DNA from: a phage
Assembly (NCBI GenBank): GCA_008273105.1
Contig: GCA_008273105.1_4080.1
Direction: 5' to 3' (one strand)
DNA length: 64,000 nt
The notes below the pieces were generated by a model that had not been told where the DNA came from, did no database searches, and saw only the letters and a list, made by a program, of their open reading frames with translations. Made by a program: the position numbers and the translations under genes. Shown here in pieces: positions 1 through 64,000 of the stretch (position 1 is the stretch's first letter; the number at the start of each line of letters is the position of its first letter).

Positions 1-251
1 ATTAATCTTCAAATCAGACCCAGGGCAATATGAAATGTATTCTGCTTTGTAATGAAAGTCATTATCATCAAAGTACTCCGCGTAGATTTGATTACCTCTA
101 CCATTAGTAAATGCTAGTCTTCCTTTAGATGAACTGAACTCATCGTATTGAAACATACCACCAAAAGGTTTAGGACTTCTGAACTCCTTTGCAATGCGAT
201 AGATATTTTCTGCAAATTCTAAAACACCATCGTAATCATATTCTATAGTAA
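1..251 (-). CDS. hypothetical protein, 3' end beyond window
   Basis: Minus-strand frame open from ATG at 251 to window edge (MITIEYDYDGVLEF...); abuts stop of next gene. Confidence 0.4.
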
Positions 252-728
252 TCATAAACCATTTTTCTCCAGGTACTCAATAATACAATCGACATTGTTC
301 AGGTCCAAGTAGAAATGATCACTATCGGAATTTAGTTCATTTTTAAGGGCTGTTAAAATCACTGAACTGAAAACAATCCTCTCTGGATACACAGTACTGT
401 ACTGGAAGAACTCTTCTTCAGTGTTAATTACAATCGTATCAAATGCTTCATTTATAAGAAGATGATTGTAGTATTTGAAATTATCTGAACTTGGGAAATG
501 GTATGAAATAAAATCACCACTTGGTACTTCATCAAGCACTCTAATACTACAAGTTGATTCATCTGAGCTATAGAGTAACCCATCCATAAAGGAAAGATAT
601 CCATTTCGTTTAATAACTTTATTTTTATCAATTAAAAAATCTTCAGTAACATTCGCAAGGAATTTATAAACCCTGATAATGTCTTTTGCTATTTTTTGTG
701 CATTGCTAAATGATAGGTCTTTGGACAT
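252..728 (-). CDS. family-A small protein (F-Q core motif)
   Basis: ORF 158 aa; core motif TEEEFFQYSTVY then FYLD, shared with array paralogs. Confidence 0.6.
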   Translation of the reverse strand: MSKDLSFSNAQKIAKDIIRVYKFLANVTEDFLIDKNKVIKRNGYLSFMDGLLYSSDESTCSIRVLDEVPSGDFISYHFPSSDNFKYYNHLLINEAFDTIVINTEEEFFQYSTVYPERIVFSSVILTALKNELNSDSDHFYLDLNNVDCIIEYLEKNGL

Positions 729-787
729 TGTGTTATAACCCTTTACAATTAATATAAAGGGATTATATCACAAAAAATCGGTGGGTG

Positions 788-1372
788 TCAAGAGTGGTTG
801 CGAAGTTCTACCATTTCTTCCCAAACTAATTGGTAATCTTCTAAGTCCAGATAGAAGTCTTCATTCCAGTGCACATGAAAGTACTTATACATGAATAGAA
901 CTCCTAAATCGTATGCAGGAAACAATAATGATAGTTGAAAGTAGTATTCCTGATTTAAAACTATATCAATAAACTCTAATGTACGTATGCCACCTTTCGA
1001 TGAACGTATCTCAATGTGTGAGGTATCCTTCATACTGTAACACATGAAACCACCTCTAAATTCTGGATCATATTCACATTCGAACTGCTCACTGTTGTTA
1101 TAGAAATCTCTCCCACTTTCTTGATCTTTCGGTCTACGTACTGATACATGAATATTTTTATCACGGTACATTGAACGATTTAGTATTTTCAAACATTTGA
1201 ACTTATCTTCTTTAATGAACTTGATAATATCAATTATATCTTGTGCTGTACTGATAGCTGATTCGAATGTATCCAACTTAAGATGATTATATTGGGTTCC
1301 AGAGTTCATTTTTTTATCTAACATATAAACCTCATAATTCATACATTTTTGATTTGAACTGCATATGACCAC
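788..1372 (-). CDS. family-A small protein (divergent)
   Basis: ORF 194 aa; motif QEYYFQLSLLF ... FYLDLEDY; true start may be internal (about 1324). Confidence 0.5.
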   Translation of the reverse strand: MVICSSNQKCMNYEVYMLDKKMNSGTQYNHLKLDTFESAISTAQDIIDIIKFIKEDKFKCLKILNRSMYRDKNIHVSVRRPKDQESGRDFYNNSEQFECEYDPEFRGGFMCYSMKDTSHIEIRSSKGGIRTLEFIDIVLNQEYYFQLSLLFPAYDLGVLFMYKYFHVHWNEDFYLDLEDYQLVWEEMVELRNHS

Positions 1373-1667
1373 CTATTTCACATGGATAACAATTCATAAT
1401 TTTGTTCAATAGAATCTGGTATTTTTTAATAACTTCTATATCAATTTTTATATTACTATTAAAAACTAATGATTCTTGAAATAATTCCCCCTCGTCAAGT
1501 GAAGTAAAATCATTTATCTTCAAGGGTATATTGTTGCATCGCAAGGAGAATGTATTTTCATCACGAATTAAAGTATAGAAATCATTATGTTTTTTATTAT
1601 AATCAAATTTAACAAGTAGTAGTTTAATATGAGTAGCGTACATTACTTTAACTAATTCAGTCTTCAT
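1332..1667 (-). CDS. family-A small protein
   Basis: ORF 111 aa; motif DEGELFQESLVFN. Confidence 0.55.
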   Translation of the reverse strand: MKTELVKVMYATHIKLLLVKFDYNKKHNDFYTLIRDENTFSLRCNNIPLKINDFTSLDEGELFQESLVFNSNIKIDIEVIKKYQILLNKIMNCYPCEIGGHMQFKSKMYEL

Positions 1668-2019
1668 AACGGAATAAAATTCTCCTGTACTGCTCCGGTC
1701 CAGTACTCAATCTCTTCACTGGATAATTATCAAAGATTCTTTTCATTTCTTTCTGGATTAAACATAAGAAATCAAAGTTACAATCGTACTTATTATCCCA
1801 TACTAAACTTTCTTGGAATAACTCATCCTCTTGCATTAGTGTAGTGTCAATTACATCTTCACGAACATAGCTATATACTTCATAGCTCTTGAAGCCATCT
1901 TCTGATAATTCTAATTCATATGCAGCCATATCAAACATATCATCATGGTTTGTCTTCAATGATATTAAACAAGTAACTAATTTTTTAGTTGTATAGTATG
2001 TAATACTTAATGTGTTCAT
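1657..2019 (-). CDS. family-A small protein
   Basis: ORF 120 aa; motif QEDELFQESLVWD. Confidence 0.55.
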   Translation of the reverse strand: MNTLSITYYTTKKLVTCLISLKTNHDDMFDMAAYELELSEDGFKSYEVYSYVREDVIDTTLMQEDELFQESLVWDNKYDCNFDFLCLIQKEMKRIFDNYPVKRLSTGPEQYRRILFRYED

Positions 2020-2024
2020 TTGTT

Positions 2025-2627
2025 TTATACCTCAGTATAAAGCTTACAATAGCTTTCATCAAAATCACAAACACTTCTCAAGTACTGACACAGGTCATTG
2101 AAAATATTTACATTTGATATATATACATTATCAAATTCTGTTCGTTGAAAGAATGTATGCATAGAATTTGTAATATATCGCATTGCATCTTCACGTCCCA
2201 TAGTTATATCATTTGTGAACATTGCATCTTCATCAGTACTGATGTGTTCTATTTTAAATGATTTCATAAATGGAATACTCTTTCCTAGGGCATAACCATC
2301 ACCATATGATGCTTCTACTGCACCTTTAGAATAAAGGAATTGATATAAGTCCGAATCACGATTATAAAAAGTACGACATACGGAGGAACATAATTTATTA
2401 TCTATATGAAATAAAAATCTTTTAGCATTTTTGTCTAATACTATTCGCAATGCATCACTCTCTAGAAATATATCACCATCAAGCATAAATGAGAACTGTA
2501 CTAATGCTTTTTCTAAATCCGCTCGTTTGTGATAAATCATTTCCTGCATATATATAATATCATTTGCTAATTTCTTAAAAAACAAATGCACATCTGCACT
2601 ACAACATTTATTTGCATTTATTGACAT
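2025..2627 (-). CDS. hypothetical protein
   Basis: ORF 200 aa, co-oriented and abutting neighbours; no clear family motif. Confidence 0.5.
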   Translation of the reverse strand: MSINANKCCSADVHLFFKKLANDIIYMQEMIYHKRADLEKALVQFSFMLDGDIFLESDALRIVLDKNAKRFLFHIDNKLCSSVCRTFYNRDSDLYQFLYSKGAVEASYGDGYALGKSIPFMKSFKIEHISTDEDAMFTNDITMGREDAMRYITNSMHTFFQRTEFDNVYISNVNIFNDLCQYLRSVCDFDESYCKLYTEV

Positions 2628-3178
2628 AATAGTTCCTTATACATATGATGTACTTTACAAATCTCATTATAGTATTTCATATCAATGTCATTTGTATTAA
2701 AAACGGAAACAGACAATACTGCTAACTTATCAATTAAGTAATTATTATCGGCGTACTCTTTTAACTTATTGAACATATAGATGCATTTTATACTTAATTC
2801 ATCATGCAACACACTGTTCTGAAAAATATTCTCTTCAGTATTAGGAGATAAGTAATCTTCAATTATATACGATAAACTACTATCGCAATCTTTATAGATT
2901 GAAATTGATGGATGTAATGTGTCATACATTACACTAAACAGATCACCGTCATATGTGGATATTAAACTATTATTGGAAACAGTAGGATGATAATATTTCA
3001 GTACTGAAAACTTTGAACAATCAGTGCAGTAAAAATGATCCATCCCTCGACGACTTTCGTATGAGAATAGTTTACTTGTATATTCAATCCCTTTGGTGCG
3101 ACGGATTGTTTCATGCATTTCTGCACATTGCATTAAAATTACCATACGTTCAAACGCAATATCTAAATCATCGTACAT
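2618..3178 (-). CDS. family-A small protein
   Basis: ORF 186 aa; motif TEENIFQNSVLHD. Confidence 0.55.
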   Translation of the reverse strand: MYDDLDIAFERMVILMQCAEMHETIRRTKGIEYTSKLFSYESRRGMDHFYCTDCSKFSVLKYYHPTVSNNSLISTYDGDLFSVMYDTLHPSISIYKDCDSSLSYIIEDYLSPNTEENIFQNSVLHDELSIKCIYMFNKLKEYADNNYLIDKLAVLSVSVFNTNDIDMKYYNEICKVHHMYKELLCQ

Positions 3179-3359
3179 AACGGATATCCTTCTTCAGCGA
3201 ATTAATATATTCCAAAATAACTTGTTCCTGATATTGGGTTCCCAAGTACATCAGGACTTTCAACTCTTTGAATTCAGTACTATATGAGTCTGTTTGCATC
3301 ATTCTAGTAGAATATATATTGAATAGTTTAGCAATGTCATTTTGGTCTATTATTTTCAT
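3168..3359 (-). CDS. family-B small protein (LGTxxQ core)
   Basis: ORF 63 aa; motif YLGTQYQEQVI; outlying member of the 16-24 kb array family. Confidence 0.5.
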   Translation of the reverse strand: MKIIDQNDIAKLFNIYSTRMMQTDSYSTEFKELKVLMYLGTQYQEQVILEYINSLKKDIRYVR

Positions 3360-3558
3360 ATATTCTCTTCTGGATTAGTTCCTGTAAGTGCTGAATATAA
3401 CCCTTCATTGCAACATCCTGTTTGTTAGAGCCAACGAAGAACAAGAGCTTAAAGTCATGGTAATCCATTTTTGGTTTAGTAGTGAACCATATGTCCCACA
3501 CTGCACTCACAGTTCTCATGTATTCAATTCGATTAAATGTTTTTGAATACTTCATCAA
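3337..3558 (-). CDS. family-B-like small protein
   Basis: ORF 73 aa; degenerate motif FVGSNKQDVAM. Confidence 0.45.
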   Translation of the reverse strand: MMKYSKTFNRIEYMRTVSAVWDIWFTTKPKMDYHDFKLLFFVGSNKQDVAMKGYIQHLQELIQKRIYENNRPK

Positions 3559-4069
3559 TGTTAATCGCCAATAAGTTAATATACAAATTACTGTTAAATG
3601 CTATCTGCAATTCCATATAGAACTGAATGATAGCATAGTCAGGGTCAGTACACGATAGTTGAAAACACTGTTCGTCAAATGCATTGTAATTGTACTTAGG
3701 GATGTGAATTTCACGCTTCAAATCAGGTTGACCCCACTTCATCGCATACACACCAATGTTATTGTTCTTTTTCCTTTTCTTAAATGTTAATTGTTGAATA
3801 TTTCCAGCGTTGTCTAGGAAAATAGTATTATTCGACACAGGTGCACCAATAGAAAACAATGATGTATCAATTACGTGTGTCTCACGCACCTCACACTTCT
3901 GGAATGCCCCAGTACCCTGTAATACATAATGAAAATTGTACTTCTCATTAACAACAGTACTAGGATCGATTAAACCAGTACTGCATTTTTTGAGTACTGG
4001 TACAATGGTGCGAATCTTTTTTGATAAATCTTGTAATGCATCAAAGTCATTGATGTTAACTTTCATCAC
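3533..4069 (-). CDS. hypothetical protein (weak family-A signal)
   Basis: ORF 178 aa; GTGAFQKCEV weak match to F-Q core. Confidence 0.5.
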   Translation of the reverse strand: MMKVNINDFDALQDLSKKIRTIVPVLKKCSTGLIDPSTVVNEKYNFHYVLQGTGAFQKCEVRETHVIDTSLFSIGAPVSNNTIFLDNAGNIQQLTFKKRKKNNNIGVYAMKWGQPDLKREIHIPKYNYNAFDEQCFQLSCTDPDYAIIQFYMELQIAFNSNLYINLLAINIDEVFKNI

Positions 4070-4515
4070 TCGAATGTAGCCTCTTCAGTAGTAACAAAAT
4101 TGGTTAGTGTATCCAGTTCAGCAGTGTCAAGATAAAATACATCTAGTACAGATTTCTGATATATTACACTGAATGTGCATAGATTGTCAAGTGTCCCTTG
4201 TTCATAAACAGTACTACCCTGGAAGTACCCTTCTTCAGTACTCAGGGATAAAATATCTGAAATTTTAAAAGATTCTTCAGTTGCATGTCTTTCTATATTA
4301 ACTATATTGCCGTTTCGGTTCAATGAAATATAATCGTATGCTAACTCAATTAGACTATAATTATCCGCATTAGTGTCAAATAAAGCGACAATTTTTCGTC
4401 TCAATCTCTCATCGTGATCATGGTTTTCATCAGCTAAGTATTCAGGATTTTCTTTGAAGAATTTAACGACGCGTAGAATATCATTTGCTTTCTTGATTGC
4501 ACTTTCGTAACTCAT
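4066..4515 (-). CDS. family-A small protein
   Basis: ORF 149 aa; motif STEEGYFQGSTVY ... FYLD; ATGA overlap with neighbour. Confidence 0.55.
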   Translation of the reverse strand: MSYESAIKKANDILRVVKFFKENPEYLADENHDHDERLRRKIVALFDTNADNYSLIELAYDYISLNRNGNIVNIERHATEESFKISDILSLSTEEGYFQGSTVYEQGTLDNLCTFSVIYQKSVLDVFYLDTAELDTLTNFVTTEEATFE

Positions 4516-4820
4516 AATAATTCAACCACTCCATCTCTAAAGTACATATAACTACCACCATTGGATACTGTGAATTCTATTGTCCCCAATAATATATTAT
4601 ATTTTTTTATTTCACATGTAGTACTTGTAGTGTAAGGCTCACCATCTCCTAAGTACATTGACATATGACATAGAACTTTTCTACCAGCATATTTCTCTTC
4701 AAACGATTGTTCAAAACTATGCATAATTTGATTTAAAGCTGAAATGTAATTAATAAAGTCAGGTATTTCTGTCAATGAATTATAAACCGTACAAAGTGAA
4801 TCAAATTCATTTTTAGTCAT
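4512..4820 (-). CDS. hypothetical protein
   Basis: ORF 102 aa in operon context; no family motif. Confidence 0.45.
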   Translation of the reverse strand: MTKNEFDSLCTVYNSLTEIPDFINYISALNQIMHSFEQSFEEKYAGRKVLCHMSMYLGDGEPYTTSTTCEIKKYNILLGTIEFTVSNGGSYMYFRDGVVELL

Positions 4821-5134
4821 TATATTTCTATCTCAATGTAATCCTGTGTGATTAAATAATCCCAATGATACTTCACCTGCTTTTGTAATTCAATTAACGT
4901 AAAGAAGTTGATCGATTTATCCCATACGAGAGATTCCTGGAAAATAAATGATTCATGTTCATCGTAATAATCACACTCTAAAAAATCAGGTATATATTCA
5001 CTATCGTGAATGTATTCAACAAACGAACTAGCTTGGCATTTCTTTACTACTAGTAATAATGAATTATCATGATCAAACAGATACAATAAACTAATTTCAC
5101 CAGGGACGTACTGAACACTGAATAAGTTTTTCAT
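4820..5134 (-). CDS. family-A small protein
   Basis: ORF 104 aa; motif ESFIFQESLVWD. Confidence 0.55.
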   Translation of the reverse strand: MKNLFSVQYVPGEISLLYLFDHDNSLLLVVKKCQASSFVEYIHDSEYIPDFLECDYYDEHESFIFQESLVWDKSINFFTLIELQKQVKYHWDYLITQDYIEIEI

Positions 5135-5583
5135 TCTATACCTTCTGGATCTTTACGAAGTTCTTCGAAATCCAAATAAAATCGAGGACAGTTAACACTC
5201 TTTAAGTACCACATAATAACTAATGCTTCAAGTACTTCATCATCGTAAACAGTACTGTTTTGGAAGTAATACTCTTCACTATCCCACGGACCTTCCAGTA
5301 CTTCATAATTCAAAATTAATGGTTTTTTGCGATTAATAAAACGAATGCTACCATTTTCAACATAACTAATAAATTCTGCATCTCTATTGTATTCAGAAAA
5401 CGATATAGGACTATTGGAATTCAACCCAAGAATAACCCTTACACCAACGGAGTTATTATACATTTCATCCTTGTAGTAGTTGCCGTTCTCGGCTTTGTAC
5501 ACTTCTTTGAACTTTCCTGCCTTTATATCGTCAAAGTATCCATGTAGTTCTTTTGCTTTTTCAAGAGCACTTTGTAATGACAT
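5131..5583 (-). CDS. family-A1 protein (MSLQSAL... GPWDSEEYYFQ subfamily)
   Basis: ORF 150 aa; N-term MSLQSALEKAK, core GPWDSEEYYFQNSTVY, MWYLKS, FYLDF. Confidence 0.65.
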   Translation of the reverse strand: MSLQSALEKAKELHGYFDDIKAGKFKEVYKAENGNYYKDEMYNNSVGVRVILGLNSNSPISFSEYNRDAEFISYVENGSIRFINRKKPLILNYEVLEGPWDSEEYYFQNSTVYDDEVLEALVIMWYLKSVNCPRFYLDFEELRKDPEGIE

Positions 5584-6049
5584 TACCTTCTCCTACAGTA
5601 TTCTCTACATATTCATAATCAAAATAGAAACTACTGGAGTCAATACTTTTGAAATACCACATAATTACAATAACATCTAATTCTTCTTCATTGTACAACG
5701 TACTATTCTGGAAGTAATATTCTTCACTATCCCACGGTCCTTCCAGTACTGAATAAGGAATGATAGTGTCATCAGCATCACTATCTGTGTTGTAGATGGT
5801 AATATCTTCATTACGGCAATAACTAATGTACTGATTGTACATATGATATTCACAGTTATCACTGTCACCAGTATCAGTGTGCAGTACTAATGTTTCTGCA
5901 CATATCTCGGACTCGTCATAATCGTCACGGTCTTTTACAAAAAATTCAGTATCAGATGTTTTATATACACCTGGTACTGAACCTTCCTGTACCATAATCA
6001 TGTACTCATGAATCTTCTTTGCTTCTTTCAATGCACTTTGTAATGACAT
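5561..6049 (-). CDS. family-A1 protein
   Basis: ORF 162 aa; MSLQSALKEAK ... GPWDSEEYYFQNSTLY ... MWYFKS. Confidence 0.65.
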   Translation of the reverse strand: MSLQSALKEAKKIHEYMIMVQEGSVPGVYKTSDTEFFVKDRDDYDESEICAETLVLHTDTGDSDNCEYHMYNQYISYCRNEDITIYNTDSDADDTIIPYSVLEGPWDSEEYYFQNSTLYNEEELDVIVIMWYFKSIDSSSFYFDYEYVENTVGEGNVITKCS

Positions 6050-6492
6050 TACAAATCCCCTGTACTTAAATATTCACATGCTCCCCAGTCAAGAAAGAAT
6101 GGTTCAAAATTCAATTCCTTAAAGTACCACAACACAACCAAGGAATCAAGAATTTCTTGGTTAAAAATGAGACTCTGTTGGAAGTAATACTCTTCAGAAC
6201 CCCACGGGCCATCAAGTACCCCGAAGTCAACAGGTGTATTTGTTGTGTCAAAAGTAATCTTAGTACCTGGAATATATACAAAAAAATTAGTATATTGACT
6301 ACATGAAGAGTACTGTATAGTATTGTCTTTATCCTGTCCCATAAGTAAAATATCATCAGAGTATGTCTTTATACCTGATAGATAATACTCATTACCAAAT
6401 GCACTTACTTTATCACCATAGAAACCACTTTTTATGTTATCGTGGAAGTGATGTATTCTGTGTGCTAGTTCAAGTGCACTTGCTAAACTCAT
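6049..6492 (-). CDS. family-A1 protein
   Basis: ORF 147 aa; MSLASALELAH ... GPWGSEEYYFQQSLIF ... LWYFKE. Confidence 0.65.
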   Translation of the reverse strand: MSLASALELAHRIHHFHDNIKSGFYGDKVSAFGNEYYLSGIKTYSDDILLMGQDKDNTIQYSSCSQYTNFFVYIPGTKITFDTTNTPVDFGVLDGPWGSEEYYFQQSLIFNQEILDSLVVLWYFKELNFEPFFLDWGACEYLSTGDL

Positions 6493-6959
6493 ATATCCTC
6501 TTTAATAACTCGTAGTAGATCCAAGTCCAAATAGAAGCTAGGACAATCTGTATTATTAAAGTACCACAGAATGACAAGCTTGTCAAGTACATCTTCCTCG
6601 TAGATAGTATTCTGCTGGAAGTAGTACTCTTCACTTCCCCAGTCATTATCCAGTACTGAATACGGAAGATGTTTCTCTGCTGCACCAGATATAATGTCAG
6701 AATCTTGTATTAAAATATCAGCATCACGACAGAAGTACATGTAATTATCTTCCAAATTAACATCACACCCATTGAGTGTTGTTTCAGAAGAATCTAAGTT
6801 TTCTTCATACATGTGAATGTACTCACTACTGTCATCGTATCTCATTCGACAATATGATTTACCTTCCTTGAATAGATATCCATTAAGACAATTTGCTACA
6901 ATTTCTTTGCTGCATAAATCAATTAACTTCGCAATCTCTAATGCTCTTTCTAAACTCAT
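6489..6959 (-). CDS. family-A1 protein
   Basis: ORF 156 aa; MSLERALEIAK ... DWGSEEYYFQQNTIY ... LWYFNN. Confidence 0.65.
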   Translation of the reverse strand: MSLERALEIAKLIDLCSKEIVANCLNGYLFKEGKSYCRMRYDDSSEYIHMYEENLDSSETTLNGCDVNLEDNYMYFCRDADILIQDSDIISGAAEKHLPYSVLDNDWGSEEYYFQQNTIYEEDVLDKLVILWYFNNTDCPSFYLDLDLLRVIKEDI

Positions 6960-6960
6960 T

Positions 6961-7452
6961 TCAACCCCTGTTAATACCGTTATCTACAGTTTTCTTTACG
7001 TATTTGTAATCGAAATAGAAGTTCCCAGAACCAATACTTTTAAAGTACCACATAATTATAATAACATCAAGTACTTCATTATCATATACAGTACTTTGTT
7101 GGAAGTAATACTCTTCACTATCCCACGGACCTTCCAGTACTTCACTCGGAATTATAATGTCATTGGAATCGCTGTCAGTACTGTTGATGGTATCTGTATC
7201 ATTAATATAGACCATGTACTCATTATGCATATTAATGAAGCATTCATAATCATTAGGGTCGGTATCTAGTATGCACGTTTCTGTATCCAGTACGCACGTT
7301 TCTGTATCTGAGCAGTCATTATAAAGGAGGTTATCCGGTACATAATATTGAGTACTTGTGTCTTTGAAAACACCGTAAACTGAACCTTCTTTTGCCATAT
7401 TCATGTACTCATGAATCTTCTTTGCTTTTTCCAATGAACTCTGTAATGTCAT
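6961..7452 (-). CDS. family-A1 protein
   Basis: ORF 163 aa; MTLQSSLEKAK ... GPWDSEEYYFQQSTVY ... MWYFKS. Confidence 0.65.
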   Translation of the reverse strand: MTLQSSLEKAKKIHEYMNMAKEGSVYGVFKDTSTQYYVPDNLLYNDCSDTETCVLDTETCILDTDPNDYECFINMHNEYMVYINDTDTINSTDSDSNDIIIPSEVLEGPWDSEEYYFQQSTVYDNEVLDVIIIMWYFKSIGSGNFYFDYKYVKKTVDNGINRG

Positions 7453-7461
7453 TTTATAATC

Positions 7462-7821
7462 TCATATATTGAAATAATAATTATTCGTTCTTGATGGGGA
7501 TGGATTAAATACGTTTTCTTTTTCAAATCTCTTCATTTCATTTTGCAAAGAAACCATTTCTTCAAATGTACAGGAGTACTTATTCTTATCAAACACTAAT
7601 GCAGCCTGAAATAGTTCACCATCGTCCAGTACTGTATAATCTATAAGACTCTCAGATTCATAGTCATAGTCGTCATGTGATACATGAATAAATTTAAAAC
7701 AAGAATCTTTGTAATGCATATATAAACTCAACTCATGTTCCGAGTCGCCCTTAATAAGATTACAGCACAAGTCCCATCCTTTAGGTAACTTATAATAGTA
7801 CATAGAATAATCATATGTCAT
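7462..7821 (-). CDS. family-A small protein
   Basis: ORF 119 aa; motif DDGELFQAALVFD. Confidence 0.55.
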   Translation of the reverse strand: MTYDYSMYYYKLPKGWDLCCNLIKGDSEHELSLYMHYKDSCFKFIHVSHDDYDYESESLIDYTVLDDGELFQAALVFDKNKYSCTFEEMVSLQNEMKRFEKENVFNPSPSRTNNYYFNI

Positions 7822-8174
7822 TCTTGAATTCCTAAATTGAATTTGTATTCTTGATTAATACTTGCATTGGGTTTATGCAAAGCAGCATACTCTTTCATTT
7901 CATTTTGTATTGCAATAACTTCTTCAAATGTACACAAGTACTTCTTATCAAATACTAATGATTCTTGGAATAGTTCTGCGGTATCCATTAATGTATAGTC
8001 CGGCATATCTTGGTGTGGATACTGTAATGAACTGTAATCAATGAATGTAAATTTACCCTGAGTGTAATGAATATACTCATTTGCACTGTGCATTAAATCA
8101 CCTTTGTTTAAATTACAAAAGTACTGATAACTGTGCTTGAAAGTATGTACTGATATTAAAAAATCAAATTCCAT
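7818..8174 (-). CDS. family-A small protein
   Basis: ORF 118 aa; motif DTAELFQESLVFD; its N-terminal 79 bp is duplicated at 8625-8703. Confidence 0.55.
   Translation of the reverse strand: MEFDFLISVHTFKHSYQYFCNLNKGDLMHSANEYIHYTQGKFTFIDYSSLQYPHQDMPDYTLMDTAELFQESLVFDKKYLCTFEEVIAIQNEMKEYAALHKPNASINQEYKFNLGIQE
8096..8174. repeat. 79-bp direct repeat, copy 1 (5' end of gene 7818..8174)
   Basis: aatcacctttgtttaaattacaaaagtactgataactgtgctt...ccat, near-identical (2 mismatches) to 8625-8703. Confidence 0.8.
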
Positions 8175-8545
8175 CAGTACTCAACCTCTACATAAATAGA
8201 TTCAGGAAACTTAGTCATATAATCTTCTGGATAGTTCTGCATTACTTTGATCATTTCTGCCTGTGTAGCACGGACGTATTCAATTGGTGCTCCTGGTAAA
8301 TTCCAGACAGTACTTTCCTGAAAGAATTCCTCTTCTGACAGTACTGTCAGATTTACAAAATCATTACGGTAATTTTTTGAATCATCATATGTGAAGATTT
8401 TAAAAGACCCATTTTCATATAGTACAAGAACAAAATGGGAGAATTTTTGTAATGCACCACCAAGGCTTTCCACGACCGCATGATTCAGTGTACAGATGAC
8501 CTCTTTTTTCCTCATACCGAATTGAATTCTAATTTCTTTTTTCAT
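8174..8545 (-). CDS. family-A small protein
   Basis: ORF 123 aa; motif SEEEFFQESTVWN. Confidence 0.55.
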   Translation of the reverse strand: MKKEIRIQFGMRKKEVICTLNHAVVESLGGALQKFSHFVLVLYENGSFKIFTYDDSKNYRNDFVNLTVLSEEEFFQESTVWNLPGAPIEYVRATQAEMIKVMQNYPEDYMTKFPESIYVEVEY

Positions 8546-8703
8546 AAAATCTCCTTCAGATTAGTACTGAATTTGTACAGAATATTAGAACTGTATACAG
8601 CCTCTGTATCTGTATCCATAATCAAATCACCTTTGTTTAAATTACAAAAGTACTGATAACTGTGCTTAAAAGAATGTACTGATATTAAAAAATCAAATTC
8701 CAT
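8542..8703 (-). CDS. chimeric ORF / gene fragment from partial duplication
   Basis: 53-codon frame; first 27 aa duplicate N-terminus of 7818..8174 then diverge; ATGA overlaps at both ends. Confidence 0.3.
   Translation of the reverse strand: MEFDFLISVHSFKHSYQYFCNLNKGDLIMDTDTEAVYSSNILYKFSTNLKEIL
8625..8703. repeat. 79-bp direct repeat, copy 2
   Basis: Near-identical to 8096-8174. Confidence 0.8.
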
Positions 8704-9080
8704 CACTCTTCCCCTAGATTGAAATGATTACAAAAATCATCTTCACCAGTACTGCACCAGATGTCTATACATTCTCTGTGAATACATTTAATTCTACGCT
8801 GTAATTCAATCATCTCTTCTAATGTACAGATGTACTTCTTATCAAATACTAATGCCGCCTGAAACAGTGCAGCATCATCAAGTACTGTATAGTCCAACAT
8901 CTCGGTTGCTTTACCCCTAAACCCAGTACTAAAATCCATCAAATAAAAGTCAGCATTCCAGTACTTTAAAATCTTGTCCCTAGCGTAGTTTAAATCACCC
9001 TTGTATAAGTTAGAGTGCGTAACTAACTCACCAGTGTACATCCATGTCCTTGCACAAAATTCATTATATTTTATTTCCAT
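8703..9080 (-). CDS. family-A small protein
   Basis: Motif DDAALFQAALVFD; start set at MEIKYNEF (9080) because upstream 47 aa of the six-frame ORF look like translated non-coding sequence. Confidence 0.5.
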   Translation of the reverse strand: MEIKYNEFCARTWMYTGELVTHSNLYKGDLNYARDKILKYWNADFYLMDFSTGFRGKATEMLDYTVLDDAALFQAALVFDKKYICTLEEMIELQRRIKCIHRECIDIWCSTGEDDFCNHFNLGEE

Positions 9081-9276
9081 CTTAATCTCTACTATAATTA
9101 ATAAGGTAAACTCCAATATAAGGAGAACGTTCGGCGGCGGGGTATTTTTTGTTTCAAGAAACATGAACTGTACTCTGAAAAACACAATATAAAACTTTAT
9201 ATTAAACATATACCTTAGCATGTTTTTCAGCGGAAATTTTTTTGACCCCCCTGCGGCCTGTCAAAATGAAACGTCT

Positions 9277-9501
9277 CTATTTATTCAGCCTAGAAACCTT
9301 GATTTCTTCAATCCTTTTCATTGCACAAAGCCTTCGACTCGTCCTCTCGTATATATTCAATACTCGCTGTAATGCATTATCTGTATTATCTGCAACTGCA
9401 ATCTGAACCAAATATGTATCCTTCAAAATAGAATCCATCATGAATTCAAAACCTTTCACACTAAAGCAATATGCCACTTCCGGCTCTTCAAACGTAATCA
9501 T
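9277..9501 (-). CDS. hypothetical protein
   Basis: ORF 74 aa, co-oriented. Confidence 0.45.
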   Translation of the reverse strand: MITFEEPEVAYCFSVKGFEFMMDSILKDTYLVQIAVADNTDNALQRVLNIYERTSRRLCAMKRIEEIKVSRLNK

Positions 9502-9691
9502 AATTCCAATCCCCTATTCCCTCTAACCTTCTAAGATATCTTGCGTAAATTATTTCGAAATATCTGTGCAACGAAATTACGGATTGCTCATAATCATCAT
9601 TCCTGTACATTGTGCATGTCAGAAAATCATTTAACCCAAAATCTAAACTGCACTTGAACTTCTCCTTAGCAACATCTCTAAAATTATTCAT
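9488..9691 (-). CDS. hypothetical protein
   Basis: ORF 67 aa, overlaps neighbour stop. Confidence 0.45.
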   Translation of the reverse strand: MNNFRDVAKEKFKCSLDFGLNDFLTCTMYRNDDYEQSVISLHRYFEIIYARYLRRLEGIGDWNYDYV

Positions 9692-9845
9692 AATATGTCC
9701 TCTGTACAGCGTAGGTGTACTGTGAACTCAGCACCACTAATAGGTAATCTATATTGTAAGCACGATTTCCTCGTTGACTAGCACGGCTGGAATAAAGAAT
9801 ATTATCCACATATGTATTGAACTGATCTTCAAATAACTCTTTCAT
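9684..9845 (-). CDS. hypothetical small protein (53 aa, below ORF-track cutoff)
   Basis: Manual translation MKELFEDQFNTYVDN...; stop overlaps next ATG (ATGAATAA). Confidence 0.35.
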   Translation of the reverse strand: MKELFEDQFNTYVDNILYSSRASQRGNRAYNIDYLLVVLSSQYTYAVQRTYYE

Positions 9846-9873
9846 CAGCATTATACCATCACATAATCATACA

Positions 9874-10425
9874 TCATACATTAACAACTTTATCGATGTA
9901 ATCTTCTAACATATCAATATATCTGGTATTGGTTCTAACTAAAAGGTATGCAAATCCAGAGAACTCCTGTGTATAATGCTTTACAGCGTACATACAACGA
10001 AGCTTATCATTGTCATACATTGTACTGTACTGAAACAAACTCTCGTCTGATAGCTCTAATAACGCTTGGGCTTCACTTCTCGTGAACTTCATAGGGTCAT
10101 GTACTGCATCACAAAAACAAACCTGTGTCTCGCTATTGAAACCCTGTGATAGATATATACCTTCACACTCTGAACGCACCGATACTGCATTATAACTATG
10201 TGTTGCCCCCATCATATCTGAACTCAAAACTAAAATCAACCCATTTTTATTTTTAATCAACAAATCTGACTTAAGGGATTTGATCTCCGTATGGGAAATA
10301 TCACCAAATCTTCCTGGGACTTCAAACTTATCAACGTTGTATACAATCTTTTGTACTTGCTCTTTTAAACGCTTAATTGCACTTCTGTCTTTTTCTAATG
10401 TATCTAATAAACTCATTGAACTCAT
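9874..10425 (-). CDS. family-A small protein
   Basis: Motif SDESLFQYSTMYD; start set at MSSMSLL preceded by AAGGAAAG. Confidence 0.5.
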   Translation of the reverse strand: MSSMSLLDTLEKDRSAIKRLKEQVQKIVYNVDKFEVPGRFGDISHTEIKSLKSDLLIKNKNGLILVLSSDMMGATHSYNAVSVRSECEGIYLSQGFNSETQVCFCDAVHDPMKFTRSEAQALLELSDESLFQYSTMYDNDKLRCMYAVKHYTQEFSGFAYLLVRTNTRYIDMLEDYIDKVVNV

Positions 10426-10435
10426 TGTACTTTCC

Positions 10436-10780
10436 TTACATATTTGTACCGAACAAAACGGAACTTTGAATGCCATTAATCGACACTTCATGTACATATA
10501 TATTTTGTCTGAACAAAGGAACTAATTGAACTAAACTCGTTTGCATAATAATATGCATATGTACATTGTCATATGCCGTTTCGTATTGGAATCGTGCAGC
10601 TTCATCTTCTATGAAATTCGGAACTTGGACTGGATTCTCAAAATTTGTCCTTGTACTGAACTGTACATCATTGTCCTGTACCTTAATACCATATGAATTA
10701 TCATTGTTATCAACTACATCAAATTCAATTAAACTACCATCTTTACTGACGTTTACTATATAAACCGAAAATCGACTCAT
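10436..10780 (-). CDS. family-A small protein (divergent)
   Basis: ORF 114 aa; motif EDEAARFQYETAYD. Confidence 0.5.
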   Translation of the reverse strand: MSRFSVYIVNVSKDGSLIEFDVVDNNDNSYGIKVQDNDVQFSTRTNFENPVQVPNFIEDEAARFQYETAYDNVHMHIIMQTSLVQLVPLFRQNIYVHEVSINGIQSSVLFGTNM

Positions 10781-11295
10781 AAACCTATTTCCTCTAAATC
10801 TTTGACAAATGTATCATAATCCGATAATGACAAAAATATGTCTGTACTGATGTTTTGACGTAATGTATTAAACAAATTATGTACCTGTAATAAATCAGGT
10901 GCATAAATCAGGGATTGCTGGAAATACGATTCTTCTGTATCTAATATATCCCTGCACTCAATTTCACGAACTCGTTGGTATATTGAATTTAATAATACAT
11001 TTTCATCTTTGAGCATTGGAAGGTATCTGATGTACATGTGCTCCATCAACTCATCCTGGATTGAACCCCTGAACTGCAACACGTATTCAAAACACATCAC
11101 TACATCTTGTAGGTAATTGGCACTGTAATTATTGCTGTAAACAATCTTATGACTTCTGAACTCATCATCATCATTTCTGAACCAATTGTCACCCACTTTG
11201 GTGTACTTATGACTAAGCTTCCCATCCTCCAACGCTCGAATGAACTTCATAATGTTAATTGCAAAATCATATGAATGATGCTTGTGTTGATGCAT
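10777..11295 (-). CDS. family-A small protein
   Basis: ORF 172 aa; motif DTEESYFQQSLIY. Confidence 0.55.
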   Translation of the reverse strand: MHQHKHHSYDFAINIMKFIRALEDGKLSHKYTKVGDNWFRNDDDEFRSHKIVYSNNYSANYLQDVVMCFEYVLQFRGSIQDELMEHMYIRYLPMLKDENVLLNSIYQRVREIECRDILDTEESYFQQSLIYAPDLLQVHNLFNTLRQNISTDIFLSLSDYDTFVKDLEEIGL

Positions 11296-11303
11296 TTTTT
11301 ACC

Positions 11304-11498
11304 TCAATTCTGTCCGAAAAAATAACCAAAATGTTTAAAGCAAGAAAGCATTACTATGTTCATCACTCTATCATCAAATTCATCTTGTGTTTCTGCACAT
11401 AATGTTTCACAGATATTCAAATGTAATAATTCAAGCTGGAAACTGTCGGTGAACCAATCAAACTTACGGTATTTTTGTTTAACATCAACTGTAAGCAT
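11304..11498 (-). CDS. hypothetical protein
   Basis: ORF 64 aa. Confidence 0.4.
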   Translation of the reverse strand: MLTVDVKQKYRKFDWFTDSFQLELLHLNICETLCAETQDEFDDRVMNIVMLSCFKHFGYFFGQN

Positions 11499-11499
11499 A

Positions 11500-12123
11500 C
11501 TATATATCCAACCCTTTTACAACATCTACGAAATGTTCAAACACTTCTTTTGAAAAATAACCACCTTCACAAAAAAGCATACTAAACGGTGGCAGCATGT
11601 CCGATAACTCTTTAGCTAAATTGATTTCTGCTCTTAACTCTTGAACATCAATGATATCATGTACTAAAGATAATTGAAACATGAATGCATCTACATCTTC
11701 ATTCATTTCTGAATTGTAATATAACTCTTCAGGGAATTTGTCGGTTTCGTAATAATAAAAAACTTTATTGTTGAACACACCACTAATAGGAACATCATTT
11801 TCATCTTTCTTTGAAATGTTTGTTTCCCATGACTCTATATTATTAGGAACAAAAAAATCATAGGCTGATTTTGAACCCTGTACTGAATCCAACTTTATTC
11901 CATAATATTCCGTATCCATGTATTTCTGCTGTAATGTAATACCACGTGTACTGACATTCACTTGGAATATATCATCTTTATCTGGAACACTAAATGGAAT
12001 ACATAACACTGAATTCTCAGGGTATTTGGCAATGAATGCATCCAGCACTTTATTAAGCACCGGAATGGCAATTTTACTGTACTGCATCAAATCATACATT
12101 TTAATTCTGGTCATATCATTCAC
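11500..12123 (-). CDS. family-A protein
   Basis: ORF 207 aa; motif EDVDAFMFQLSLVHD. Confidence 0.55.
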   Translation of the reverse strand: MNDMTRIKMYDLMQYSKIAIPVLNKVLDAFIAKYPENSVLCIPFSVPDKDDIFQVNVSTRGITLQQKYMDTEYYGIKLDSVQGSKSAYDFFVPNNIESWETNISKKDENDVPISGVFNNKVFYYYETDKFPEELYYNSEMNEDVDAFMFQLSLVHDIIDVQELRAEINLAKELSDMLPPFSMLFCEGGYFSKEVFEHFVDVVKGLDI

Positions 12124-12655
12124 CTGTGTATGTTTTCACCCTTAGCGATTCAAAATCCCATACATCACTGATTGTACCATTGTGCCTGTAATCATAATAT
12201 TCTACTAATACATTATACAATAACTTCAACGATACAAATTCATGATTCCACGGAGCTTTATTCTCATGAACACATTTGGTGATATAAGGTATAATATATA
12301 AACTAAACAACACTAATGGTGAATGTATACATTGCATTTGAAAATATTCTTCTTCTTGCATACAATGCTCAGGAATAATCAATTCCGTATGTGACCCTAA
12401 GCTATACGAACCTGCTGTGTATTTTTTCGTATCACATGCGTACCATATTGTACTATCCGAAATAAATGGAATGATACCATTATTGTTTGCAATGTACATC
12501 ATATGGTAAGAGCGATTTGTCTTGTTAAATATCTCGATACTTTCGATATTACTACAAATCATGTATTCAAGGCAATCAATGATCTTATCTTTAAATGTAC
12601 CAATTTCATTGAATGACATTGCTTTCTGTACTTTTGATACTGTTGTACTGCTCAT
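12116..12655 (-). CDS. family-A protein (divergent)
   Basis: ORF 179 aa; motif QEEEYFQMQCIH. Confidence 0.5.
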   Translation of the reverse strand: MSSTTVSKVQKAMSFNEIGTFKDKIIDCLEYMICSNIESIEIFNKTNRSYHMMYIANNNGIIPFISDSTIWYACDTKKYTAGSYSLGSHTELIIPEHCMQEEEYFQMQCIHSPLVLFSLYIIPYITKCVHENKAPWNHEFVSLKLLYNVLVEYYDYRHNGTISDVWDFESLRVKTYTGE

Positions 12656-13326
12656 ATGTTATCCTTAAAAAAATCCAAATACTCTTCATTGAAAGCATAT
12701 GTATCATCTTTTTTGTTATGCACCACATAATCATAAAGAGCTATGAATGCAGGGATTATGATCTTACATGATTTATTATTGTATTTGTGGTACTCCAAAT
12801 CAACGGTGTTCAATTTAGCAATAAGCATAGCAACAAAGATATCTTCATGGCGATGTACTGTACTGTACTGAAAATACTCATCCTCTCCAATATCTGGATG
12901 ATATAACGGTATAACCAAATTATTACGAATTGACATCTTATATTTTTGTAATGCAGCTAAATGTATGAACCACAATCTATCTTCATTGAAATATGGAAAA
13001 ATAATTTTGTCTGTGCTAATAAAAATTTCTTCATTTCGATTATTTGTCACAAGAGGTGCATACATTTTAATTTTTGCAGATCTAATAATTAAATTAAAAA
13101 TATAATGAATCTTATGAACTGCACTTGATGCATCTTCGTATGTACTTGGGATTATGAAACTCACTATATGTTCTCCTTTAAAATGATTACACATGATAAC
13201 AGCTTTGCACTTCTTTGTCAATACCAAAACGAAAAAAGCCCATATCTTACGATACAGGCGTGCTGGGCATGTTGATTTGAATTTCATTGTACAAATCATC
13301 AATATATAGACATGAAAAAAACACAC
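12652..13326 (-). CDS. family-A protein
   Basis: ORF 224 aa; motif GEDEYFQYSTVH; start probably internal (overlap with upstream gene). Confidence 0.5.
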   Translation of the reverse strand: MCFFHVYILMICTMKFKSTCPARLYRKIWAFFVLVLTKKCKAVIMCNHFKGEHIVSFIIPSTYEDASSAVHKIHYIFNLIIRSAKIKMYAPLVTNNRNEEIFISTDKIIFPYFNEDRLWFIHLAALQKYKMSIRNNLVIPLYHPDIGEDEYFQYSTVHRHEDIFVAMLIAKLNTVDLEYHKYNNKSCKIIIPAFIALYDYVVHNKKDDTYAFNEEYLDFFKDNI

Positions 13327-13753
13327 TATCTTGTACTATATTGTTGTGATAAAGCATTTTAAATACTACATAAAAAAATAAATCAATATCATCGTGGACT
13401 AAATTCTGCTGGAACCACCACTCGTCTGTTAAATCTTGTGCATTAAAATCATCAGGAACTTCAATGAACGACATATCACAATCTTCTTTGTACTCAAACC
13501 ACATGTCGTCATTCGGATAACGTTCATGCTTCTCTGGGTAACAATTGCTGGGATTAAATGTTAAAATATTAAACCCCGTAGAGCAACGTTCTTTATTTAA
13601 AAATGTATTATTCCATACCTGATATTTTTCACCAACATCAAGCTCTTCTGTTACTGATTTTATTGCACATAATGTACTGTATATTGTTTCTATCTTGTGA
13701 ACATATTTAAATGCAGCATCTAAGCTGAACTCTAAATCATACATGTACTGCAT
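13247..13753 (-). CDS. family-A protein
   Basis: ORF 168 aa; motif TDEWWFQQNLVHD. Confidence 0.55.
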   Translation of the reverse strand: MQYMYDLEFSLDAAFKYVHKIETIYSTLCAIKSVTEELDVGEKYQVWNNTFLNKERCSTGFNILTFNPSNCYPEKHERYPNDDMWFEYKEDCDMSFIEVPDDFNAQDLTDEWWFQQNLVHDDIDLFFYVVFKMLYHNNIVQDSVFFSCLYIDDLYNEIQINMPSTPVS

Positions 13754-14073
13754 AAAATTACCTCAACTAAAGCAAGGACTGTATTGAATTCCACTATACT
13801 TGTAATTCCTTGAAGGTACATGTACTTTGCTACTACATATTTCTGTACTAAATTATAATTTTTAAATTCCTCAAAATTGTAATTTAGAACAAAATCTGTA
13901 CTCAAAAATAACTTATGCATCTCTAATGCACTTTGATAATACGCGTACAACTCACTGATATCAATACTGGTTAAATTATATTGTTCATATCTATGATACG
14001 GGATGGCTTCAATTTCAATACTATAAAACCATTCTCTTAACTTATTAATATCAAATGTATTATTCAGCTTCAT
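13732..14073 (-). CDS. hypothetical protein
   Basis: ORF 113 aa. Confidence 0.45.
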   Translation of the reverse strand: MKLNNTFDINKLREWFYSIEIEAIPYHRYEQYNLTSIDISELYAYYQSALEMHKLFLSTDFVLNYNFEEFKNYNLVQKYVVAKYMYLQGITSIVEFNTVLALVEVILCSTCMI

Positions 14074-14626
14074 AACTCAATACCTCCATTAAACACTCAT
14101 ACACACCATCAATCGCATAAGCACAAAAATTGAAATTAATTTTGTGATTCTTGTGTAATGGACTATTGTGTACTGTACTCATTATGACATTATAAAATAA
14201 CAAACGCACTGGTACAAGCATTGAACCTTGGAAAAATTCTTCCTCTGATTTATATGTATTGTACTCTATTGTTTTGTTCGTTTCTTTATCATATGTTACC
14301 ATTACTAATGGGGCATTTTTATTATACCATGCGTACTCTAAATCATTCTTTCCAATAACAGCACCAGGTGCGAAATCCAAAAGACCAATAACACTACGGG
14401 AATTTGGGGTATCAGGTGTATTGAATCGTTTATCAAAATGACTCGTGCACGCAATATATGTATTGTACTTCGATGGAATAATACCAATACATTTGTGGAA
14501 ATGACGCTTGTGATATTTCTGGGCATTATATAAGGCTGCAACAATACAAGCTAACTTTTGTCCCATAAGGATTGCATTAGCGTAGGTGTACTGAATTTCA
14601 TTGCTGGTACGGTACTTCGAGGTCAT
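14060..14626 (-). CDS. family-A protein
   Basis: ORF 188 aa; motif SEEEFFQGSMLV. Confidence 0.55.
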   Translation of the reverse strand: MTSKYRTSNEIQYTYANAILMGQKLACIVAALYNAQKYHKRHFHKCIGIIPSKYNTYIACTSHFDKRFNTPDTPNSRSVIGLLDFAPGAVIGKNDLEYAWYNKNAPLVMVTYDKETNKTIEYNTYKSEEEFFQGSMLVPVRLLFYNVIMSTVHNSPLHKNHKINFNFCAYAIDGVYECLMEVLSYEAE

Positions 14627-14909
14627 AATATTTCCTTTGCCATATCATGGGCTTAAAATCAATAACAGCTTTCTGTATCTTTTTTAATAATAAGACATCA
14701 TAACCACCCGTGTCAATCACTAATTGCTGTTGGAACAATTCTTCATCGGATAATGTATTGAAATCTACAAAATAATCTGTAACTATCGAATCATTTAAAT
14801 GTGCCATGTACCAACCTGAACTTCTTGAATAAATCAAATTCCACCCATCGTCATCATCTTCTAATTCAACATAAATCATATCTGGGGTATACATCATTTT
14901 ATACTTCAT
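14598..14909 (-). CDS. family-A small protein
   Basis: ORF 103 aa; motif SDEELFQQQLVID. Confidence 0.55.
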   Translation of the reverse strand: MKYKMMYTPDMIYVELEDDDDGWNLIYSRSSGWYMAHLNDSIVTDYFVDFNTLSDEELFQQQLVIDTGGYDVLLLKKIQKAVIDFKPMIWQRKYYDLEVPYQQ

Positions 14910-15447
14910 AACTATATCCTTGCATTAATAAATCATAAACTACATGGACTAAATTTAATTGAATATAAAATTTTAAACCTTTAATTAATGGATTCAAATG
15001 CATTGTACTGAATAACATTAGATACATCATCTCATGCGGTTTTGTGATTAATGATTGTTGGAATACGCCAGCTTCATCATAAGGGTCTATGAACTGAAAT
15101 TTGTCTTCATCATAATTTGTATTGGAATGCTGATATATAAAATAATCATCATTGGTATTGTACCACAAATACCCTTCGAATCCTGTACTAACACCTTTGG
15201 TCAATGGGGATGCTGATACTGGATTTGAACTGATTAATGCACCTACATCAACAATCCCCGTTGTATCATATTCGATTTCAACATCAATATCAATGTATTT
15301 CCTTGCGATATCTGCGTTTATGGACAAATATAAACTACCACCTGTCCTCTGACTCAGGATTCCATCTATATGCGATATAGGATGGTTGTTATTGAGGATA
15401 AGCATTATTGTACTTATCTTGTGTGCTAATAACTCTATCTCATTCAT
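14899..15447 (-). CDS. family-A protein
   Basis: ORF 182 aa; motif DEAGVFQQSLIT. Confidence 0.5.
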   Translation of the reverse strand: MNEIELLAHKISTIMLILNNNHPISHIDGILSQRTGGSLYLSINADIARKYIDIDVEIEYDTTGIVDVGALISSNPVSASPLTKGVSTGFEGYLWYNTNDDYFIYQHSNTNYDEDKFQFIDPYDEAGVFQQSLITKPHEMMYLMLFSTMHLNPLIKGLKFYIQLNLVHVVYDLLMQGYSYEV

Positions 15448-15647
15448 AATTTACCTATCGATGGATACCTAGGATTTGTAGGATGTAAAATCCTGTCCTG
15501 TACTGAAAGGTGCTCAAATGTAATTAAACTCAAATAATAATCGTAATTATCAATACCACCCTTCAAATGTATATTGTAATACATCTTAATACTATCTAAT
15601 AATGAATCCTGTAATGCATTTAATGTTATCGTATTAATCTTTTGCAT
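15444..15647 (-). CDS. hypothetical protein
   Basis: ORF 67 aa. Confidence 0.45.
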   Translation of the reverse strand: MQKINTITLNALQDSLLDSIKMYYNIHLKGGIDNYDYYLSLITFEHLSVQDRILHPTNPRYPSIGKL

Positions 15648-15810
15648 TAATGTTCTTCTCTTAAAAATCGTTTGATAGCATAATCTAAATAAAATTCATA
15701 ACACATGCTATCTCTGTTCTTTATCCATATTTTGTAATCGGATTTTATATTACGCAACAAATAATTTGTATTAATTGTGTAATAATCTAATCGCCCTAAT
15801 CTTTCCATTT
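15646..15810 (-). CDS. hypothetical small protein (54 aa, below ORF-track cutoff)
   Basis: Manual translation MERLGRLDYYTINTNYLLRN...; TAATG overlap with downstream gene start. Confidence 0.4.
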
Positions 15811-16185
15811 AATAGGATACTCCTTTCCTTGTACTATGTACGACAAAATCCATCCGTAATGAATAGGATGATTTTTGTCTGAATCAGGAATAAAATATAA
15901 AGCTGTACTTGGATTGTGACTGAATAAATCTTTATTGTCAAATGTAAAATGATCTAATTTTATTATACGCGTTGATAAAGAACGTAATACATTTTTAACA
16001 CTGAACTCTGTTCCTTTGTATTTTTCCGATAATTCAAATAATGCATCTGTAATTAAATCACTGAACTCTTGAATTACAAAATTCTGATAAAATGCATTAA
16101 TCTCTTTAAACTCTGTATACATTTCACTTCTTGTATTCAAAAGGAATATTACTTGTTTAAGATCCTGTACTATTGTTGGGTTCAT
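15796..16185 (-). CDS. hypothetical protein
   Basis: ORF 129 aa. Confidence 0.5.
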   Translation of the reverse strand: MNPTIVQDLKQVIFLLNTRSEMYTEFKEINAFYQNFVIQEFSDLITDALFELSEKYKGTEFSVKNVLRSLSTRIIKLDHFTFDNKDLFSHNPSTALYFIPDSDKNHPIHYGWILSYIVQGKEYPIKWKD

Positions 16186-16423
16186 ATTTGTTTATCTCAT
16201 TATGTACCTTAAGCATCAAAATTTGCATATGAATTTTTTGTTCAAGGTGCTTGATAAATTTCTGTGCCATTTCTTCTTGTTCCGATGTACCAAGATAAAA
16301 TAACAGATTAAATTCTGATAATCGCAAAGAAAAATCTTCATCACCACCCTTTAAACAAAAATCCCTGTACTTCGATGCGTACAAATATTGGTTTACTTTT
16401 TTATAATACCCTGTGTTTTGCAT
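16157..16423 (-). CDS. family-B small protein
   Basis: ORF 88 aa; motif YLGTSEQEEMA. Confidence 0.55.
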   Translation of the reverse strand: MQNTGYYKKVNQYLYASKYRDFCLKGGDEDFSLRLSEFNLLFYLGTSEQEEMAQKFIKHLEQKIHMQILMLKVHNEINKYEPNNSTGS

Positions 16424-16608
16424 ACGATCTCCGTTCGCAATGAACTTATATAATAATGAATGTATTGTTCCTGTGAACGTGTTCCAAGAAAAATAAACAT
16501 ATCAAACTCTGTTCTTTTTAAATTCAATTCATCTTTTGTTAAACTAGTACTGAATTCCCTGTACTTTTGGGTCTTCCATTCTTGATTAATTGTCTTGTAC
16601 ATTGACAT
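16393..16608 (-). CDS. family-B small protein
   Basis: ORF 71 aa; motif FLGTRSQEQYI. Confidence 0.55.
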   Translation of the reverse strand: MSMYKTINQEWKTQKYREFSTSLTKDELNLKRTEFDMFIFLGTRSQEQYIHYYISSLRTEIVCKTQGIIKK

Positions 16609-16912
16609 ATATGGTTCTTCCTTGTGTGCCTTGTATTAGCCTATCAAACACATCGAGCATCACTTTTTGAATATTAATTAGTACTGGCATCGTGCAAATA
16701 TCAATGTCGTATACTAAGCTGTACTGGAATAATTCATCTTCCTGCATTTGTACTAAATTAGGTAAAGGATAATTGTCTGCCTCTTCATCCTGGTACTTGA
16801 AATGCATAACACCATCCTTTTTGTACAAAAGAATGTCAATATCACCTAACTCTTCTGCATAACCAAAAATACATATACTCGATGTTTTTGCTATATTAAA
16901 TTTCATCTCCAC
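16586..16912 (-). CDS. family-A small protein
   Basis: ORF 108 aa; motif QEDELFQYSLVYD. Confidence 0.55.
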   Translation of the reverse strand: MEMKFNIAKTSSICIFGYAEELGDIDILLYKKDGVMHFKYQDEEADNYPLPNLVQMQEDELFQYSLVYDIDICTMPVLINIQKVMLDVFDRLIQGTQGRTIYVNVQDN

Positions 16913-17148
16913 CTCTCTCCGTCAGCACAAGAGTACTGGTACGTTGTCGTTAGGGTAGGGACCATGTTTGTAATGGGCATGTTGTTAACAATAACCGTAA
17001 CAGGCATAAGAATCGTCTCTTCTCTACTCTGTCCTGTCCTTGTGCAATTCATCTTCTGCATTTCATCTGAATCCATGAAATACAATACAAATGGTGCAAT
17101 CCCAAGAACAATACACAAAACGATAAGGAAATTTAAAAAATTTAACAT
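16903..17148 (-). CDS. hypothetical small membrane protein
   Basis: ORF 81 aa with hydrophobic N-terminus (LNFLNFLIVLCIVLGIAPFVLYF); sigma70-like promoter directly upstream. Confidence 0.45.
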   Translation of the reverse strand: MLNFLNFLIVLCIVLGIAPFVLYFMDSDEMQKMNCTRTGQSREETILMPVTVIVNNMPITNMVPTLTTTYQYSCADGERWR

Positions 17149-17177
17149 AATTTTTACCCTATGATTAACGTTAGTGT

Positions 17178-17206
17178 ACTATATCAGTAATGAAAAGTAC
17201 TGTCAA
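17178..17206 (-). promoter_or_regulatory. sigma70-type promoter (TTGACA-N17-TATAGT)
   Basis: Minus-strand TTGACA gtacttttcattactga TATAGT upstream of 16903..17148. Confidence 0.45.
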
Positions 17207-17207
17207 G

Positions 17208-17612
17208 CTAGTATTGCACTGTTCTAATGAAAGTACCTGAACTCATGGATTTAAGCTTATGAACCTCTTCCTGCATACCCTTGATTAACCCTAAAGGTAT
17301 AGGTACATCATGTACTAAGCTGTACTGAAAGTATTCTTCTTCAGATAAAGTACTAACATCTGGAACGCCAATTTTAGTTATATAATCTTGATGTGTTGAC
17401 CAATAAATTATATCTTCAGTAGAATTGTACTCCCCATATACTGAACAGTATTGATGAATATCTTTCCTGTACCCTTGAGCAATAAAGAACTTATCTACTG
17501 CATTACCAGCATTAATAGAATTCACTTCGATTGTCACAGTACTTGAGCTTGTATAACTCTTAGTATTATCAGTACTTTTAATACTCAACTGTGTGTTCTT
17601 CATAATCACCAT
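17208..17612 (-). CDS. family-A small protein
   Basis: ORF 134 aa; motif SEEEYFQYSLVHD. Confidence 0.55.
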   Translation of the reverse strand: MVIMKNTQLSIKSTDNTKSYTSSSTVTIEVNSINAGNAVDKFFIAQGYRKDIHQYCSVYGEYNSTEDIIYWSTHQDYITKIGVPDVSTLSEEEYFQYSLVHDVPIPLGLIKGMQEEVHKLKSMSSGTFIRTVQY

Positions 17613-17922
17613 TAGGCTCCTGTTTAGATTCTTTCATTAGTACTATCATCTTATGTACTAATGGCATAGGAAACTCTAAATCCCATACTAATGATTCCTG
17701 AAAGTATTCCTCTGGTGATAAAGTACTTAAATCTTTAATATCAACGTGCTTGTATATTTTATTTTCGTAATTAACAAATGATATATATAAATCACTAACA
17801 TAAGAATCATAGGTAATTGTGAATGGCTTACCCTTGTAATCCATTACATCTCTACATAGACTACTTTTGATATATGTATGTTCAAATGATTTATATACCT
17901 TGAGTTGTATATTAGTTTTCAT
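17578..17922 (-). CDS. family-A small protein
   Basis: ORF 114 aa; motif SPEEYFQESLVWD. Confidence 0.55.
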   Translation of the reverse strand: MKTNIQLKVYKSFEHTYIKSSLCRDVMDYKGKPFTITYDSYVSDLYISFVNYENKIYKHVDIKDLSTLSPEEYFQESLVWDLEFPMPLVHKMIVLMKESKQEPNGDYEEHTVEY

Positions 17923-18187
17923 ATTTCTCTTTATTAGCTTGTTTGGTTTTATAGTGAATTAAATCTATTAATGTAATCAAGTACAACGTCAAATAGTACT
18001 CTTGTTGATCTGTACCTAATGATACAAAGAACTTGTGCTCATAGATTAAAACCTGTTTCTCTTCAAATGGACATTTAATCCTCTGTATAGGCTTAAGTAA
18101 ATGATAGTACTTATTAAATCTATGATACATTTCTAGTTCTGTCAGTACTTTCATATTAAACACATACTCCATTAGCTGTAGCATCAC
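17912..18187 (-). CDS. family-B small protein
   Basis: ORF 91 aa; motif VSLGTDQQEYY. Confidence 0.55.
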   Translation of the reverse strand: MMLQLMEYVFNMKVLTELEMYHRFNKYYHLLKPIQRIKCPFEEKQVLIYEHKFFVSLGTDQQEYYLTLYLITLIDLIHYKTKQANKEKYEN

Positions 18188-18377
18188 GTAAAGCTGTCAA
18201 ATACTTCTGTACGGCTTGCTCTTGCTTATTTGTACCTAAAAGTATATACATCCATAATTCACTGTAATGTACATCTTGTGTATAAGGGTCATTGTAACTT
18301 TTTGATAATATAGCATCAAATTCAGATGCATGAACCCTTGTGAACTTAAGAATATCTTGTTGTGTTATGATTCTCAT
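18156..18377 (-). CDS. family-B small protein
   Basis: ORF 73 aa; motif LLGTNKQEQAV. Confidence 0.55.
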   Translation of the reverse strand: MRIITQQDILKFTRVHASEFDAILSKSYNDPYTQDVHYSELWMYILLGTNKQEQAVQKYLTALRDATANGVCV

Positions 18378-18589
18378 ATCTTTTCCTGTACTATCTGTAT
18401 AAGAATCCCTATGTGTGAATTAACAGTTCTCTCTTGGTGCTGTGTTCCTAAGAGTGTCAGTACTATCATATCTGAACGCAAAAGATTTTTTTCAAGTTCA
18501 CTTATATCAGTTCTTGAATCAAGTGCCATATATTTGTGATTATTCTTCCTGAATAGTGCCAAGTACTCTTGGTTTGATATTATCTTCAT
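18374..18589 (-). CDS. family-B small protein
   Basis: ORF 71 aa; motif LLGTQHQERTV. Confidence 0.55.
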   Translation of the reverse strand: MKIISNQEYLALFRKNNHKYMALDSRTDISELEKNLLRSDMIVLTLLGTQHQERTVNSHIGILIQIVQEKI

Positions 18590-18801
18590 AGTTTACTTTT
18601 AATTTCCATTAAAAGTGCTCTAATATGCTCATTGACAAATCGCTCTTGGGAATCTGTGTCTAGGGTGAGAAGCATTCTTAAATCGGAACCTCTGATGGTA
18701 TATTCTAAATCATTCTTTGATTCTCGCATAAGTTTCTGAAAGGATGAGAAGTGTAATCCCATGAGTTCAATGTATTCTGCTGTTCCTAGTGGTTTTGGCA
18801 T
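18586..18801 (-). CDS. family-B small protein
   Basis: ORF 71 aa; motif LTLDTDSQERFV. Confidence 0.55.
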   Translation of the reverse strand: MPKPLGTAEYIELMGLHFSSFQKLMRESKNDLEYTIRGSDLRMLLTLDTDSQERFVNEHIRALLMEIKSKL

Positions 18802-19019
18802 TTTAGTTCAATAGCTCGTTTAAGTGTATTAATATAATCTTTAATGTCGTGTTCTTGATAGTTCGTTCCAAGGGTAGCTAGAACATAGACTTCATTTCTC
18901 TTAATAATTTTATCCATATCTGGTATATCTGATGTGTTAATGACGAAGAGCTTCAAAAACAGTCCATTTATGATTGTTAGGTATTCTACATCGGTAATGA
19001 TTTTCATTTGCATTTGCAT
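18786..19019 (-). CDS. family-B small protein
   Basis: ORF 77 aa; motif ATLGTNYQEHDI. Confidence 0.55.
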   Translation of the reverse strand: MQMQMKIITDVEYLTIINGLFLKLFVINTSDIPDMDKIIKRNEVYVLATLGTNYQEHDIKDYINTLKRAIELKCQNH

Positions 19020-19225
19020 TTTCTCAGTACTGATTCTTTAAGTTCATTGATGTAGCACTCTACATATTCTTCTTGTAGGTTTGTTCCGATATGTAACAGT
19101 ACTCTTAAATCTGCTCTCAGTACTTCTTTGTCATCTTCATCTATATCAGACAGTGTTATGTTTAAGAATTTACTTGAACTCTCTATAAGTAATATTACTG
19201 AATCACCTTTGCTTAAAATTTTCAT
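19004..19225 (-). CDS. family-B small protein
   Basis: ORF 73 aa; motif HIGTNLQEEYV. Confidence 0.55.
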   Translation of the reverse strand: MKILSKGDSVILLIESSSKFLNITLSDIDEDDKEVLRADLRVLLHIGTNLQEEYVECYINELKESVLRKCKCK

Positions 19226-19433
19226 AATCTCTTTTTGCTTTCCTCGCCAAAAGGTACATATACGATTCTTCGTATTGTGCTTGGTAGTTTGTGTTTAAGA
19301 GTCGAAACAACTTCTGTTCTGCTAGAACGAGTTGCTTATCTTCATAACAACGATAGCGTATCAACTTTTTGTATTCGATGTTGATTACATCCATTACTAT
19401 AAGCCCATGTTCATCATCTGTCAAGTGTTTCAT
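19203..19433 (-). CDS. family-B small protein
   Basis: ORF 76 aa; motif LLNTNYQAQYE. Confidence 0.55.
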   Translation of the reverse strand: MKHLTDDEHGLIVMDVINIEYKKLIRYRCYEDKQLVLAEQKLFRLLNTNYQAQYEESYMYLLARKAKRDYENFKQR

Positions 19434-19672
19434 GCATTTTTTCTTTTTCTTATATGTTTAGTTAAAAGGTATATTAGTTTTCTATTGTATTCTTCCTGAT
19501 AGTTTGTTCCTAATAGTGCAAGAAGTTTTGCTTCAACTAAAGCTAATTGACGTTCTTCAAATGTGTGTTCCAGTATGTACTTTGGGTTTGATTTTTTAGC
19601 GTAATCACTATTAGTTTTCATTACAATCTTATGATATTCATTAACTGTTAGGATTTTTAAATACTTGATCAT
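19430..19672 (-). CDS. family-B small protein
   Basis: ORF 80 aa; motif LLGTNYQEEYN. Confidence 0.55.
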   Translation of the reverse strand: MIKYLKILTVNEYHKIVMKTNSDYAKKSNPKYILEHTFEERQLALVEAKLLALLGTNYQEEYNRKLIYLLTKHIRKRKNA

Positions 19673-19892
19673 GTATCTTTTCCTTTATAGAGAATTTAAG
19701 ATATCGAAGCATACTTTCAATGTAATACTCTTGTCTGTCAGTGCCAAGAAAGTACATGAGTTGAATGTATAAAACTTCTGCACTCCTTTCCGCTGGAGAC
19801 TTGTTTGTGTCGTTTGGAAGTTGATTTGTATGTTTTCTTGATTTAATTAGTCGTTCTTTTAACTCATCGTCTGTTAAGTATTTCATTTGCAT
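19641..19892 (-). CDS. family-B small protein
   Basis: ORF 83 aa; motif FLGTDRQEYYI. Confidence 0.55.
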   Translation of the reverse strand: MQMKYLTDDELKERLIKSRKHTNQLPNDTNKSPAERSAEVLYIQLMYFLGTDRQEYYIESMLRYLKFSIKEKIHDQVFKNPNS

Positions 19893-20118
19893 TTACTTTT
19901 TCCTTAATAGTGATTTTAAGATATCTAATCATACGTGCAACATATTCCTCTTGTCTATCAGTTCCCAGAAGATATGGTAGTGATTGGAATAATACTTCTG
20001 CACTCCTTTCTGCTGGGGTTTGGTTTAGGTCAATTGGACGTTTATTGGTATATCTCTTGGCACGAACTAATCTCTCGACGTATTCATTATAGGTTAAGTA
20101 TATCATTTCATTTTGCAT
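19864..20118 (-). CDS. family-B small protein
   Basis: ORF 84 aa; motif LLGTDRQEEYV. Confidence 0.55.
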   Translation of the reverse strand: MQNEMIYLTYNEYVERLVRAKRYTNKRPIDLNQTPAERSAEVLFQSLPYLLGTDRQEEYVARMIRYLKITIKEKVNANEILNRR

Positions 20119-20338
20119 TAACTTTTTCCTTAATACTCATTATAAGATGTTCAATCATATTTTGAACCATAAATTCTTGTTTATCAGTTCCAAGAACGTA
20201 TGGTAGCTTCTGAAACAATACATTTGCAGATACTTCAGATATTGATTGATTTGGAACGAACTTAAGAGTAATGTTTTTGGTTTTTAACATCTTCTCTTGA
20301 AATTCTTCATTCGTTAAGTATATCATTTCATTTTGCAT
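20108..20338 (-). CDS. family-B small protein
   Basis: ORF 76 aa; motif VLGTDKQEFMV. Confidence 0.55.
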   Translation of the reverse strand: MQNEMIYLTNEEFQEKMLKTKNITLKFVPNQSISEVSANVLFQKLPYVLGTDKQEFMVQNMIEHLIMSIKEKVNAK

Positions 20339-20554
20339 TTACATTCTCTCATATATATTTTGGGTTAAAAGGTCAATCCAGATTTCCACATATCGTTGTT
20401 GGTGTTGCGTCCCTAACAGTACACCCAACTTAGCTTCACACTCTAATAACAATCTGGTTTTGTATGGTAGACTTTGGAATCCTATAGTAGCATCTAATTT
20501 GGTAATTGCATAGTTGATTCGGATGAATCTTTCTTGCAATGTGATGTTGATCAT
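20339..20554 (-). CDS. family-B small protein
   Basis: ORF 71 aa; motif LLGTQHQQRYV. Confidence 0.55.
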   Translation of the reverse strand: MINITLQERFIRINYAITKLDATIGFQSLPYKTRLLLECEAKLGVLLGTQHQQRYVEIWIDLLTQNIYERM

Positions 20555-20841
20555 TTCTTAGTACACCTCAGTGGTTGGGTCATTTGATGAAAGTACAGCT
20601 TACCTCTGATTTCCAGTAGTAACTCCGCGATTAAGCGATTTACTTCTGTATCTTGATAGTTTGTTCCTAAGAATACACCCATCTTTAACTCACGCATCAT
20701 AATCATTTTCTTACTGTGTTGAATTTCTGGGTTGTGATAGATTGTATTACGTTTGTGCGTAATTTTTGTCATACGCTCGGTATATTCATCTTTACTTAAA
20801 TTGATCATTTGCATGTTCATCAACCTCACATTTATTTTCAA
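20551..20841 (-). CDS. family-B small protein
   Basis: ORF 96 aa; motif FLGTNYQDTEV. Confidence 0.55.
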   Translation of the reverse strand: MKINVRLMNMQMINLSKDEYTERMTKITHKRNTIYHNPEIQHSKKMIMMRELKMGVFLGTNYQDTEVNRLIAELLLEIRGKLYFHQMTQPLRCTKK

Positions 20842-20843
20842 TA

Positions 20844-21110
20844 CTATTCTTTAGTTTGTAGATATAGTTTTCTTCCAATGTATCTCTTAAGTGCGATTAT
20901 GTATTCATCTACATAATACTCCTGATAGTTTGTTCCTATGAATGCACCCACCTTTAACTCAAGTTTCATAATCATCTTATTTCCGTGTTTAATGACTTCT
21001 CCGTGATGGATTTCATTAAGTCCAGGTGCAATTTTCACCAGGCGTTCTTTATATTTTGCTTGAGATAATTTAATCATTTTCATGTTAATTACCCTTACAT
21101 TTATTTTCAA
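20844..21110 (-). CDS. family-B small protein
   Basis: ORF 88 aa; motif FIGTNYQEYYV. Confidence 0.55.
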   Translation of the reverse strand: MKINVRVINMKMIKLSQAKYKERLVKIAPGLNEIHHGEVIKHGNKMIMKLELKVGAFIGTNYQEYYVDEYIIALKRYIGRKLYLQTKE

Positions 21111-21315
21111 TACTATTCATTAGTTCTCTAAGATAGTTTTTTACCTTACCTGCCTGATAGTTGGTCCCTAGAAAGTTGCATAACTCTGCTTCTATAATTT
21201 TGATTTTTCTGATATCAGGCTTCAATCTTTTGTTATTGAATATTTGAATCCTTATATCTCTGGATGCATTTAAACGTTTTTGATATTCATGGTAAGTTAA
21301 ATGAATCATTTTCAT
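21085..21315 (-). CDS. family-B small protein
   Basis: ORF 76 aa; motif FLGTNYQAGKV. Confidence 0.55.
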   Translation of the reverse strand: MKMIHLTYHEYQKRLNASRDIRIQIFNNKRLKPDIRKIKIIEAELCNFLGTNYQAGKVKNYLRELMNSIENKCKGN

Positions 21316-21530
21316 TTACGTTTAACCTCTCGCTGGAGGGCATCAATTAACATCAGTACAGCATTCTCTTGATAGTTTGTTCCTAAGACTGAAAGCATCT
21401 TTATCTCATTTACTAAAATCAACTTCTTTGAGGGTTCAATAATGTTACTATCATAAACGGCCTTACGTGCTGGATAAGTTTTCGCCAGTATAACATAAAA
21501 TTCGTCTTTACTTAAATTAATCATTTGCAT
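21312..21530 (-). CDS. family-B small protein
   Basis: ORF 72 aa; motif VLGTNYQENAV. Confidence 0.55.
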   Translation of the reverse strand: MQMINLSKDEFYVILAKTYPARKAVYDSNIIEPSKKLILVNEIKMLSVLGTNYQENAVLMLIDALQREVKRK

Positions 21531-21739
21531 TTACTTTTAACCTCTTTCTGTAGAGCGTCAATCCATAGATCTACATACATTTGTTGATAGTTTGTGCCTA
21601 AGAGTGCACCTACATAGAGTTCAGTTACTAGTGCGTGCTTAAGGTTAGCTTGGATGCTCTTATCGCTTGATATCATTCTCCTTCTGCTTCCACATGTTTT
21701 CAGGAGTCTGATGTATTCAAAGCCTTGTAAATTTCTCAT
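21521..21739 (-). CDS. family-B small protein
   Basis: ORF 72 aa; motif LLGTNYQQMYV. Confidence 0.55.
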   Translation of the reverse strand: MRNLQGFEYIRLLKTCGSRRRMISSDKSIQANLKHALVTELYVGALLGTNYQQMYVDLWIDALQKEVKSKCK

Positions 21740-21951
21740 ATTTTGGATACCACCTTGTTACGTAAGGAACTTAATAATACGTCAGTGTAGATGTTTTGAT
21801 AGTTTGTCCCTACGAATACACCCAACTTCATTTCAGCTATTATAACACATTTGTCCTCTTGTGCAATAGATTTGTTTAACACAATACTATACACTTTTGA
21901 TTTGATAGTTTGTAACCTCCAATGATACTGATACTCATTAAGAATTATCAT
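21736..21951 (-). CDS. family-B small protein
   Basis: ORF 71 aa; motif FVGTNYQNIYT. Confidence 0.55.
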   Translation of the reverse strand: MIILNEYQYHWRLQTIKSKVYSIVLNKSIAQEDKCVIIAEMKLGVFVGTNYQNIYTDVLLSSLRNKVVSKI

Positions 21952-22186
21952 TCTCTTTCCTCCAGATTTCGGTTCTCATGTGTTGGCAGTGTGCATCAAT
22001 ATATTGCTCTATCGATCTGGCGATTGCTGTTTTATCAGTGCCTGTCATCAGTACAAGCATCTCGGCCTCACAGTGAAGTAAACGCATGATATCATAGGGT
22101 AATATTTCAGATACCGTGTCATAGTGTTTCTGTGCCAGTGTCTGCAATAGTTTACAATACATTTTGTGATTTAGTCTTTGTCGCAT
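21938..22186 (-). CDS. family-B-like small protein (divergent)
   Basis: ORF 82 aa; degenerate motif LMTGTDKTAIA. Confidence 0.45.
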   Translation of the reverse strand: MRQRLNHKMYCKLLQTLAQKHYDTVSEILPYDIMRLLHCEAEMLVLMTGTDKTAIARSIEQYIDAHCQHMRTEIWRKENDNS

Positions 22187-22443
22187 TGTTTATTCCATTC
22201 TTTTTTGGCTCTCTGGGTTTTATATTGGATTTGGTTTCTTAATGCTGCCAAGTATCGTTGAATGAACAGATCTTGATAGTTTGTTCCAATGAATTTCATA
22301 AGATAAACATCACCGTTGATAACATCCACTTCAGGTGCACCATGTAATGCATTGTTTTTTCTAAGGGTGTTAATAAGAGAGAAGAGGGCAGTTTGATACT
22401 CAACTCCTGATAAAGTCTTCATGTTTTGCGAGCCAATATTCAT
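22171..22443 (-). CDS. family-B small protein
   Basis: ORF 90 aa; motif FIGTNYQDLFI. Confidence 0.55.
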   Translation of the reverse strand: MNIGSQNMKTLSGVEYQTALFSLINTLRKNNALHGAPEVDVINGDVYLMKFIGTNYQDLFIQRYLAALRNQIQYKTQRAKKEWNKQCDKD

Positions 22444-22663
22444 CTAGTTTATCCTGTATAACATTCATTAATTGATCGACAAATTCTTTGCAAAACTTAT
22501 CTTGATATTGAGTCCCCATAAAGTACAGCAACCATAGCTCATTAACTTTAGCTCGCATTTGGTTCCATGTAAGGGTGGGGTCATCGTAGATTACTCTTGC
22601 TTCTGGGGTGAGCTTTCGAATTCTAAGTGAATATTCATCTTGTGTTAAGTATTTCATTTGCAT
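22400..22663 (-). CDS. family-B small protein
   Basis: ORF 87 aa; motif FMGTQYQDKFC. Confidence 0.55.
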   Translation of the reverse strand: MQMKYLTQDEYSLRIRKLTPEARVIYDDPTLTWNQMRAKVNELWLLYFMGTQYQDKFCKEFVDQLMNVIQDKLDEYWLAKHEDFIRS

Positions 22664-22812
22664 TTGTCCATAATGTAATTCTTGAGTGCAACTATGTGTT
22701 CATGGATATAAAAATTCTGATGAGAAGTTCCAAGAAAGTACAGCATCCATCCCTCACTCTGCTCGACTTCTAGTTTAGTATCGAGTTGGTCAGATATGTT
22801 AATGAAAACCAT
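22657..22812 (-). CDS. family-B small protein (51 aa, below ORF-track cutoff)
   Basis: Manual translation MVFINISDQLDTKLEVEQSEGWMLYFLGTSHQNFYIHEH...; motif FLGTSHQNFYI. Confidence 0.5.
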
Positions 22813-23036
22813 TAGTTCTTTTCCTTTCTTTCTATTTGTTTCATAAGAACATTGATATACTCACCCGCAAACCTATTCTGATACTGCGTCCCCATGAATT
22901 CCAACATCCATACTTCAGCAACCTTTTCTTCAATTTCAGTTCATTGTAAGTACATCATAGTGAAGTAAATGGTGTTCTCTTTTTTTCTGGCACTCTTAGC
23001 ACGGGCCTCGTATTCAAAGTTATTAATGATGTTCAT
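22812..23036 (-). pseudogene. family-B member disrupted by frameshift
   Basis: ATG at 23036 gives MNIINNFEYEARAKSA... ending at in-frame TGA after 32 aa; family motif FMGTQYQNRFAGEYINVLMKQIERK continues in another frame to TAA at 22812. Confidence 0.45.
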
Positions 23037-23250
23037 TACATTTGTCCATTATGTAATTAGTGAGTGCAACTATGTGTGCAACAACATACTCTTCCTGAAA
23101 GTTCGTCCCCAGTACAGCCAACATGCGTACATCGGTGGTGTTTATCTTGTGTTCCAATCGAGTTAAACCTTTTATTTGTAAAAGGGTATCGTATTTGTTT
23201 AATGCATCAATGATAATTCTCATCTTCTCAATATTACTTAAATGTTTCAT
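23023..23250 (-). CDS. family-B small protein
   Basis: ORF 75 aa; motif VLGTNFQEEYV. Confidence 0.55.
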   Translation of the reverse strand: MKHLSNIEKMRIIIDALNKYDTLLQIKGLTRLEHKINTTDVRMLAVLGTNFQEEYVVAHIVALTNYIMDKCNEHH

Positions 23251-23459
23251 AGTTTACTCTTAATGTAGTTCTGAAGTTCAATTAAGTATTTCCCTACATA
23301 ATACTCCTGAAAGTCTGTATCCAAAAATGCACCCATAAGTAAATCCTTCTCCATTGCCCTTGATAAGTTAAGGTCTGCATTTGAAAGGTATATAAGTAAT
23401 ATTTCAGTCTGGACAGAATTGAAACGTTTCTTATATTCTTCTGGTGTTAATATAATCAT
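23247..23459 (-). CDS. family-B small protein
   Basis: ORF 70 aa; motif FLDTDFQEYYV. Confidence 0.55.
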   Translation of the reverse strand: MIILTPEEYKKRFNSVQTEILLIYLSNADLNLSRAMEKDLLMGAFLDTDFQEYYVGKYLIELQNYIKSKL

Positions 23460-23671
23460 AATTTGATCCTGATGTATTTCTCAAGAGATGACAAATACTT
23501 TTCCTCATAATACTCCTGATAGTCTGTTCCCAAGAATGCACCCAAAAGTATTTCATTTTCCAATACCTCGGCTAAGTTTAAATCAGAAGTCTCTTCGTAT
23601 ATTATGAGGATTTCAAGTTGTCTGGCAGCGATGCGTTTAGTATATTGATATGAGTTTTCTATAATAATCAT
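23456..23671 (-). CDS. family-B small protein
   Basis: ORF 71 aa; motif FLGTDYQEYYE. Confidence 0.55.
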   Translation of the reverse strand: MIIIENSYQYTKRIAARQLEILIIYEETSDLNLAEVLENEILLGAFLGTDYQEYYEEKYLSSLEKYIRIKL

Positions 23672-23877
23672 AGTTTACTCTTTATATCTTGAATTAAAAA
23701 TCGAATCCATTCTTCAACATAATCTTCCTGATGGTTTGTGTTCAGTACAGCCAACATGCGGATCTCTGCTCTTGCAACTTCAATTTCAGTTTTAGGCAGG
23801 TCTTTGCTGATATCCACCATTAAGTCCATGTATTTCAAGATAAGACCGTATGATTGGGTTCGTGTTATAGTTTTCAT
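23668..23877 (-). CDS. family-B small protein
   Basis: ORF 69 aa; motif VLNTNHQEDYV. Confidence 0.55.
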   Translation of the reverse strand: MKTITRTQSYGLILKYMDLMVDISKDLPKTEIEVARAEIRMLAVLNTNHQEDYVEEWIRFLIQDIKSKL

Positions 23878-24074
23878 TGTTTCCTCGTGGACAATATTTT
23901 ATTTTTCAATGTATCCATATATTGCCACACCCATCTACCCTGATAGTTTGTTCCCAATGTAATCAAAAGGTATAACTCCATTCGTTCTACGTGTGTGTCT
24001 GTATTATAAATCTTTGTGAAGTTTTTACGTAACAGTGATTGATATTCTTCTTTATTTAAAATACGCATTTTCAT
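23874..24074 (-). CDS. family-B small protein
   Basis: ORF 66 aa; motif TLGTNYQGRWV. Confidence 0.55.
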   Translation of the reverse strand: MKMRILNKEEYQSLLRKNFTKIYNTDTHVERMELYLLITLGTNYQGRWVWQYMDTLKNKILSTRKQ

Positions 24075-24268
24075 AGTTTACTCGTTATATCTTCAATTAA
24101 ATACCAAATCCAATCGTTGACATACCTTTCCTGAAAGTTAGTTCCAATGAATAGTGCCATAATTAATTCACGCTTATAGGCAATACCACGGTCATGTGAC
24201 TTATACATTATCATAGCCATGTTATTGATAAGTCTTTCGTGGTGTTCTGCTTGAGTTAAAATACGCAT
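24071..24268 (-). CDS. family-B small protein (first gene of array)
   Basis: Motif FIGTNFQERYV; start set at MRILTQ preceded by AAGGGAG; promoter-like TTGACT...TAAAAT upstream. Confidence 0.5.
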   Translation of the reverse strand: MRILTQAEHHERLINNMAMIMYKSHDRGIAYKRELIMALFIGTNFQERYVNDWIWYLIEDITSKL

Positions 24269-24517
24269 AGGGACTCCCTTGAAAATAATATCAATCATAT
24301 TTTATACGATTCATATAAAAAGTCAATAACATTTTATTCGTAATACCCCTTTATCGAAGTCGCTAAGGTTACCCGCCCTTTAGCCCCCTACGCATTTTGC
24401 CATAGTCCAATCCCTTTTATTTCAAAAAAGTCAAGGGATTACCTATGCATTTTTTTAACGCATAATTTTAAAAACGCCTTGACTTTTTTCTGAATCAGTA
24501 CTAGATCCCTTTACGCA

Positions 24518-24727
24518 TTAATCCTTCGTTACGCTAACGATTATCTGTGTATCCCCGTAGTCCTGCCATACTTCCACGCCATCGGTCGCCCTGGTTAGTC
24601 GTGCTGTCATCTGCTTAATGGTCTTAGGCTTTAGTGGAACCTGTTGCAGTACTGTACGCATAGCATCATTGACGTTATCATGTACGCCTGCAATAGTACC
24701 TAGAACGCTGTATACTGTATAGAACAT
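24518..24727 (-). CDS. hypothetical early protein
   Basis: ORF 69 aa; AGGAGGG SD 7 nt upstream of ATG. Confidence 0.55.
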   Translation of the reverse strand: MFYTVYSVLGTIAGVHDNVNDAMRTVLQQVPLKPKTIKQMTARLTRATDGVEVWQDYGDTQIIVSVTKD

Positions 24728-24795
24728 ATGTATGCCCTCCTGATATAGTTAAGGCCGCTACAAGGCGGCCTATGATGTTTGGTGATGTGTAACGC

Positions 24796-25197
24796 TTACA
24801 GTCCTAAGATAGTGCGTGCTTCGTTACGTTCCGTACACAGCTGCATGATGTGAGCAAGTAAGTCCTTGCTAATGTATCCGGTGTTCATAGCTTCACGAAT
24901 AGATACATCATAAGCACCGAACCCCGTGCGAACGATACGCACATCATTCAGGTTAGTATTATAGATACCGCCGAGATCAACGGCTTCGAATACTACATCA
25001 ACAGAATATTCATTGTTGCCATCGTGGAAGTTTTCCAGTGCAATAGTATTGGATACCGCCCAACGTTTGCAGTTTCCAATGATGCGGCACTGTTCCGGTT
25101 GGATAGTACCATTACTTACAGCGTACTCCAGTGCATCTTTACCGAAAGTCCGAGCCAGTACTAAAACGTCAGCGAAGGAATTGATTGAGAAGGTCAT
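24796..25197 (-). CDS. hypothetical early protein
   Basis: Start set at MTFSINSF after AAGGAG; six-frame N-terminal extension MVLPPKLRSFI is the translated 5'-UTR hairpin. Confidence 0.55.
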   Translation of the reverse strand: MTFSINSFADVLVLARTFGKDALEYAVSNGTIQPEQCRIIGNCKRWAVSNTIALENFHDGNNEYSVDVVFEAVDLGGIYNTNLNDVRIVRTGFGAYDVSIREAMNTGYISKDLLAHIMQLCTERNEARTILGL

Positions 25198-25250
25198 GAT
25201 AAAACTCCTTAATTTAGGAGGGAGAACCATTTCCCCCTCTCTATGTAAAA

Positions 25251-25278
25251 CATTATACTTGATTCTAAGTACTATGCA
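25251..25278 (-). promoter_or_regulatory. sigma70-type early promoter (TTGCAT-N16-TATAAT)
   Basis: Minus strand: aaaaagtac TTGCAT ... TATAAT gttttacat, followed by GC hairpin and SD. Confidence 0.6.
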
Positions 25279-25286
25279 AGTACTTT

Positions 25287-25619
25287 TTACATTTTAATAC
25301 CTGGATTCAGGTAGCGGTGAGATCCATATTCTGGATCGGTTTCGGTCCAGTACTGTAAATCGATAGTACCTTTCGCGTTAATCTTGTCTACCAGCTTATT
25401 CATCTTAGTGTATACTACGTCAGCATCGATGCGTTTAAAGCCAGTAGCTTTAGTGAAGTAGTAGTGATTTGCTTCACTATCATTAAGGATATACCGAGCA
25501 CCGTTTGCAGTCTGTGCGATAATGATTGAGTATTCTACTTCCCGATCCAGACCGTCGATGAATACAGATGAAACATTGGTACGGATGAAAGCTTTAACGA
25601 TAGCGATTGAAGTACTCAT
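25287..25619 (-). CDS. hypothetical early protein
   Basis: ORF 110 aa; AGGAG SD; TTGACA-N17 promoter upstream. Confidence 0.55.
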   Translation of the reverse strand: MSTSIAIVKAFIRTNVSSVFIDGLDREVEYSIIIAQTANGARYILNDSEANHYYFTKATGFKRIDADVVYTKMNKLVDKINAKGTIDLQYWTETDPEYGSHRYLNPGIKM

Positions 25620-25825
25620 TTTGAATCTCCTAACTTTGTGGGCCGTCGCACCATTGCCGCCCTACGAGATACATTATTGCAGTACTGATATACTTTGTCA
25701 ATACTTTTTTTATTAATAGTTTTCACTTCACCAGCAGATAGTTACTCACCGTTATTAACTATATATTTTGGATACACTTATGCACCCTGTGGGCTAGTTT
25801 TTGTCTATGCGTATATAATAGCAAA

Positions 25826-25858
25826 GGAACTGACCGGAGTCAATCCCTTTTTTATTCT
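25826..25858 (-). terminator. intrinsic terminator hairpin (in repeated intergenic module)
   Basis: ggaactgaccggagtcaatccc hairpin with flanking A/T runs immediately downstream of gene 25861..26118; overlaps a TTGACT -35-like hexamer. Confidence 0.45.
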
Positions 25859-25860
25859 TT

Positions 25861-26118
25861 TTATGAAATATCTTCGATGTAGTCGGCCCATTTCATTTTT
25901 TCAGTACTGTCAATGGCTACCGGATTATTTGGATCAAACCATTCACCATTCCCGCAATACATACCCACGGCAACGGTTTTATAGCCATCCTGTGCAGTAC
26001 TCCACGACATAGCACGATAGATATGGCCTTTAACTGGTTGCAGTACTGGTAATGTTTTATGGTCTTCTACGTAGGCCATAGCTTGAGGATTTACCCGATA
26101 TTGTGTGAACTGTTCCAT
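25861..26118 (-). CDS. hypothetical early protein
   Basis: ORF 85 aa; AGGGGA SD. Confidence 0.55.
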   Translation of the reverse strand: MEQFTQYRVNPQAMAYVEDHKTLPVLQPVKGHIYRAMSWSTAQDGYKTVAVGMYCGNGEWFDPNNPVAIDSTEKMKWADYIEDIS

Positions 26119-26194
26119 TATGTTTCCCCTTGTAGTTAGTAAAGTTATTACATCAGTACTATCAAGCTATGTCAATAGTACTGAAATAAAACTT

Positions 26195-26419
26195 TTAGAT
26201 TAGATTATTGATGCCGTTGATGGTAGACTCGCTTTCTTCTTTCTCCCATTGGCGGTAGTACTTCCATGCTTCATGATATGTGGCGATTAGTTCATCTTTT
26301 TGATCCTGAGTACATGCCAGTACTGAATCACGATGAGCGGTGTTATAGATAGAATCGAATGATTTCTTCTCTTCTGCCAGGTTAGCTACTTCCCGCATTA
26401 GTTCATCAAAGTTAGCCAT
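26195..26419 (-). CDS. hypothetical early protein
   Basis: ORF 74 aa (MANFDEL...); AAGGAG SD; 5'-UTR hairpin gggggaggatatctccccc. Confidence 0.6.
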   Translation of the reverse strand: MANFDELMREVANLAEEKKSFDSIYNTAHRDSVLACTQDQKDELIATYHEAWKYYRQWEKEESESTINGINNLI

Positions 26420-26466
26420 TTTATTACTCCTTTTAGTGGGGGAGGATATCTCCCCCTATGCAAAAC

Positions 26467-26494
26467 ATTATACTTTGTTTTAGTTATTATGCAA
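26467..26494 (-). promoter_or_regulatory. sigma70-type early promoter (TTGCAT-N16-TATAAT)
   Basis: Minus strand TTGCAT aataactaaaacaaag TATAAT, then UTR hairpin 26438-26456. Confidence 0.6.
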
Positions 26495-26750
26495 GTACTT
26501 TTTTCATATAAAGATTATATTCTACACCGCCGTAACCTTCTACGATGATATGTTTTGCGTTATCACGTTTGCACATAGTGAAACCGTTGTTGATGTGTTC
26601 TGCATTTTCCAGGGCGACATCACCGATAGCGGCACATACGGCACTAATAACAGTATTCCGCAAAGTACTGGTATCATTAGCGGTCATAGTAGTTTGCAGT
26701 ACTACGTTGTCGTATACGTGTGCATTGATAGTGATTTCGATAGTGTTCAT
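26487..26750 (-). CDS. hypothetical early protein
   Basis: ORF 87 aa; AGGAG SD. Confidence 0.55.
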   Translation of the reverse strand: MNTIEITINAHVYDNVVLQTTMTANDTSTLRNTVISAVCAAIGDVALENAEHINNGFTMCKRDNAKHIIVEGYGGVEYNLYMKKVLA

Positions 26751-26836
26751 GGTGTATCTCCTGGACTGGCGGGAGAACTATTCCCCCGCTCTATGTAAAA
26801 CATTATACGTTAATCTAACTACAATGCAAGTACTTT

Positions 26837-27028
26837 TTAAATTTTATTTCCGATATAGTCCGGTCTATTCTTTTCGGTCATACGCTTTGCTAATGTTTGC
26901 ATATGGCTTATTGCGTTTAATGTGTCTTCCTCCAGGGATGAATCAACATAATCAGGATCATTCTTCACCTTGCAATGATTATGATAGCGTAGTACTGCCA
27001 GTACTTTTTTAACTTCTTCTACTGTCAT
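26837..27028 (-). CDS. hypothetical early protein
   Basis: ORF 63 aa; ATGA overlap with upstream gene (coupled). Confidence 0.5.
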   Translation of the reverse strand: MTVEEVKKVLAVLRYHNHCKVKNDPDYVDSSLEEDTLNAISHMQTLAKRMTEKNRPDYIGNKI

Positions 27029-27297
27029 AATAAGTACCCCACTTCGTTAGCTTTCAGGTTAGTATCAATCATCAGTGGATTTTTGTAGTTCACAAAACGA
27101 TTAGTTTTCTCGATAGCGAATCCCATATAATCCAGCTTACTAACAGTACATTCATTCTTAAAAACTTCTTTCGCTGCATCGATGGCTGATTGCATGGATA
27201 ACCGACCATCTAAATTAATGTTTCCAAATGATCCACCAGCAGAAGTAGGATTACCGTTCATATCTTTAATGATCATAGTAGCGGAGTAGCTGGACAT
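27025..27297 (-). CDS. hypothetical early protein
   Basis: ORF 90 aa; AGGAA SD; hairpin ggggagaactattctcccc in 5' UTR. Confidence 0.55.
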   Translation of the reverse strand: MSSYSATMIIKDMNGNPTSAGGSFGNINLDGRLSMQSAIDAAKEVFKNECTVSKLDYMGFAIEKTNRFVNYKNPLMIDTNLKANEVGYLL

Positions 27298-27381
27298 AAT
27301 TTTGTTTCCTTTTAGTATCGGGGAGAACTATTCTCCCCTTGATGTAAACTATTATACAGTACTGATATACTTTGTCAATAC

Positions 27382-27603
27382 TTAATTACGTTTAAAATGA
27401 TATGTGCCTTTATCATCCTGTACGCCCCATACTGATTTACCATCAACACCAGTGAAACCGGATTGTAATTCAATATGGAAACCATTATTATCAACTACAA
27501 AAACTTTTTTATTTTCATCCCGATAACATTGATATTCTGAATCAACATTAAAGGCCGCATCATTCAGAAGATTGGAAGCGTAAATGCAAGTCATTGTAGT
27601 CAT
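27382..27603 (-). CDS. hypothetical early protein
   Basis: Start set at MTTMTCIY after AAGGAA; upstream extension is translated UTR hairpin. Confidence 0.5.
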   Translation of the reverse strand: MTTMTCIYASNLLNDAAFNVDSEYQCYRDENKKVFVVDNNGFHIELQSGFTGVDGKSVWGVQDDKGTYHFKRN

Positions 27604-27657
27604 GATTTTATTCCTTATTCTTTGAGGGAGAACCATTTCCCCCTCTCGATATAAAAC

Positions 27658-27685
27658 ATTATACTTGATTCTAAGTACAATGCAA
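27658..27685 (-). promoter_or_regulatory. sigma70-type early promoter (TTGCAT-N16-TATAAT)
   Basis: Minus strand TTGCAT tgtacttagaatcaag TATAAT. Confidence 0.6.
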
Positions 27686-27779
27686 GTACTTTTTAAAAAA
27701 TAGTTTTCAGTACTGAATACTTATATAATAGATACATTTATGCACCCTGTGGGTCAGTGAGCTATCTCTCAATGAATAT

Positions 27780-27828
27780 ATAATAGCAAAGGGACTGACC
27801 GAAGTCAATCCCTTTTTTAATCTTTTTT
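27780..27828 (-). terminator. terminator hairpin overlapping a promoter-like TTGACT-N17-TATTAT element
   Basis: gggactgaccgaagtcaatccc hairpin with A/T flanks just downstream of kinase-like gene; same module at 25.8, 30.7 and 34.4 kb. Confidence 0.45.
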
Positions 27829-28411
27829 ATCGTGTTATAGTTACGGCTTTTACATCCCGCTTTTTATAGTACTGATTCCAGATATTGCGGGTTAAACCGT
27901 AATCAAGTACTTTAATAAGGCCGTTGCGATCCTGGCCGATATTCTGTTTTCTGATATCTCTTATCGTTAGTGTTGACAGTGTATCATCAACGTGTTGTAG
28001 TGCATCAGCAAAGCGGTGCTGGCGTTCAATTGCATTACGTTTAATATTGTACTTTAATTCGTTGCACGCGTTAACGTGCTTTACACTGCCTTTGCTTGCA
28101 GTACTCAACCGATCCATAACGATAAACATATTATCAGGATCGCTTAAATGCATATGCACTTTAGCAAAGTACTGTTTCAATTGAGGGCGGTCATAGTCTA
28201 AAAAATTCCATACCTTACATTCAGTTTCATTTTGTTCTACACCCGCATCACAATTGGCGACCTTAATCACTAACCGATCATTTAAAGCGAAAACTATACG
28301 GGAAGAACCTGCACCGATGATCTCCAAGCCAGCTAACCGACAAGCTGAAAGGATCTCTTTGTTGGTTTCCATTTCTGACAGTGTACGGATGAATTTAGTA
28401 TAATTACGCAT
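27827..28411 (-). CDS. protein kinase-like protein (truncated ePK-like fold)
   Basis: Gly-rich loop IGAGSSRIVF, VIK lysine, catalytic-loop-like IRDIRKQNIG, DYG (DFG-like) with typical spacing; start set at MRNYTKF after AAGGAGA. Confidence 0.6.
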   Translation of the reverse strand: MRNYTKFIRTLSEMETNKEILSACRLAGLEIIGAGSSRIVFALNDRLVIKVANCDAGVEQNETECKVWNFLDYDRPQLKQYFAKVHMHLSDPDNMFIVMDRLSTASKGSVKHVNACNELKYNIKRNAIERQHRFADALQHVDDTLSTLTIRDIRKQNIGQDRNGLIKVLDYGLTRNIWNQYYKKRDVKAVTITR

Positions 28412-28442
28412 TGCATGTTCTCCTTGAGTTAATGAAACTATA

Positions 28443-28685
28443 TTACAGTACTTTACTATCAATGGCAACTACTTTTTTAACATTAACGGCGTGGATCACT
28501 TCCTTCGTGTTTTTAGTACTGAATACTTTTGCCGTACCTTGTTCGACCGCAATACGATAGCGACCGTTAACGTCCACCATGTTGATAAAGTCCGGGGTAC
28601 TGAATGGAGTTACCCGGCATTTAAGAACGGTTAACAGTTCCACCAGCGTTGTAGTCTCTTTGATACGTTTTTCTAAAGTAATCAT
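28443..28685 (-). CDS. hypothetical early protein (paralog of 28743..28961)
   Basis: Start set at MITLEKRIK downstream of TTGACA-N17-TACTAT; six-frame extension MTVLKCFS is translated promoter. Confidence 0.5.
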   Translation of the reverse strand: MITLEKRIKETTTLVELLTVLKCRVTPFSTPDFINMVDVNGRYRIAVEQGTAKVFSTKNTKEVIHAVNVKKVVAIDSKVL

Positions 28686-28742
28686 TTTGTTTTCCCCGTG
28701 TTGGTATGCGTACATAGTACTAAAACATTTGAGTACTGTCAA

Positions 28743-28961
28743 TTAGATAATAGAATATTTCTTTAGTGATAATGCGTCTTCTGTCGGTTGATATTCTACA
28801 CCGTTCCCGTTATCTACCTTAGTGAGTAAACCTTTATCAATGAGTTTTTTGATGGTACGGTTTCCCTGTTGAAAACTGGTGAAGTGTGAATCATTACGAA
28901 AGGTATAACCGTGCTTCACTGCTTCATCAATAGTTTTCTTTTCGATTTTAGATAATTTCAT
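28743..28961 (-). CDS. hypothetical early protein, possible HTH DNA-binding
   Basis: Start set at MKLSKIEKK downstream of TTGACA-N17-TATTAT; HTH assignment is a guess from sequence appearance. Confidence 0.45.
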   Translation of the reverse strand: MKLSKIEKKTIDEAVKHGYTFRNDSHFTSFQQGNRTIKKLIDKGLLTKVDNGNGVEYQPTEDALSLKKYSII

Positions 28962-29017
28962 TTTGTTTCTCTCTCTGTGTTGGTATAGATACATAATACT
29001 AAAACATTTGAGTACTG

Positions 29018-29272
29018 TCAACGTGATATTAGTTTTATTTTTTTATTGTATTGTTGGTGTTCATATAGATTAATTTTTCCAGTACTCTCGATCACTATTC
29101 TATTGTTAGTGTCTACGTCGATTACACGTAGTTTCCCGTTGCTTAACTTCCTAGGCAATAGACTACCATTAATAAACTCATTAGCAAGCTGTACGGCCTT
29201 TGAGATGATTCTCTGTGGGGCTTTATAGTGTACCCGTAATACATTATCGTTTGATAGTTGAACCTTAATCAT
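29018..29272 (-). CDS. hypothetical early protein
   Basis: ORF 84 aa. Confidence 0.5.
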   Translation of the reverse strand: MIKVQLSNDNVLRVHYKAPQRIISKAVQLANEFINGSLLPRKLSNGKLRVIDVDTNNRIVIESTGKINLYEHQQYNKKIKLISR

Positions 29273-29285
29273 TTTGTTTATCCTA

Positions 29286-29311
29286 TAAAAAAGGCGGGAA
29301 CAGTTCCCGCC
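29286..29311 (-). terminator. intrinsic terminator
   Basis: Hairpin ggcgggaacagttcccgcc followed on minus strand by TTTTTTAT, just downstream of 29335..29730. Confidence 0.6.
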
Positions 29312-29334
29312 GTGTTGTTAGTACTGCAATGTTA

Positions 29335-29730
29335 TTAGATAACCTGGCGGCGTTTACTGTATACTGTTACACGGTTTCCTTTACGGTCATGACGGATCTC
29401 TTTCTGGTTACGAATCAGTTCACTTGGACGCTTAAGGTTTGCCAGGTGATCCGCGTGAGTCCATGCATTTGCGTTAACTGTAACTTCAATATCAGAACCT
29501 TCCAAGAAGTCATCTTGAGCGTTCAGTACTTCAGCCAGTTCTTGAGCTTTCTTCAGTTCTGCTTCAGTAAGTACAGGCTCAGGTGAATTCACAATATCAG
29601 AGATCTCTTTGAACTGTACCGCCCAGCGTTGTCCTTTCGGTGCATCTTTGCCCATGTCTTTAAATGTTTCACCTTCTTCACGAGCAACGATGCGAGCTTG
29701 TTCACGGGTAGCGAAGAATTTAGTAATCAT
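29335..29730 (-). CDS. hypothetical early protein (paralog of 41617..41880)
   Basis: Shares KFFATREQARI, TFKDMG, RWAV, DRKGNRVTVY with 41617 gene. Confidence 0.55.
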   Translation of the reverse strand: MITKFFATREQARIVAREEGETFKDMGKDAPKGQRWAVQFKEISDIVNSPEPVLTEAELKKAQELAEVLNAQDDFLEGSDIEVTVNANAWTHADHLANLKRPSELIRNQKEIRHDRKGNRVTVYSKRRQVI

Positions 29731-29829
29731 GGTGTACATCCTATTAGTTAAGTTAATTAGTACTACAAGTTAGAGTCTATTATAAAGTACTATCTGGGCA
29801 ATGTCAAATAGTACTTTAAATGGATTCTA

Positions 29830-30153
29830 TTACATGTCTTTCTTACGTTTTACATCGTAGTAACGAACTGTAATTTCTTTGTTGATCTCTTCCTCGATGC
29901 GGTGAATAACTTTTTCTTTCGGGTTGAAACCTATTACAGTTTCTTTAATGATCTCCAAGCCCGTGTATTCGCCTTGTGTACCGTAACCGTAAGTAAAGGT
30001 TTCATGTCCCAGGTCTTCCCAGCGGTCACCAATCAATGCAGACACGTAGCATGAGTGGTAAGTATTGCCGTGGCTATCAGTCCACCGATTAACTTTAATG
30101 TCAAAGGAAGTTACAATTTTCATTTCTACTTTCTGGGTAAGGATCATAGCCAT
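29830..30153 (-). CDS. hypothetical early protein (paralog of 35992..36315)
   Basis: Shares RWTDSxGNTYHSC, FTYGY and C-terminal VKRKKD. Confidence 0.55.
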   Translation of the reverse strand: MAMILTQKVEMKIVTSFDIKVNRWTDSHGNTYHSCYVSALIGDRWEDLGHETFTYGYGTQGEYTGLEIIKETVIGFNPKEKVIHRIEEEINKEITVRYYDVKRKKDM

Positions 30154-30242
30154 TTTAATTTCTCTCTTTGTTAGGTGGGGAACTATTCCCCACTTGATGT
30201 AAAATATTATACAGTACTAAAAACTATTGTCAAACTATTTTA

Positions 30243-30443
30243 TCAAATTGTTTCCCATTTCATGTTACCCGCTTTACGCTGTGAAACAGGAATAAACATG
30301 TTATTAATGTTACTAATATAACCGACCTGTAAGTCACGCTGTGAACCATACGCCCGACTTGCTGCATTTTTAGCACCGCGTTCTGATTTATAAACGCCGC
30401 TGGATACTGTAAAGCCTACTACACCGAAAGTAAAATGTTTCAT
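30243..30443 (-). CDS. hypothetical early protein
   Basis: ORF 66 aa; TTGACA-N16-TATAAT and AGAGGAA SD upstream; long duplicated leader further upstream. Confidence 0.55.
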   Translation of the reverse strand: MKHFTFGVVGFTVSSGVYKSERGAKNAASRAYGSQRDLQVGYISNINNMFIPVSQRKAGNMKWETI

Positions 30444-30493
30444 TTTGTATTCCTCTTTGTGGTTGATGTAAGTATTATACTCGTTTAATTTCT

Positions 30494-30600
30494 ATTGTCA
30501 AACTATTTTATCAGGGGAGGTTTTCGTATGTCTTACTCCTGGACTACTTAACGGGGAGTTACTTGTTTCGTTCCCCGTCCTGATGTAAAACATTATACGC
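30494..30600 (-). repeat. about 107-bp structured leader repeat (copy 1)
   Basis: Near-identical to 40926-41035; contains hairpin acggggag...ctccccgt and the early promoter -10 region. Confidence 0.7.
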
Positions 30601-30766
30601 TTATCGTGATACTTTGCAAGTACTTTTTAAAAATAGTTTTCAGTACTATCAAATACTAGCCGCCAGCATATAATAGATACATTTATGCACCCTGTGGGCT
30701 GATTTGTTTCTATGCGTATATAATAGCAAAGGGACTGACCGGAGTCAATCCCTTTTTTAATTCTTT

Positions 30767-30916
30767 TTAAACTTGTTTTGGGTTGCGATATGTGATAGCG
30801 TTCGGGTACATTTGTTTAATGTTATTCCATGCCTGGTTAACATTGTAACCACTTGAGCGAATCAGTTGGTTACTACCGACACCTTGAAACACTACTTCGA
30901 ATAAGAATTCTTTCAT
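30767..30916 (-). CDS. hypothetical small protein (49 aa, below ORF-track cutoff)
   Basis: Manual translation MKEFLFEVVFQGVGSNQLIR...; AGGTGA SD; ATGA overlap with upstream gene. Confidence 0.4.
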   Translation of the reverse strand: MKEFLFEVVFQGVGSNQLIRSSGYNVNQAWNNIKQMYPNAITYRNPKQV

Positions 30917-31086
30917 GCTTTCACCTCGCGATCTGCTTTACCTTTACGCCACGACATTACTAATTGTTCGCGTTGCCATAAGTCGAGTGATACAAAAAGT
31001 TTTGCGGTATCACTTTTAGGATACTCGCCATTAGTACCTAACCGATAAAACAGATCTTTCAGTACTGATAATTCTACTTGAATCAT
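30913..31086 (-). CDS. hypothetical small protein (57 aa, below ORF-track cutoff)
   Basis: Manual translation MIQVELSVLKDLFYRLGTNGEYPK...; AGGAG SD; ATGA overlaps both ends. Confidence 0.45.
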   Translation of the reverse strand: MIQVELSVLKDLFYRLGTNGEYPKSDTAKLFVSLDLWQREQLVMSWRKGKADREVKA

Positions 31087-31175
31087 TTTATTACTCCTGA
31101 TTGCGTTAATACTTCTACTATTGCATGAATGATCATAAGTACAGCTAAAACAATAATCATCGGATTCATTTGCAT
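31083..31175 (-). CDS. hypothetical small hydrophobic peptide (30 aa)
   Basis: MQMNPMIIVLAVLMIIHAIVEVLTQSGVIK; AAGGAG SD 8 nt upstream; first gene of a 3-gene mini-operon. Confidence 0.35.
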   Translation of the reverse strand: MQMNPMIIVLAVLMIIHAIVEVLTQSGVIK

Positions 31176-31192
31176 AAGCTGTACTCCTTATA

Positions 31193-31405
31193 TTAATCTT
31201 TCAGCCAATGATCTTGAATGAATTTTTCACAGAATCCCTGTTTCATGGATTCTAACAGGCGTTCGCGGTGAGCGGCGGCATATTGCTCAGTACTATGCGT
31301 TACGCCAGGCTGATAACGTGATACCCCATCCGGTCCGATGTATTGTACATCCCACGGTTTTTCGTTAGTATCAGACCATTTACGAACGATTAGTTGACCT
31401 TGCAT
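31193..31405 (-). CDS. hypothetical early protein
   Basis: ORF 70 aa; AGGAAA SD; UTR hairpin. Confidence 0.55.
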   Translation of the reverse strand: MQGQLIVRKWSDTNEKPWDVQYIGPDGVSRYQPGVTHSTEQYAAAHRERLLESMKQGFCEKFIQDHWLKD

Positions 31406-31489
31406 TTTTCTTTCCTCTTAGTGGGGAGAATCATTTCTCCCCTTCATGTAACTTATTATACAGTACTATAATCTATTGTCAAATACTTT

Positions 31490-31678
31490 TTAAAGTTTAT
31501 GAATCAATTCTTTATCTAAGCGATAGCGTACATTATTAATGGTAACAGCATTATTTTTAATGCTACGCTGTACAGGTCCACCAGCAATAACAAACGTTGC
31601 TTTATTACCCCGAACAATGATAGCACTTCCAGGATTACCGAAATCATCTTGTACTAAAATACTTGATAAGTTTTCCAT
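31490..31678 (-). CDS. hypothetical early protein
   Basis: ORF 62 aa; AGGAAA SD; UTR hairpin aggggaagatgtttcccct. Confidence 0.55.
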   Translation of the reverse strand: MENLSSILVQDDFGNPGSAIIVRGNKATFVIAGGPVQRSIKNNAVTINNVRYRLDKELIHKL

Positions 31679-31756
31679 TTTTATTTCCTCTTAGTAGGGG
31701 AAGATGTTTCCCCTTGATGTAAGTACTATAACAGTACTTAAAACTAAATGCAAGTA

Positions 31757-32113
31757 CTATGATAAAATCATGATAGGATATTCACTATCGATCAGTACCT
31801 CGAATCCGAACCCTTCGTACCATTCTTTAAGATTAAAGGCGTTATCTTCTCCCGTATCGCATTCTAAGATGATACAATCTGAATCATCGGCGGCATCGAT
31901 AAAGGCATTCATTAATTCGTTACCTTCACCATTGCCCCGACTATCAGGATCAACATAAAGAGAATCAATAAACGCTACACGGTCATAATCAAGATCCGGT
32001 GCAATGATTCCACGTTTAACAAACCAGTACTGCAACTGTGCTACTTTGCCCTGTACTTGATAGCCAGTGATCTCGCCATTGTCAGTAGTACGCGTGATAT
32101 GTTGTATTCCCAT
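31757..32113 (-). CDS. GNAT-like acetyltransferase (tentative)
   Basis: VAFIDSLYVDPDSRGNGEGNELMNAF resembles GNAT motif A (R-x-x-G-x-G); short for a GNAT. Confidence 0.35.
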   Translation of the reverse strand: MGIQHITRTTDNGEITGYQVQGKVAQLQYWFVKRGIIAPDLDYDRVAFIDSLYVDPDSRGNGEGNELMNAFIDAADDSDCIILECDTGEDNAFNLKEWYEGFGFEVLIDSEYPIMILS

Positions 32114-32142
32114 GATTTCAATCCTCAGTTAAGATATAAAAT

Positions 32143-32170
32143 ATTATACACTATCTTTCAGTACTGTCAA
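32143..32170 (-). promoter_or_regulatory. sigma70-type promoter (TTGACA-N16-TATAAT)
   Basis: Minus strand TTGACA gtactgaaagatagtg TATAAT upstream of 31757 gene. Confidence 0.6.
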
Positions 32171-32176
32171 TACTTT

Positions 32177-32434
32177 TTATCTCATAGATCTATGCCAACA
32201 ATTACGCGGATCTCTTTTAAAAGTACTATCATGATCCTCCTGGCAAGTAATACAATACATGCACCCTATAACGGCCTGGCGTCGATTCTCAGGGATTTTA
32301 TCGCCGCAGTCGAGGCAATGTACTAGTGATTCTCTTTGTGCGTTAATTTGCTTTCTAGCGTGGTTAACGGCGGCCTGAATCACTGCGTTAATCTCGTCTT
32401 GTTCGGCCCCGTCTTTCGCGAATCCTACAGCCAT
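32177..32434 (-). CDS. traR: TraR/DksA-family C4 zinc-finger protein
   Basis: CLDCGDKIPENRRQAVIGCMYCITCQ matches the TraR/DksA zinc-finger pattern C-x2-C-G-x2-I-P-x2-R ... C-x2-C-Q. Confidence 0.65.
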   Translation of the reverse strand: MAVGFAKDGAEQDEINAVIQAAVNHARKQINAQRESLVHCLDCGDKIPENRRQAVIGCMYCITCQEDHDSTFKRDPRNCWHRSMR

Positions 32435-32763
32435 TATTTTAACCTCATTATAAAAATACTATAGTACTGTAATGCTACAATAATACTACTAGTGCTAATC
32501 TTATTCAAACCACATGATACTACATATCCACCAGCATTACCACGGATAGTAACGCCTTTGTACTGTCTATATAAATTCAACTGCGTATATTGCCTTTGAT
32601 CAAGAATTGATCAGAATTATACGCCTTATGCTAAATTGATCCAGTACTTTTTTGATCATTTATTGATCGATATTATATAGTTACATTTGTGCACCCTATG
32701 GGTTAGTGACGTTCTCGTCTTGATGTAAGTATTATGCCAGTACTGGAGGATATTGTCAATAGA

Positions 32764-32961
32764 TTATTTTAATTTTTTTCTGTCATTGATTAATGCTTTC
32801 AGTACTATACTAATGATTTGCAATGATTCATCAATGACTATAAAATTATTCTCTTTCATTAGATGATAGTTACCATTGATTGTATATTCTAAGGAGTACT
32901 GTTTACGTTTAATTTTTGATAATGTTTCTATTTGTTTTTGTACTGATTTCATGCTAATCAT
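32764..32961 (-). CDS. hypothetical early protein
   Basis: ORF 65 aa. Confidence 0.5.
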   Translation of the reverse strand: MISMKSVQKQIETLSKIKRKQYSLEYTINGNYHLMKENNFIVIDESLQIISIVLKALINDRKKLK

Positions 32962-33066
32962 TGTTAAACGTCCTGTAACGCATTCTAACGAGATAAACGG
33001 TTTAGTACTGACATTGTATAGGGTAATGAATTAAAGCCCACCAGCGTTAACTAGTGGGCTATAATC

Positions 33067-33210
33067 TTACATCTTGCGGATAATCTTAACAGTATCTTTC
33101 ACCGATTTACCGTCTTGCTGGCATTGCTCGATCATTGCGTATTGTTCTGCGGTCAGATCCTCGCCAGTTTTTGCCAGTACTGCGTCGATGAATGAATCCA
33201 GTGCGATCAT
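33067..33210 (-). CDS. hypothetical small protein (47 aa, below ORF-track cutoff)
   Basis: Manual translation MIALDSFIDAVLAKTGEDLTAEQYAMIEQCQQDGK...; hairpin downstream. Confidence 0.4.
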   Translation of the reverse strand: MIALDSFIDAVLAKTGEDLTAEQYAMIEQCQQDGKSVKDTVKIIRKM

Positions 33211-33309
33211 TTTGTTTCTCTCTTAGGTTAAGTTAACTACTGTTGATAAAACTTATTATACAGTACTATCAAACTATGTCAATAACTTTAATAGTACTGG
33301 TAATATATT

Positions 33310-33489
33310 TTAGCGGTAGTCGTCGTATGCTTTATTCACCTGGCGAATGTAACTTTCAAAGGCTTCGTCTACCGTTTCATACTCCCGAACATAATCACCA
33401 TAGGAAACCACATACATACCTTTTTGATCTTCAAACGACATGATGATAGAATCCAGGCCGATGATTTCAGTTTTTGCGATGATAGCCAT
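33310..33489 (-). CDS. hypothetical small protein (59 aa, below ORF-track cutoff)
   Basis: MAIIAKTEIIGLDSIIMSFEDQKG...; preceded by TTGACA-N17-CATAAT and AAGGA SD. Confidence 0.5.
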   Translation of the reverse strand: MAIIAKTEIIGLDSIIMSFEDQKGMYVVSYGDYVREYETVDEAFESYIRQVNKAYDDYR

Positions 33490-33523
33490 TTTTAATTCCT
33501 TAGTAGTGTAGTTGATAAAAGTT

Positions 33524-33552
33524 ATTATGTCAGTACTATCAAACTATGTCAA
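33524..33552 (-). promoter_or_regulatory. sigma70-type promoter (TTGACA-N17-CATAAT)
   Basis: Minus strand TTGACA tagtttgatagtactga CATAAT; AGTACTG sits just upstream of the -10, as in several other promoters. Confidence 0.55.
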
Positions 33553-33571
33553 TAGTACTGTGATAATATTT

Positions 33572-33784
33572 TTAGTTAATGATAGTCAGTGTAAAATTGT
33601 AATCCCCTGCCTGGTATAGTACTTTGTCGCCGAACGTTCCAACACGTTTCATATTGCAATAGATACCCATAACACTTTTTACATCTTTGATATTCCGAAC
33701 GCCAGTAATATCCTTGTTGAAAGTATCATGATCAGAAAATAAAACTTGTTTTGCATTTTTCAGTACAGTGCGGATATTAGCCAT
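33572..33784 (-). CDS. hypothetical early protein
   Basis: ORF 70 aa; UTR hairpin ggggagaactattctcccc upstream. Confidence 0.55.
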   Translation of the reverse strand: MANIRTVLKNAKQVLFSDHDTFNKDITGVRNIKDVKSVMGIYCNMKRVGTFGDKVLYQAGDYNFTLTIIN

Positions 33785-33876
33785 TTTGTTTTTTCTCTGT
33801 TAGTGGGGAGAACTATTCTCCCCTTGATGTAAACTATTATACAGTACTATAATCTATTGTCAAACTATTTTTTATA

Positions 33877-34218
33877 TTATTCGAAATCTTCCGGTACTGA
33901 CTGATAATCATCTTCACCATAAGCACTTTCTAACCGCTCACCAGTGTAATCATCAGTTAGTGAGTCATCCTCATAGTTCACGTCTACGCCAGTGATGTAA
34001 AACTGGCTATCGTCTGGATCATTGAAATTAATTTTTTGGATGTTTACAATAACTGTATTGATGCCCAGGACACCGCCATCAGCCGTTACAAAGTACTGAT
34101 AGTTTTCACAACCGCCTGAATTGAAACCGTAATTAATTTCGGCCCGACCATCATTTAAACGCAGTACCTGGGCGATGATTTCATTTTCAAAGTTAGATTG
34201 AGCAATTGAGATAGTCAT
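33877..34218 (-). CDS. hypothetical early protein, acidic C-terminus
   Basis: ORF 113 aa. Confidence 0.55.
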   Translation of the reverse strand: MTISIAQSNFENEIIAQVLRLNDGRAEINYGFNSGGCENYQYFVTADGGVLGINTVIVNIQKINFNDPDDSQFYITGVDVNYEDDSLTDDYTGERLESAYGEDDYQSVPEDFE

Positions 34219-34428
34219 GATTCGTTTCCTTATTACCAGGGGAAACCGTTTCCCCTTGCGATGTAAAACATTATACGCTTATTGAGATAGTTTGCAAGTA
34301 CTTTTTAAAAATAGTTTTCAGTACTCAAACATTATACAATAGATACACTCCTGCACCCTGTGGGCTAGTGAGCTATCTCTCAATGAATATATAATAGCAA
34401 AATGGCTGACCGAAGTCAACCACTTTTT

Positions 34429-34566
34429 TCATTTATTTTTAGCTTTTAGAATCGCCGCCTTTCGCGTCATGCCTTGCTTGATGTACTCCTTTACTTTCGC
34501 TTTTTTAGCGTTTACCTTGTCTGCTTTCGTTTTAGGAGTACTGTAAATTATACTGTTAGGATTCAT
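34429..34566 (-). CDS. hypothetical small basic protein (45 aa)
   Basis: MNPNSIIYSTPKTKADKVNAKKAKVKEYIKQGMTRKAAILKAKNK; Lys-rich; GGTGA SD; abuts upstream gene stop. Confidence 0.4.
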   Translation of the reverse strand: MNPNSIIYSTPKTKADKVNAKKAKVKEYIKQGMTRKAAILKAKNK

Positions 34567-34656
34567 TTAAATCACCATAAAGAATAGATAGGTTACTAAC
34601 AACGCCGCGATCAATGCACCGACCAGGGCCGAACTGTAATAAGCTAATGATTTCAT
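34567..34656 (-). CDS. hypothetical small hydrophobic peptide (29 aa)
   Basis: MKSLAYYSSALVGALIAALLVTYLFFMVI; ATGA overlap with upstream gene. Confidence 0.3.
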   Translation of the reverse strand: MKSLAYYSSALVGALIAALLVTYLFFMVI

Positions 34657-34805
34657 TTTTTAGCCTGAAAATAATGTTTAATTTGAGCGGCGGTCAGTGC
34701 ACAATTACGCAGGAAGTTTTCTGTATAACTGCGTCGAGTACTGAAAGAAAATTGACCTTTGCCGTTACCGATAGTAACATCAAACCGAGCATTATATTGT
34801 TTCAT
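34656..34805 (-). CDS. hypothetical small protein (49 aa)
   Basis: MKQYNARFDVTIGNGKGQFSF...; AGGAG SD; UTR hairpin ggggagaaccatttccccc. Confidence 0.5.
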
Positions 34806-34886
34806 TTTGATTCTCCTTGTATCAGGGGAGAACCATTTCCCCCTCTATGTAAACAATTATACAGTACTAAAAACTAATTGCAAGTA

Positions 34887-35033
34887 TTATTTTTTAGATT
34901 TACGCAAACTTTCTACCATCTCAGGAGTAAGGCCCGGTGGGTAGGAAACCACTTCATCAACGAAACGTAAAGGGAATACCCCAGCGAAAGGTGAACATGC
35001 TTTCTTAGTATTACTCTTTTTTGATGCTTTCAT
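34887..35033 (-). CDS. hypothetical small protein (48 aa)
   Basis: MKASKKSNTKKACSPFAGVFPLRFVDEVV...; AAGGAA SD; UTR hairpin. Confidence 0.45.
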   Translation of the reverse strand: MKASKKSNTKKACSPFAGVFPLRFVDEVVSYPPGLTPEMVESLRKSKK

Positions 35034-35102
35034 TTCATATTCCTTAATTAGTGGGGAGAATCATTTCTCCCCTTCATGTAAAACATTATACAGTACTGAA
35101 AA

Positions 35103-35312
35103 CTAATTGCAAGTACTATTTGAAAGTAAATGCTCATACGCTGCATTAACTACATTTTCAATAACCGACTGTACAGAAAGATCCCCCACGTCCTGGCTAT
35201 AGTAGAAATTGCTTACAGTGGTGTCATCGTATGCAAATACTTTACCAGGTACTGCATCAATCACATACATATTAACCTTTAAGATGTCGATCTTATCCTG
35301 TACAGTAAGCAT
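35103..35312 (-). CDS. hypothetical early protein
   Basis: ORF 69 aa. Confidence 0.5.
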   Translation of the reverse strand: MLTVQDKIDILKVNMYVIDAVPGKVFAYDDTTVSNFYYSQDVGDLSVQSVIENVVNAAYEHLLSNSTCN

Positions 35313-35317
35313 ATTAA

Positions 35318-35590
35318 TTAACCTTTTAAGTACTGGCTTAAGTAGTCTTTTTGATCTTCGGTGATTGCAGTCATCTTCCCTAGTACTGGATTAATGATAT
35401 AATCCCCTGTAACGTCCTGTAACGCATTCTCAGGCGGTGAAACGGCTGGGGTAGCCATAGCCATTGCCTGGACTTGTTCGACGCTGTAACGCTCATAAAG
35501 GCGGCATTCTTCCGGTGTTAACATAGCATCAGTACGCTTCATCGGTTTAATGATGCTTTCGATCTCATTCAGTACTTGATTAACGTTCAT
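35318..35590 (-). CDS. hypothetical early protein
   Basis: ORF 90 aa. Confidence 0.5.
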   Translation of the reverse strand: MNVNQVLNEIESIIKPMKRTDAMLTPEECRLYERYSVEQVQAMAMATPAVSPPENALQDVTGDYIINPVLGKMTAITEDQKDYLSQYLKG

Positions 35591-35641
35591 GGTATAATCC
35601 CCAATATAAGCGGCCTAAATCGACCGCTAACGATGTTTTGA

Positions 35642-35911
35642 TTAATAGGTGTAAGGTTGACGCTCAAACAATGATTGTACGCTGTACGCCCCGCTAATGG
35701 GCTTCGCTGGCAAATCAATTTTATATTGTTCACGCTTAAAGATAATAAAACGGCAATTGTTTTTAACATCAAAATTGATTGAACGTTCCAGGAGTTTTCC
35801 ATCGTGCACAAATACAAGATAACCGCTTGGTACTTGTTTTGTAGAACTGGTTGCAACCATAGACCGACGAACATGTGTACCTGCATCGATTAAAGTACTG
35901 ATATTTTTCAT
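35642..35911 (-). CDS. hypothetical early protein
   Basis: ORF 89 aa with AGAGGA SD; preferred over overlapping low-complexity frame 35587..35886. Confidence 0.5.
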   Translation of the reverse strand: MKNISTLIDAGTHVRRSMVATSSTKQVPSGYLVFVHDGKLLERSINFDVKNNCRFIIFKREQYKIDLPAKPISGAYSVQSLFERQPYTY

Positions 35912-35991
35912 TTTACTATCCTCTTAAGTTGATTTAATTTCTTTCCCCTATGCAGACACTGTATCAAAGTATCTGCATAAAGTAAAGCTAA

Positions 35992-36315
35992 TTAAAGATC
36001 TTTTTTACGTTTTACATCCTGTACAGTACAATGCAACGGGATAGACAAATCATTACACAAACGAGTAAGGGAGGTTTCAACAGTATCAAGCCCGTCTACT
36101 GATTCCTTTAAGAGATCAAACGCCGTTTGTTGATATGCATCTTCATAGCCATAAGTAAATGATTCAACCGCCAGATCATTCAAACCGTTATCCAGTTCAA
36201 CGCTTACATGACAAGAATGATAAGTATTGCCATATGAATCAGTCCAACGTTTACCGTCAACATTGATTGCATGGATTGCAGCCAGGGAAACGGTGTTGAT
36301 GATAGTTTTAGCCAT
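35992..36315 (-). CDS. hypothetical early protein (paralog of 29830..30153)
   Basis: Shares RWTDSYGNTYHSC, FTYGY, VKRKKD; AAGGAA SD. Confidence 0.55.
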   Translation of the reverse strand: MAKTIINTVSLAAIHAINVDGKRWTDSYGNTYHSCHVSVELDNGLNDLAVESFTYGYEDAYQQTAFDLLKESVDGLDTVETSLTRLCNDLSIPLHCTVQDVKRKKDL

Positions 36316-36406
36316 TTTAGTATTCCTTAAATTAATATGTGTCGTCTTGATAAAATCTATTATGCCAGTACTATCAAACTATGTCAATAGTACTGTGATA
36401 ATATTT

Positions 36407-36619
36407 TTACTTACTTTCTTTCGCTGCTTTATATGTTGCCACTGCCATAACCACATCAGCACGAACAAAGTTTTTAACCGTGTCACTGTAATAATTGATC
36501 GCATCATCTATATCTGCGAACGTCCGATACATACCGCACCAAGATACTTTATAACCTTCTTTCACTTCTGCCAGTTTAACGATAGTCTTGTTAACTTTGA
36601 TTTTAGTAATGATAGCCAT
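36407..36619 (-). CDS. hypothetical early protein
   Basis: ORF 70 aa; AGGAAA SD; UTR hairpin. Confidence 0.55.
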   Translation of the reverse strand: MAIITKIKVNKTIVKLAEVKEGYKVSWCGMYRTFADIDDAINYYSDTVKNFVRADVVMAVATYKAAKESK

Positions 36620-36705
36620 TTTAGTTTCCTTGTAGTGGGGAGAATCATTTCTCCCCTTGATGTAATGTATTATACTTTATTCGATTTACTTTGCAAGTAC
36701 TTTTT

Positions 36706-36933
36706 TTAATTTAATTCATCCAGGCAAAGGATACGCTCAACGCCCAAATCAGTTAAACTAATCGACGGCACTTGATAGGTTTCAATGTATGCTACACTTG
36801 CCCACTGACCGAACTCATTAACGGCCCAGGTATTCATTGCATTTTGCAATTCCGCACCTGCCTTGTTAGTAATGACTGCAACTACTTGTTCGTTGCCAGT
36901 AGTACCAGATACGCGAGTAATGATAATAGCCAT
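36706..36933 (-). CDS. hypothetical early protein
   Basis: Start set at MAIIITRV after AAGGAA; six-frame extension MFYIERG is the translated -10 region. Confidence 0.5.
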   Translation of the reverse strand: MAIIITRVSGTTGNEQVVAVITNKAGAELQNAMNTWAVNEFGQWASVAYIETYQVPSISLTDLGVERILCLDELN

Positions 36934-37170
36934 TGTTTTGATTCCTTTGATTTGGAAGGAGAACCGTTTCCCCCTCTCGATGTAAAACATTATACGCTAA
37001 TCTCTTAATCGTGCAAGTACTTTTTATTACTTTTTGCAAAATACTTTAAACGCTCTCAATCGCATTCTAACGACCTTAACGCCACCAGCTAGGGCGATGT
37101 ATCAGATAATCAGTTTAATGCGTTAGAATCGATTCTAGGCGGTGCTGGTGGACTGGAATACTACAGACAC

Positions 37171-37197
37171 AAAAAAGCCCACTGTTTAAGGTGGGCT
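37171..37197 (-). terminator. intrinsic terminator
   Basis: Hairpin agcccacc ttaaacag tgggct followed on minus strand by TTTTTT; identical copy at 37906-37932. Confidence 0.65.
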
Positions 37198-37218
37198 AGT
37201 GATTCAGTACTTTAATTG

Positions 37219-37701
37219 TTATGCTTCAACTTTGCGATGAGCTTCGATCCATTCCTCGCGAGTCATACCGCTTTCTTTGATAGCGTCCAGTACTACCGCA
37301 ATGCAGTTACCGCGTACAGGAATCATATGTTCTTCCCCGTTATCAAGTACTACAGTAACACGTTCTTGAATCCATTTTTTAGGTTTAGATTCTGGCTTAT
37401 CTTCACCATACTTAACCGCCAGGGCTTTATGTGCCATTTCTACAACTACTTCCAGATCCAATCCAGCCACCGCCGCCTGGATACTTTCGATTGTTGCTTG
37501 CAGTTCGGCTTCACGGGCTTTTTTCTGTTCTTCCAGTTCTGCTACCTTTTTGGCTTGCAGTTCTTTAGCTTCACTGTACGCAATGTTAAAATTGTTGCGT
37601 ACTGCTTTCATGGTATCGTTATCCAGGTCAGCCAACAATTCAGCAGCAATAACAGTATCGTTTGAAATCAGTGCTTTCAGGAATGATTTTACATTAGCCA
37701 T
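37219..37701 (-). CDS. H-NS-like nucleoid-associated protein (tentative)
   Basis: Helical charged N-terminal region (AKELQAKKVAELEEQKKAREAELQ); C-terminus VVLDNGEEH...PVRGNC...AIKESGMTREEWI loosely resembles, from memory, the H-NS C-terminal DNA-binding region; start at MANVKSF after GAGGA. Confidence 0.35.
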   Translation of the reverse strand: MANVKSFLKALISNDTVIAAELLADLDNDTMKAVRNNFNIAYSEAKELQAKKVAELEEQKKAREAELQATIESIQAAVAGLDLEVVVEMAHKALAVKYGEDKPESKPKKWIQERVTVVLDNGEEHMIPVRGNCIAVVLDAIKESGMTREEWIEAHRKVEA

Positions 37702-37905
37702 TTTATAAATCCTCAATTAAAGTTTAGTTTACGTTTATTAGTGTATCAAAGTTTTATCGACGTGTCCAGTTTTTCGTTCGACTTACTGGCGGTCTACTTA
37801 GTGCTCCCCGTCTTGATGTAATACATTCTACGCCTTTTTGTGGTAATGTCAACTACTATTTTAAAACTATTTTTAAAGTATGCAGTACTACGATAATACA
37901 AAAAC

Positions 37906-37932
37906 AAAAAAGCCCACTGTTTAAGGTGGGCT
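37906..37932 (-). terminator. intrinsic terminator (second copy)
   Basis: Same hairpin agcccacc...tgggct + T-run downstream of 37950..38249. Confidence 0.65.
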
Positions 37933-37949
37933 AGTGATTCAGTACTATA

Positions 37950-38249
37950 TTATAAACAGTTAATTACTCCGGTGTGCGTTACTTTCTCAGTATCCATAAC
38001 CGTGACCGATCCACGCTTAGTACTTACATCGTAATAAATTGTCGTGCTACCTTTTTCGTCTTCTTCATGGAACGGGCCGCTTTTAAATGCTTCTGGCTGG
38101 ATCTCTAAATCCTTTAAAACAATCTCGCCAGTACTTTCATCTGTCATCGCAACAGTGCACTGAATGAATTTTTCACTACTTACATCTAACGACGCATTAA
38201 CAGCGAAAGAGGAAACAGATAAAGCCAGGGCGATGATTGCAATTTTCAT
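37950..38249 (-). CDS. secreted/periplasmic protein with N-terminal signal peptide
   Basis: MKIAIIALALSVSSFAVNA-SLD: n-region, hydrophobic core and AxA-like cleavage site; AAGGA SD. Confidence 0.55.
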   Translation of the reverse strand: MKIAIIALALSVSSFAVNASLDVSSEKFIQCTVAMTDESTGEIVLKDLEIQPEAFKSGPFHEEDEKGSTTIYYDVSTKRGSVTVMDTEKVTHTGVINCL

Positions 38250-38333
38250 TTGATTATCCTTAGTTACCAGGGGGAACCGCTCCCCCGTGCGATGTAAAAT
38301 ATTGTACAGTACTAAAAACTAATTGCAAGTACT

Positions 38334-38570
38334 TTATGATTTTTTATAAAACATTTCGGCAGTAATATTTTTACCCGTTGGTTGTACTTTATCCAGAATT
38401 TTTTGATGCCCTGGCCGTCCAAATGAATATGATCCGTAAACCGTAAACCAGTAGTTACCCTCAGTGTTTACATGTACAGCACAATAGGGAACGCCCCGCG
38501 ATTCATCACCAATAAAGTGTGATACCGTTCCCGTTACATTAGCAGACGTTGATTTGATTTGTTCAAGCAT
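38334..38570 (-). CDS. hypothetical early protein
   Basis: ORF 78 aa; AAGGAA SD; UTR hairpin gggggaaccgctccccc. Confidence 0.55.
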   Translation of the reverse strand: MLEQIKSTSANVTGTVSHFIGDESRGVPYCAVHVNTEGNYWFTVYGSYSFGRPGHQKILDKVQPTGKNITAEMFYKKS

Positions 38571-38679
38571 TTTCTTATTCCTTAGTTACCAGGGGGAACC
38601 GCTCCCCCTATGCAAAACATTATACGCGTTTAAAAACTAATAGCAAGTATTTTAATAAAAAGTATTTGAAAAATAATTG

Positions 38680-38708
38680 TTGACAACTGCATCCAGTACT
38701 GGCATAAT
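38680..38708 (+). promoter_or_regulatory. plus-strand sigma70-type promoter (TTGACA-N17-CATAAT), antisense to early genes
   Basis: TTGACA actgcatccagtactgg CATAAT, followed about 28 nt later by CCCACAGGGTGCA at 38737-38749. Confidence 0.45.
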
Positions 38709-38788
38709 TACTACATAAAGACGATACAGTCACTAACCCACAGGGTGCATAGATCCGTCTATTAAATGATTCAGTACTTAACAATAAA

Positions 38789-38806
38789 GGGGATCAATCG
38801 ATCCCC
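38789..38806 (-). terminator. hairpin terminator downstream of 38813..39034
   Basis: ggggatcaatcgatcccc followed on minus strand by TTTATTGTT. Confidence 0.45.
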
Positions 38807-38812
38807 TATGTA

Positions 38813-39034
38813 TTACTTAGTAAGGTATAAACAGAAGTCACCTTTATTTGCTACGCCGCCAGTGTAACGCGATGAATAGTTAGAAACGTCCTGGACTTCT
38901 GCTATTACCAGTGTATCATCATTCAATTCGTCGCAGAAGCAAACGGCTGGATCTTTTACGCCGATCTTGTCGGCATGTTCCCGCATAGATTTAACCAGTG
39001 CTTCCAGTTGAGAAAGAGTAGTGATATTAGCCAT
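38813..39034 (-). CDS. hypothetical early protein
   Basis: Start set at MANITTL after GAGGA; upstream extension is translated hairpin. Confidence 0.5.
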   Translation of the reverse strand: MANITTLSQLEALVKSMREHADKIGVKDPAVCFCDELNDDTLVIAEVQDVSNYSSRYTGGVANKGDFCLYLTK

Positions 39035-39118
39035 TGTATTTTCCTCATTACCAGGGAGAACCATTTCTCCCCTCTATGTAAACTATTATACAGTACTGAA
39101 AACTAATTGCAAGTACTT

Positions 39119-39307
39119 TTAATTAAATTCCATAAAATCATTCTCAACGTGCACAACAATTTGATTGTTTTTAAAGTCCGCAGCGAACTCGATGCAATCA
39201 TAAACCGCTTTTTGTGTTACAATGCTATGAGTACCAATCGGATTAATAGGGGATTGAATTGTTTCAATCTCGTTCCCTTGCTCATTAACAATTAAAATAT
39301 TAAACAT
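39119..39307 (-). CDS. hypothetical early protein
   Basis: ORF 62 aa; AGGAG SD. Confidence 0.5.
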   Translation of the reverse strand: MFNILIVNEQGNEIETIQSPINPIGTHSIVTQKAVYDCIEFAADFKNNQIVVHVENDFMEFN

Positions 39308-39363
39308 CGCTGTTACTCCTGGGTAGTGTTAACTCGATATAAAGTATTATACGCCTTTATTGC

Positions 39364-39567
39364 TTAGTGTCCAGTACTTTTTAAAACATATTCATAAACA
39401 CTACGCACATCATTGATCATCGCCTGGCGGTTAGCAGGTAACGCACCAGGATCGCCACTATCCCAGGCATTGATAAAACTCCCCAAATCATGAAAGATTT
39501 TATTCTGTAAGCCGATTAACTGCAATTCTTTTTCTTCAAGCTCTTTGATACGGTCAATTAAAAGACT
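39364..39567 (-). CDS. hypothetical early protein
   Basis: Start set at MSLLIDRIK after GAGGA. Confidence 0.45.
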   Translation of the reverse strand, partial: SLLIDRIKELEEKELQLIGLQNKIFHDLGSFINAWDSGDPGALPANRQAMINDVRSVYEYVLKSTGH

Positions 39568-39587
39568 CATTAGATAATCCTCAGTAC

Positions 39588-39875
39588 TTAATTGTAAGAT
39601 CCGCAACGGTTACAATAGTGCCCGTCTTCCTCGTCATCGTCAACGAATTGACCGACGAAATTATCTACTTTCTCTTTGAGATTCTGATAATTGTTTTCAA
39701 CTTCCTTTAGACGTTCCTGGTAGTATTCCAGGGCTTGCACATACGCCGCCTCAGCCGTTTTCGCTCTTAAGGCTAAATTCATGCCACGCGTTTCATCGTA
39801 CATCCAAAAGCCATCGGTGCACTCACTGATTGACAATGATTTGGTTAACACTTTATAGTCAATTACTTTGCTCAT
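39588..39875 (-). CDS. hypothetical early protein with C-terminal Cys pair
   Basis: Start set at MSKVIDYKVL after GAGGA; C-terminus HYCNRCGSYN. Confidence 0.45.
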   Translation of the reverse strand: MSKVIDYKVLTKSLSISECTDGFWMYDETRGMNLALRAKTAEAAYVQALEYYQERLKEVENNYQNLKEKVDNFVGQFVDDDEEDGHYCNRCGSYN

Positions 39876-39931
39876 TAGATAATCCTCAGTAAAGGCGGGA
39901 ACCACACCCGCCATTGATTCAGTACTGAATG

Positions 39932-40171
39932 TTACATTCCAACCATTGCAGCACGGATCGCCGTAGTGCTATACTTGAATCCGTCCGGTGTTGTAGTAGT
40001 ACCGTTGGCTTTTAATCTGCGGTACATACATTGGGCCGCAATATCTTTAGTTTTACATTGTGCGATGCAACTTTGAGCAAGCCGATATAATGACTCACCG
40101 TTATTAATCCACAATGAAACATTCCAATGAGTTTTGTTTTTGTGTCCGTTGTAAGTTTTAGTACTAGCCAT
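39932..40171 (-). CDS. hypothetical early protein (paralog of 41972..42211)
   Basis: Shares GHKNKTHWNVSLWINN.ESLYRLAQ and TPDGFKYSTTAIRAAMVGM. Confidence 0.55.
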   Translation of the reverse strand: MASTKTYNGHKNKTHWNVSLWINNGESLYRLAQSCIAQCKTKDIAAQCMYRRLKANGTTTTPDGFKYSTTAIRAAMVGM

Positions 40172-40261
40172 TTTTAAATCCTCGTTTGAGCGGGGAACCA
40201 TTCCCCGCCTCGATATAAAGTATTATACGCTTTTAAACTTAGTTTGCAAGTACTTTTTAAA

Positions 40262-40873
40262 TTAATATGCGATTGATTCTACTACGTCATCAATAACATT
40301 GAATTGATATTCGTTACCCTCAATCAGTGCCGTAATGTTTTCAGTAGTGAATTGATCCTCATATGCATTCTCTAAATCACGGTACAACTTGCGGGATAAT
40401 TCACGAATAGTTTCAGTGAGTAGTTCCTCAAGCTCATTAACTAACGTTTCTTGTTTTGCGGTTAAATCAGTGTAAGCCGATTCAATGTACCCGCTTACAG
40501 TATTCTCATGTGAGTACAAAGAATGAGAACGCTTTACACTCATCGCCAAATCATCTTCATTCAGCAGGTGACGGATTGAGCGATACTTAGTTAATGCTCT
40601 TACCTTGCGTAAAAACTTCACTGCGTCAACGTGGTCAGTACTGATTGATGCACCGTCACCCTGGGACCAAAAACCACTGAATTGTATTTCAGCGTCATTA
40701 ATGCCATATTCCGGTAGTACTGTTTCTTTATAGTATTCAATTTCACTTTCAGAAAAATAATTGTCGTTTGAGTTTTTTTCACGTTCCCGAACCAGTTCGA
40801 TAGCCGCCGCTTGTTGTTCTGCGTTCAGTTCAGAAAAAGCCATAACGAAAGTAGTAGTAGTGATAGTTTTCAT
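40262..40873 (-). CDS. acidic hypothetical protein
   Basis: ORF 203 aa, many D/E residues, motif FSGFWSQGDGASI; GAGGG SD. Confidence 0.55.
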   Translation of the reverse strand: MKTITTTTFVMAFSELNAEQQAAAIELVREREKNSNDNYFSESEIEYYKETVLPEYGINDAEIQFSGFWSQGDGASISTDHVDAVKFLRKVRALTKYRSIRHLLNEDDLAMSVKRSHSLYSHENTVSGYIESAYTDLTAKQETLVNELEELLTETIRELSRKLYRDLENAYEDQFTTENITALIEGNEYQFNVIDDVVESIAY

Positions 40874-40925
40874 TTTGTAACCCTCATTCAGTAGTTTATG
40901 TAAGTATTATACGCTTTTAAAAACA

Positions 40926-41035
40926 TTTGTCAAACTATTTTATCAGGGGAGTTTTTCGTGTGCCTTACTCCTGGGCTACTTAACGGGGAGTTACTTATTT
41001 CGTTCCCCGTCCTGATGTAAAACATTATACGCCTT
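40926..41035 (-). repeat. about 107-bp structured leader repeat (copy 2)
   Basis: Near-identical to 30494-30600. Confidence 0.7.
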
Positions 41036-41095
41036 TAAACATAGTTTGCAAGTACTTTTTAAAAATAGTTTTCAGTACTGAATATTAAAAAAGTA

Positions 41096-41124
41096 TTGAC
41101 AGCATTATCAAGTACTGGCATAAT
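41096..41124 (+). promoter_or_regulatory. plus-strand sigma70-type promoter (TTGACA-N17-CATAAT)
   Basis: Followed by CCCACCGGGTGCA at 41146-41158; convergent with an inverted copy at 41203-41216. Confidence 0.45.
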
Positions 41125-41298
41125 ATACCCCATGACAACAGCTAACCCACCGGGTGCACAATTGTAACTATACTAAACTAATTTTTCTATAGATACACTC
41201 CCGCACCCTATGGGCTACGGCTTATCTGCCAATGAATACATTATGCCAGTACTGACAAAATAAGTCAATACCGGCAATTGTAAAGATTTGTAAACTGC

Positions 41299-41529
41299 TT
41301 ATACTGCAATCGCGTCCAGGCTATAATAATAATAAGTGCCGTATTGGTGTACTTTATTACCTTTTATTTCAGTACTGAATGAATCCGAACGGTTTGCATA
41401 TGATGTTAATTTAAAGTACTTTGATTTGCTGATACGTTGCCATACACCGCAGATCCGCTGTAAGTAAGTAGTTTTATTAGTGGTAGTATCTTTTACGGTT
41501 TTAACTTCAGTCATATACATATTAGTCAT
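41299..41529 (-). CDS. hypothetical early protein
   Basis: ORF 76 aa. Confidence 0.5.
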   Translation of the reverse strand: MTNMYMTEVKTVKDTTTNKTTYLQRICGVWQRISKSKYFKLTSYANRSDSFSTEIKGNKVHQYGTYYYYSLDAIAV

Positions 41530-41616
41530 TTTTATTACTCCAGGTTATAGGCGGGAAGTGTTCCCGCTCTCGATGTAAAACATTATACGCCATTAAACAT
41601 AGTTTGCAAGTACTTT

Positions 41617-41880
41617 TTATTCAAGTACTGCAATCTTTTTAGTACGGTACACGGTCACGCGGTTGCCCTTTCGGTCGAGCTTTATTTCTACCACTCGACG
41701 CGATACACTATCGGGACTTTTTAAGGCCGCTAACCAGTACTGTAATGATCTGGCGGTACTACGCTTTACAATGGCCCAACGTTTACCACGTTCCGATTGT
41801 ACGCCCATATCTTTAAACGTTGCCCCGGCGTGGCGTGCGGCGATCCGAGCTTGTTCACGCGTCGCAAAATACTTAATATT
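41617..41880 (-). CDS. hypothetical early protein (paralog of 29335..29730)
   Basis: Start set at MNIKYFATREQ; shared motifs with 29335 gene. Confidence 0.5.
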   Translation of the reverse strand, partial: NIKYFATREQARIAARHAGATFKDMGVQSERGKRWAIVKRSTARSLQYWLAALKSPDSVSRRVVEIKLDRKGNRVTVYRTKKIAVLE

Positions 41881-41971
41881 CATGCTGTTGCCCTTATCGT
41901 TGGTGTATGAATAAAACACTATTATAAAGTACTATCCCCGTGCAATAGTACTTTAAATAAATTCTATTCTA

Positions 41972-42211
41972 TTACATTCCAACCATTGCCGCACGGATCG
42001 CAGTAGTGCTATATTTGAATCCGTCCGGTGTTTTATCTTGTCCAGTCTGTTCTAAAAATAACATCATATGACGGGCCGCATCATTGCGATTAGTGCTATC
42101 GTTAATAAAGTCCTGGGCCAACCGGTATAATGATTCATCGTTATTAATCCAAAGGCTTACATTCCAATGAGTTTTGTTTTTGTGACCTAAGAACATTTTT
42201 GATTTAGCCAT
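41972..42211 (-). CDS. hypothetical early protein (paralog of 39932..40171)
   Basis: ORF 79 aa; GAGGA SD. Confidence 0.55.
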   Translation of the reverse strand: MAKSKMFLGHKNKTHWNVSLWINNDESLYRLAQDFINDSTNRNDAARHMMLFLEQTGQDKTPDGFKYSTTAIRAAMVGM

Positions 42212-42306
42212 TTTTTTTTAATCCTCTTATATAGTGGGGAACTATTCCCCACCTGATGTAAAACATTATACGCCATTAAACATAGTTTGCAAGTACTTTA
42301 TTAAAC

Positions 42307-42669
42307 TTATTTGTAAATTTTACCACTGTCAGCCCATACCAGGAAACGAGGCATATTATCCCATGCATCTTGTTTTAAGTTTAAGCCGTGCAATTCCTCA
42401 GTTGTTGCCATCCCTGGTACTGGCTTACTACACACCGCGAAATTTTCGCCCATATACTGATAAACCATCGTCAAATCATTTGAGATCATTATATGGATCA
42501 TTGAATCCAGCATCAAAGTAGCGGCGTATTGTTCACGCTTAAGCGGCAACATTGCAATAAGTTCCCGATAAGCTGCAATGTGAATTTTTACAGTTTCAGC
42601 CGGAAGACCTTTCATCTCATCGCGGAAGTTTACCAGGTTAAGCATGATTTTATTGATTTGAGTCGCCAT
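42307..42669 (-). CDS. hypothetical early protein
   Basis: Start set at MATQINKIM; six-frame extension MFYIESG is the translated -10 region. Confidence 0.5.
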   Translation of the reverse strand: MATQINKIMLNLVNFRDEMKGLPAETVKIHIAAYRELIAMLPLKREQYAATLMLDSMIHIMISNDLTMVYQYMGENFAVCSKPVPGMATTEELHGLNLKQDAWDNMPRFLVWADSGKIYK

Positions 42670-42724
42670 CGTTTTAATCTCTCTTAATGTGTAGCGGGAA
42701 GTGTTCCCGCTCTCGATGTAAAAC

Positions 42725-42752
42725 ATTATACGCTTTTATCAGTACGGTGCAA
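42725..42752 (-). promoter_or_regulatory. sigma70-type early promoter (TTGCAC-N16-TATAAT)
   Basis: Minus strand TTGCAC ... TATAAT gttttacatcgag, then hairpin gcgggaagtgttcccgc. Confidence 0.55.
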
Positions 42753-42784
42753 GTACTTTCTACAAATACTTTTAAAATAGTTTT

Positions 42785-42876
42785 CTTTCTATATAGGAGT
42801 ACTATTATTCAGTACTGAATCAATCCAGGGGAACTATCTTTCTATATAGGAGTACTATTATTCAGTACTGAATCAA
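42785..42876. repeat. 39-bp direct repeat x2 (14-bp spacer)
   Basis: ctttctatataggagtactattattcagtactgaatcaa at 42785-42823 and 42838-42876; contains palindrome ttcagtactgaa. Confidence 0.8.
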
Positions 42877-43028
42877 CCAAATCACTACTACACCCCATAA
42901 AACGGCCTCAGACGCATTCTAACGCATTAATACACATAAGCTATACATTTGCACCATTCCAATCATTCCAGGGCTTTACAGGCCGTTTAAACGCGTTAAA
43001 TTATTTTCAATTATTTTGTTTTTAGGTA

Positions 43029-43056
43029 TTGACTTGATCCTGAAAAAGCGTATAAT
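43029..43056 (+). promoter_or_regulatory. plus-strand sigma70-type promoter (TTGACT-N16-TATAAT)
   Basis: Initial transcribed sequence tactacatagacg matches the 38.7 kb copy; CCCAGAGGGTGCG at 43084-43097. Confidence 0.45.
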
Positions 43057-43495
43057 TACTACATAGACGCGAGAAAGCGGAAACCCCAGAGGGTGCGGAA
43101 TTACGCCCAAAATTCAAGATATAAAAAAAGGATACACTCCCGCACCCTAGCAGGTAAACGCACTTTCTCAGTACTGAAATATAGTACCATAGTCCGGCCC
43201 AGGATAGCAAGCAAATTAATTAAAACTTTTTTGCTTCCAGGGTATTGCTTTATTTTTTCAGTACTGTATAATAGTTCCATCAAGTCGAGAAAGACTCAAG
43301 CCCACCGGGTGCATAGTTACGCCCAAAATTCAGTACTGAAAAAAATTTTAAAAATATCCGTCCAGGCCGTTGACATTGCCCCCAGTTTATAAGATAATGA
43401 TTCCAGATTCAGAAAAATCTAACGTTCGATACTGCTGGGGAATTTACCCCGACGCGGTAGGGGAACTATTGGAAAAAACAAAATAAAATTTTGAT

Positions 43496-43600
43496 TTAGC
43501 CGTCTATACTTCCAGACGTGTAACCATCTAGCCGTTTAGCCGTCCAGAAATCTAGCCGTTTAGCCGTCTAGATGGATAGCCATCTTTACTTCCAGACTTC
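43496..43600. repeat. iteron-like cluster (AGCCGT x6, CTTCCAGAC x2, CCATCTAG/CTAGATGG inverted pair)
   Basis: tagccgtttagccgtc repeated; visible by eye in the non-coding hub. Confidence 0.7.
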
Positions 43601-44657
43601 TGGAGGGCTAGACATATCTACGCCCAAAATCCATCCAGGGTAACTACACCCAAAATCCGTCAGTACTATACCATAGATCTATCTTTTGAAAGGGAGTATT
43701 CAGTACTGCCATCATAGCCCTCACTATGTTACCCTAGGAGGATGAAGACCATCATGTAGTACTGAATACTGTTAGAGGGAATCCACCAGCTTGTGCTGGT
43801 GGCATAATGCTTTAGATTAAAATCAGTACTAATACCATTCTGTTAATATCAGTACTGTTATTACGATTTTCATATGAGGTTCAAAAAGATGTACCACCAC
43901 AGGAGGAACTATCTTTTCTGTACTGTACTGTCTCACGACAGGAGGTAGAGTAAATGAATTGTTCGCAGCAACTCATCTCTCTATGTAGAACATTATACAG
44001 TACTGAATCATAATGTCAATAACTTTCTTTCATCTTTCAGTACTGATATTCTTGAGAACTACCCGACTACAATCATCATTATATCCCACAAATCATAAAC
44101 GTCCCAACGTAAATTTCAACTTTCGAAGATCCAACTTTTATTTCATAGGTACTCCAAAATTTTTAGGATCGAGATTTAGGATGGAGTACTAACCAACTTT
44201 TTGCTGGAGCCTCAAGGGGTAATTGAATTTTACCCCGAAGGGTAAAAGGGTAATTGTAATTAAGGTGAAAGTAATAATTCAGTACTAATCATTGCGTGAT
44301 TACTTTTGATTACATTTGATGTAATTTGCAAAATGGAAAAGGAGCTTGGAAACTAAAAAGTACGGCAGACTTCCTCTGCCTACTTAGTGGCATATCAGTA
44401 CTGAATCATTCACACACATTTCCGTGCATTCTTGAGCAATCTTGTCTATACTAATCAGTACTGAATCATATATAATCATTCTGTGATTCTACGGTGCTCA
44501 TATAAATGTTTATATATGATTACTTATGACTACCTATGATTACGGGGTTTAGCCTGGGGAGAATCCTAGTGATCGCATTTGTCCAGGCTGAATTTTAACA
44601 ATTCGCCTGTACATAAAGGTTGTTCACTAGGAGCTTCCCCTGTCTCTATGTGTTTAA

Positions 44658-44849
44658 TTACTTTCTATATATAAGCATTAAGATATAGTAGTACTGATTA
44701 TACTGTACATTCTCTTTAATATTATAAGGGTCTATAGCAATCTCGGTACATCTGTTAAATGCATATCTATTAAATGCCAGTGGAATTATAGATCTAATCC
44801 ATACTTGTTCATTTTCTTTTAGTTTACTTATATAGAAGTTTTTATACAT
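44658..44849 (-). CDS. family-C small protein
   Basis: ORF 63 aa; MYKNFYISKL ... YYILMLIYRK. Confidence 0.55.
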   Translation of the reverse strand: MYKNFYISKLKENEQVWIRSIIPLAFNRYAFNRCTEIAIDPYNIKENVQYNQYYYILMLIYRK

Positions 44850-44864
44850 AGTATTCTCTATTAA

Positions 44865-45047
44865 TTAATATGATAGTACTAGTGTTAGTACTGAGCACAA
44901 TTGTTCTTTATAGTTCTTATGGTATATAGAATCTTTTATGCACTCATTGAAGTGCCATAGGTATAATCTTGGGTCGCATTCTTTATATATTCTTACGGGG
45001 ACGAATGTTAGTTTTCGTATATAGAATTCTTTATGTTCTTTATTCAT
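44865..45047 (-). CDS. family-C small protein
   Basis: ORF 60 aa; MNKEHKEFYIRKL ... LTLVLSY. Confidence 0.55.
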   Translation of the reverse strand: MNKEHKEFYIRKLTFVPVRIYKECDPRLYLWHFNECIKDSIYHKNYKEQLCSVLTLVLSY

Positions 45048-45048
45048 A

Positions 45049-45237
45049 TTAGTACCTGAATATAAGTAGGATTATGTTATAGTACTGGTTAGTACTGCAA
45101 TGATTCTCTATACATCGATTAACAGTTATGGAATAGCTATATCTGGCGTAAGCATTATCCAGGGGGATTTTACATTGAGCACTTAGAGAAAGTACAGTAG
45201 GTAGTGTATTCAAATAGAAGTCTTTGTAATTATTCAT
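45049..45237 (-). CDS. family-C small protein
   Basis: ORF 62 aa; MNNYKDFYLNTL ... ILLIFRY; 1-nt gap to next gene. Confidence 0.55.
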   Translation of the reverse strand: MNNYKDFYLNTLPTVLSLSAQCKIPLDNAYARYSYSITVNRCIENHCSTNQYYNIILLIFRY

Positions 45238-45439
45238 ACAGGAATAGTATACCTATGATACCTGAGTACAGGTTAGTACTGTTACCATCTTCGTTTGCGT
45301 TTAAAGTCATTTGAATACAATTATTGTAGCATACTCTGCCGAAAAATGTATTAGTACTTAAAGGTGGAGTAGTCCTTAGAAACATTTGTTCTGAGGGGCT
45401 TATGTATTTGGAGTAGAATTCTTTATGTTCTTTATTCAT
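45230..45439 (-). CDS. family-C small protein
   Basis: ORF 69 aa; MNKEHKEFYSKY ... IGILFLYE. Confidence 0.55.
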   Translation of the reverse strand: MNKEHKEFYSKYISPSEQMFLRTTPPLSTNTFFGRVCYNNCIQMTLNANEDGNSTNLYSGIIGILFLYE

Positions 45440-45444
45440 ATTAG

Positions 45445-45630
45445 TTAGTGTCTGTATATAAGTAATAGTAAGAATACGTACTGCACATCTTCATCTTTAG
45501 TATTGAGTACTGTACGTATTGCGTCATTAAACAAGAATATAGTACTTGGGTCATGAGAATTTAAAGGGGTTCTGGGTACGGCACATTTGTAGTTCCCTTT
45601 AACAAATTGTGTGTAGTATTCTCTATGCAT
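45445..45630 (-). CDS. family-C small protein
   Basis: ORF 61 aa; MHREYYTQF ... LLLLIYRH. Confidence 0.55.
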   Translation of the reverse strand: MHREYYTQFVKGNYKCAVPRTPLNSHDPSTIFLFNDAIRTVLNTKDEDVQYVFLLLLIYRH

Positions 45631-45631
45631 A

Positions 45632-45817
45632 TTAGTACCTATATATTAGGGCGATAATGTAGTACAATTCATATGGAATGTAATTTGGGGTGATCGCACA
45701 CTGTGTATGGTAAATGAATTGTTCGGTATTTTTCTTATCCTTGATATCTATTGGGATTAGTGGTATAAGCATTTGGGAGTTTAGATCGAGATGGCTTAAG
45801 TAGAATTCTTTATGCAT
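45632..45817 (-). CDS. family-C small protein
   Basis: ORF 61 aa; MHKEFYLSHL ... IIALIYRY. Confidence 0.55.
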   Translation of the reverse strand: MHKEFYLSHLDLNSQMLIPLIPIDIKDKKNTEQFIYHTQCAITPNYIPYELYYIIALIYRY

Positions 45818-45826
45818 ATTGTTCTT

Positions 45827-46015
45827 TTAGAATACGAAAGCTAGGTACAGGGTATGATACAGTACTCGATGATAGCTGTCAAAATCTAGTATACATGCTT
45901 TAGTGCACATAGTAAAGTACACTTTATCGTTTTGTGCATTGATACCGCGAGGTTTATCTAATAGATTAGTACTGAGGTACATTGGGAAATATTTTGTGTA
46001 GTATTCTTTATGCAT
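45827..46015 (-). CDS. family-C small protein
   Basis: Start set at MHKEYYTKY (family N-terminus); ... HTLYLAFVF. Confidence 0.5.
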   Translation of the reverse strand: MHKEYYTKYFPMYLSTNLLDKPRGINAQNDKVYFTMCTKACILDFDSYHRVLYHTLYLAFVF

Positions 46016-46016
46016 A

Positions 46017-46199
46017 TTAGTACCTGAATATAAGTAGGATAGTGTTATATAGCTGGTCATAACTACTACTATTTTCTATACTTCGTTCTATGCAGTTATT
46101 GAATCCCAGTACTACCAAATCGTTATCCATAGGGACTTTGTATCTGGCGTAGTGTTCAAAAATGCTGGGGAGAAATTGTGTGTAGTATTCTTTGTGCAT
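46017..46199 (-). CDS. family-C small protein
   Basis: ORF 60 aa; MHKEYYTQF ... TILLIFRY. Confidence 0.55.
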   Translation of the reverse strand: MHKEYYTQFLPSIFEHYARYKVPMDNDLVVLGFNNCIERSIENSSSYDQLYNTILLIFRY

Positions 46200-46200
46200 A

Positions 46201-46392
46201 TTAGTACCTATATATTAGTAAAAGGATGTGATACAGTACTCGATTATAGTCTTCAATATATATCGAGGATTTAGTGCACTGAATGAAGTAGTCTTTTTCG
46301 TAGTTTTTTTCTATACCCAATGCAACGTTTGGTACAAGGTGTTGGAGATACATTGGGAGTTTCTCTATGTAGTATTCTTTGTGGTTATTCAT
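46201..46392 (-). CDS. family-C small protein
   Basis: ORF 63 aa; MNNHKEYYIEKL ... ILLLIYRY. Confidence 0.55.
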   Translation of the reverse strand: MNNHKEYYIEKLPMYLQHLVPNVALGIEKNYEKDYFIQCTKSSIYIEDYNRVLYHILLLIYRY

Positions 46393-46393
46393 A

Positions 46394-46576
46394 TTAGTAC
46401 CTGAATGTTAGCATTACTACGTAGTACAGCATATATGGATTATCATCGTATATGAGCGTGTACTTAGTACATTATTGGAACATTATCTTTGCGTGATCTT
46501 TTATGCCTATTGGTTCTGTTGGTATATGGTGCTGGAGATGCATAGGGATTTTATCCCTGTAGTATTCTTTGTGCAT
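46394..46576 (-). pseudogene. family-C member with in-frame TAA nonsense codon
   Basis: MHKEYYRDKIPMHLQHHIPTEPIGIKDHAKIMFQ-stop, same frame continues CTKYTLIYDDNPYMLYYVVMLTFRY-stop giving the family C-terminus. Confidence 0.5.
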
Positions 46577-46586
46577 GTTGTTCTCT

Positions 46587-46769
46587 TTAGTACTTATATA
46601 TTAGGAGTAAAATGTTATAGTACTGGTTCATTGTATCATCATTTTCTATAGCACGTTTTACGCTATTCATGTAGTTAGATCGAGCGGCACGAGTTATGAG
46701 AAGAACTTTGTATGCAGCAAAGTATTTTTGCTGCACGGGTAGTTTAGAGATATAGTATTCTTTATACAT
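46587..46769 (-). CDS. family-C small protein
   Basis: Start set at MYKEYYISKL; ... ILLLIYKY. Confidence 0.5.
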   Translation of the reverse strand: MYKEYYISKLPVQQKYFAAYKVLLITRAARSNYMNSVKRAIENDDTMNQYYNILLLIYKY

Positions 46770-47433
46770 AGTTTGTAATATACGTAATGAGGTGATGCAT
46801 TTTCTTATTAGTACTGATAATTTCCTGTACATGTTTTGTCAGATTGTACGCGTTTTTATAGAGTACTGGATTATCGATTACAGTACTGTACATGAATAGT
46901 TCTTCTTCCTGTAGTTCTTTGTGTTCTAGTTCTTTGAGGAATTGCAGTACTGTATCAGTTTCTTCTGTACGTTGTGCTTGCCAGAAGTGCATATTCTCGT
47001 GTACTTTTTCTGCATCAGTAGAGTATATGCCACCCATTTGGAATTGTGCTGTATTGACATCGTGGGAGGTGTTACAATTCCCGAAGAAGTATGTATTCCC
47101 GAAGTATAGCATTAAAGTGCACGGGGTATTATCCAACTGCATATTGATGATGAAGGATGCGTTCTTTAGTACCTTTGTGCTCGTATTAGTACTCAATACT
47201 TTTAAATCAGTATTATAGATATTCATATAATGAACAGCTATATTATTTTTCTTCATGTACAATTCAAGGTTCTTTGATACGTTAACTCCATTTGTACTGG
47301 ATTTTTCCTTTTTATTTCGTTTCTTTAGTACATTCGGGTGATACGTATATGCAGATGTAACTGATTCTGCCTGAATACTATTGAGGTACTTAAAGTGCTT
47401 AAGGTATTGTTTGCTGTGTGCATTAAGTTTCAT
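46762..47433 (-). CDS. hypothetical protein with family-A-like core, embedded in family-C array
   Basis: ORF 223 aa; contains QEEELFMYSTVIDN resembling the family-A F-Q core. Confidence 0.5.
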   Translation of the reverse strand: MKLNAHSKQYLKHFKYLNSIQAESVTSAYTYHPNVLKKRNKKEKSSTNGVNVSKNLELYMKKNNIAVHYMNIYNTDLKVLSTNTSTKVLKNASFIINMQLDNTPCTLMLYFGNTYFFGNCNTSHDVNTAQFQMGGIYSTDAEKVHENMHFWQAQRTEETDTVLQFLKELEHKELQEEELFMYSTVIDNPVLYKNAYNLTKHVQEIISTNKKMHHLITYITNYV

Positions 47434-47443
47434 TTGGTTTCCT

Positions 47444-47623
47444 TTATATAGATGCCAGGGCGAGGATTTCCCTGTAGGGATTATCTTGTGTTAGTACAGC
47501 ATAAATGCAGCTATTGAGATTAATATTTTTAGTACTTTTTGTTCCTAGTTTGTAGTAATCAACGAATGTGTCGTACATGAAACGGTCTTTAATGCTTATG
47601 TGTTCTCTATAGAATTGTTGCAT
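47444..47623 (-). CDS. family-C small protein (59 aa, below ORF-track cutoff)
   Basis: Manual translation MQQFYREHISIKDRFMYDTF ... YREILALASI. Confidence 0.45.
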   Translation of the reverse strand: MQQFYREHISIKDRFMYDTFVDYYKLGTKSTKNINLNSCIYAVLTQDNPYREILALASI

Positions 47624-47631
47624 AGTATTCC

Positions 47632-47820
47632 TTACATAGAGATGAGTTTCAGTACATCAATATACATATAACGTTCAGATGACTGTACACGGGTAGTGAT
47701 AATCTCAATCGATATGTTTTTAATTAGAGGTGAAGATGATTGATGGTTCTGAATAAATGTGTGGTGCATACTTTGTTCTATGTGGTTTAGTTTATTGAAG
47801 TAGTACTCAAAAGTGTTCAT
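47632..47820 (-). CDS. family-C small protein (subtype 2)
   Basis: ORF 62 aa; MNTFEYYFNKL ... YIDVLKLISM. Confidence 0.55.
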   Translation of the reverse strand: MNTFEYYFNKLNHIEQSMHHTFIQNHQSSSPLIKNISIEIITTRVQSSERYMYIDVLKLISM

Positions 47821-47827
47821 GTCTACC

Positions 47828-48007
47828 TTAGATTGAGATTAGTTTAAGTACTTCTCTGTACGTGTACTTTTCGTTTTGTGCTTCTACTGTACACGAGAGT
47901 AGATAACGTTTTTTATCTCTTTTGTTCCCGACTGTGTAGTACCTTTGGAATTTATTATAGTTGTATCTATCTTTGTGCTGGAGGTTATAGATATAGAATT
48001 CTTGCAT
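47828..48007 (-). CDS. family-C small protein (59 aa, below ORF-track cutoff)
   Basis: Manual translation MQEFYIYNLQHKDRYNYNKFQRYY ... YREVLKLISI. Confidence 0.5.
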   Translation of the reverse strand: MQEFYIYNLQHKDRYNYNKFQRYYTVGNKRDKKRYLLSCTVEAQNEKYTYREVLKLISI

Positions 48008-48015
48008 AGAGTACC

Positions 48016-48201
48016 TTATATTGCTATCAGTTTGAGTACTTCAATATATGTGCGGTACTCTGCTTTAATTAAATTTGTACACACTGTAAGGGAATTTCTT
48101 TGTATAAGTTTATTGCCGCTTTTATACGCATTTCTCCACACATAGAGATGAGATCTTTCAGGCATAGATAGTTTATTGGTATAGTACTCAAATGTATTCA
48201 T
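48016..48201 (-). CDS. family-C small protein (subtype 2)
   Basis: ORF 61 aa; MNTFEYYTNKL ... YIEVLKLIAI. Confidence 0.55.
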   Translation of the reverse strand: MNTFEYYTNKLSMPERSHLYVWRNAYKSGNKLIQRNSLTVCTNLIKAEYRTYIEVLKLIAI

Positions 48202-48209
48202 ATATTACC

Positions 48210-48392
48210 TCAAATAGAGATTAGTTTAAGTACTTCTCTGTATGTGTACTTTTCGTTTTGTGCATCTCTTGTGCTTGTATATAGGTATCCTCGACGATAT
48301 TTGTTGCTCCCGTTCTTGTAGTGGAATTCGAACTTATTGTAGATGAATCTATCGCCAGGCTGTAATTTACTTAAGTACAATTCAATGCTCAT
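48210..48392 (-). CDS. family-C small protein (subtype 2)
   Basis: Start set at MSIELYLSKL; ... YREVLKLISI. Confidence 0.5.
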   Translation of the reverse strand: MSIELYLSKLQPGDRFIYNKFEFHYKNGSNKYRRGYLYTSTRDAQNEKYTYREVLKLISI

Positions 48393-48402
48393 AGTATTCT
48401 CT

Positions 48403-48588
48403 TTACATATCAATAAGTTTCAGTACTGCTCGGTACGTGTACTTAGTTGTCAGTGCTTCTTTAATAGAAATACAGAAGTAATGTTGTTTGTCTCTTATAC
48501 TGCCGCGTTTGTAGTACCACACATGGGAGTTGTGACTGTACTTGTCTCTGTCGGATAGTTGTTGGTAGTAGTAGCTTATATGATTCAT
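48403..48588 (-). CDS. family-C small protein (subtype 2)
   Basis: ORF 61 aa; MNHISYYYQQL ... YRAVLKLIDM. Confidence 0.55.
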   Translation of the reverse strand: MNHISYYYQQLSDRDKYSHNSHVWYYKRGSIRDKQHYFCISIKEALTTKYTYRAVLKLIDM

Positions 48589-48640
48589 TATAATGTAATT
48601 AGCCTTACTATATTAAAGTACTCGGTCCCTGGTGTACCTT

Positions 48641-48835
48641 TTAGAACTTAAAGATGAGGTTCAGGATAGAGCGGTACTTAGTTTCAGGGAACTGATGTTC
48701 TATTGCATAACGTGTCACCATCCTGAAATCGTAATTATAATACAGATTATCCTTTCTCATAGGTGGTGCTAAAGAGAATGATAGCTGTTCTTGTTTGGGT
48801 AGTTTACTACAATAGAAATCTTTATGATTATTCAT
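48641..48835 (-). CDS. family-C small protein
   Basis: ORF 64 aa; MNNHKDFYCSKL ... ILNLIFKF. Confidence 0.55.
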   Translation of the reverse strand: MNNHKDFYCSKLPKQEQLSFSLAPPMRKDNLYYNYDFRMVTRYAIEHQFPETKYRSILNLIFKF

Positions 48836-49037
48836 AGAAATATATTAGTCCTATTAAACCTGAGTACATAATATTTTTGTTATTGCATTCGATTGCTTCT
48901 AGAGTACTACGTATACAATTATTAAAGCAATCTCTACCGAATTGAGTATTGGTACTTACAGGTGATACACTCCTTAGAAACAATTGTTCTTCGTTGCTAA
49001 GGTATTTGGTGTAGAATTCTTTATGTTCAGTATTCAT
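48828..49037 (-). CDS. family-C small protein
   Basis: ORF 69 aa; MNTEHKEFYTKYL ... IGLIYFYE; near-duplicate architecture of 45230..45439. Confidence 0.55.
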   Translation of the reverse strand: MNTEHKEFYTKYLSNEEQLFLRSVSPVSTNTQFGRDCFNNCIRSTLEAIECNNKNIMYSGLIGLIYFYE

Positions 49038-49038
49038 A

Positions 49039-49242
49039 TTAGTACTCGATTAATAGGGTAAGGATGTAATAGTATTGCATACATTCTACCCCTTGTAAAG
49101 CATTTCTTATGTTATTATTCCTGTACGAGTTCAGGAGTTTAGGGCTACGTTTGAGGTGTTTGAAATTAGTTTGTGTATGCAGTAGGCTTTCACGTAGACC
49201 TTTTGTTGGTAGTGCATCGATGTAGTACTGTTCGATATTCAT
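49039..49242 (-). CDS. family-C small protein
   Basis: ORF 67 aa; MNIEQYYIDAL ... ILTLLIEY. Confidence 0.55.
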   Translation of the reverse strand: MNIEQYYIDALPTKGLRESLLHTQTNFKHLKRSPKLLNSYRNNNIRNALQGVECMQYYYILTLLIEY

Positions 49243-49466
49243 ATAGATAGCAGTACTAAGATTTTTGATAATTGTTTATTGCTATCCCCGCAGATGTTGC
49301 TGTGTAAAATACTCACAATGAGGGTATCAATTGCATTGTTCATCATAAGGGTGCATCCTGGACTATTATAATTTTTTAGCTCAATTAGCCACGAACTATC
49401 CGCGAGAAATTCCCCGTACTCTAGTTCATTTAGAGTATTGAGGTAGTACTTAAGAGTATTTGTCAT
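49239..49466 (-). CDS. family-C small protein (first gene of operon)
   Basis: ORF 75 aa; MTNTLKYYLNTL; AAGGAGA SD and sigma70-type promoter upstream. Confidence 0.55.
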   Translation of the reverse strand: MTNTLKYYLNTLNELEYGEFLADSSWLIELKNYNSPGCTLMMNNAIDTLIVSILHSNICGDSNKQLSKILVLLSI

Positions 49467-49491
49467 GTGTAGTTCTCCTTATATTCCTTCT

Positions 49492-49520
49492 ATAGTACAC
49501 CAGTACTGAAAGGATGTCAA
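49492..49520 (-). promoter_or_regulatory. sigma70-type promoter for family-C operon (TTGACA-N17-TACTAT)
   Basis: Minus strand TTGACA tcctttcagtactggtg TACTAT, then AAGGAGA SD and ATG at 49466. Confidence 0.55.
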
Positions 49521-49539
49521 GGGTTTTCTTTATGGGGTA

Positions 49540-49568
49540 AATATGATATAATGAATAAGGAGGGATTT
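49540..49568 (+). promoter_or_regulatory. promoter -10 (TATAAT) and SD of first leader-tagged cassette
   Basis: aaatatgatataatgaataaggaggg then ATG at 49569; no good -35. Confidence 0.5.
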
Positions 49569-50678
49569 ATGTTACCTTTTGGAAGAATGTTAAAGTATGG
49601 GAATGTAGCACCTGTACCCAAAAAAATAAAGAAAGTTATTGCAGGATATGATAATTTATATGTACTATATGGTGATGGATCGCTATATGGTTGTGGAATC
49701 AATAACTATCAACAGTTAAATATTACTGGAACTACTACACAAAATAAATGGGTACTGATTACAAATGGCGTTAATAATGCATGGGCTGGTGGATATAATA
49801 TTTTATATTTTAAAGAAGATAAATTTATAATGCACGGAACTAATGTCTCATTAGGTTTAGGAAATAATACAATTCCACTAGGTGGAGTAGATGTAACTTC
49901 TTCATTTCCAGATATATCTGATATTAAAATGATATCCATTGGTTTTGATTCAATGCACTATGTTAGTGCTGATGGTAAAATTGTATATGGAAGAGGTATG
50001 AACACAAATGGTTCTGTTGGTTCAGGTAGTACTTACTCACAGAGTACTTTTACTTCAGTACTGAATAATGGCACTAATCAGGTTATTGATATATTTGGTA
50101 ACGTTAATAATACAGTGCTTCTAACGTCAAATGGCGAGCTTCGTGCGTGTGGTACAAGTGCTTATGGTTCCATAGGAAATGAAACTGGTAAGTGGACATC
50201 GTTTGGTTTAAAATTATCTGGCACTAAAATAATGGGTGGTAATGCGTATAGTACGCTTGCATATACAAATGCGGGAATGTACCACACAGGGTGGCAGTTA
50301 AATGGGGAACTGGGAAATGGTTTAGATACTAACGTACAGGTATATCCATTTCAATTTAACTCTAAAACAATAGATAGCAAGATAGATAAAATTGCTAAAT
50401 CATCATCTGGGTCATATGTTAATATGTACTCAACAACAGAAGGAAAGATATATACTACAGGTGCATATGGTAAAAACGGCTCAACTACTGCATTGAATTT
50501 GTTCACCAATACACTAACACTTGAAAATTACAATCCAGATGCCGCAGCGTTGTATACGTGCACAAACTTCAGTGTTGTATATGATGGTAATGAAACTATT
50601 GCTGTAAGTGGTAGTCCTACATATGTACCAGGTGACGTTGCCGCAAATAGATGGACCACAATTCCATTACCCAAGTAA
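49569..50678 (+). CDS. MLPF-leader RCC1-like beta-propeller repeat protein 1
   Basis: Start MLPFGRMLKYGN after AAGGAGG; body has repeated G-x-L/V-Y-G-C/R-G-x-N-x-x-G-x-L/V/I-G-x-G units (YGCGINNYQQL, YGRGMNTNGSVGSG, ACGTSAYGSIGN). Confidence 0.75.
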   Translation: MLPFGRMLKYGNVAPVPKKIKKVIAGYDNLYVLYGDGSLYGCGINNYQQLNITGTTTQNKWVLITNGVNNAWAGGYNILYFKEDKFIMHGTNVSLGLGNNTIPLGGVDVTSSFPDISDIKMISIGFDSMHYVSADGKIVYGRGMNTNGSVGSGSTYSQSTFTSVLNNGTNQVIDIFGNVNNTVLLTSNGELRACGTSAYGSIGNETGKWTSFGLKLSGTKIMGGNAYSTLAYTNAGMYHTGWQLNGELGNGLDTNVQVYPFQFNSKTIDSKIDKIAKSSSGSYVNMYSTTEGKIYTTGAYGKNGSTTALNLFTNTLTLENYNPDAAALYTCTNFSVVYDGNETIAVSGSPTYVPGDVAANRWTTIPLPK

Positions 50679-50684
50679 TACGAT

Positions 50685-50714
50685 GCCAGTACTTGATACT
50701 GGCTTTCTTATTTG
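50685..50714 (+). terminator. intrinsic terminator (cassette boundary)
   Basis: gccagta cttga tactggc hairpin + tttcttatttg T-run. Confidence 0.65.
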
Positions 50715-50747
50715 TATTAAATATAGTATAATGATAAAGGAGGAACT
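50715..50747 (+). promoter_or_regulatory. cassette promoter -10 (TATAAT) and SD
   Basis: gtattaaatatagTATAATgataAAGGAGG; weak or absent -35. Confidence 0.5.
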
Positions 50748-51926
50748 ATGTTACCTTTTGGAAGAATGTTGAATTATGGAAATGAAGCACCGGGCGTACC
50801 AACACCAAAAGATTTCTTTTTGGATGTATCATCCGGCAAACCTACTATGTTGATGCTTTTGGATAACGGCGAAGTATGGGGTTGTAGTAATGATGGACAA
50901 CTATTAGGTTTAAACACTACCGCGTCAGCATACGGTAAGCCATACTTTGTTATGGAAAATGTTAAGTTAATGTTCGCGTCAGTGTGGGGGACATTACTTA
51001 TCACTAACGATAATAAAGTGAAGTACACTGGTAGACAAACCATGTTTAATGGTTCATCTAATTATTGGAGTACTTTTCAAGATTTTACAACGAAGTACAC
51101 GACTGTTGGTATTGACATAAGTACTATAGAAAAAGTTGGATTCAATACTGGTACATTATTCCTACGCACAACTAATGGTGATTTATGGGGTCATGGAAAT
51201 AACGCTAATGGTTATTTCGGAAAAGGAAATACCGTGGCGAATTACACACCAACCAAGATCAAGACTAATACATTAGATTTTTGGTTAACTAATGGGAATG
51301 CAATTGTACAAACTGGCCCTAAAGAATTCTATGCTACTGGTGATAATTATTATTATCAAATGGGTGTTACGACTACTGGTAATATAACAACATGGACACA
51401 GATTTTTAAGGACGCTACTGATGATCCTGAGTTTGAATATAATGCAATGCGAACAAGTCAAGCAACATTAATACTTTACGGTAAAGGAACTACATTCTAC
51501 GCAAGTGGGAGAAACTATATGAGTTCATGGGGTGTATCTGGAGCACCAGTGGATGTTAATACTACACTATATAAAGGTACGTTACCATTTGTACCCGGGG
51601 ATTTAACATATTTTTATGCTGGTCGAGAACAAGCATATTGGACTAACTTAATCATTGATACTAATGGAGTTCTGTACATATCTGGAACAAAAGATGGGGG
51701 TGGTGGTTCAAATGCACCTATATTTGAAGTATTACCAACCCCAAGTAGTGCAGTTGGATTCAAATGTGGTACAGCAACACGTTCTTATGCTATAATGGAT
51801 TGTACTGGCAATCAATTTATGTACGCACGTGGTACAGCTTTGTCAGACCCTGCTGGCTTTACACCAATGAGTACACCATTAAATCATACATGGACACACA
51901 TAACAGATTTTAAATTTAACCGATAA
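50748..51926 (+). CDS. MLPF-leader RCC1-like beta-propeller repeat protein 2
   Basis: MLPFGRMLNYGN leader; repeats of WGCSNDGQLLG / WGHGNNANGYFGKG type. Confidence 0.75.
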   Translation: MLPFGRMLNYGNEAPGVPTPKDFFLDVSSGKPTMLMLLDNGEVWGCSNDGQLLGLNTTASAYGKPYFVMENVKLMFASVWGTLLITNDNKVKYTGRQTMFNGSSNYWSTFQDFTTKYTTVGIDISTIEKVGFNTGTLFLRTTNGDLWGHGNNANGYFGKGNTVANYTPTKIKTNTLDFWLTNGNAIVQTGPKEFYATGDNYYYQMGVTTTGNITTWTQIFKDATDDPEFEYNAMRTSQATLILYGKGTTFYASGRNYMSSWGVSGAPVDVNTTLYKGTLPFVPGDLTYFYAGREQAYWTNLIIDTNGVLYISGTKDGGGGSNAPIFEVLPTPSSAVGFKCGTATRSYAIMDCTGNQFMYARGTALSDPAGFTPMSTPLNHTWTHITDFKFNR

Positions 51927-51932
51927 TATTAT

Positions 51933-51966
51933 GCCAGTACTTGATACTGGCATTTCTTTTTGTATT
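51933..51966 (+). terminator. intrinsic terminator (cassette boundary)
   Basis: gccagtacttgatactggc + atttctttttgtatt. Confidence 0.65.
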
Positions 51967-51997
51967 AAATATAATATAATGAATAAAGGAGGGAAAT
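51967..51997 (+). promoter_or_regulatory. cassette promoter -10 and SD
   Basis: aaatataatataatgaataAAGGAGGG. Confidence 0.5.
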
Positions 51998-53191
51998 ATG
52001 TTACCTTTTGCAAGAATGGTTAAATACGGGAATAAACAGCCTATTCCTGAACCAGTTGAGTTCACTGATGTTTTACAGCAACATTATACTAATGCTATGT
52101 ATCTACATAAGCCCACGAATACACTATACGGTTATGGTGGTAATAACTTGAGCCAATTAGGTCTAGGGAATCAATCGACAGTTTCTACTTTTACAGTACT
52201 GGCAACGCACTGTGCAGCCTTTTGGTTAGGCGTTCATGGATCATTGATGATTGACTTGGATAATAGAATATATTTCACAGGGAATACAGTAGCATTCCCC
52301 GATTATGGAGATGCAACTCCAGTTAATGGTTATTTTAGAACATGGACTGATGTTACTGCCGCATTTAACAAAATAAATATACACGCTAATTTAATCAAGA
52401 GTGTACATATAGGTGAAAGTACTAGAATATTACTACACGATGGAAGAGTCGTTGTTTGTGGTAAAAATGCAAATGCCGAATGTGGAACAGGTAACCAAAA
52501 TCCCATTCCAGTACTAACAGTTGTTACTGGTATGGGTGAAGTTTCTCAATTGGCGTGTTCATTACAGGGTACGCACTATCTCAAAACAAATAAAGAAGCA
52601 TGGTTTTGTGGTAAGGATAACTTTGGTGAAAGTGGTGGTGGGACTAGCTCATACGTTTTTACTAATAAATTAATACGAACCAACGTCGATTATATAAGTG
52701 CTACTTATGATGTTACCTGGTGGTTCACTGCCGGTAGGGTGTACTGGAGTGGTAGAAACAATTCTGGACAAGCTGGGAATGGTACTACTTCAACTACAAA
52801 CCAATTAACTACAGTTCAGAATTCACAGGTTATAGTGAATATTAGTGATGGTTTCCTGTGTCCTAGTAATATGGGTAACTCAACAATTGGTGCACCTATG
52901 GCTCAATACCCATCATATGTCAGGAGTGCAGGCATCAATACATATGGTCAAGAAGGGACGGGAAATACAACAGTAATTACTTCGTGGGGGGCGTTTTCTT
53001 TAAGTGCGATACAGGGTGGATATGACAATGTTCTTATGGCATCCAAAGACTGGTCCAGAACAATAATTATAACTAAAGATTATAAATTATATGCATGTGG
53101 GGGCTTTAACGGTTCAGGTGGTAACTTACCGGATGGTACTTCCTTAATTAAAACATTAACATTAATGCCAACGCAGTTATGGCAACAATAG
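51998..53191 (+). CDS. MLPF-leader RCC1-like beta-propeller repeat protein 3
   Basis: MLPFARMVKYGN leader; repeats YGYGGNNLSQLGLG, VCGKNANAECGTG, WSGRNNSGQAGNG. Confidence 0.75.
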   Translation: MLPFARMVKYGNKQPIPEPVEFTDVLQQHYTNAMYLHKPTNTLYGYGGNNLSQLGLGNQSTVSTFTVLATHCAAFWLGVHGSLMIDLDNRIYFTGNTVAFPDYGDATPVNGYFRTWTDVTAAFNKINIHANLIKSVHIGESTRILLHDGRVVVCGKNANAECGTGNQNPIPVLTVVTGMGEVSQLACSLQGTHYLKTNKEAWFCGKDNFGESGGGTSSYVFTNKLIRTNVDYISATYDVTWWFTAGRVYWSGRNNSGQAGNGTTSTTNQLTTVQNSQVIVNISDGFLCPSNMGNSTIGAPMAQYPSYVRSAGINTYGQEGTGNTTVITSWGAFSLSAIQGGYDNVLMASKDWSRTIIITKDYKLYACGGFNGSGGNLPDGTSLIKTLTLMPTQLWQQ

Positions 53192-53199
53192 GAGGGAAT

Positions 53200-54309
53200 A
53201 TGTTACCTTTTGGAAGAATGATTAGGTATGGAAATATTGTCCCTGGTCCTAAAAAAATAATTAAAGTTGGTGCTTCTACCCAAGGCCAATTCTTATTGAC
53301 TGATTCACATGATTTATATTACATAGGTAGAAATCAAGGTGGTGAATCTGGAAATGGTAATACCAACACGGTATCTTCATGGATATTAGTAAGTGCAGAT
53401 GTTTCTAATTTTTTCGTGGGTGATCGTACACTTGTTATTATTAAAAATGATAATACTATATGGACATCAGGTCAAACGTACTGGTTCTCATCTTCTACAA
53501 CTACTTCTTACAGTACTGTATTAGTTGAAAGGACTAGTTGGTTTACCAATGCTATACCAGTCAGTGAAATTGCTAATATTGTATGCACAAATGGTTTAAT
53601 ATTTGTACTTAGCACTAATTCAGTACTCTATGGTGCAGGAGATAATGGATATCGTGGTTCTTTGGGTATTGGTTCCTCATCAATTTACACATTAACTCAA
53701 TGTGCTACGAACGTTCGTAAAGTAATGACCAATGCGAATGATAGTATATATCTTACATTAGATAATAAGCTATATAGTTCTGGATGGAATAGTAGTGGGC
53801 AGCATGGTACGGGGAACCAAACACAAATTAACACTTGGGGATTGCGTAGTTCTGGTGTAATCGATGCAGCCATTGGTGGTAATGCATTAAATTACTATAA
53901 TGGTACATCATATTTCGTATGTGGTCAAACTCCAAACTTTCTTAGTTCAGGTACGACTACATTCCGTGCAGTTCCTTTAAGTACTTTGCCTAATAGTTCT
54001 CCGTTGTTTATGACGAATTCACCTGCCTTAAATACTGCTACACAAATGGTAATTACTAGTACATATCAGAAGGGTGTTGGGGCGAACCGTGGTTTGGGAT
54101 TAAACAATTCTCAAACTGGTGCTATATATAGTGCTACCAATTTACAATTACCCGTTGAAGTTAGTGAGATTAGGGATGTTCTTTTTAGTGATGGTTTGAC
54201 ATCGATATTAACCAAAAATGGAGATGTGTATAGTACTGGATCGTATTACGCCATTCCAGGTGCAATCGAGGATGTTGCAGTCTTTACTAAAATTGATTTA
54301 CCAAAATAA
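53200..54309 (+). CDS. MLPF-leader RCC1-like beta-propeller repeat protein 4
   Basis: Start MLPFGRMIRYGN 8 nt after stop of gene 3 (TAG overlaps AGGAGGG SD); no terminator/promoter cassette, so likely co-transcribed. Confidence 0.75.
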   Translation: MLPFGRMIRYGNIVPGPKKIIKVGASTQGQFLLTDSHDLYYIGRNQGGESGNGNTNTVSSWILVSADVSNFFVGDRTLVIIKNDNTIWTSGQTYWFSSSTTTSYSTVLVERTSWFTNAIPVSEIANIVCTNGLIFVLSTNSVLYGAGDNGYRGSLGIGSSSIYTLTQCATNVRKVMTNANDSIYLTLDNKLYSSGWNSSGQHGTGNQTQINTWGLRSSGVIDAAIGGNALNYYNGTSYFVCGQTPNFLSSGTTTFRAVPLSTLPNSSPLFMTNSPALNTATQMVITSTYQKGVGANRGLGLNNSQTGAIYSATNLQLPVEVSEIRDVLFSDGLTSILTKNGDVYSTGSYYAIPGAIEDVAVFTKIDLPK

Positions 54310-54315
54310 CATAAT

Positions 54316-54346
54316 GCCAGTACACTGTACTGGCTTTCTTATTTGT
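54316..54346 (+). terminator. intrinsic terminator (cassette boundary)
   Basis: gccagtac act gtactggc + tttcttatttg; loop differs from other copies, stem conserved. Confidence 0.65.
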
Positions 54347-54379
54347 ATTAAATATAGTATAACAAATAAAGGAGGGAAT
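54347..54379 (+). promoter_or_regulatory. cassette promoter -10 (TATAAC variant) and SD
   Basis: gtattaaatatagTATAACaaataAAGGAGGG. Confidence 0.45.
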
Positions 54380-55519
54380 ATGTTACCTTTTGCAAGAATG
54401 GTTAAGTACGGGAATATCGCACCTGAACTGATTCTACCTAAAAACAGGTTACAATGTTCTGCTGATGCCAAATTTTATTTACACACAAATGGCAATCTAT
54501 ATTGGTTTGGTTCTTCAGCATATGGACAAAGTGGTAATAGTTCATTGGACTCTTCAACTGAATGGACTCTTGTCAACTCAAATGTTACACGATATTGGGG
54601 TGGGGTACAAGGAACAATTGCTATAAAGAAAGATGGTACTATTTGGTACACTGGTAGACGTACTGTTATTCCAATACTATCTTCAAACACTAACGGCGTT
54701 TGGGTTGATATAACACAGAACTTTACTGATTTCGGTGTCAGTGCAGATGATATTGATAGTGTTGTGATATCTTCGTGTATGCGTGTATTTTTAAAAAATG
54801 GAAAGTGGTTCTACTGTGGTGCTGGTACTGGTGGTGTTTTTGGGAATGGATCAACTTCAAGCGTTTCACGATTCACCTATAGTACAATAGAAAATGTTAT
54901 CAGTGCTGGTTGTGCAATATATAGTACTGGATTAGTACTAAATGATGGTTCATATTGGTATGCAGGTAGAACGTTTGTATCAGGAACGACGACACAAAAC
55001 TTGCTCACATTTACACAAGATACTTCGATTAGTAATGCAATTAAAGCAGTCAATACAAATGAAACTTCTTATATATTTCTTAATGATGGTAATGTTAAAG
55101 TTGCATCTATTAACGACTATGGACAAGCAGGTACAGGAAATAGGTCAGTAGCCCCAATGAGTACATTAATTCCAAATTTATCATTCCAAGGAGAAGTGGA
55201 GTTGGTGGGTGAGCTTGGGACAAACCTTACCGGACCATCCTGTATAATTAATAATAATAATAAGTTATTTTCATGTGGCCTTAATTCAAATGGTCAATGT
55301 GGTATTGGTACAACTGATATGTATATAACATCATTCGCTGAAATGGATCTTACTGCATTAGAAGGTAGTAATCTTAGTAGTTTTTGTAAGAGCTATTCTT
55401 ATACGATGTTAGTTGACGAATATAATAATTTATACACATGTGGTGTACCCAATCTTACTGGAATGTCTTCAACTACTGTACCAACAAGGGTTCCTGATTC
55501 ACTTCTACCGTGGAAATAA
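54380..55519 (+). CDS. MLPF-leader RCC1-like beta-propeller repeat protein 5
   Basis: MLPFARMVKYGN leader; repeats WFGSSAYGQSGN, YCGAGTGGVFGNG, SCGLNSNGQCGIG. Confidence 0.75.
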   Translation: MLPFARMVKYGNIAPELILPKNRLQCSADAKFYLHTNGNLYWFGSSAYGQSGNSSLDSSTEWTLVNSNVTRYWGGVQGTIAIKKDGTIWYTGRRTVIPILSSNTNGVWVDITQNFTDFGVSADDIDSVVISSCMRVFLKNGKWFYCGAGTGGVFGNGSTSSVSRFTYSTIENVISAGCAIYSTGLVLNDGSYWYAGRTFVSGTTTQNLLTFTQDTSISNAIKAVNTNETSYIFLNDGNVKVASINDYGQAGTGNRSVAPMSTLIPNLSFQGEVELVGELGTNLTGPSCIINNNNKLFSCGLNSNGQCGIGTTDMYITSFAEMDLTALEGSNLSSFCKSYSYTMLVDEYNNLYTCGVPNLTGMSSTTVPTRVPDSLLPWK

Positions 55520-55525
55520 TATAAT

Positions 55526-55556
55526 GCCAGTACACTGTACTGGCTTTCTTATTTGT
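55526..55556 (+). terminator. intrinsic terminator (cassette boundary)
   Basis: gccagtacactgtactggc + T-run. Confidence 0.65.
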
Positions 55557-55590
55557 ATTAAATATAGTATAATGAATAAAGGAGGGAAAT
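55557..55590 (+). promoter_or_regulatory. cassette promoter -10 and SD
   Basis: attaaatatagTATAATgaataAAGGAGGG. Confidence 0.5.
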
Positions 55591-56739
55591 ATGTTACCTT
55601 TTGTAAGAATGATGAATTATGGGAATATTGCCCCTGGTAAGGATAGGCGTTTTAAAATATATTCAAGTGATTCTATGTATCTTCATGATACTTATACTAA
55701 TAAGTTGTATGCATCTTCTGCGACGAATTGGGGTACTGGAACAGGTGTAGCATCGAGTAAATTTATTCTTTGTGCAGAGAATGTTAAACGAGTTCTATTG
55801 GAAGATAACAGTAGTAGTTGTCAATTGTATGAAGAGAAAGGTACTGGAAAAGTTTTTATCACTGGTAACACGAAGGCATTCACTGGTGTAACTGATACAA
55901 AAACTTTGTGGACGGACTGTACTACGTGGATAACATCAGGTGGTATTAATGTTTCTGATATAAAATACATGAGTAGTTTTAATGATATGAAGGTGAATTT
56001 GATAACAAACGATGGTACGTTGTATTGTTGTGGAGTTAACAATAACTCGAACCTATCATCATTTGGTGATGGTACAAACATTAATTCTTTTAACACATTC
56101 AAAAGGGTAGATACTATAACTTCGGTTAAAAAGGCAGTTGGTAACATATACCTAAAAGAAGATAATACTTTATGGGGTTGTGGTTTTAACTATTACTATC
56201 AGTTAGGTACAGGTAATCAAACTTCTATTACTGGGGTGACGATGATTTCTTCGGATGTTATAGATTTTGATGTAAGTTATCAGAGTACATTTTTTATTAA
56301 ATCGGATAATAATTTGTACGCTTGTGGTAAACAGTTCGGTGCACAATACGGGAACGAATTTGGCACAGGTGGTACTTCTTCATCTACCGATATACAATAC
56401 AAAACTCCGACATTATTGAGTTCGGGAGTTTATACTCTATATACGTGTGTTAGTAACATGGCATCACATATAGCTAAAGGTGATGAAGTTCTATACGCAT
56501 CTGGGTCGAATGGATTTGGTCAATTAGGTGTTGGTAATAATATTAATCAGTACTCATATACTCCTTCGTATACTTCGTTTAATAGTTCGTGTAATTTGGT
56601 ACGCACTCCATCTGGTTCACTTATACTTACGGACACTGAGCAATTATATTATTGTGGGTATGCTATGGTAGTAATGGGGGGAATTGCTGGACAAAACATT
56701 CTTAGTTATACAGAAGTTGATATGTCATTTATACAATGA
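55591..56739 (+). CDS. MLPF-leader RCC1-like beta-propeller repeat protein 6
   Basis: MLPFVRMMNYGN leader; repeats YCCGVNNNSNLSSFGDG, WGCGFNYYYQLGTG, YASGSNGFGQLGVG. Confidence 0.75.
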   Translation: MLPFVRMMNYGNIAPGKDRRFKIYSSDSMYLHDTYTNKLYASSATNWGTGTGVASSKFILCAENVKRVLLEDNSSSCQLYEEKGTGKVFITGNTKAFTGVTDTKTLWTDCTTWITSGGINVSDIKYMSSFNDMKVNLITNDGTLYCCGVNNNSNLSSFGDGTNINSFNTFKRVDTITSVKKAVGNIYLKEDNTLWGCGFNYYYQLGTGNQTSITGVTMISSDVIDFDVSYQSTFFIKSDNNLYACGKQFGAQYGNEFGTGGTSSSTDIQYKTPTLLSSGVYTLYTCVSNMASHIAKGDEVLYASGSNGFGQLGVGNNINQYSYTPSYTSFNSSCNLVRTPSGSLILTDTEQLYYCGYAMVVMGGIAGQNILSYTEVDMSFIQ

Positions 56740-56745
56740 TTTAAT

Positions 56746-56776
56746 GCCAGTACAGAGTACTGGCTTTCTTATTTGT
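56746..56776 (+). terminator. intrinsic terminator (cassette boundary)
   Basis: gccagtac aga gtactggc + T-run. Confidence 0.65.
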
Positions 56777-56810
56777 ATTAAATATAGTATAATGAATAAA
56801 GGAGGAATTT
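56777..56810 (+). promoter_or_regulatory. cassette promoter -10 and SD
   Basis: attaaatatagTATAATgaataAAGGAGG. Confidence 0.5.
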
Positions 56811-58001
56811 ATGTTACCTTTTGTAAGAATGATGAATTATGGGAATATTGTCCCAGTACCACTTCAAATTAAGAAAATAATCCCAACTGATTTAGATGTT
56901 GTTGTTCTGTATACGGATGGTCAACTATATGCACGTGGGAATAATAGTTTTGGGAAATTTGGTAGGGGAAACAACACTGCATTAAAATCATGGACATTAA
57001 TTAGAGAAAACGTTAACGATTGCTGGGTTACACAAGGAACTTTATTAGTAAAAGATAATGACTCAAATTATTTTTATTGTGGATATGGTGATCATGTTGG
57101 TTTACCAACTAGTACTACTACGTTTTTAAGTTATAACCAATATATTGAAAATTTGTACACGCAAAGTTCAAGTACTTCAATTAAACAGATGTATGGAGGT
57201 ACTACGTGGTTTACGGTATTAATGGATAATAATACAATATGGAGTACTGGTTGGAGTGGGGCTAGACAATTCGCTGATGGTACTGGTAGTACTCAACAAA
57301 TAACAGATGGATCATTTGTAAAAGCTGTCACGCCTAATGTTGATATTGCACAAATACTGTCAACAAATAACTGTGTAATGTTTTTTGATACACAAAATAA
57401 TTTATATATTGGTGGTGGTACGTCAGGTATAAGTACCAGTACCACATGGACACCATTTAATGAATATACTTTATATAAACCAAGTACAACATACACAAAA
57501 ACGTTACAATACACTGGATGCTCAAGTGGTGCAGTCAGTGCTTTGGTTGAGAATCCAAGTACTGGTGCACGTCAGTTTCTAGTTGGTGGTTTAGCGAGTA
57601 ATGGTGCATGGGGTAACAATACCACAACCAGTTCGGCAATTGCTGTATTAGGGAGCAATAGTACGACATTACCAACTGGAACTTTGTATTCAATTCATAC
57701 AGGATACCCAACACAATCTAGTATACTAGTTACGAGTACTGGTGTATATGCAACTGGTTTAAATGCGAGTAGTTATGCTGGTTCGTTGGGTGTTGGTTCT
57801 AATGTTACTATTGGTAGATTTACTATATGTCCAATGCCAGCAGAAATATCATATTCTATGTATGATAAAATAAAAATATATCGCGGTTCGTATCGTACTT
57901 TTCTAACTGCTGATATGAAAAATATATATTCAACCGGAACGTATGATGATGGTGGTCCTAGTACAAATAGATATGTTCTGGATACACCTAGACAATTGTA
58001 A
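56811..58001 (+). CDS. MLPF-leader repeat protein 7 (RCC1-like, more divergent)
   Basis: MLPFVRMMNYGN leader; YARGNNSFGKFGRG and Gly/Thr-rich repeats. Confidence 0.7.
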   Translation: MLPFVRMMNYGNIVPVPLQIKKIIPTDLDVVVLYTDGQLYARGNNSFGKFGRGNNTALKSWTLIRENVNDCWVTQGTLLVKDNDSNYFYCGYGDHVGLPTSTTTFLSYNQYIENLYTQSSSTSIKQMYGGTTWFTVLMDNNTIWSTGWSGARQFADGTGSTQQITDGSFVKAVTPNVDIAQILSTNNCVMFFDTQNNLYIGGGTSGISTSTTWTPFNEYTLYKPSTTYTKTLQYTGCSSGAVSALVENPSTGARQFLVGGLASNGAWGNNTTTSSAIAVLGSNSTTLPTGTLYSIHTGYPTQSSILVTSTGVYATGLNASSYAGSLGVGSNVTIGRFTICPMPAEISYSMYDKIKIYRGSYRTFLTADMKNIYSTGTYDDGGPSTNRYVLDTPRQL

Positions 58002-58008
58002 TAATTTA

Positions 58009-58039
58009 GCCAGTACAAAGTACTGGCTTTCTTATTTGT
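58009..58039 (+). terminator. intrinsic terminator (cassette boundary)
   Basis: gccagtac aaa gtactggc + tttcttatttg. Confidence 0.65.
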
Positions 58040-58072
58040 ATTAAATATAGTATAATGAATAAAGGAGGAAGT
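58040..58072 (+). promoter_or_regulatory. cassette promoter -10 and SD
   Basis: attaaatatagTATAATgaataAAGGAGG. Confidence 0.5.
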
Positions 58073-59206
58073 ATGTTACCTTTTGGAAGAATGGTTAAGT
58101 ACGGAAATAAAAGACCATCTAATAATATCAAAAAGATTTCATGCACAACCAATAACAGTGTTTTGGTGCTCACCGAAAGTGGAGATTTGTATGGTTTTGG
58201 ATTCAATTCAGGTGGTGAACTTGGCACTGGTGCAACAACTAGTGTTACTTCAGTTATTCAAATTGACACTGGAGTTGATGATGTATGGGGTGGCAGTCTA
58301 TGTGCAATGTACAGAAAAGGCGATGAATTCTTTGGTAGCGGGAACGGTTCTTATTATGGTTCAAGTACTGTTAACTCAACCACATTTGTAAATGTAACAC
58401 ACATATTCCAAGATATAGATATTCTTAATATTAAGAAAATTAAAATGACAACAGGTTTGTTTATATTAATGCAAAACGGCAACTTATATGGATGTGGGGT
58501 AAACACCAATTGTCAATTTGGTACTGGTGAGGCAGGGAATTTTCGTTATCCTATAGCTACATTAACACAAACGGATGTTGTTGATTTTGATATTTTAGGA
58601 AACGCTAGTATAATATTAAAGACCGATGGGTACATGTACAGTGCGGGTGATAATGGTCGTGGACAACTTGGTAGTGCTGCCGCAACCACAGTTCTGGTAT
58701 ATACACAAATTAGTAAATTTCCAAATGTAACCAATTTGAATCTGTTCGGATGCACACAATCCTGTTCATTATTCAAAGATAGTGATGGTAAAACGTGGTT
58801 GAGTGGTAATAGTTATGGTATTGATTACCCAGTAGTAGCTACAACATTATTCAGTAAAGAAGCACCAGTACCTGAAGGTACATTTAGATTTATCCACACG
58901 AGATCAGGGGCAAATTCACCAGTAATATGTACACCCACTGGGTATTATGTTGCTGGTACTAACCCTTATGGTGCATATGGTATAGGTACAAATGTAACTC
59001 TGACTGCATACACTAGAATGGATTCAATGGATAATTACATATCAAATTATAATGATGTTCCTGTGTTTGATGGTTGTTTCTATGGGACATATTTTGCAGT
59101 CGGAGAACGTCTGTTTGGTGCAGGTAATGGAAATTTAGGTAATGTTCCAGGATATACTGGAACACAACGTAACTATGTAGAAATTAATTATAAAAATAAA
59201 CCTTAA
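58073..59206 (+). CDS. MLPF-leader RCC1-like beta-propeller repeat protein 8
   Basis: MLPFGRMVKYGN leader; repeats YGFGFNSGGELGTG, YGCGVNTNCQFGTG, YSAGDNGRGQLG. Confidence 0.75.
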   Translation: MLPFGRMVKYGNKRPSNNIKKISCTTNNSVLVLTESGDLYGFGFNSGGELGTGATTSVTSVIQIDTGVDDVWGGSLCAMYRKGDEFFGSGNGSYYGSSTVNSTTFVNVTHIFQDIDILNIKKIKMTTGLFILMQNGNLYGCGVNTNCQFGTGEAGNFRYPIATLTQTDVVDFDILGNASIILKTDGYMYSAGDNGRGQLGSAAATTVLVYTQISKFPNVTNLNLFGCTQSCSLFKDSDGKTWLSGNSYGIDYPVVATTLFSKEAPVPEGTFRFIHTRSGANSPVICTPTGYYVAGTNPYGAYGIGTNVTLTAYTRMDSMDNYISNYNDVPVFDGCFYGTYFAVGERLFGAGNGNLGNVPGYTGTQRNYVEINYKNKP

Positions 59207-59212
59207 TACAAT

Positions 59213-59243
59213 GCCAGTACTTGATACTGGCTTTTCTTTTTGG
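59213..59243 (+). terminator. intrinsic terminator (cassette boundary)
   Basis: gccagtacttgatactggc + ttttctttttg. Confidence 0.65.
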
Positions 59244-59276
59244 TTAAATATAGTATAATGAATAAAGGAGGGAATT
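59244..59276 (+). promoter_or_regulatory. cassette promoter -10 and SD
   Basis: gttaaatatagTATAATgaataAAGGAGGG. Confidence 0.5.
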
Positions 59277-60014
59277 ATGTTACCTTTTGCAAGAATGGTT
59301 AAGTTCGGGAATAAAATTGAATATAAGCCACATGGTGAACAATTAATCACGACAATAGGAACAACACAATTTACAGTTCCTGCTGGCGTTACCGAAATAT
59401 CAGTATGTGTTATTTCGCCGGGTGGTCAACGTGGTGCTGGTGGCGGCTTATCGTGGCGTAATAATATTCCGGTTTCTGGTGGTGAGTACTTAAGTGTTTC
59501 TCTTACACATCCCAACACTACTACAGCAGTTGAAAACGGTTTATATCGTGGAACTGAAAAACTATGTGTTAGCTTCACTGGTGAATATAGGGTTGGTGGA
59601 CTAGGTGGGAAAGCTGCTAACGCTATTAATGATGGTGGTGGTAATGGGGGCAACGCTGGTGTAAGTGGTGGTGCAGTCATTGGTGGTGGTGCTGGTGGCT
59701 ACACTGGTAAAGGTGGTAACGGAGATGCAATCACTGGTGAAAATGGTGCTGGCGGCGGCGGTGGTGGTGGTGCATTCTATAATACCTCGTTCATTGGTAC
59801 GGGTGGTGGTACTGGTATCATTGTTCAAGGTGCTAATGGTATTGGCGGTAGATACGATGGTTCATATAATGGTGGTGCTGGTAGTGGTGGTGCTGGTAAG
59901 ATGTATGGTGGTGGTGGTAGTATATGGGATAATTTTTCTTATACGGCTGCTGGTGGTGGTGCTGTGCGAATAATATGGGGACGTGGGAGATATTATCCTA
60001 ACAATTCAGTCTAA
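59277..60014 (+). CDS. MLPF-leader glycine-rich protein (non-RCC1 cargo)
   Basis: Same leader MLPFARMVKFGN fused to a Gly-rich body (GGGNGGNAGVSGG, GAGGGGGGGAF, GGAGSGGAG) unrelated to the propeller paralogs. Confidence 0.7.
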   Translation: MLPFARMVKFGNKIEYKPHGEQLITTIGTTQFTVPAGVTEISVCVISPGGQRGAGGGLSWRNNIPVSGGEYLSVSLTHPNTTTAVENGLYRGTEKLCVSFTGEYRVGGLGGKAANAINDGGGNGGNAGVSGGAVIGGGAGGYTGKGGNGDAITGENGAGGGGGGGAFYNTSFIGTGGGTGIIVQGANGIGGRYDGSYNGGAGSGGAGKMYGGGGSIWDNFSYTAAGGGAVRIIWGRGRYYPNNSV

Positions 60015-60021
60015 AATATAG

Positions 60022-60052
60022 GCCAGTACTTGATACTGGCTTTCTTATTTGT
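60022..60052 (+). terminator. intrinsic terminator (cassette boundary)
   Basis: gccagtacttgatactggc + tttcttatttg. Confidence 0.65.
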
Positions 60053-60085
60053 ATTAAATATAGTATAATGAATAAGGAGGGAATT
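60053..60085 (+). promoter_or_regulatory. cassette promoter -10 and SD
   Basis: attaaatatagTATAATgaatAAGGAGGG. Confidence 0.5.
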
Positions 60086-61228
60086 ATGTTACCTTTTGGA
60101 AGAATGGTTAAGTACGGGAATATTGCACCAGTTCCGGTAGTTCCTACAATAAAAGATTTTAAGATTGGCTTTTCGCATGAAGTGTTATTGGACAGTGCAG
60201 GTGATGCATGGGGTATTGGATACAATACAGATGGGCAGTTAGGCTTTTTGGATGCAAATACCAATTCACTAGGTGCGTGGTCTAAGATATATACTGATGT
60301 TCGATTAATTGGAGTTACTGCTAGATATACAGTGGTAGTTACTAATAATAATAGAATCCTTTACGCAGGAAATAACTTAATTTCTAGTACTACTACTCTT
60401 GGGTGGACCGATATAACTGCCAGTATGGGTCCGGTTGCGGTGGATAGCATCGATGCATTATATTGCACAGATGGTATGATGCATATTAAAACTTCAGATG
60501 GTTCTTTATATGCATATGGTCGTAACATGAACGCAAACAGTGGTGTTACTGGTGGTGTTATTAGTGTTGCAACTAAGGTTAATTTGCCTTCTGCTGTAAA
60601 TGACATGCGATATACGTTTAGTTATGGTTCAGTACTATGTCGATTGGATACGACTTCTATATACGCATGGGGACGAAACACAAATGGTGAATTAGGCCAG
60701 GGTAATACAACAGCTATCGTTACACCAAAACTATTGTCTGGTGCTTCTATTGCAATGGGTACTTCGTATAATGCTACTGCAATTGTTTCTGGTTCTGCAT
60801 CGTTAGTTACGTGTGGTGGTCAGAACAGTGGTCAGTTGGGTAATGGTATTACTACTGATGGTAATGTTTACGTATATGCTGCTAGAACATACCCTGGCGA
60901 TCTTAATACTATAAGAAGTCCAGTGGATTGTAGTACAACGTACACCTCTGCATTTATGAGTCCAGATGGTATATATTACACTGGTGCTAACCGAAGCATG
61001 TTTGGTGGTATTAGTGGTGCTGCTACCGTTGGTGTATATACTAAATGTAGTGATTTACCAATAACATATTCTAATATAATTCAGTGGGGTAGTGGTACTA
61101 TTGGTGGTGCTATATGTAGTAGTACAGAGTTATACCAATGTGGCATCGGTCGATACATTGCTGGAGATGGTGCGAGCACAACCAGGTATGGATTTAGGAA
61201 GACCCCATTACCTTGGGATGTTTATTGA
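60086..61228 (+). CDS. MLPF-leader RCC1-like beta-propeller repeat protein 10
   Basis: MLPFGRMVKYGN leader; repeats WGIGYNTDGQLG, YAYGRNMNANSG, WGRNTNGELGQG, CGGQNSGQLGNG. Confidence 0.75.
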   Translation: MLPFGRMVKYGNIAPVPVVPTIKDFKIGFSHEVLLDSAGDAWGIGYNTDGQLGFLDANTNSLGAWSKIYTDVRLIGVTARYTVVVTNNNRILYAGNNLISSTTTLGWTDITASMGPVAVDSIDALYCTDGMMHIKTSDGSLYAYGRNMNANSGVTGGVISVATKVNLPSAVNDMRYTFSYGSVLCRLDTTSIYAWGRNTNGELGQGNTTAIVTPKLLSGASIAMGTSYNATAIVSGSASLVTCGGQNSGQLGNGITTDGNVYVYAARTYPGDLNTIRSPVDCSTTYTSAFMSPDGIYYTGANRSMFGGISGAATVGVYTKCSDLPITYSNIIQWGSGTIGGAICSSTELYQCGIGRYIAGDGASTTRYGFRKTPLPWDVY

Positions 61229-61234
61229 AATAAT

Positions 61235-61268
61235 GCCAGTACTCAAGTACTGGCATTTCTTTTTGATT
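61235..61268 (+). terminator. intrinsic terminator (cassette boundary)
   Basis: gccagtac tcaa gtactggc + atttctttttg. Confidence 0.65.
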
Positions 61269-61299
61269 AAATATAGTATAATGAATAAAGGAGGGAAGT
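61269..61299 (+). promoter_or_regulatory. cassette promoter -10 and SD
   Basis: attaaatatagTATAATgaataAAGGAGGG. Confidence 0.5.
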
Positions 61300-62475
61300 A
61301 TGTTACCTTTTGCAAGAATGGTTAAGTATGGGAATATTAAACCTGCACCTTCGGGTGTATTAAAGATTAGTACATCTGTAACACATATGGGTATGTTATT
61401 TGATAGTGGTAACTTATATCTACGTGGGCGTGGTGCATATTATATGCTAGGAAATAATAGTACTGAGTATGTACAAAATGGGTGGGTACTTTGTCCATAT
61501 AAAGTTTCTAATGTTTGGTGTTTATTCGCAGGGACAATTATACTTACGACTGACGGAGAATTTTACTTAGCAGGGCAAATGAACTATCTCGGTGTATCTG
61601 CATCACCTGTTCCTGGATGGACTAATATTACATCTATATTGTCTACAATTCCAAGCCTTACTACAGTTCAAGATATAGCTTCTACCGAAACTACCGCATT
61701 TAATGGTTCTTTATTAATTCTGTTAAGTGATGGTAACTTATATGGGATAGGCCGTAATGCTGGGGGTGAATTGGGTGTTACTGGAATACAATCAACACCT
61801 ATTTTGATTAACACGGGTGTTACTTTAATCGCAGGAACACAGTCGGGTGGTGCTTTCCATTTTGTAAAAAATGGACAATATTACAGATGTGGTAATAATG
61901 CAAGTTATAACCTAGGTACAAGTTCATCTAAACTATCCACATTTACAGTAAGTACTGATATATCAGGAACAGTTATTGGTATTTCATGTACTACTGAAAC
62001 GACTTCAGTACTTACATCGAATAATGGTAATATTACAGTATATACGGCTGGAAAAAACACTGATTATTGTTTAGGAATAGGGTATGGAGACACTACGATT
62101 ATCATGAGTCCATTTAGTGCTACTCCCGCAATTAGTGGGATTATACCAGATGCTGCTTCGATGAATAACCACAGTTTGAATTATTTTATAATGGCAATGA
62201 CACAGAATGGTAAACTTTATACATGTGGTAGTGGTGTTCCTCTGGGTTGGCCTCCTTCTAGTGCATCAGAAAGATCTTCTTACCACCAAGTACAATATGA
62301 GGATATGGATATTGCTCCAGATGTTAATGCATTTGCAGTACAAGGTGGTTCTGGTGTGTTATACGCGTTAGTGGGGACTAATGAGGTGTACTGGTGTGGT
62401 AATGGGTCTATGTTTCAGGAACAGAGTCCGGGTACACAACAAGTTAAAATGAAGAAAATGATTTTACCAGAATAG
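61300..62475 (+). CDS. MLPF-leader RCC1-like beta-propeller repeat protein 11
   Basis: MLPFARMVKYGN leader; repeats YGIGRNAGGELG, RCGNNASYNLG. Confidence 0.75.
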   Translation: MLPFARMVKYGNIKPAPSGVLKISTSVTHMGMLFDSGNLYLRGRGAYYMLGNNSTEYVQNGWVLCPYKVSNVWCLFAGTIILTTDGEFYLAGQMNYLGVSASPVPGWTNITSILSTIPSLTTVQDIASTETTAFNGSLLILLSDGNLYGIGRNAGGELGVTGIQSTPILINTGVTLIAGTQSGGAFHFVKNGQYYRCGNNASYNLGTSSSKLSTFTVSTDISGTVIGISCTTETTSVLTSNNGNITVYTAGKNTDYCLGIGYGDTTIIMSPFSATPAISGIIPDAASMNNHSLNYFIMAMTQNGKLYTCGSGVPLGWPPSSASERSSYHQVQYEDMDIAPDVNAFAVQGGSGVLYALVGTNEVYWCGNGSMFQEQSPGTQQVKMKKMILPE

Positions 62476-62483
62476 GAGTGAAT

Positions 62484-63626
62484 ATGTTACCTTTTGCAAG
62501 AATGGTTAAGTACGGGAATATTATAATCCCCCTTGATATAAAAAAAGTTGATTTAACAATAAATGGTTGTATAATACTTACAAGTGATGGTAAATTATAT
62601 GCAAGTGGGACTCAATCAGCAGGTCAATTTGGATTAGGAAATAGAACAACACTTACAGTACGTACATTAATAGCCGAAAATGTGGTTAATTTTTGGTTTA
62701 GTCAGTCTGGATTAACTATTTTAAAAAATGATAGTTCATATTGGTTTAGTGGAGCAGCATATGCATATGGAGATAGTGGTAATGTTTTTATTAACATTGA
62801 TAGTTTAATCAAAGACAAATTTGACAATGCGAGCGAAATATATGTTGCACGTGATCATGCAACTGTTATTGTAAACGCCGATGGTTCAGTTTGGGTTTTA
62901 GGTTCTAATTTATATGGTATGATTGGGTTAGCAAGTACTACAACATACGCCCCTACATGGACACAAAATACAAACCTTACTGGTGTTTCTAAAATGCAAT
63001 TTGGTCATCTGAACGCATGTGGAATAAGATCGAATGGCGACGTTGTTGCGTGGGGTGAGAACAGATTCAACTGCTTCACAACTGTGGGCGGTACTGGTTA
63101 CCTGACACCAAGAGTAGTTAAGTCAAATGTGATTGATTTTTATTTAACTGCAACATCTTGTTTTATGTGGAGTGATGCTACTTCAGTTTATTTTAGTGGC
63201 TATACTGGGGACACTGGATTATTAAATTCTGCGGCTGGTAGTACCTTTCAGTCATACAATATATACAGTGTAGCTCAACCGGAAACATATGTAAGTTCAG
63301 AGTTTCGTTTTATAAAGCATACAAACTACAACTATGGTAATGCTGTTAACTTACCAGTATACGTTAAATTTAGAATTAATGGTGAAGTTTATAGTAGTGG
63401 ATATAACTTAAGTAGTAGTTTGGGGGTAAATTCCGTTTCCACCAGCGTAAAAAATACAACTTTAGTTCCAGGTGCATCAAAAATGACATCGTGGGTGGCT
63501 GGTGATACTAATGTTAAATTAGCTACTATTGATGGTAGTTTATATGGTGCAGGTAACGTACAATATATTTTAGATAAACCAAGTCAAGAAATATATCCCA
63601 CATATCAAAAATTAAATATAATATAA
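62484..63626 (+). CDS. MLPF-leader RCC1-like beta-propeller repeat protein 12
   Basis: Start MLPFARMVKYGN 8 nt after stop of gene 11 (TAGGAG overlap); no cassette, likely co-transcribed. Confidence 0.75.
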   Translation: MLPFARMVKYGNIIIPLDIKKVDLTINGCIILTSDGKLYASGTQSAGQFGLGNRTTLTVRTLIAENVVNFWFSQSGLTILKNDSSYWFSGAAYAYGDSGNVFINIDSLIKDKFDNASEIYVARDHATVIVNADGSVWVLGSNLYGMIGLASTTTYAPTWTQNTNLTGVSKMQFGHLNACGIRSNGDVVAWGENRFNCFTTVGGTGYLTPRVVKSNVIDFYLTATSCFMWSDATSVYFSGYTGDTGLLNSAAGSTFQSYNIYSVAQPETYVSSEFRFIKHTNYNYGNAVNLPVYVKFRINGEVYSSGYNLSSSLGVNSVSTSVKNTTLVPGASKMTSWVAGDTNVKLATIDGSLYGAGNVQYILDKPSQEIYPTYQKLNII

Positions 63627-63636
63627 AGGAGGGAAT

Positions 63637-64000
63637 ATGTTACCTTTTGGAAGAATGTTAAAGTACGGAAATATTAAACCAACTCTTCCTGAAATAAAGA
63701 AATTGGATGGTAGTCAATTACATGTCGGATTACTTTATAGTACAGGGAATATGTACATGCGTGGTTCTGGTTCGAACTATAAATTAGGTACAGGGGATGC
63801 TAGTGATGTATTCGGTGGTTGGGTACATGTACCCTATGAAGTTGATGATTTTTGGGCGTGTGTATCCGGTACATTAATAAAGACTGTTGATAATAAATTA
63901 TATTGTGCAGGTCTATACATGGGTGGATATTTTGGGGCTAGTGGTTCATATGTTAACTGGACTGAAGTAACTTCATTATTTGTAGGTATTGACGTGTCGC
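63637..64000 (+). CDS. MLPF-leader RCC1-like repeat protein 13 (3' end beyond window)
   Basis: Start MLPFGRMLKYGN 10 nt after stop of gene 12 with AAGGAGGG SD; frame open to window end. Confidence 0.7.
   Translation, partial: MLPFGRMLKYGNIKPTLPEIKKLDGSQLHVGLLYSTGNMYMRGSGSNYKLGTGDASDVFGGWVHVPYEVDDFWACVSGTLIKTVDNKLYCAGLYMGGYFGASGSYVNWTEVTSLFVGIDVS

Follow-up and report, generated by a model that had tools for sequence, protein, structure and literature searches.

The recurrent 13-mer that an initial annotation had singled out in the 64-kb window (the whole stretch of phage DNA analysed here, 64,000 nucleotides) is only the core of a structured RNA element of about 48 nt. This repeated element is real and apparently undescribed, and it is tied to a promoter in every copy found. 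As a tentative reading, somewhat short of probable, its copies may encode a multi-copy set of short RNAs that are made immediately early, act in trans and bind a conserved partner through their invariant core.

Copies in the window and in related phages

Seven exact matches to CCCACMGGGTGCA are present in the window against an expectation of none (0 in 100 dinucleotide shuffles), and a search allowing up to two mismatches gives 10 matches, compared with 0.71 ± 0.86 and a maximum of 3 in the shuffles, so the recurrence is not random. A covariance model run unfiltered over the whole window returns the same 10 copies at 28.9-59.2 bits and a half-copy at 16.2 bits, and the best score below the latter, 11.2 bits, is noise. 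The positions first given for the full copies are correct except for four (32689, 34353, 41203 and 43084), which are off by 1, and the degenerate copy placed at 43141 exists, but as a 3' half only, without CCCAC and terminator-like by scan.

The phage of the window is an Asteriusvirus (121Q/PBECO4-like), a Rak2-like jumbo coliphage. Position 44384 of the window equals position 1 of the vB_Ec-M-J genome, and the sequence from 44385 onward equals the unique right end of that genome, in whose record the direct terminal repeat (DTR) is annotated at 1-21525; DTRs of about 21 kb have been demonstrated experimentally in fEgEco12 (PMC13070987). All window copies lie within the DTR of about 20 kb inferred by this homology, that is, in the immediate-early region. 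The whole vB_Ec-M-J genome also contains 10 copies, all of them at 1085-20125 within its 21.5-kb DTR, and none in the 336 kb outside it. In Pseudomonas phage PA5oct, a distant relative, the DTR is the top-transcribed early region and gives rise to two abundant ncRNAs (PMC7318152).

Terminal regions totalling 222 kb, taken from six sources in five genera (Asteriusvirus, RaK2, Munch, Hallingskeid and BF), contain 63 full copies, the core being identical between genera that have little nucleotide similarity here beyond the element, and its linear sequence being invariant across Enterobacterales hosts. Neither unrelated viral contigs, 690 kb in total, nor bacterial genomes bearing the same short word yielded a real copy, Rfam gave no match to the element, and no paper describing it was found in the literature.

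Structure, promoters and arrangement of the element

The module opens at its 5' side with the hairpin P1, whose 3-5 bp stem is free in sequence and whose 6-8 nt loop is rich in purines, and continues with a short linker and the invariant CCC-N3-4-GGGUGC, which has two competing folds of approximately equal energy, a CCC/GGG hairpin or the hairpin P2 (GGGUGCN-N4-NRYRYCY). The flank 'agatacac', correctly noted before as conserved, is the reverse complement of GUGUAUCU and represents the 3' strand of P2. All four pairs of P1 vary on both strands (columns 9/25 are CG in 20 copies, AU in 12, GC in 11 and UA in 2), paired cells reach 85% (72% after shuffling, 23-52% in slid controls), and copies from the same genome differ in P1 sequence and keep the pairing. 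Without any model, a hairpin of at least four Watson-Crick pairs is found at the right position in 23 of 51 distinct copies, versus 3.2 ± 1.7 after shuffling. The 5' strand of P2 is invariant while its 3' strand alternates U/C facing G and A/G facing U, and where the 5' strand does change, which is rare, compensation is seen, for example in L003:15075 (GGGCGG/UCCGUCC). Since P1 covaries, and since the G.U/G-C exchanges of P2 would break pairing in DNA as well as in the opposite strand, the pattern of substitutions indicates that the constraint acts on RNA and not on DNA, and a promoter with a conserved leader is, among the functions proposed initially, the one that fits. P1 begins about 2-5 nt from the predicted 5' end, three of the ten window copies lack it, and the folding energies of single copies show a modest gain over shuffles (z -0.3 to -2.1). 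The half-copy corresponds to P2 alone, AGGGUGCG-GGAG-UGUAUCCU and then U7, and by its sequence looks like a terminator.

A sigma70-like promoter precedes 63 of 63 copies, with a mean match of 10.2/12 and an extended -10 TG in 43, and the element always follows its orientation. The promoter reported upstream of each window copy is thus confirmed, the CCC starting 21-28 nt past the -10 in the window and 21-29 nt past it in the 63 family members; the -10 hexamers of the window are TATTAT, CATAAT or TATAAT, in most cases with TG upstream. The overlap between promoter and terminator hairpin, attributed to the reverse-oriented copies in general, occurs in four of the six (25781, 27741, 30686 and 34352) and not at 32690 and 41202, which carry another promoter type, TTGAC-N9-CAGTACTGGCATAAT. 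The second promoter described downstream of minus-strand copies was confirmed at five sites, all on the minus strand, and that of sense unit 2 has, upstream, an A/T-rich UP-like block with AGTACT on the flanks of the block. A 5' hairpin likewise comes after the ordinary gene-proximal early promoters of this region, so that such hairpins are a general feature of early transcripts. Downstream of the element, the sequence is A/U-rich and single-stranded.

The 63 copies (six sources) are divided into 32 sense, 9 stand-alone antisense, 20 convergent-pair and 2 outward-facing copies near the end. In either orientation, the unit occupies the slot from an operon terminator to the promoter of the next operon. 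Terminators are placed after the element solely where transcripts reading on would be antisense to genes, and after antisense units they have T-tracts on both sides, predicting RNAs of about 100 nt; the sense copies, half of all, have no terminator ahead of the next promoter. That the element is dedicated, always promoter-tied and present in sense, antisense and convergent arrangements was rightly proposed at the outset, and the two convergent pairs (A and B) were borne out on mapping (Table 1). The description of the plus-strand copies as lying antisense to early genes holds only in part: the unit at 38737, with a predicted RNA of about 95-100 nt and orthologues of identical layout in RaK2, Munch and Hallingskeid, is self-contained and leads into a bidirectional terminator just before the convergent gene, and the copies at 43085 and 43301 sit in the non-coding terminal 1.7 kb.

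Table 1. Units carrying the element in the window, with covariance-model scores; cores are exact copies of CCCACMGGGTGCA (exact search) unless a sequence is given, and variants found by the search with up to two mismatches are named under remarks.
Feature	Position	Strand	Bits	Promoter	Element	13-mer core	Terminator	Further promoter	Remarks
Direct terminal repeat, early region	~24367-44384	n/a							By homology (blastn, window vs vB_Ec-M-J genome)
Sense unit 1	25767-25850	-	36.8	25815-25843, TTGACT-17-TATTAT	25767-25816	25781-25793	25823-25850	25673-25701 (-), TTGACA-17-AATAAT, gene-proximal	Short form without P1 stem; -35 inside terminator hairpin; further promoter leads to ORF 25287-25619
Sense unit 2	27727-27815	-	59.2	27780-27808	27727-27777	27741-27753	27788-27815	27658-27685 (-), TTGCAT-16-TATAAT	P1 UGAG-AGAUAG-CUCA; P2 GGGUGCA-UAAA-UGUAUCU
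Sense unit 3	30672-30755	-	35.6	30720-30748	30672-30721	30686-30698	30728-30755	30592-30619 (-), TTGCAA-16-TATAAT	Short form without P1 stem
Sense unit 4	32676-32759	-	43.2	32731-32759, TTGACA-17-CATAAT, spacer holds CAGTACTG	32676-32726	32690-32702, CCCAUAGGGUGCA			Mismatch copy CCCATAGGGTGCA at 32690; P1 GACG-AGAA-CGUC
Sense unit 5	34338-34426	-	58.5	34391-34419	34338-34388	34352-34364	34399-34426, stem variant GTGGTTGAC/GTCAGCCAT	34270-34297 (-), TTGCAA-16-TATAAT	
Stand-alone unit opposite gene strand	38680-38807	+	44.0	38680-38708	38713-38763	38737-38749	38788-38807, bidirectional, common to convergent operon		AGTACT after element
Convergent pair A, plus member	41096-41172	+	28.9	41096-41124	41133-41172	41146-41158			Short form
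Convergent pair A, minus member	41188-41268	-	45.8	41240-41268	41188-41237	41202-41214, CCCAUAGGGUGCG		41024-41051 (-), farther downstream	Mismatch copy CCCATAGGGTGCG at 41202
Convergent pair B, plus member	43029-43111	+	32.5	43029-43056	43061-43111	43085-43097, CCCAGAGGGUGCG			Mismatch copy CCCAGAGGGTGCG at 43085; P2 GC-rich variant GGGUG/CGCCC
Half-copy opposite pair B	43122-43148	-	16.2						3' half at 43130-43148, AGGGTGCGGGAGTGTATCC then T7; model positions 30-48
Outward-facing unit	43245-43327	+	42.6	43245-43272, TTGCTT-16-TATAAT	43277-43327	43301-43313		43370-43398 (+)	~1.1 kb from physical genome end

Possible functions of the element

On the best reading, the product of these units matters more than the control of downstream genes, because the unit is placed in either orientation and terminators are present only where read-through would be antisense. 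The sense copies without a terminator are unusual for a gene whose sole product is a small RNA, and the convergent pairs, one third of copies, are awkward for a free RNA, their transcripts being mutually antisense. No partner was found, either among the ten cross-genus-conserved DTR proteins that were scanned, none of which has an RNA-binding domain, or through complementarity in the phage genome and in E. coli structural RNAs (see below). The modest folding energies of single copies and the lack of P1 in three window copies also count against this reading. The searchable literature yielded no transcript data for any Rak2-like phage; the start sites and ends given for the RNAs are predictions from the sequence, and promoter firing, action in trans and a partner are likewise inferred.

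The main rival, possible and on the whole unlikely, is a site that modifies RNA polymerase in cis, in the manner of lambda nut, HK022 put or lambda Q/qut. Through the nascent element, with or without the help of a small phage factor, the polymerase transcribing it would become able to pass the many intrinsic terminators of the terminal repeat, transcripts from element promoters would read on into delayed-early expression, and stand-alone units would change from making short, terminated transcripts to antisense read-through. Such a site would suit the invariable promoter coupling, in promoter orientation and near the transcript 5' end, the confinement to a terminator-dense early region, and the bipartite build of a small hairpin with a purine-rich loop and a conserved linear block, which recalls boxB plus boxA. 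A terminator also lies downstream in every context, the cassette of a sense unit ending at the next one, and the order promoter-element-terminator matches that of lambda PR'-6S RNA-tR'. However, boxA, boxB and ops consensus sequences were not found in the elements, the covariance model has no match in the HK022 early region, and no N- or Q-like protein was found among the scanned DTR proteins. Unlike GNRA-like pentaloops, P1 loops have 6-8 nt, and P1 is lost in several copies, while the 8-nt variation in distance from the -10 argues against a Q-like promoter-proximal-pause mechanism. Moreover, read-through at antisense units would be antisense to early genes while sense read-through was being promoted, the two-sided T-tract terminators appear as if made to stop these RNAs, and orientation-free placement is ill-suited to downstream-gene control.

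It is improbable that the copies are a family of base-pairing sRNAs, with the invariant 12-mer as a seed against a conserved host mRNA or other RNA with a GCACCCUGUGGG-like sequence, pairing that would turn a host function off or on early in infection. The invariance of the linear sequence among hosts speaks for pairing, as do the weak, G.U-rich P2, which could easily open, and the sRNA-like layout of the stand-alone copies, in which a promoter, some 100 nt and a Rho-independent, U-tailed terminator follow one another. Nevertheless, the seed is partly hidden in both folds, no site complementary to the element is present in the phage genome, pairing to E. coli rRNA, tmRNA and RNase P RNA does not exceed that of shuffled seeds (-20.3 versus -19.5 ± 1.8 kcal/mol), and twenty gene copies seem too many for a catalytic-type regulator.

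Little probability is likewise attached to a 5'-end determinant of stability or processing, which would time early expression by shielding transcripts against 5'-end-dependent decay or by marking them for cutting by a specific ribonuclease. The closeness of P1 to the predicted 5' end, the 5' hairpins of ordinary early promoters nearby and the A/U-rich stretch after the element are compatible with it, but an invariant 12-mer is more than a stabiliser requires, some copies do without P1, stand-alone units have no downstream gene to protect, and the second promoter already supplies the genes with a 5' hairpin of their own.

It is very unlikely that the element acts as a site in the DNA of the initially transcribed stretch, be it an operator, as suggested in the initial annotation, here for a shut-off repressor, or a roadblock or an ops/RfaH-like pause or recruitment site. 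The conserved 13-mer does have a fixed place just past promoters, and an AGTACT palindrome lies within 30 nt of 44 of the 63 copies against a background of 27%; yet all 63 are strand-specific and not palindromic, their spacing from the -10 ranges over 8 nt, the flanks evolve as RNA pairing predicts (G.U pairs being G.T or A.C mismatches in DNA), and the ops core was not found. Least probable is that the terminator-promoter-leader blocks, as mobile regulatory cassettes akin to the PeSL (promoter-early stem-loop) type known from T4-type phages, mainly provide homology for shuffling small early genes, the RNA having no role: four window units do fuse a terminator stem-loop and an early promoter beside small ORFs of unknown function, and the blocks persist in related phages that differ strongly in early gene content, but recombination-only repeats would homogenise, without compensatory stem changes around an invariant core, whereas here P1 varies within one genome with its pairing kept and the core is identical across genera otherwise little alike at the nucleotide level; shuffling of this kind is, in any case, compatible with an RNA function.

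According to the favoured reading, a multi-copy immediate-early RNA, each copy would be a small transcription unit in which the RNA module begins at about +3 of the transcript, behind a near-consensus sigma70 promoter. Host RNA polymerase would transcribe this RNA from the terminal repeat in the first minutes of infection, and 10 units per repeat would amount to about 20 per packaged genome. The RNA itself would be the product, the module doubling in sense copies as the 5' end of a longer mRNA, and one conserved partner, most probably a host or phage protein, would dock at the invariant core. With the RNA as product and its core docking that partner, it would act in trans, as a decoy or a cofactor.

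Distribution of the element and its promoter

The element is a structured RNA motif of about 48 nt, composed of a 5' hairpin (P1), a linker, a CCC-N3-4-GGGUGC core and a second hairpin (P2), and its DNA core is the 13-mer CCCACMGGGTGCA. This 13-mer has seven exact matches in the 64-kb window and none in 100 dinucleotide-preserving shuffles, and with up to two mismatches ten copies are found, against 0.7 expected and a shuffle maximum of three, so that the motif count which the initial annotation had proposed as a check bears out the recurrence it described. All ten copies in that annotation are present, four of them shifted by one base, while its "degenerate copy at 43141" proved to be merely a half-copy without CCCAC. 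This half-copy is a GGGUGCG...UGUAUCC hairpin followed by seven T, and for this reason it scans as a terminator. An unfiltered search of the whole window with a covariance model of the element returns the ten copies (28.9-59.2 bits) and the half-copy (16.2 bits), with everything else at or below 11.2 bits, and an alignment of the ten window copies shows that conservation runs past the 13-mer.

The window matches Asteriusvirus jumbo coliphages (121Q, PBECO4, phAPEC6, vB_Ec-M-J and fEgEco12) with 90-98% identity in blocks. A direct terminal repeat (DTR) of about 21 kb is annotated in the vB_Ec-M-J record, and one of about 21 kb was demonstrated in fEgEco12 by PhageTerm and restriction mapping (PMC13070987). 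In the genome alignment, window position 44384 corresponds to position 1 of vB_Ec-M-J, its physical left end, and 44385 onward to the unique right end; given this switch, the window runs across either a collapsed repeat or the junction of a concatemer, and the same alignment places its DTR at about 24367-44384. The GC skew changes sign at about 44 kb, near the 44384/44385 junction. All ten window copies lie inside the DTR, which is packed with small ORFs on the minus strand and has, besides numerous intrinsic terminators, some 30 strong sigma70-like promoters. When the vB_Ec-M-J genome is searched in full, the model finds ten copies and the half-copy, all between 1085 and 20125, and none in the other 336 kb. 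In PA5oct, a distantly related Pseudomonas jumbo phage, no early region is transcribed more strongly than the 39-kb DTR, which codes for two abundant ncRNAs, each accounting for 2-5% of phage reads (PMC7318152).

The element is also present 9-13 times per terminal region in Klebsiella phage RaK2, Salmonella phage Munch, Erwinia phage Hallingskeid and Serratia phage BF, whose terminal regions have, outside the element, little nucleotide similarity to the window. The family model, seeded on 12 copies and used to search 222 kb from six sources (the window phage, these four phages and one further Rak2-like contig), finds 63 full copies. A near-consensus promoter lies upstream in the same orientation in all 63, with 21-29 nt between the -10 and CCC, so that the promoter coupling noticed in the initial annotation extends to the whole family. 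The match to TTGACA/TATAAT averages 10.2/12, the spacing is mostly 17 bp, and 43 copies have the TG of an extended -10. The predicted transcript start is the A of a conserved CA, 6-7 nt past the -10, a geometry by which the element would start a few bases from the RNA 5' end.

Bacteria were scanned with a strict pattern in 185,579 species-representative genomes; the 23 scattered matches are at or below chance, none is genuine by the model, and the element is therefore not host-derived. A scan of IMG/VR with the 15-mer AARCCCACAGGGTGC, which serves as a negative control only, gave 80 loci, of which 78 are chance single matches, and genuine elements occurred only in two Rak2-like contigs. Rfam 15 at gathering score gave no match in the whole window, and a permissive search of 25000-44000 (E up to 5) gave five weak chance matches (mir-1000, Trp_leader, snR31), none on the element; a search for tRNA and tmRNA found none. 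The Trp_leader and mir-1000 matches are accounted for by two identical terminators (AGCCCACCTTAAACAGTGGGCT), 735 bp apart, and two near-identical promoter blocks, which suggest duplicated early cassettes.

Comparative evidence for RNA structure

The P1 hairpin has a stem of 3-5 bp with free sequence (UGAG/CUCA, GACG/CGUC, GUC/GAC, CGC/GCG, GGC/GCC, GCCG/CGGC, UCCA/UGGA, AGCA/UGCU) and a purine-rich loop of 6-8 nt (GAGAAA, GCGAAA, AGAUAA/G, AGAACAA). It is followed by a linker of 3-5 nt, often CUAA or CAAG, by the invariant CCC-N3-4-GGGUGC, and by P2, in which GGGUGCN, a 4-nt loop and a 3' strand (UGUAUCU, UCCGUCU, UACGCCC and others) form the hairpin. Among 59 distinct sequences, changes on both sides are found at all four P1 pairs, and standard pairs fill 85% of cells, against 72% in shuffles and 23-52% with a slid partner; the covariation score comes to 0.423, where shuffles give 0.226 (none of 500 is as high) and slid controls at most 0.115. 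Since the P1 alignment had been fitted to the model, a model-free check was also run, in which a hairpin of at least four Watson-Crick pairs ends 3-6 nt before CCC in 23 of 51 distinct upstream sequences, against 3.2 +/- 1.7 (maximum 9) in shuffles. The P1 stem is absent from three window copies (25781, 30686 and 41146), which keep an A-rich single-stranded stretch in its place.

The 5' strand of P2 is constant save for rare variants, and the only variation in the 3' strand is U or C where it faces G and A or G where it faces U, so that support for P2 comes mainly from one-sided G.U/G-C changes. The rare 5'-strand variants are compensated, GGGCGG occurring with UCCGUCC in Munch (record L003:15075) and a G>A change with U in BF (record L005:13238). 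G.U is the usual pair at three of the seven positions, and such pairs are fine in RNA and mismatches in a DNA hairpin or on the opposite strand, which places the constraint on the transcript of the element's own strand. In an alternative fold, preferred by RNAalifold, GGG pairs with the invariant CCC in a hairpin (A)CCC-N3-4-GGG(U); this fold and P2 are mutually exclusive and have equal mean energies (-3.76 vs -3.72 kcal/mol), and because CCC and GGG are both invariant, covariation provides no test of it. Single-sequence folding beats shuffles only modestly (z-scores -0.3 to -2.1), and the case for the proposed structure rests on the comparative data.

Several other readings of the motif were tried and rejected. 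In some single-sequence folds AGAUA of the P1 loop is paired with UAUCU of the P2 3' strand, as in a pseudoknot or long-range helix, and the family shows no co-variation between them. A small ORF or Shine-Dalgarno mimic is suggested by GGGUG followed by AUG or GUG in some copies, with neither start codon nor frame conserved. As a promoter for another polymerase or an activator box, the element would have a -10-like hexamer after P2, which occurs in only about 40% of copies and at a variable offset. The -10G/-1Y/+1G pattern of the consensus elemental pause does not fit, and the element is not a DNA palindrome.

Arrangement of the units and their surroundings

In four of the five sense units of the window, the -35 lies inside the terminator hairpin of the preceding operon, with TTGACT in the 5' arm of the hairpin and the T-tract forming the promoter spacer before an extended -10 (TGCTATTAT). 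The sense element then runs into an AGTACT-flanked A/T-rich block and a second promoter, with no intervening terminator, and past this promoter the gene follows, led by a GC-rich 5'-UTR hairpin and then a ribosome-binding site. Much of what the initial annotation had described for the reverse-oriented copies is therefore recovered, namely the second promoter downstream of the module and the compensatory stem changes in the hairpin at 34.4 kb; the promoter-terminator overlap stands for these four sense units, which make up only 4/10 window units overall. The other four genera have this fusion of terminator and promoter as well, and it is reminiscent of the PeSL (promoter-early stem-loop) cassettes of T4-type phages. 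Additionally, gene-proximal early promoters share a conserved transcript start (CAUCAAG/CAUAGAG) and a GC-rich 5' hairpin (GGGGAG-N7-8-CUCCCC) ahead of the ribosome-binding site; this leader is shared by Munch and Hallingskeid and probably serves to stabilise the 5' ends of early mRNAs in general.

The stand-alone antisense units have a promoter of the form TTGACA-N9-CAGTACTGGCATAAT and, about 25 nt after the element, a GC-rich terminator with T-tracts on both sides that also serves the convergent operon. Their predicted RNA is 95-105 nt long and overlaps no coding sequence. The layout of a small-RNA gene, in which a promoter and the element are closed off by a bidirectional terminator some 95-105 nt past the predicted start, is found at 38680-38807 and in seven units of the four other phages, and the 32 sense copies lack it. 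Sense and stand-alone antisense units fill the same slot with respect to the gene strand, between the terminator of the previous operon and the promoter of the next.

Two convergent pairs, as the initial annotation had them, are present in the window, the second formed by a full copy facing the half-copy. The predicted starts of such pairs lie 110-130 nt apart, and the transcripts would be mutually antisense and could fold into hairpins (-29 to -53 kcal/mol). In vB_Ec-M-J and BF, and by homology in the window phage, one such pair is found some 1 kb away from the physical end of the genome, and in the Munch record one is at about 1 kb. An A/T-rich palindrome closely similar to the E. coli Fur box, e.g. 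GATAATGATAATCATTT, is central in each convergent pair of Munch, Hallingskeid, BF and RaK2, and both Asteriusvirus pairs in the window lack it.

Other sequence features of the early region were observed. The palindrome AGTACT occurs 259 times in the window, against 21.6 expected from composition, and CAGTACTG 52 times, against 0.9; vB_Ec-M-J has 991 AGTACT in 358 kb, most densely in the terminal repeat. At promoters, 61 window copies abut an extended -10 (AGTACTGnTATAAT) or overlap a -35 (AGTACTTGCA), and AGTAC lies within 30 nt 3' of the element in 44 of 63 copies, against a background of 27%. AGTACT may be bound by a factor of the phage or the host, or may belong to the promoter grammar of the phage. 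About 800-890 bp from the genome end there is an array with 8-bp periodicity (TAGCCGTC-like, about 9-10 units), which could have a role as an iteron-like site, in packaging or as an origin; it is adjoined by two solitary copies of CTACGCCCAAAATCC, a sequence that recurs as the 3' half of two elements, those at 43085 and 43301. Moreover, TGATCA inverted repeats flank the promoter of a DksA-like zinc-finger gene, which is conserved in the terminal repeats of several genera, and the orthologous region of Hallingskeid has the same repeats, which may be a separate operator.

Positions of the element, its units and neighbouring features (window coordinates unless a phage record is named)
Feature	Position	Strand	Remark
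13-mer copies	25781, 27741, 30686, 32690, 34352, 41202	minus	exact / up to 2-mismatch search
13-mer copies	38737, 41146, 43085, 43301	plus	exact / up to 2-mismatch search
Half-copy	43130-43148	minus	
Sense units	25781, 27741, 30686, 32690, 34352	minus	32/63 family copies
Fused terminator-promoters	25815-25850, 27780-27815, 30720-30755, 34391-34426	minus	-35 inside terminator hairpin
Terminator hairpins of fused units	25823-25850, 27788-27815, 30728-30755, 34399-34426	minus	12-bp stem
Stand-alone antisense unit	38737	plus	9/63 family copies
Convergent pairs	41146/41202; 43085 + half-copy	facing	20/63 family copies
Outward-facing unit	43301	plus	about 1.1 kb from genome end
Fur-box-like palindromes	Munch (L003) ~725-745, ~7125-7143; Hallingskeid (L004) ~19375-19395, ~19915-19935; BF (L005) ~1025-1045; RaK2 (L002) ~22800-22825		
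AGTACT-type palindromes (examples)	38694-38701, 41073-41080, 43259-43266		
Gene-proximal early promoters (examples)	27351, 30204, 31455, 33836, 34856, 36669, 39085, 40222	minus	-10 ends
Identical terminators	37176-37197, 37911-37932	minus	
Near-identical promoter blocks	33524-33570, 36359-36405	minus	
8-bp periodic array	43497-43581		
Solitary CTACGCCCAAAATCC copies	43613-43633, 43641-43661		
TGATCA inverted repeats	32597, 32608, 32653		region 32597-32660
DksA-like zinc-finger ORF	32177-32434	minus	

Possible roles and related systems

The element is promoter-coupled and strand-specific, is constrained at the RNA level around an invariant core, is restricted to the immediate-early DTR, and is conserved across five genera. 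The favoured reading, held tentatively and with less than even confidence, is that it forms a multi-copy family of short immediate-early RNAs predicted to dock a conserved protein, as decoy or cofactor; in the sense units the module would be carried along as a 5' leader. Three arguments lead to this reading. The placement between operons in either orientation argues that the RNA itself is the product and not a device controlling a downstream gene; so does the terminator that follows the element only where read-through would be antisense to genes, together with its bidirectional build; and the core, invariant across phages of different hosts while the surrounding bases drift, points to one conserved partner. 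Its weak points are that half of the copies have no terminator of their own and that convergent pairs are awkward for a free RNA. No partner was found among sites in the phage genome, E. coli rRNA, tmRNA and RNase P RNA, or the conserved DTR proteins. A bolder version, which must be considered unlikely, is that Rak2-like phages flood the cell with a small RNA from about 20 gene copies, whose CCC...GGGUGC core captures, neutralises or re-directs a conserved host protein of defence or RNA metabolism, as a takeover or anti-defence device encoded in the terminal repeat, with convergent pairs yielding hairpin or double-stranded derivatives.

Docking RNAs of this kind would be similar to multi-copy bacterial sRNA families and protein-sponge RNAs such as Qrr1-5 and CsrB/RsmY, which likewise have paralogous small RNA genes with an invariant recognition segment and a drifting remainder, and in which the same motif could occur in both mRNA leaders and stand-alone RNAs. 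In contrast to the CsrB sponge, the core has GGG, not GGA, with no GGA repeats and one motif per RNA, and unlike both families the element RNAs are phage-encoded, lie in a terminal repeat and in half of the copies lack their own terminator. The ncRNAs of PA5oct also belong to the early-transcribed DTR of the same phage group, transcription of the element being predicted, but they are 236-450 nt long and single-copy, and the ncRNA001 region is unrelated in sequence (best model score 6.2 bits).

The main rival, which appears rather unlikely, is a nut- or put-like site that makes the transcribing polymerase resistant to terminators. The antitermination RNAs of lambda (nut, with boxA and boxB) and HK022 (put) are present twice per genome and, like the element, are short structured RNAs just 3' of early phage promoters, in promoter orientation, bipartite (a hairpin and a conserved block) and set in an early region dotted with intrinsic terminators; a site of this type explains why the element is coupled to promoters and why terminators abound. 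Placement irrespective of orientation, variable spacing and bidirectional terminators directly after antisense units suit it poorly, and unlike nut and put the element has ten copies per repeat, occurs antisense to genes and in convergent pairs, and in its antisense copies precedes terminators seemingly built to stop them. A pattern search found no boxA consensus (CGCUCUUA / GCUCUUUAACA) in or near the elements, the window matches being scattered (11630, 12507, 12734, 39762-39763), and no lambda boxB pattern (5-bp stem, GNRA-like pentaloop GAAAA/GAAGA) within them; in contrast to boxB, P1 has a 3-5-bp stem and a 6-8-nt loop and is absent in several copies. In HK022, whose put RNA makes E. coli RNA polymerase read through terminators in cis with no further factor, the stretch 24000-34000 is where we expect the early region, PL/PR and put being unannotated in the record, and the best unfiltered score of the family model (R1) there is 11.8 bits, inside IS903. 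The lambda factor N is a small arginine-rich protein encoded in the early region. Of the five other sources (four genera and the further Rak2-like contig), three or more have tblastn matches to each of thirteen DTR ORFs, and among the ten scanned against Pfam no RNA-binding family was found, N-like proteins being too short and divergent to exclude in this way; the only matches were ParE-like, a weak kinase and DUF3846. The ORF at 29018-29272 (minus) encodes a basic 84-aa protein, conserved across genera, with a ParE-like toxin domain (PF24732, 40 bits, above cut-off), and that at 27827-28468 (minus; 213 aa), also conserved across genera, has a weak protein-kinase match below cut-off (internal-Met scan, 194 aa).

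Two further explanations at the RNA level are both improbable. One is a base-pairing seed against a host RNA, for which neither the complete genome of the related phage nor E. coli rRNA, tmRNA or RNase P RNA offered a target above chance. A resemblance to tmRNA (AACCCAAGGUGCAU) and to the 530 region of 16S rRNA (GGGUGCA) was dismissed as coincidence. The other, equally improbable, is a 5' stabiliser or processing mark.

The lambda PR'-6S RNA-tR' unit is controlled by Q, which needs a site in promoter DNA and a sigma-dependent pause at a fixed distance. The predicted unit at 38680-38807 is similar in having a strong constitutive promoter, a short non-coding transcript and an intrinsic terminator; unlike Q/qut, the element's spacing from the -10 varies by 8 nt and its conserved part behaves as RNA structure, and a -10-like hexamer at a fixed offset after P2, as a Q/qut-type pause would have, occurs in only 21 of 56 distinct copies. 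A DNA-level operator or pause site is even less likely than a base-pairing seed or a 5' stabiliser. The RfaH ops/JUMPStart core GGCGGTAG, which would lie on the non-template strand of the leader, is found in none of the elements, the window matches being only at 26251 and 59844 (plus).

The least probable are PeSL-like recombination cassettes with no RNA function, which are compatible with the other readings. PeSL cassettes of T4-type phages were reportedly described by Arbiol et al. in 2010, and the likeness lies in a terminator-like stem-loop fused to a sigma70 early promoter and recurring among small early ORFs within a hyperplastic region of a T4-related myovirus, a layout seen in 4/10 window units. 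In contrast to PeSLs, for which we know of no transcribed structured leader, the conserved, covarying part of the element is 3' of the promoter, and only those four units have the fusion.

The element belongs with the phage leader RNAs and small RNAs, and within what Rfam 15 and the searchable literature cover its family is undescribed, a literature search having found no description of the 12-mer motif or of early transcripts of Rak2-like phages. To our knowledge no counterpart has been described for its copy number, strict promoter coupling, two-state invariant core, terminal-repeat placement or convergent pairs. Rak2-like jumbo phages have genomes of 350-380 kb and are used in therapy studies, yet their early programme is essentially uncharted and most terminal-repeat genes are "hypothetical". 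The element is a defined and testable RNA component of the DTR, with ten units per repeat, each with a consensus host promoter, and has been preserved, compensatory changes included, in phages of Escherichia, Klebsiella, Salmonella, Erwinia and Serratia. With the covariance model, the terminal repeat and the early transcription units of new genomes can be located, and the terminator-promoter-leader blocks are compact parts for synthetic biology. Whichever mechanism is true, be it a decoy RNA, modification of the polymerase or marking of transcripts, it would be a new instance of RNA-level control or host manipulation at the very start of infection, and the element is a concrete entry point into the early programme of a widespread group of jumbo phages.

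Follow-up and report, generated by a model that had tools for sequence, protein, structure and literature searches.

The 64,000-nucleotide window analyzed here (the whole stretch of DNA under study, from an Asteriusvirus jumbo coliphage) carries a gene for a 194-amino-acid protein with a kinase fold, whose family forms a divergent lineage within the kinase superfamily. This assignment is secure because it is supported by profile matches, invariant catalytic columns and a confident structure model based on 93 sequences. According to the model, the protein consists of kinase subdomains I to VII only, and the activation segment, the P+1 loop and helices F to I are absent. We consider it very likely that the protein is an active kinase-fold phosphotransferase. 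The full reading, i.e., an active and constitutive minimal kinase that is made immediate-early and phosphorylates host proteins for takeover of the cell or for anti-defense, is held with moderate confidence. Its weaker steps are the protein substrates and the takeover or anti-defense role, both of which are suggested by analogy.

Gene, product and orthologues

The gene is located on the minus strand, with an ATG at positions 28411 to 28409 and a TAA stop codon at 27829 to 27827. For its product, a mass of 22.5 kDa and a pI of 9.4 were computed. The following features were assigned to the gene:

27827 to 28411, minus strand: coding sequence (CDS) of the 194-aa minimal kinase-like protein (open reading frame [ORF] list and translation)
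28420 to 28425, minus strand: ribosome-binding site AAGGAG, 8 nt 5' of the ATG (read from the sequence)
28298 to 28315, minus strand: codons of the Gly-rich loop G33-A-G35-S-S-R38 (family signature GxGSSR)
28220 to 28264, minus strand: K50 (the beta3 Lys of VIK) to the start of helix C, also encoding the invariant residues A52, G57, Q60, N61 and E64 (invariant columns and model)
27941 to 27958, minus strand: codons of the catalytic loop D152-I-R-K-Q-N157, D-x4-N (profile alignment)
27896 to 27904, minus strand: codons of D170-Y-G172, which corresponds to the DFG triplet that binds Mg (profile alignment with MKK4/7)

The first-pass annotation of this DNA had placed a 194-aa product at 27827 to 28411, and these coordinates are exact; the strand, which it did not give, is minus. 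It had also read kinase signature motifs in canonical order and spacing, and all of them are present in the product: IGAGSSRIVF at residues 32 to 41, VIK with K50, IRDIRKQNIG at 150 to 159 and DYG at 170 to 172. The protein indeed ends shortly past DYG, with 22 residues counted rather than the roughly 25 that had been claimed. In the Gly-rich loop, an Arg (R38) occupies the canonical position of the third Gly, and the His of the HRD motif is missing, the sequence being IRD.

The 3 kb around the gene are 92 to 96% identical to Asteriusvirus phages such as phAPEC6, 121Q, G17 and Sharanji, and the protein is 100% identical to XMR00950.1 of Turkey3. Asteriusvirus orthologues, annotated as 585-nt CDSs in many GenBank records, show 92 to 100% identity with one outlier at 76% (CMSTMSU), while Rak2-like phages of Klebsiella, Salmonella, Erwinia, Xanthomonas, Cronobacter and Yersinia encode orthologues of the same length with 26 to 41% identity. 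The orthologues within the protein family phrog_4301 include those of RaK2, K64-1, Muenster, Munch, CBB, GAP32, 121Q, PBECO4, G17 and Sharanji (gp063).

The kinase call for this gene is not new, as it is already public in GenBank, in UniProt and in one paper. Existing labels are "serine/threonine-protein kinase" in Turkey3, Turkey5 and fEgEco12, "protein kinase domain-containing protein" in ph0011 and in UniProt entry L7TKF0 of PBECO4, and "protein kinase" or "putative protein kinase" in Munch, SE_PL, fENko-Kae01, Muenster and K64-1. The Sharanji paper describes the orthologue WNN14351.1 as "another protein kinase, which function is unknown" (PMC11895373). In the searchable literature, no experiments on activity, timing or substrate were found for any member of the family.

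Kinship to protein kinases in sequence profiles

As a single sequence, the protein matched the Pfam family Pkinase (PF00069) with an E value of 0.0013 and 18.6 bits, below the gathering cut-off of 31.7. The match spans positions 26 to 152 of the 263 profile positions, and the remaining positions 153 to 263 (about 100 residues) are missing. Subdomains VIII to XI of PF00069 (the activation segment with APE and helices F to I) are absent from the protein. At an E value of ≤0.01, only 5 of 50 family members matched Pkinase. A single-sequence search of PDB sequences returned weak matches, nearly all of them to protein kinases, and scans with PADLOC and NCBIfam gave weak generic kinase matches only.

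A profile built from 14 family sequences matched MKK4 in the PDB at an E value of 1.6e-4, with the catalytic loop and DFG in register. With a profile of 50 sequences, the best E value was 4.6e-5, MKK4 and MKK7 were again matched with both motifs in register, and all 60 of the PDB matches listed were Ser/Thr or Tyr protein kinases; taking both profiles together, protein kinases made up nearly all of the matches listed. These matches share the pattern D-I-K/R-x-x-N-I ... I-K-x-x-D-F/Y-G-L with the 194-aa protein, and the D152...N157 loop aligns with HRD...N of MKK4, MKK7 and 4eqm_A, a PDB entry deposited as "Protein kinase". A GenBank note on the Muenster orthologue likewise reports a match to a kinase chain, with 99.9% probability in HHpred. 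On this sequence evidence, we regard it as confirmed that the kinase motifs are more than a chance pattern.

Predicted structure

Structure prediction, which had been proposed as a check together with the first-pass annotation, returned a kinase fold and not a non-kinase fold. An AlphaFold2 run on a 14-sequence alignment was poor (pLDDT 62, with the C-terminal half below 50) and was superseded by a run on the 93-sequence alignment, which yielded a model with a pLDDT of 93.5 and a pTM of 0.89. From the N to the C terminus, this model contains two helices, strands at 30 to 34, 38 to 42 and 47 to 52, helix C at 55 to 70 and a strand at 96 to 100, followed by helices at 109 to 120 and 130 to 145, the catalytic loop, two short strands, DYG and a short helix at 175 to 182, after which the chain ends. 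It thus predicts a normal N-lobe (beta1 to beta3, helix C and beta5) and the front half only of the C-lobe (helices D and E and the catalytic loop). The GxGSSR loop sits between the first two of the three strands, K50 lies in the strand at 47 to 52 and E64 in the helix at 55 to 70.

Structure comparison of the model recovered the bilobal kinase fold. Foldseek against the PDB found nothing better than an E value of 3.5e-4 or above a TM score of 0.48. In this comparison APH, the Ark1 RNA kinase and MTR kinase matched the model about as well as protein kinases did, and Lpg2603 was also among the matches. Profile searches, structure prediction and fold comparison therefore agree on what the first-pass annotation had suggested, a kinase-like fold that ends just past the DFG-like motif.

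The phrog_4301 family and its conservation

The protein matched phrog_4301 with an E value of 4e-42 (residues 3 to 188 on profile positions 13 to 185 of 225), a family that carries no function label in PHROG. An exhaustive profile search retrieved 2,068 cluster representatives (50% identity) at E ≤0.001, of which 243 were found at ≤1e-10; the majority of these representatives have 180 to 300 aa. Family members are mostly about 150 to 300 aa long. Among the 120 homologues listed, precomputed Pfam domains were absent except for one AceK match.

The 93-sequence alignment, which reaches down to 17% identity, has invariant columns at G35, S36, R38, K50, A52, G57, Q60, N61, E64, D152 and G159, and at least 90% of its sequences retain D170 and G172. 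A degenerate DNA pattern derived from the N-lobe motifs and applied to viral contigs identified at least 120 loci, and every one of the 120 listed was confirmed by HMM search; these distant viral homologues also match phrog_4301. Residues were then counted at sites outside the DNA pattern in 119 viral homologues among the matches listed. E64 is kept in 115 of them, D152 in 110 and G159 in 114, and D170 (114), G172 (114) and Y182 (104) are retained to a similar degree. The catalytic-loop Asn (N157 in D-x4-N) is retained only in the subfamily to which this ORF belongs; a larger sister subfamily reads D-x5-[S/H]-W-G in its place.

Location in the terminal-repeat region and expression signals

The gene lies within the equivalent of a long direct terminal repeat. 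The following features of the surrounding region were identified:

24367 to 44384, no strand assigned: equivalent of the ~20-kb direct terminal repeat (blastn of the vB_Ec-M-J repeat; boundaries approximate)
28714 to 28742, minus strand: sigma-70-like promoter TTGACA-17-TACTAT, 10 of 12 matches (promoter scan)
28443 to 28685, minus strand: upstream ORF of 80 aa (ORF list; annotated as a 243-nt CDS in relatives)
27778 to 27815, minus strand: composite element of a hairpin and a promoter-like site (terminator and promoter scans)

The annotated repeat of vB_Ec-M-J (positions 1 to 21525, 21.5 kb) maps to about 24.4 to 44.4 kb of the window, including the kinase gene, and the Muenster and fENko-Kae01 orthologues are likewise located inside annotated terminal repeats. 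Terminal repeats have been verified experimentally for fEgEco12 (PMC13070987) and for CBB (PMC5259590), and in the related phage CBB, RpoD-like promoter regions were proposed to mark early genes (PMC5259590). The repeat equivalent in our window holds about 50 small co-directional genes. Perfect TTGACA-N16-18-TATAAT sites occur 11 times in the 64-kb window compared to 0.21 expected, all on the minus strand, and 10 of the 11 lie inside the repeat equivalent.

The sigma-70-like site at 28714 to 28742 is likely, judging from its sequence, to be the promoter of a two-gene unit. The 80-aa ORF, for which a PHROG match was not found, is separated from the kinase start by 31 nt, and the terminator scan revealed no terminator-like site between the two genes, so that both are probably co-transcribed. 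The composite element begins 12 nt past the kinase stop and combines a 12-bp terminator-like hairpin with an overlapping TTGACT-17-TATTAT site for the next gene; this 38-nt arrangement is found in three copies in the 64-kb window, with 0 expected. Of the 10 neighbor proteins scanned, 8 matched only PHROGs without an assigned function and 2 matched none. The location and the signals support, and do not prove, immediate-early transcription by the host RNA polymerase. The published virion proteome table of phAPEC6 does not list the orthologue of this phage, gp500c.

A split kinase with its C-lobe encoded downstream was considered and rejected. The next gene encodes a 73- to 84-aa protein past the hairpin and the overlapping promoter-like site, a perfect sigma-70 site (27351 to 27378) follows just beyond it, and the family search found no second match in the 64-kb window, this gene being the single one. 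The idea that a promiscuous kinase would leave early proteins depleted in Ser, Thr and Tyr was also dismissed, as the comparison was uninformative. Their fraction is 0.171 in terminal-repeat proteins versus 0.188 in neighboring genes, a difference that is not significant (p = 0.12) and would be confounded if the phage, like Sharanji, carries a T7K-like kinase.

Gene contexts across the family

Among the matches listed, the family gene belongs to a tail or baseplate module at 30 of 120 viral loci. In one arrangement (15 of the loci listed), the kinase gene stands between a gp25-like wedge gene and Baseplate_J; in the other (also 15 listed), an adaptor-like gene and an uncharacterized gene are followed by one to three kinase copies, a further uncharacterized gene and the sheath gene. 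A tape-measure protein of 3,248 aa holds two tandem copies of the domain with intact catalytic residues, and other proteins chain three to five copies. In 14 viral loci among the matches listed, an SNF2 helicase adjoins the family gene.

Some distant homologues adjoin RNA-repair genes, namely AAA_33/tRNA_lig_CPD with Rnl1, or KTI12/AAA_33 and RtcB, and one protein of 2130 aa fuses the domain to a 2H phosphoesterase and a CCA-adding-type nucleotidyltransferase. A link to RNA repair as a family trend was rejected, since an unbiased tally of 148 neighbor Pfam families showed no dominant function and no dominant RNA-repair family. The commonest neighbor of the distant homologues, a cluster of proteins of 180 to 266 aa, matched nothing in Pfam or PHROG; it was tried as a hidden kinase paralogue and discarded (hhalign E 0.46).

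A scan of bacterial and archaeal genomes yielded 83 loci, mostly on Clostridium and Ruminiclostridium chromosomes, and because of these chromosomal copies the family is not exclusive to phages. The homologues of Clostridia comprise 150 to 168 aa and are found amid housekeeping genes, e.g., pdxR-pdxS-pdxT and uppS. This clade fits poorly with an exclusively anti-host role. New in this study are the placement in tail modules and in a tape-measure protein and the chromosomal clade of about 150 aa in Clostridia.

Proposed function and rival explanations

In the reading that we favor, ATP would bind under the GxGSSR loop and be positioned by the K50-E64 pair, Mg2+ would be held by N157 and D170, and D152 would act as the catalytic base, as expected from kinase chemistry. 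As the protein has no activation loop, the enzyme would be constitutively on, and as it has no peptide-binding groove, it would either be promiscuous or find its targets via the conserved residues R38, Q60, N61 and Y182. The terminal-repeat region with the kinase unit would be the first DNA to enter the cell, and the host RNA polymerase would transcribe the two-gene unit from the sigma-70 promoter to the hairpin. Host proteins, and possibly phage proteins, would then be phosphorylated within the first minutes, by which the cell would be taken over or its defense disarmed, as the analogy to known phage kinases suggests. The intact tape-measure copies and the 30 of 120 listed loci in tail or baseplate modules count for a role at the start of infection.

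The main rival explanation, which we rate as unlikely, keeps the fold and the ATP chemistry and assumes a non-protein acceptor. This could be RNA (e.g., the tRNA 2'-OH, as for Ark1), a nucleotide or another small molecule, for instance one that resembles an antibiotic or serves the host as a signal. Such an acceptor would agree with the Foldseek matches to APH, MTR kinase and Lpg2603, with the RNA-repair contexts of some distant homologues (Rnl1, RtcB) and the 2130-aa fusion protein, and with the location of the Clostridia homologues among metabolic genes. It would further suit a basic protein (pI 9.4) that is missing the substrate-binding half of a protein kinase; without these peptide-binding parts of the C-lobe, the structure does not tell whether the substrate is a protein. 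In addition, canonical protein kinases have no equivalent of the invariant R38, Q60 and N61, and the distinctive surroundings of the active site (GxGSSR and QNxxE) might point to an unusual acceptor, e.g., RNA. However, the sequence is nearest to true protein kinases, as seen in the uniform PDB profile matches (60 of the 60 listed), the RNA-repair link is anecdotal and not dominant among the 148 neighbor families, and protein kinases without these parts of the C-lobe are known in NleH/OspG and T7K.

Far less probable is a pseudokinase, i.e., a scaffold or inhibitor that binds ATP or host proteins, or a protein with another chemistry such as AMPylation. The non-canonical Gly-rich loop with Arg for the third Gly and the variation of the catalytic-loop Asn across the family could be taken in this sense, and kinase folds with other chemistries exist, as exemplified by SelO and SidJ. 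NleH, moreover, binds host RPS3 independently of its kinase activity (PMC12756638). Against this stands that the 194-aa protein has the Lys, the Glu, the catalytic Asp, the Asn and the Mg-binding Asp in canonical order and spacing, and that the Lys, the Glu and both Asp residues hardly vary among more than 100 divergent homologues, which would be unexpected for a scaffold; this invariance of the catalytic residues makes a pseudokinase unlikely. That the protein is not related to kinases at all, its motifs being due to chance or to a SAICAR-synthetase-like ligase fold, is effectively refuted: the single-sequence Pfam score is below the cut-off, but the profile matches to protein kinases reach 4.6e-5 with motifs in register, the Muenster note gives 99.9% to a kinase chain, and the motif residues coincide exactly with the invariant columns of this family, which numbers 2,068 clusters. 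A chance motif is excluded, and SAICAR synthetase has a fold that is related to that of kinases.

For the family as a whole, the minimal-kinase reading can be extended, tentatively and with more doubt than confidence, to a second, independent system of phosphorylation-based takeover or anti-defense. phrog_4301 would then be a large family of minimal kinases deployed at the first moment of infection by two routes. One would be immediate-early transcription of genes in terminal repeats, for which this phage is the example, and the other physical delivery together with the DNA, by domains inside the tape-measure protein and by genes fixed between baseplate or sheath genes.

Phage kinases have been in focus since the T7 kinase was shown to disarm bacterial defenses (PMC13645617), and the ORF described here represents a different, apparently more widespread family of putative stripped-down kinases. 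If active, the protein would reveal how small a part of the kinase fold suffices for catalysis and could point to new host targets or anti-defense routes in jumbo phages considered for therapy. As the kinase call is already public, the gain is modest, and the family-wide patterns are the part worth pursuing.

Comparison with the T7 kinase and other small kinases

The first-pass annotation had drawn an analogy to the early kinase gp0.7 of phage T7 (T7K). The early-gene parallel fits the promoter-rich terminal-repeat position; kinship beyond the superfamily was not supported. Homology to T7K was rejected on the basis of hhalign E values of 0.24 over 29 columns for T7K and 0.18 for Sharanji gp144, and of PHROG membership, as T7K belongs to phrog_2828, phrog_15752 and phrog_18305 and the 194-aa protein to phrog_4301. 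Among the structural matches of the model in BFVD, T7K-like kinases appear with E values of about 1e-5. T7K and the 194-aa protein are both encoded near a genome end, the former by an early gene and the latter by a predicted early gene, and both carry an N-terminal helical extension and have a core that ends shortly after the DFG equivalent and lacks a classical C-lobe. T7K consists of N-terminal helices, GNG, VIK, D-x-H-x-x-N and DPV at 213 to 215, followed by a non-kinase C-terminal domain, whereas the 194-aa protein has DYG in place of DPV and lacks a C-terminal shut-off or DNA-binding domain. DPV (DP-x) instead of DFG is a motif of the T7K family, whose members in Autographiviridae carry the C-terminal shut-off domain (PMC13645617).

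T7K is a highly active protein kinase that acts in anti-defense through mass phosphorylation (PMC13645617). About 220 T7K homologues have been reported, a count that is not directly comparable with the more than 2,000 clusters of phrog_4301. In Sharanji, gp144 is a separate, true T7K homologue (224 aa, DIHSSN...ITDPLS, BLASTP 4e-8 to T7K), and the T7K paper probably refers to gp144 where it describes a jumbophage homologue; gp144 lies outside the 64-kb window. With one kinase of each type in its genome, Sharanji offers a single system for comparing them.

The best sequence matches of the 194-aa protein are canonical Ser/Thr kinases (MKK4/MKK7, PAK and MST), with alignments that are in register at the Gly-rich loop, beta3 Lys, helix C Glu, D-x4-N and DFG. 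In contrast to the 194-aa protein, these kinases keep the third Gly of the loop, the His of HRD and the full Pkinase profile. Ark1 (PDB 7vnx and 8yv5), an archaeal kinase acting on RNA (tRNA 2'-OH), is no closer to the model than ordinary protein kinases, and the same applies to Rio and Bud32; a sequence-level link to any of the three was not found. As OspG is known to have kinase activity, minimal cores can be active.

The protein had also been called unusually small, which stands in a relative sense only, given that about 150 to 300 aa are normal for the family and that the cores of NleH1/2 and T7K also stop after subdomain VII. NleH1 and NleH2, homologues of OspG, are minimal kinase folds without subdomains VIII to XI (PMC12756638) and are truncated at the same point as the 194-aa protein, a resemblance that does not amount to membership. 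NleH2 (4o96, 163 residues) matched the model in Foldseek with an E value of 2.1e-3 and TM scores of 0.42 and 0.48, which is weak and no better than generic kinases, and it is missing from the top sequence-profile matches. NleH1 and NleH2 are, moreover, bacterial type III secretion effectors that act in eukaryotic cells, and they lack the GxGSSR and QNxxE signatures. The small size of the phage protein has precedents in NleH, in Ark1 and in the T7 kinase core.

Early genes and their transcription signals

In related phages, the counterpart of window ~24367-44384 is a direct terminal repeat of ~20 kb. One of the physical ends of the genome would then lie near window position 44384, and the window therefore appears to derive from a circularised or permuted assembly. 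In the same region, the terminal repeats of relatives carry annotated early genes, including those for a PaiA-type acetyltransferase and a DksA-like zinc-finger protein, and a YafQ-like toxin is annotated in the repeat of phage Muenster; this fits a host-takeover gene set.

Annotated early genes in the repeats of relatives
Turkey3, 13996-14352
vB_Ec-M-J, 12349-13026
Muenster, 16393-16641

Analysis of the window for perfect sigma-70 consensus promoters (TTGACA-N16-18-TATAAT) revealed 11 sites versus 0.21 expected, with AGTACTG immediately ahead of the -10 box in most of them. Terminator and promoter scans, together with a repeat count, also identified a 38-nt composite element, AAAGGGATTGACTYCGGTCAGTYCCTTTGCTATTATAT, present in three copies in the window versus 0 expected, in which a 12-bp terminator-like hairpin is overlapped by a promoter-like TTGACT-17-TATTAT. 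The element may be a signal that stops and restarts transcription between early genes. The mechanical ORF list of the window contains recurring N-terminal pseudo-peptides (MTVLKCFS..., MVLPPKLR...), which arise because promoter and leader sequences are conserved.

Transcription signals in the window
762-44019, all minus strand, 11 perfect sigma-70 sites (10 of them at 27351-44019)
25813-25850, minus strand, composite element
27778-27815, minus strand, composite element
30718-30755, minus strand, composite element

A tandem paralogue array

The window also harbors a tandem array of divergent paralogues:

49551-63626, plus strand, array of 12 paralogues

Eleven members are proteins of 375 to 433 aa with a mutual identity of 24 to 30%, and the 12th (245 aa) matches them weakly. 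In the matching block of phage Sharanji, one gene is annotated as an RCC1-repeat protein. The array may belong to the same family as the 'DNA condensation protein' set of phAPEC6 (gp003-010, gp549, and gp551), whose members are virion-associated and ~40 kDa in size.

Genomic contexts of mini-kinase homologues

Among the viral contigs listed, 30 of 120 have a homologue of the mini-kinase (the 194-aa kinase-like protein; KIN below) in a fixed slot of the tail/baseplate module, sometimes filled by two or three tandem paralogues. This fixed position suggests that in those phages the homologue is a virion-associated or injected enzyme.

Gene orders in the tail module
gp25, KIN, BaseplateJ (e.g., viral loci L023, L027, L043, and L077)
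adaptor-like, unknown, one to three KIN, unknown, sheath (e.g., viral loci L061, L067, and L082)

Two tandem mini-kinase domains with intact catalytic residues (residues 665-830 and 855-1033) were found in a tape-measure protein of 3,248 aa (P0129; PhageMin_Tail at 125-315), and the metagenomic proteins P0021, P0023, P0030, and P0032 consist of three to five tandem copies; gene-call fusions are possible.

A clade of still smaller homologues (150 to 168 aa) occurs in Clostridia chromosomes, including Ruminiclostridium (e.g., L137, L170, and L210) and Clostridium (e.g., L148, L162, and L193). They lie in the midst of housekeeping genes, including pdxR/pdxS/pdxT in 31 loci and also uppS, and no prophage context was obvious around these chromosomal loci (L136-L218).

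Comparison with known systems

Polyvalent proteins are delivered with phage DNA. P0131 (2,130 aa) is reminiscent of them, combining several kinase-domain copies with a GNAT-like region, a 2H phosphoesterase, and a CCA-adding-type nucleotidyltransferase; ART-PolyVal domains occur among the neighbors of viral mini-kinase homologues.

A second small kinase, of 224 aa, is encoded in the related phage Sharanji, outside the window:

OR545507.1 66182-66856 (L005:26183-26857), minus strand, gp144

This protein is a true homologue of T7 kinase (BLASTP, 4e-8); it has DP-L instead of DFG and lacks a shut-off domain.
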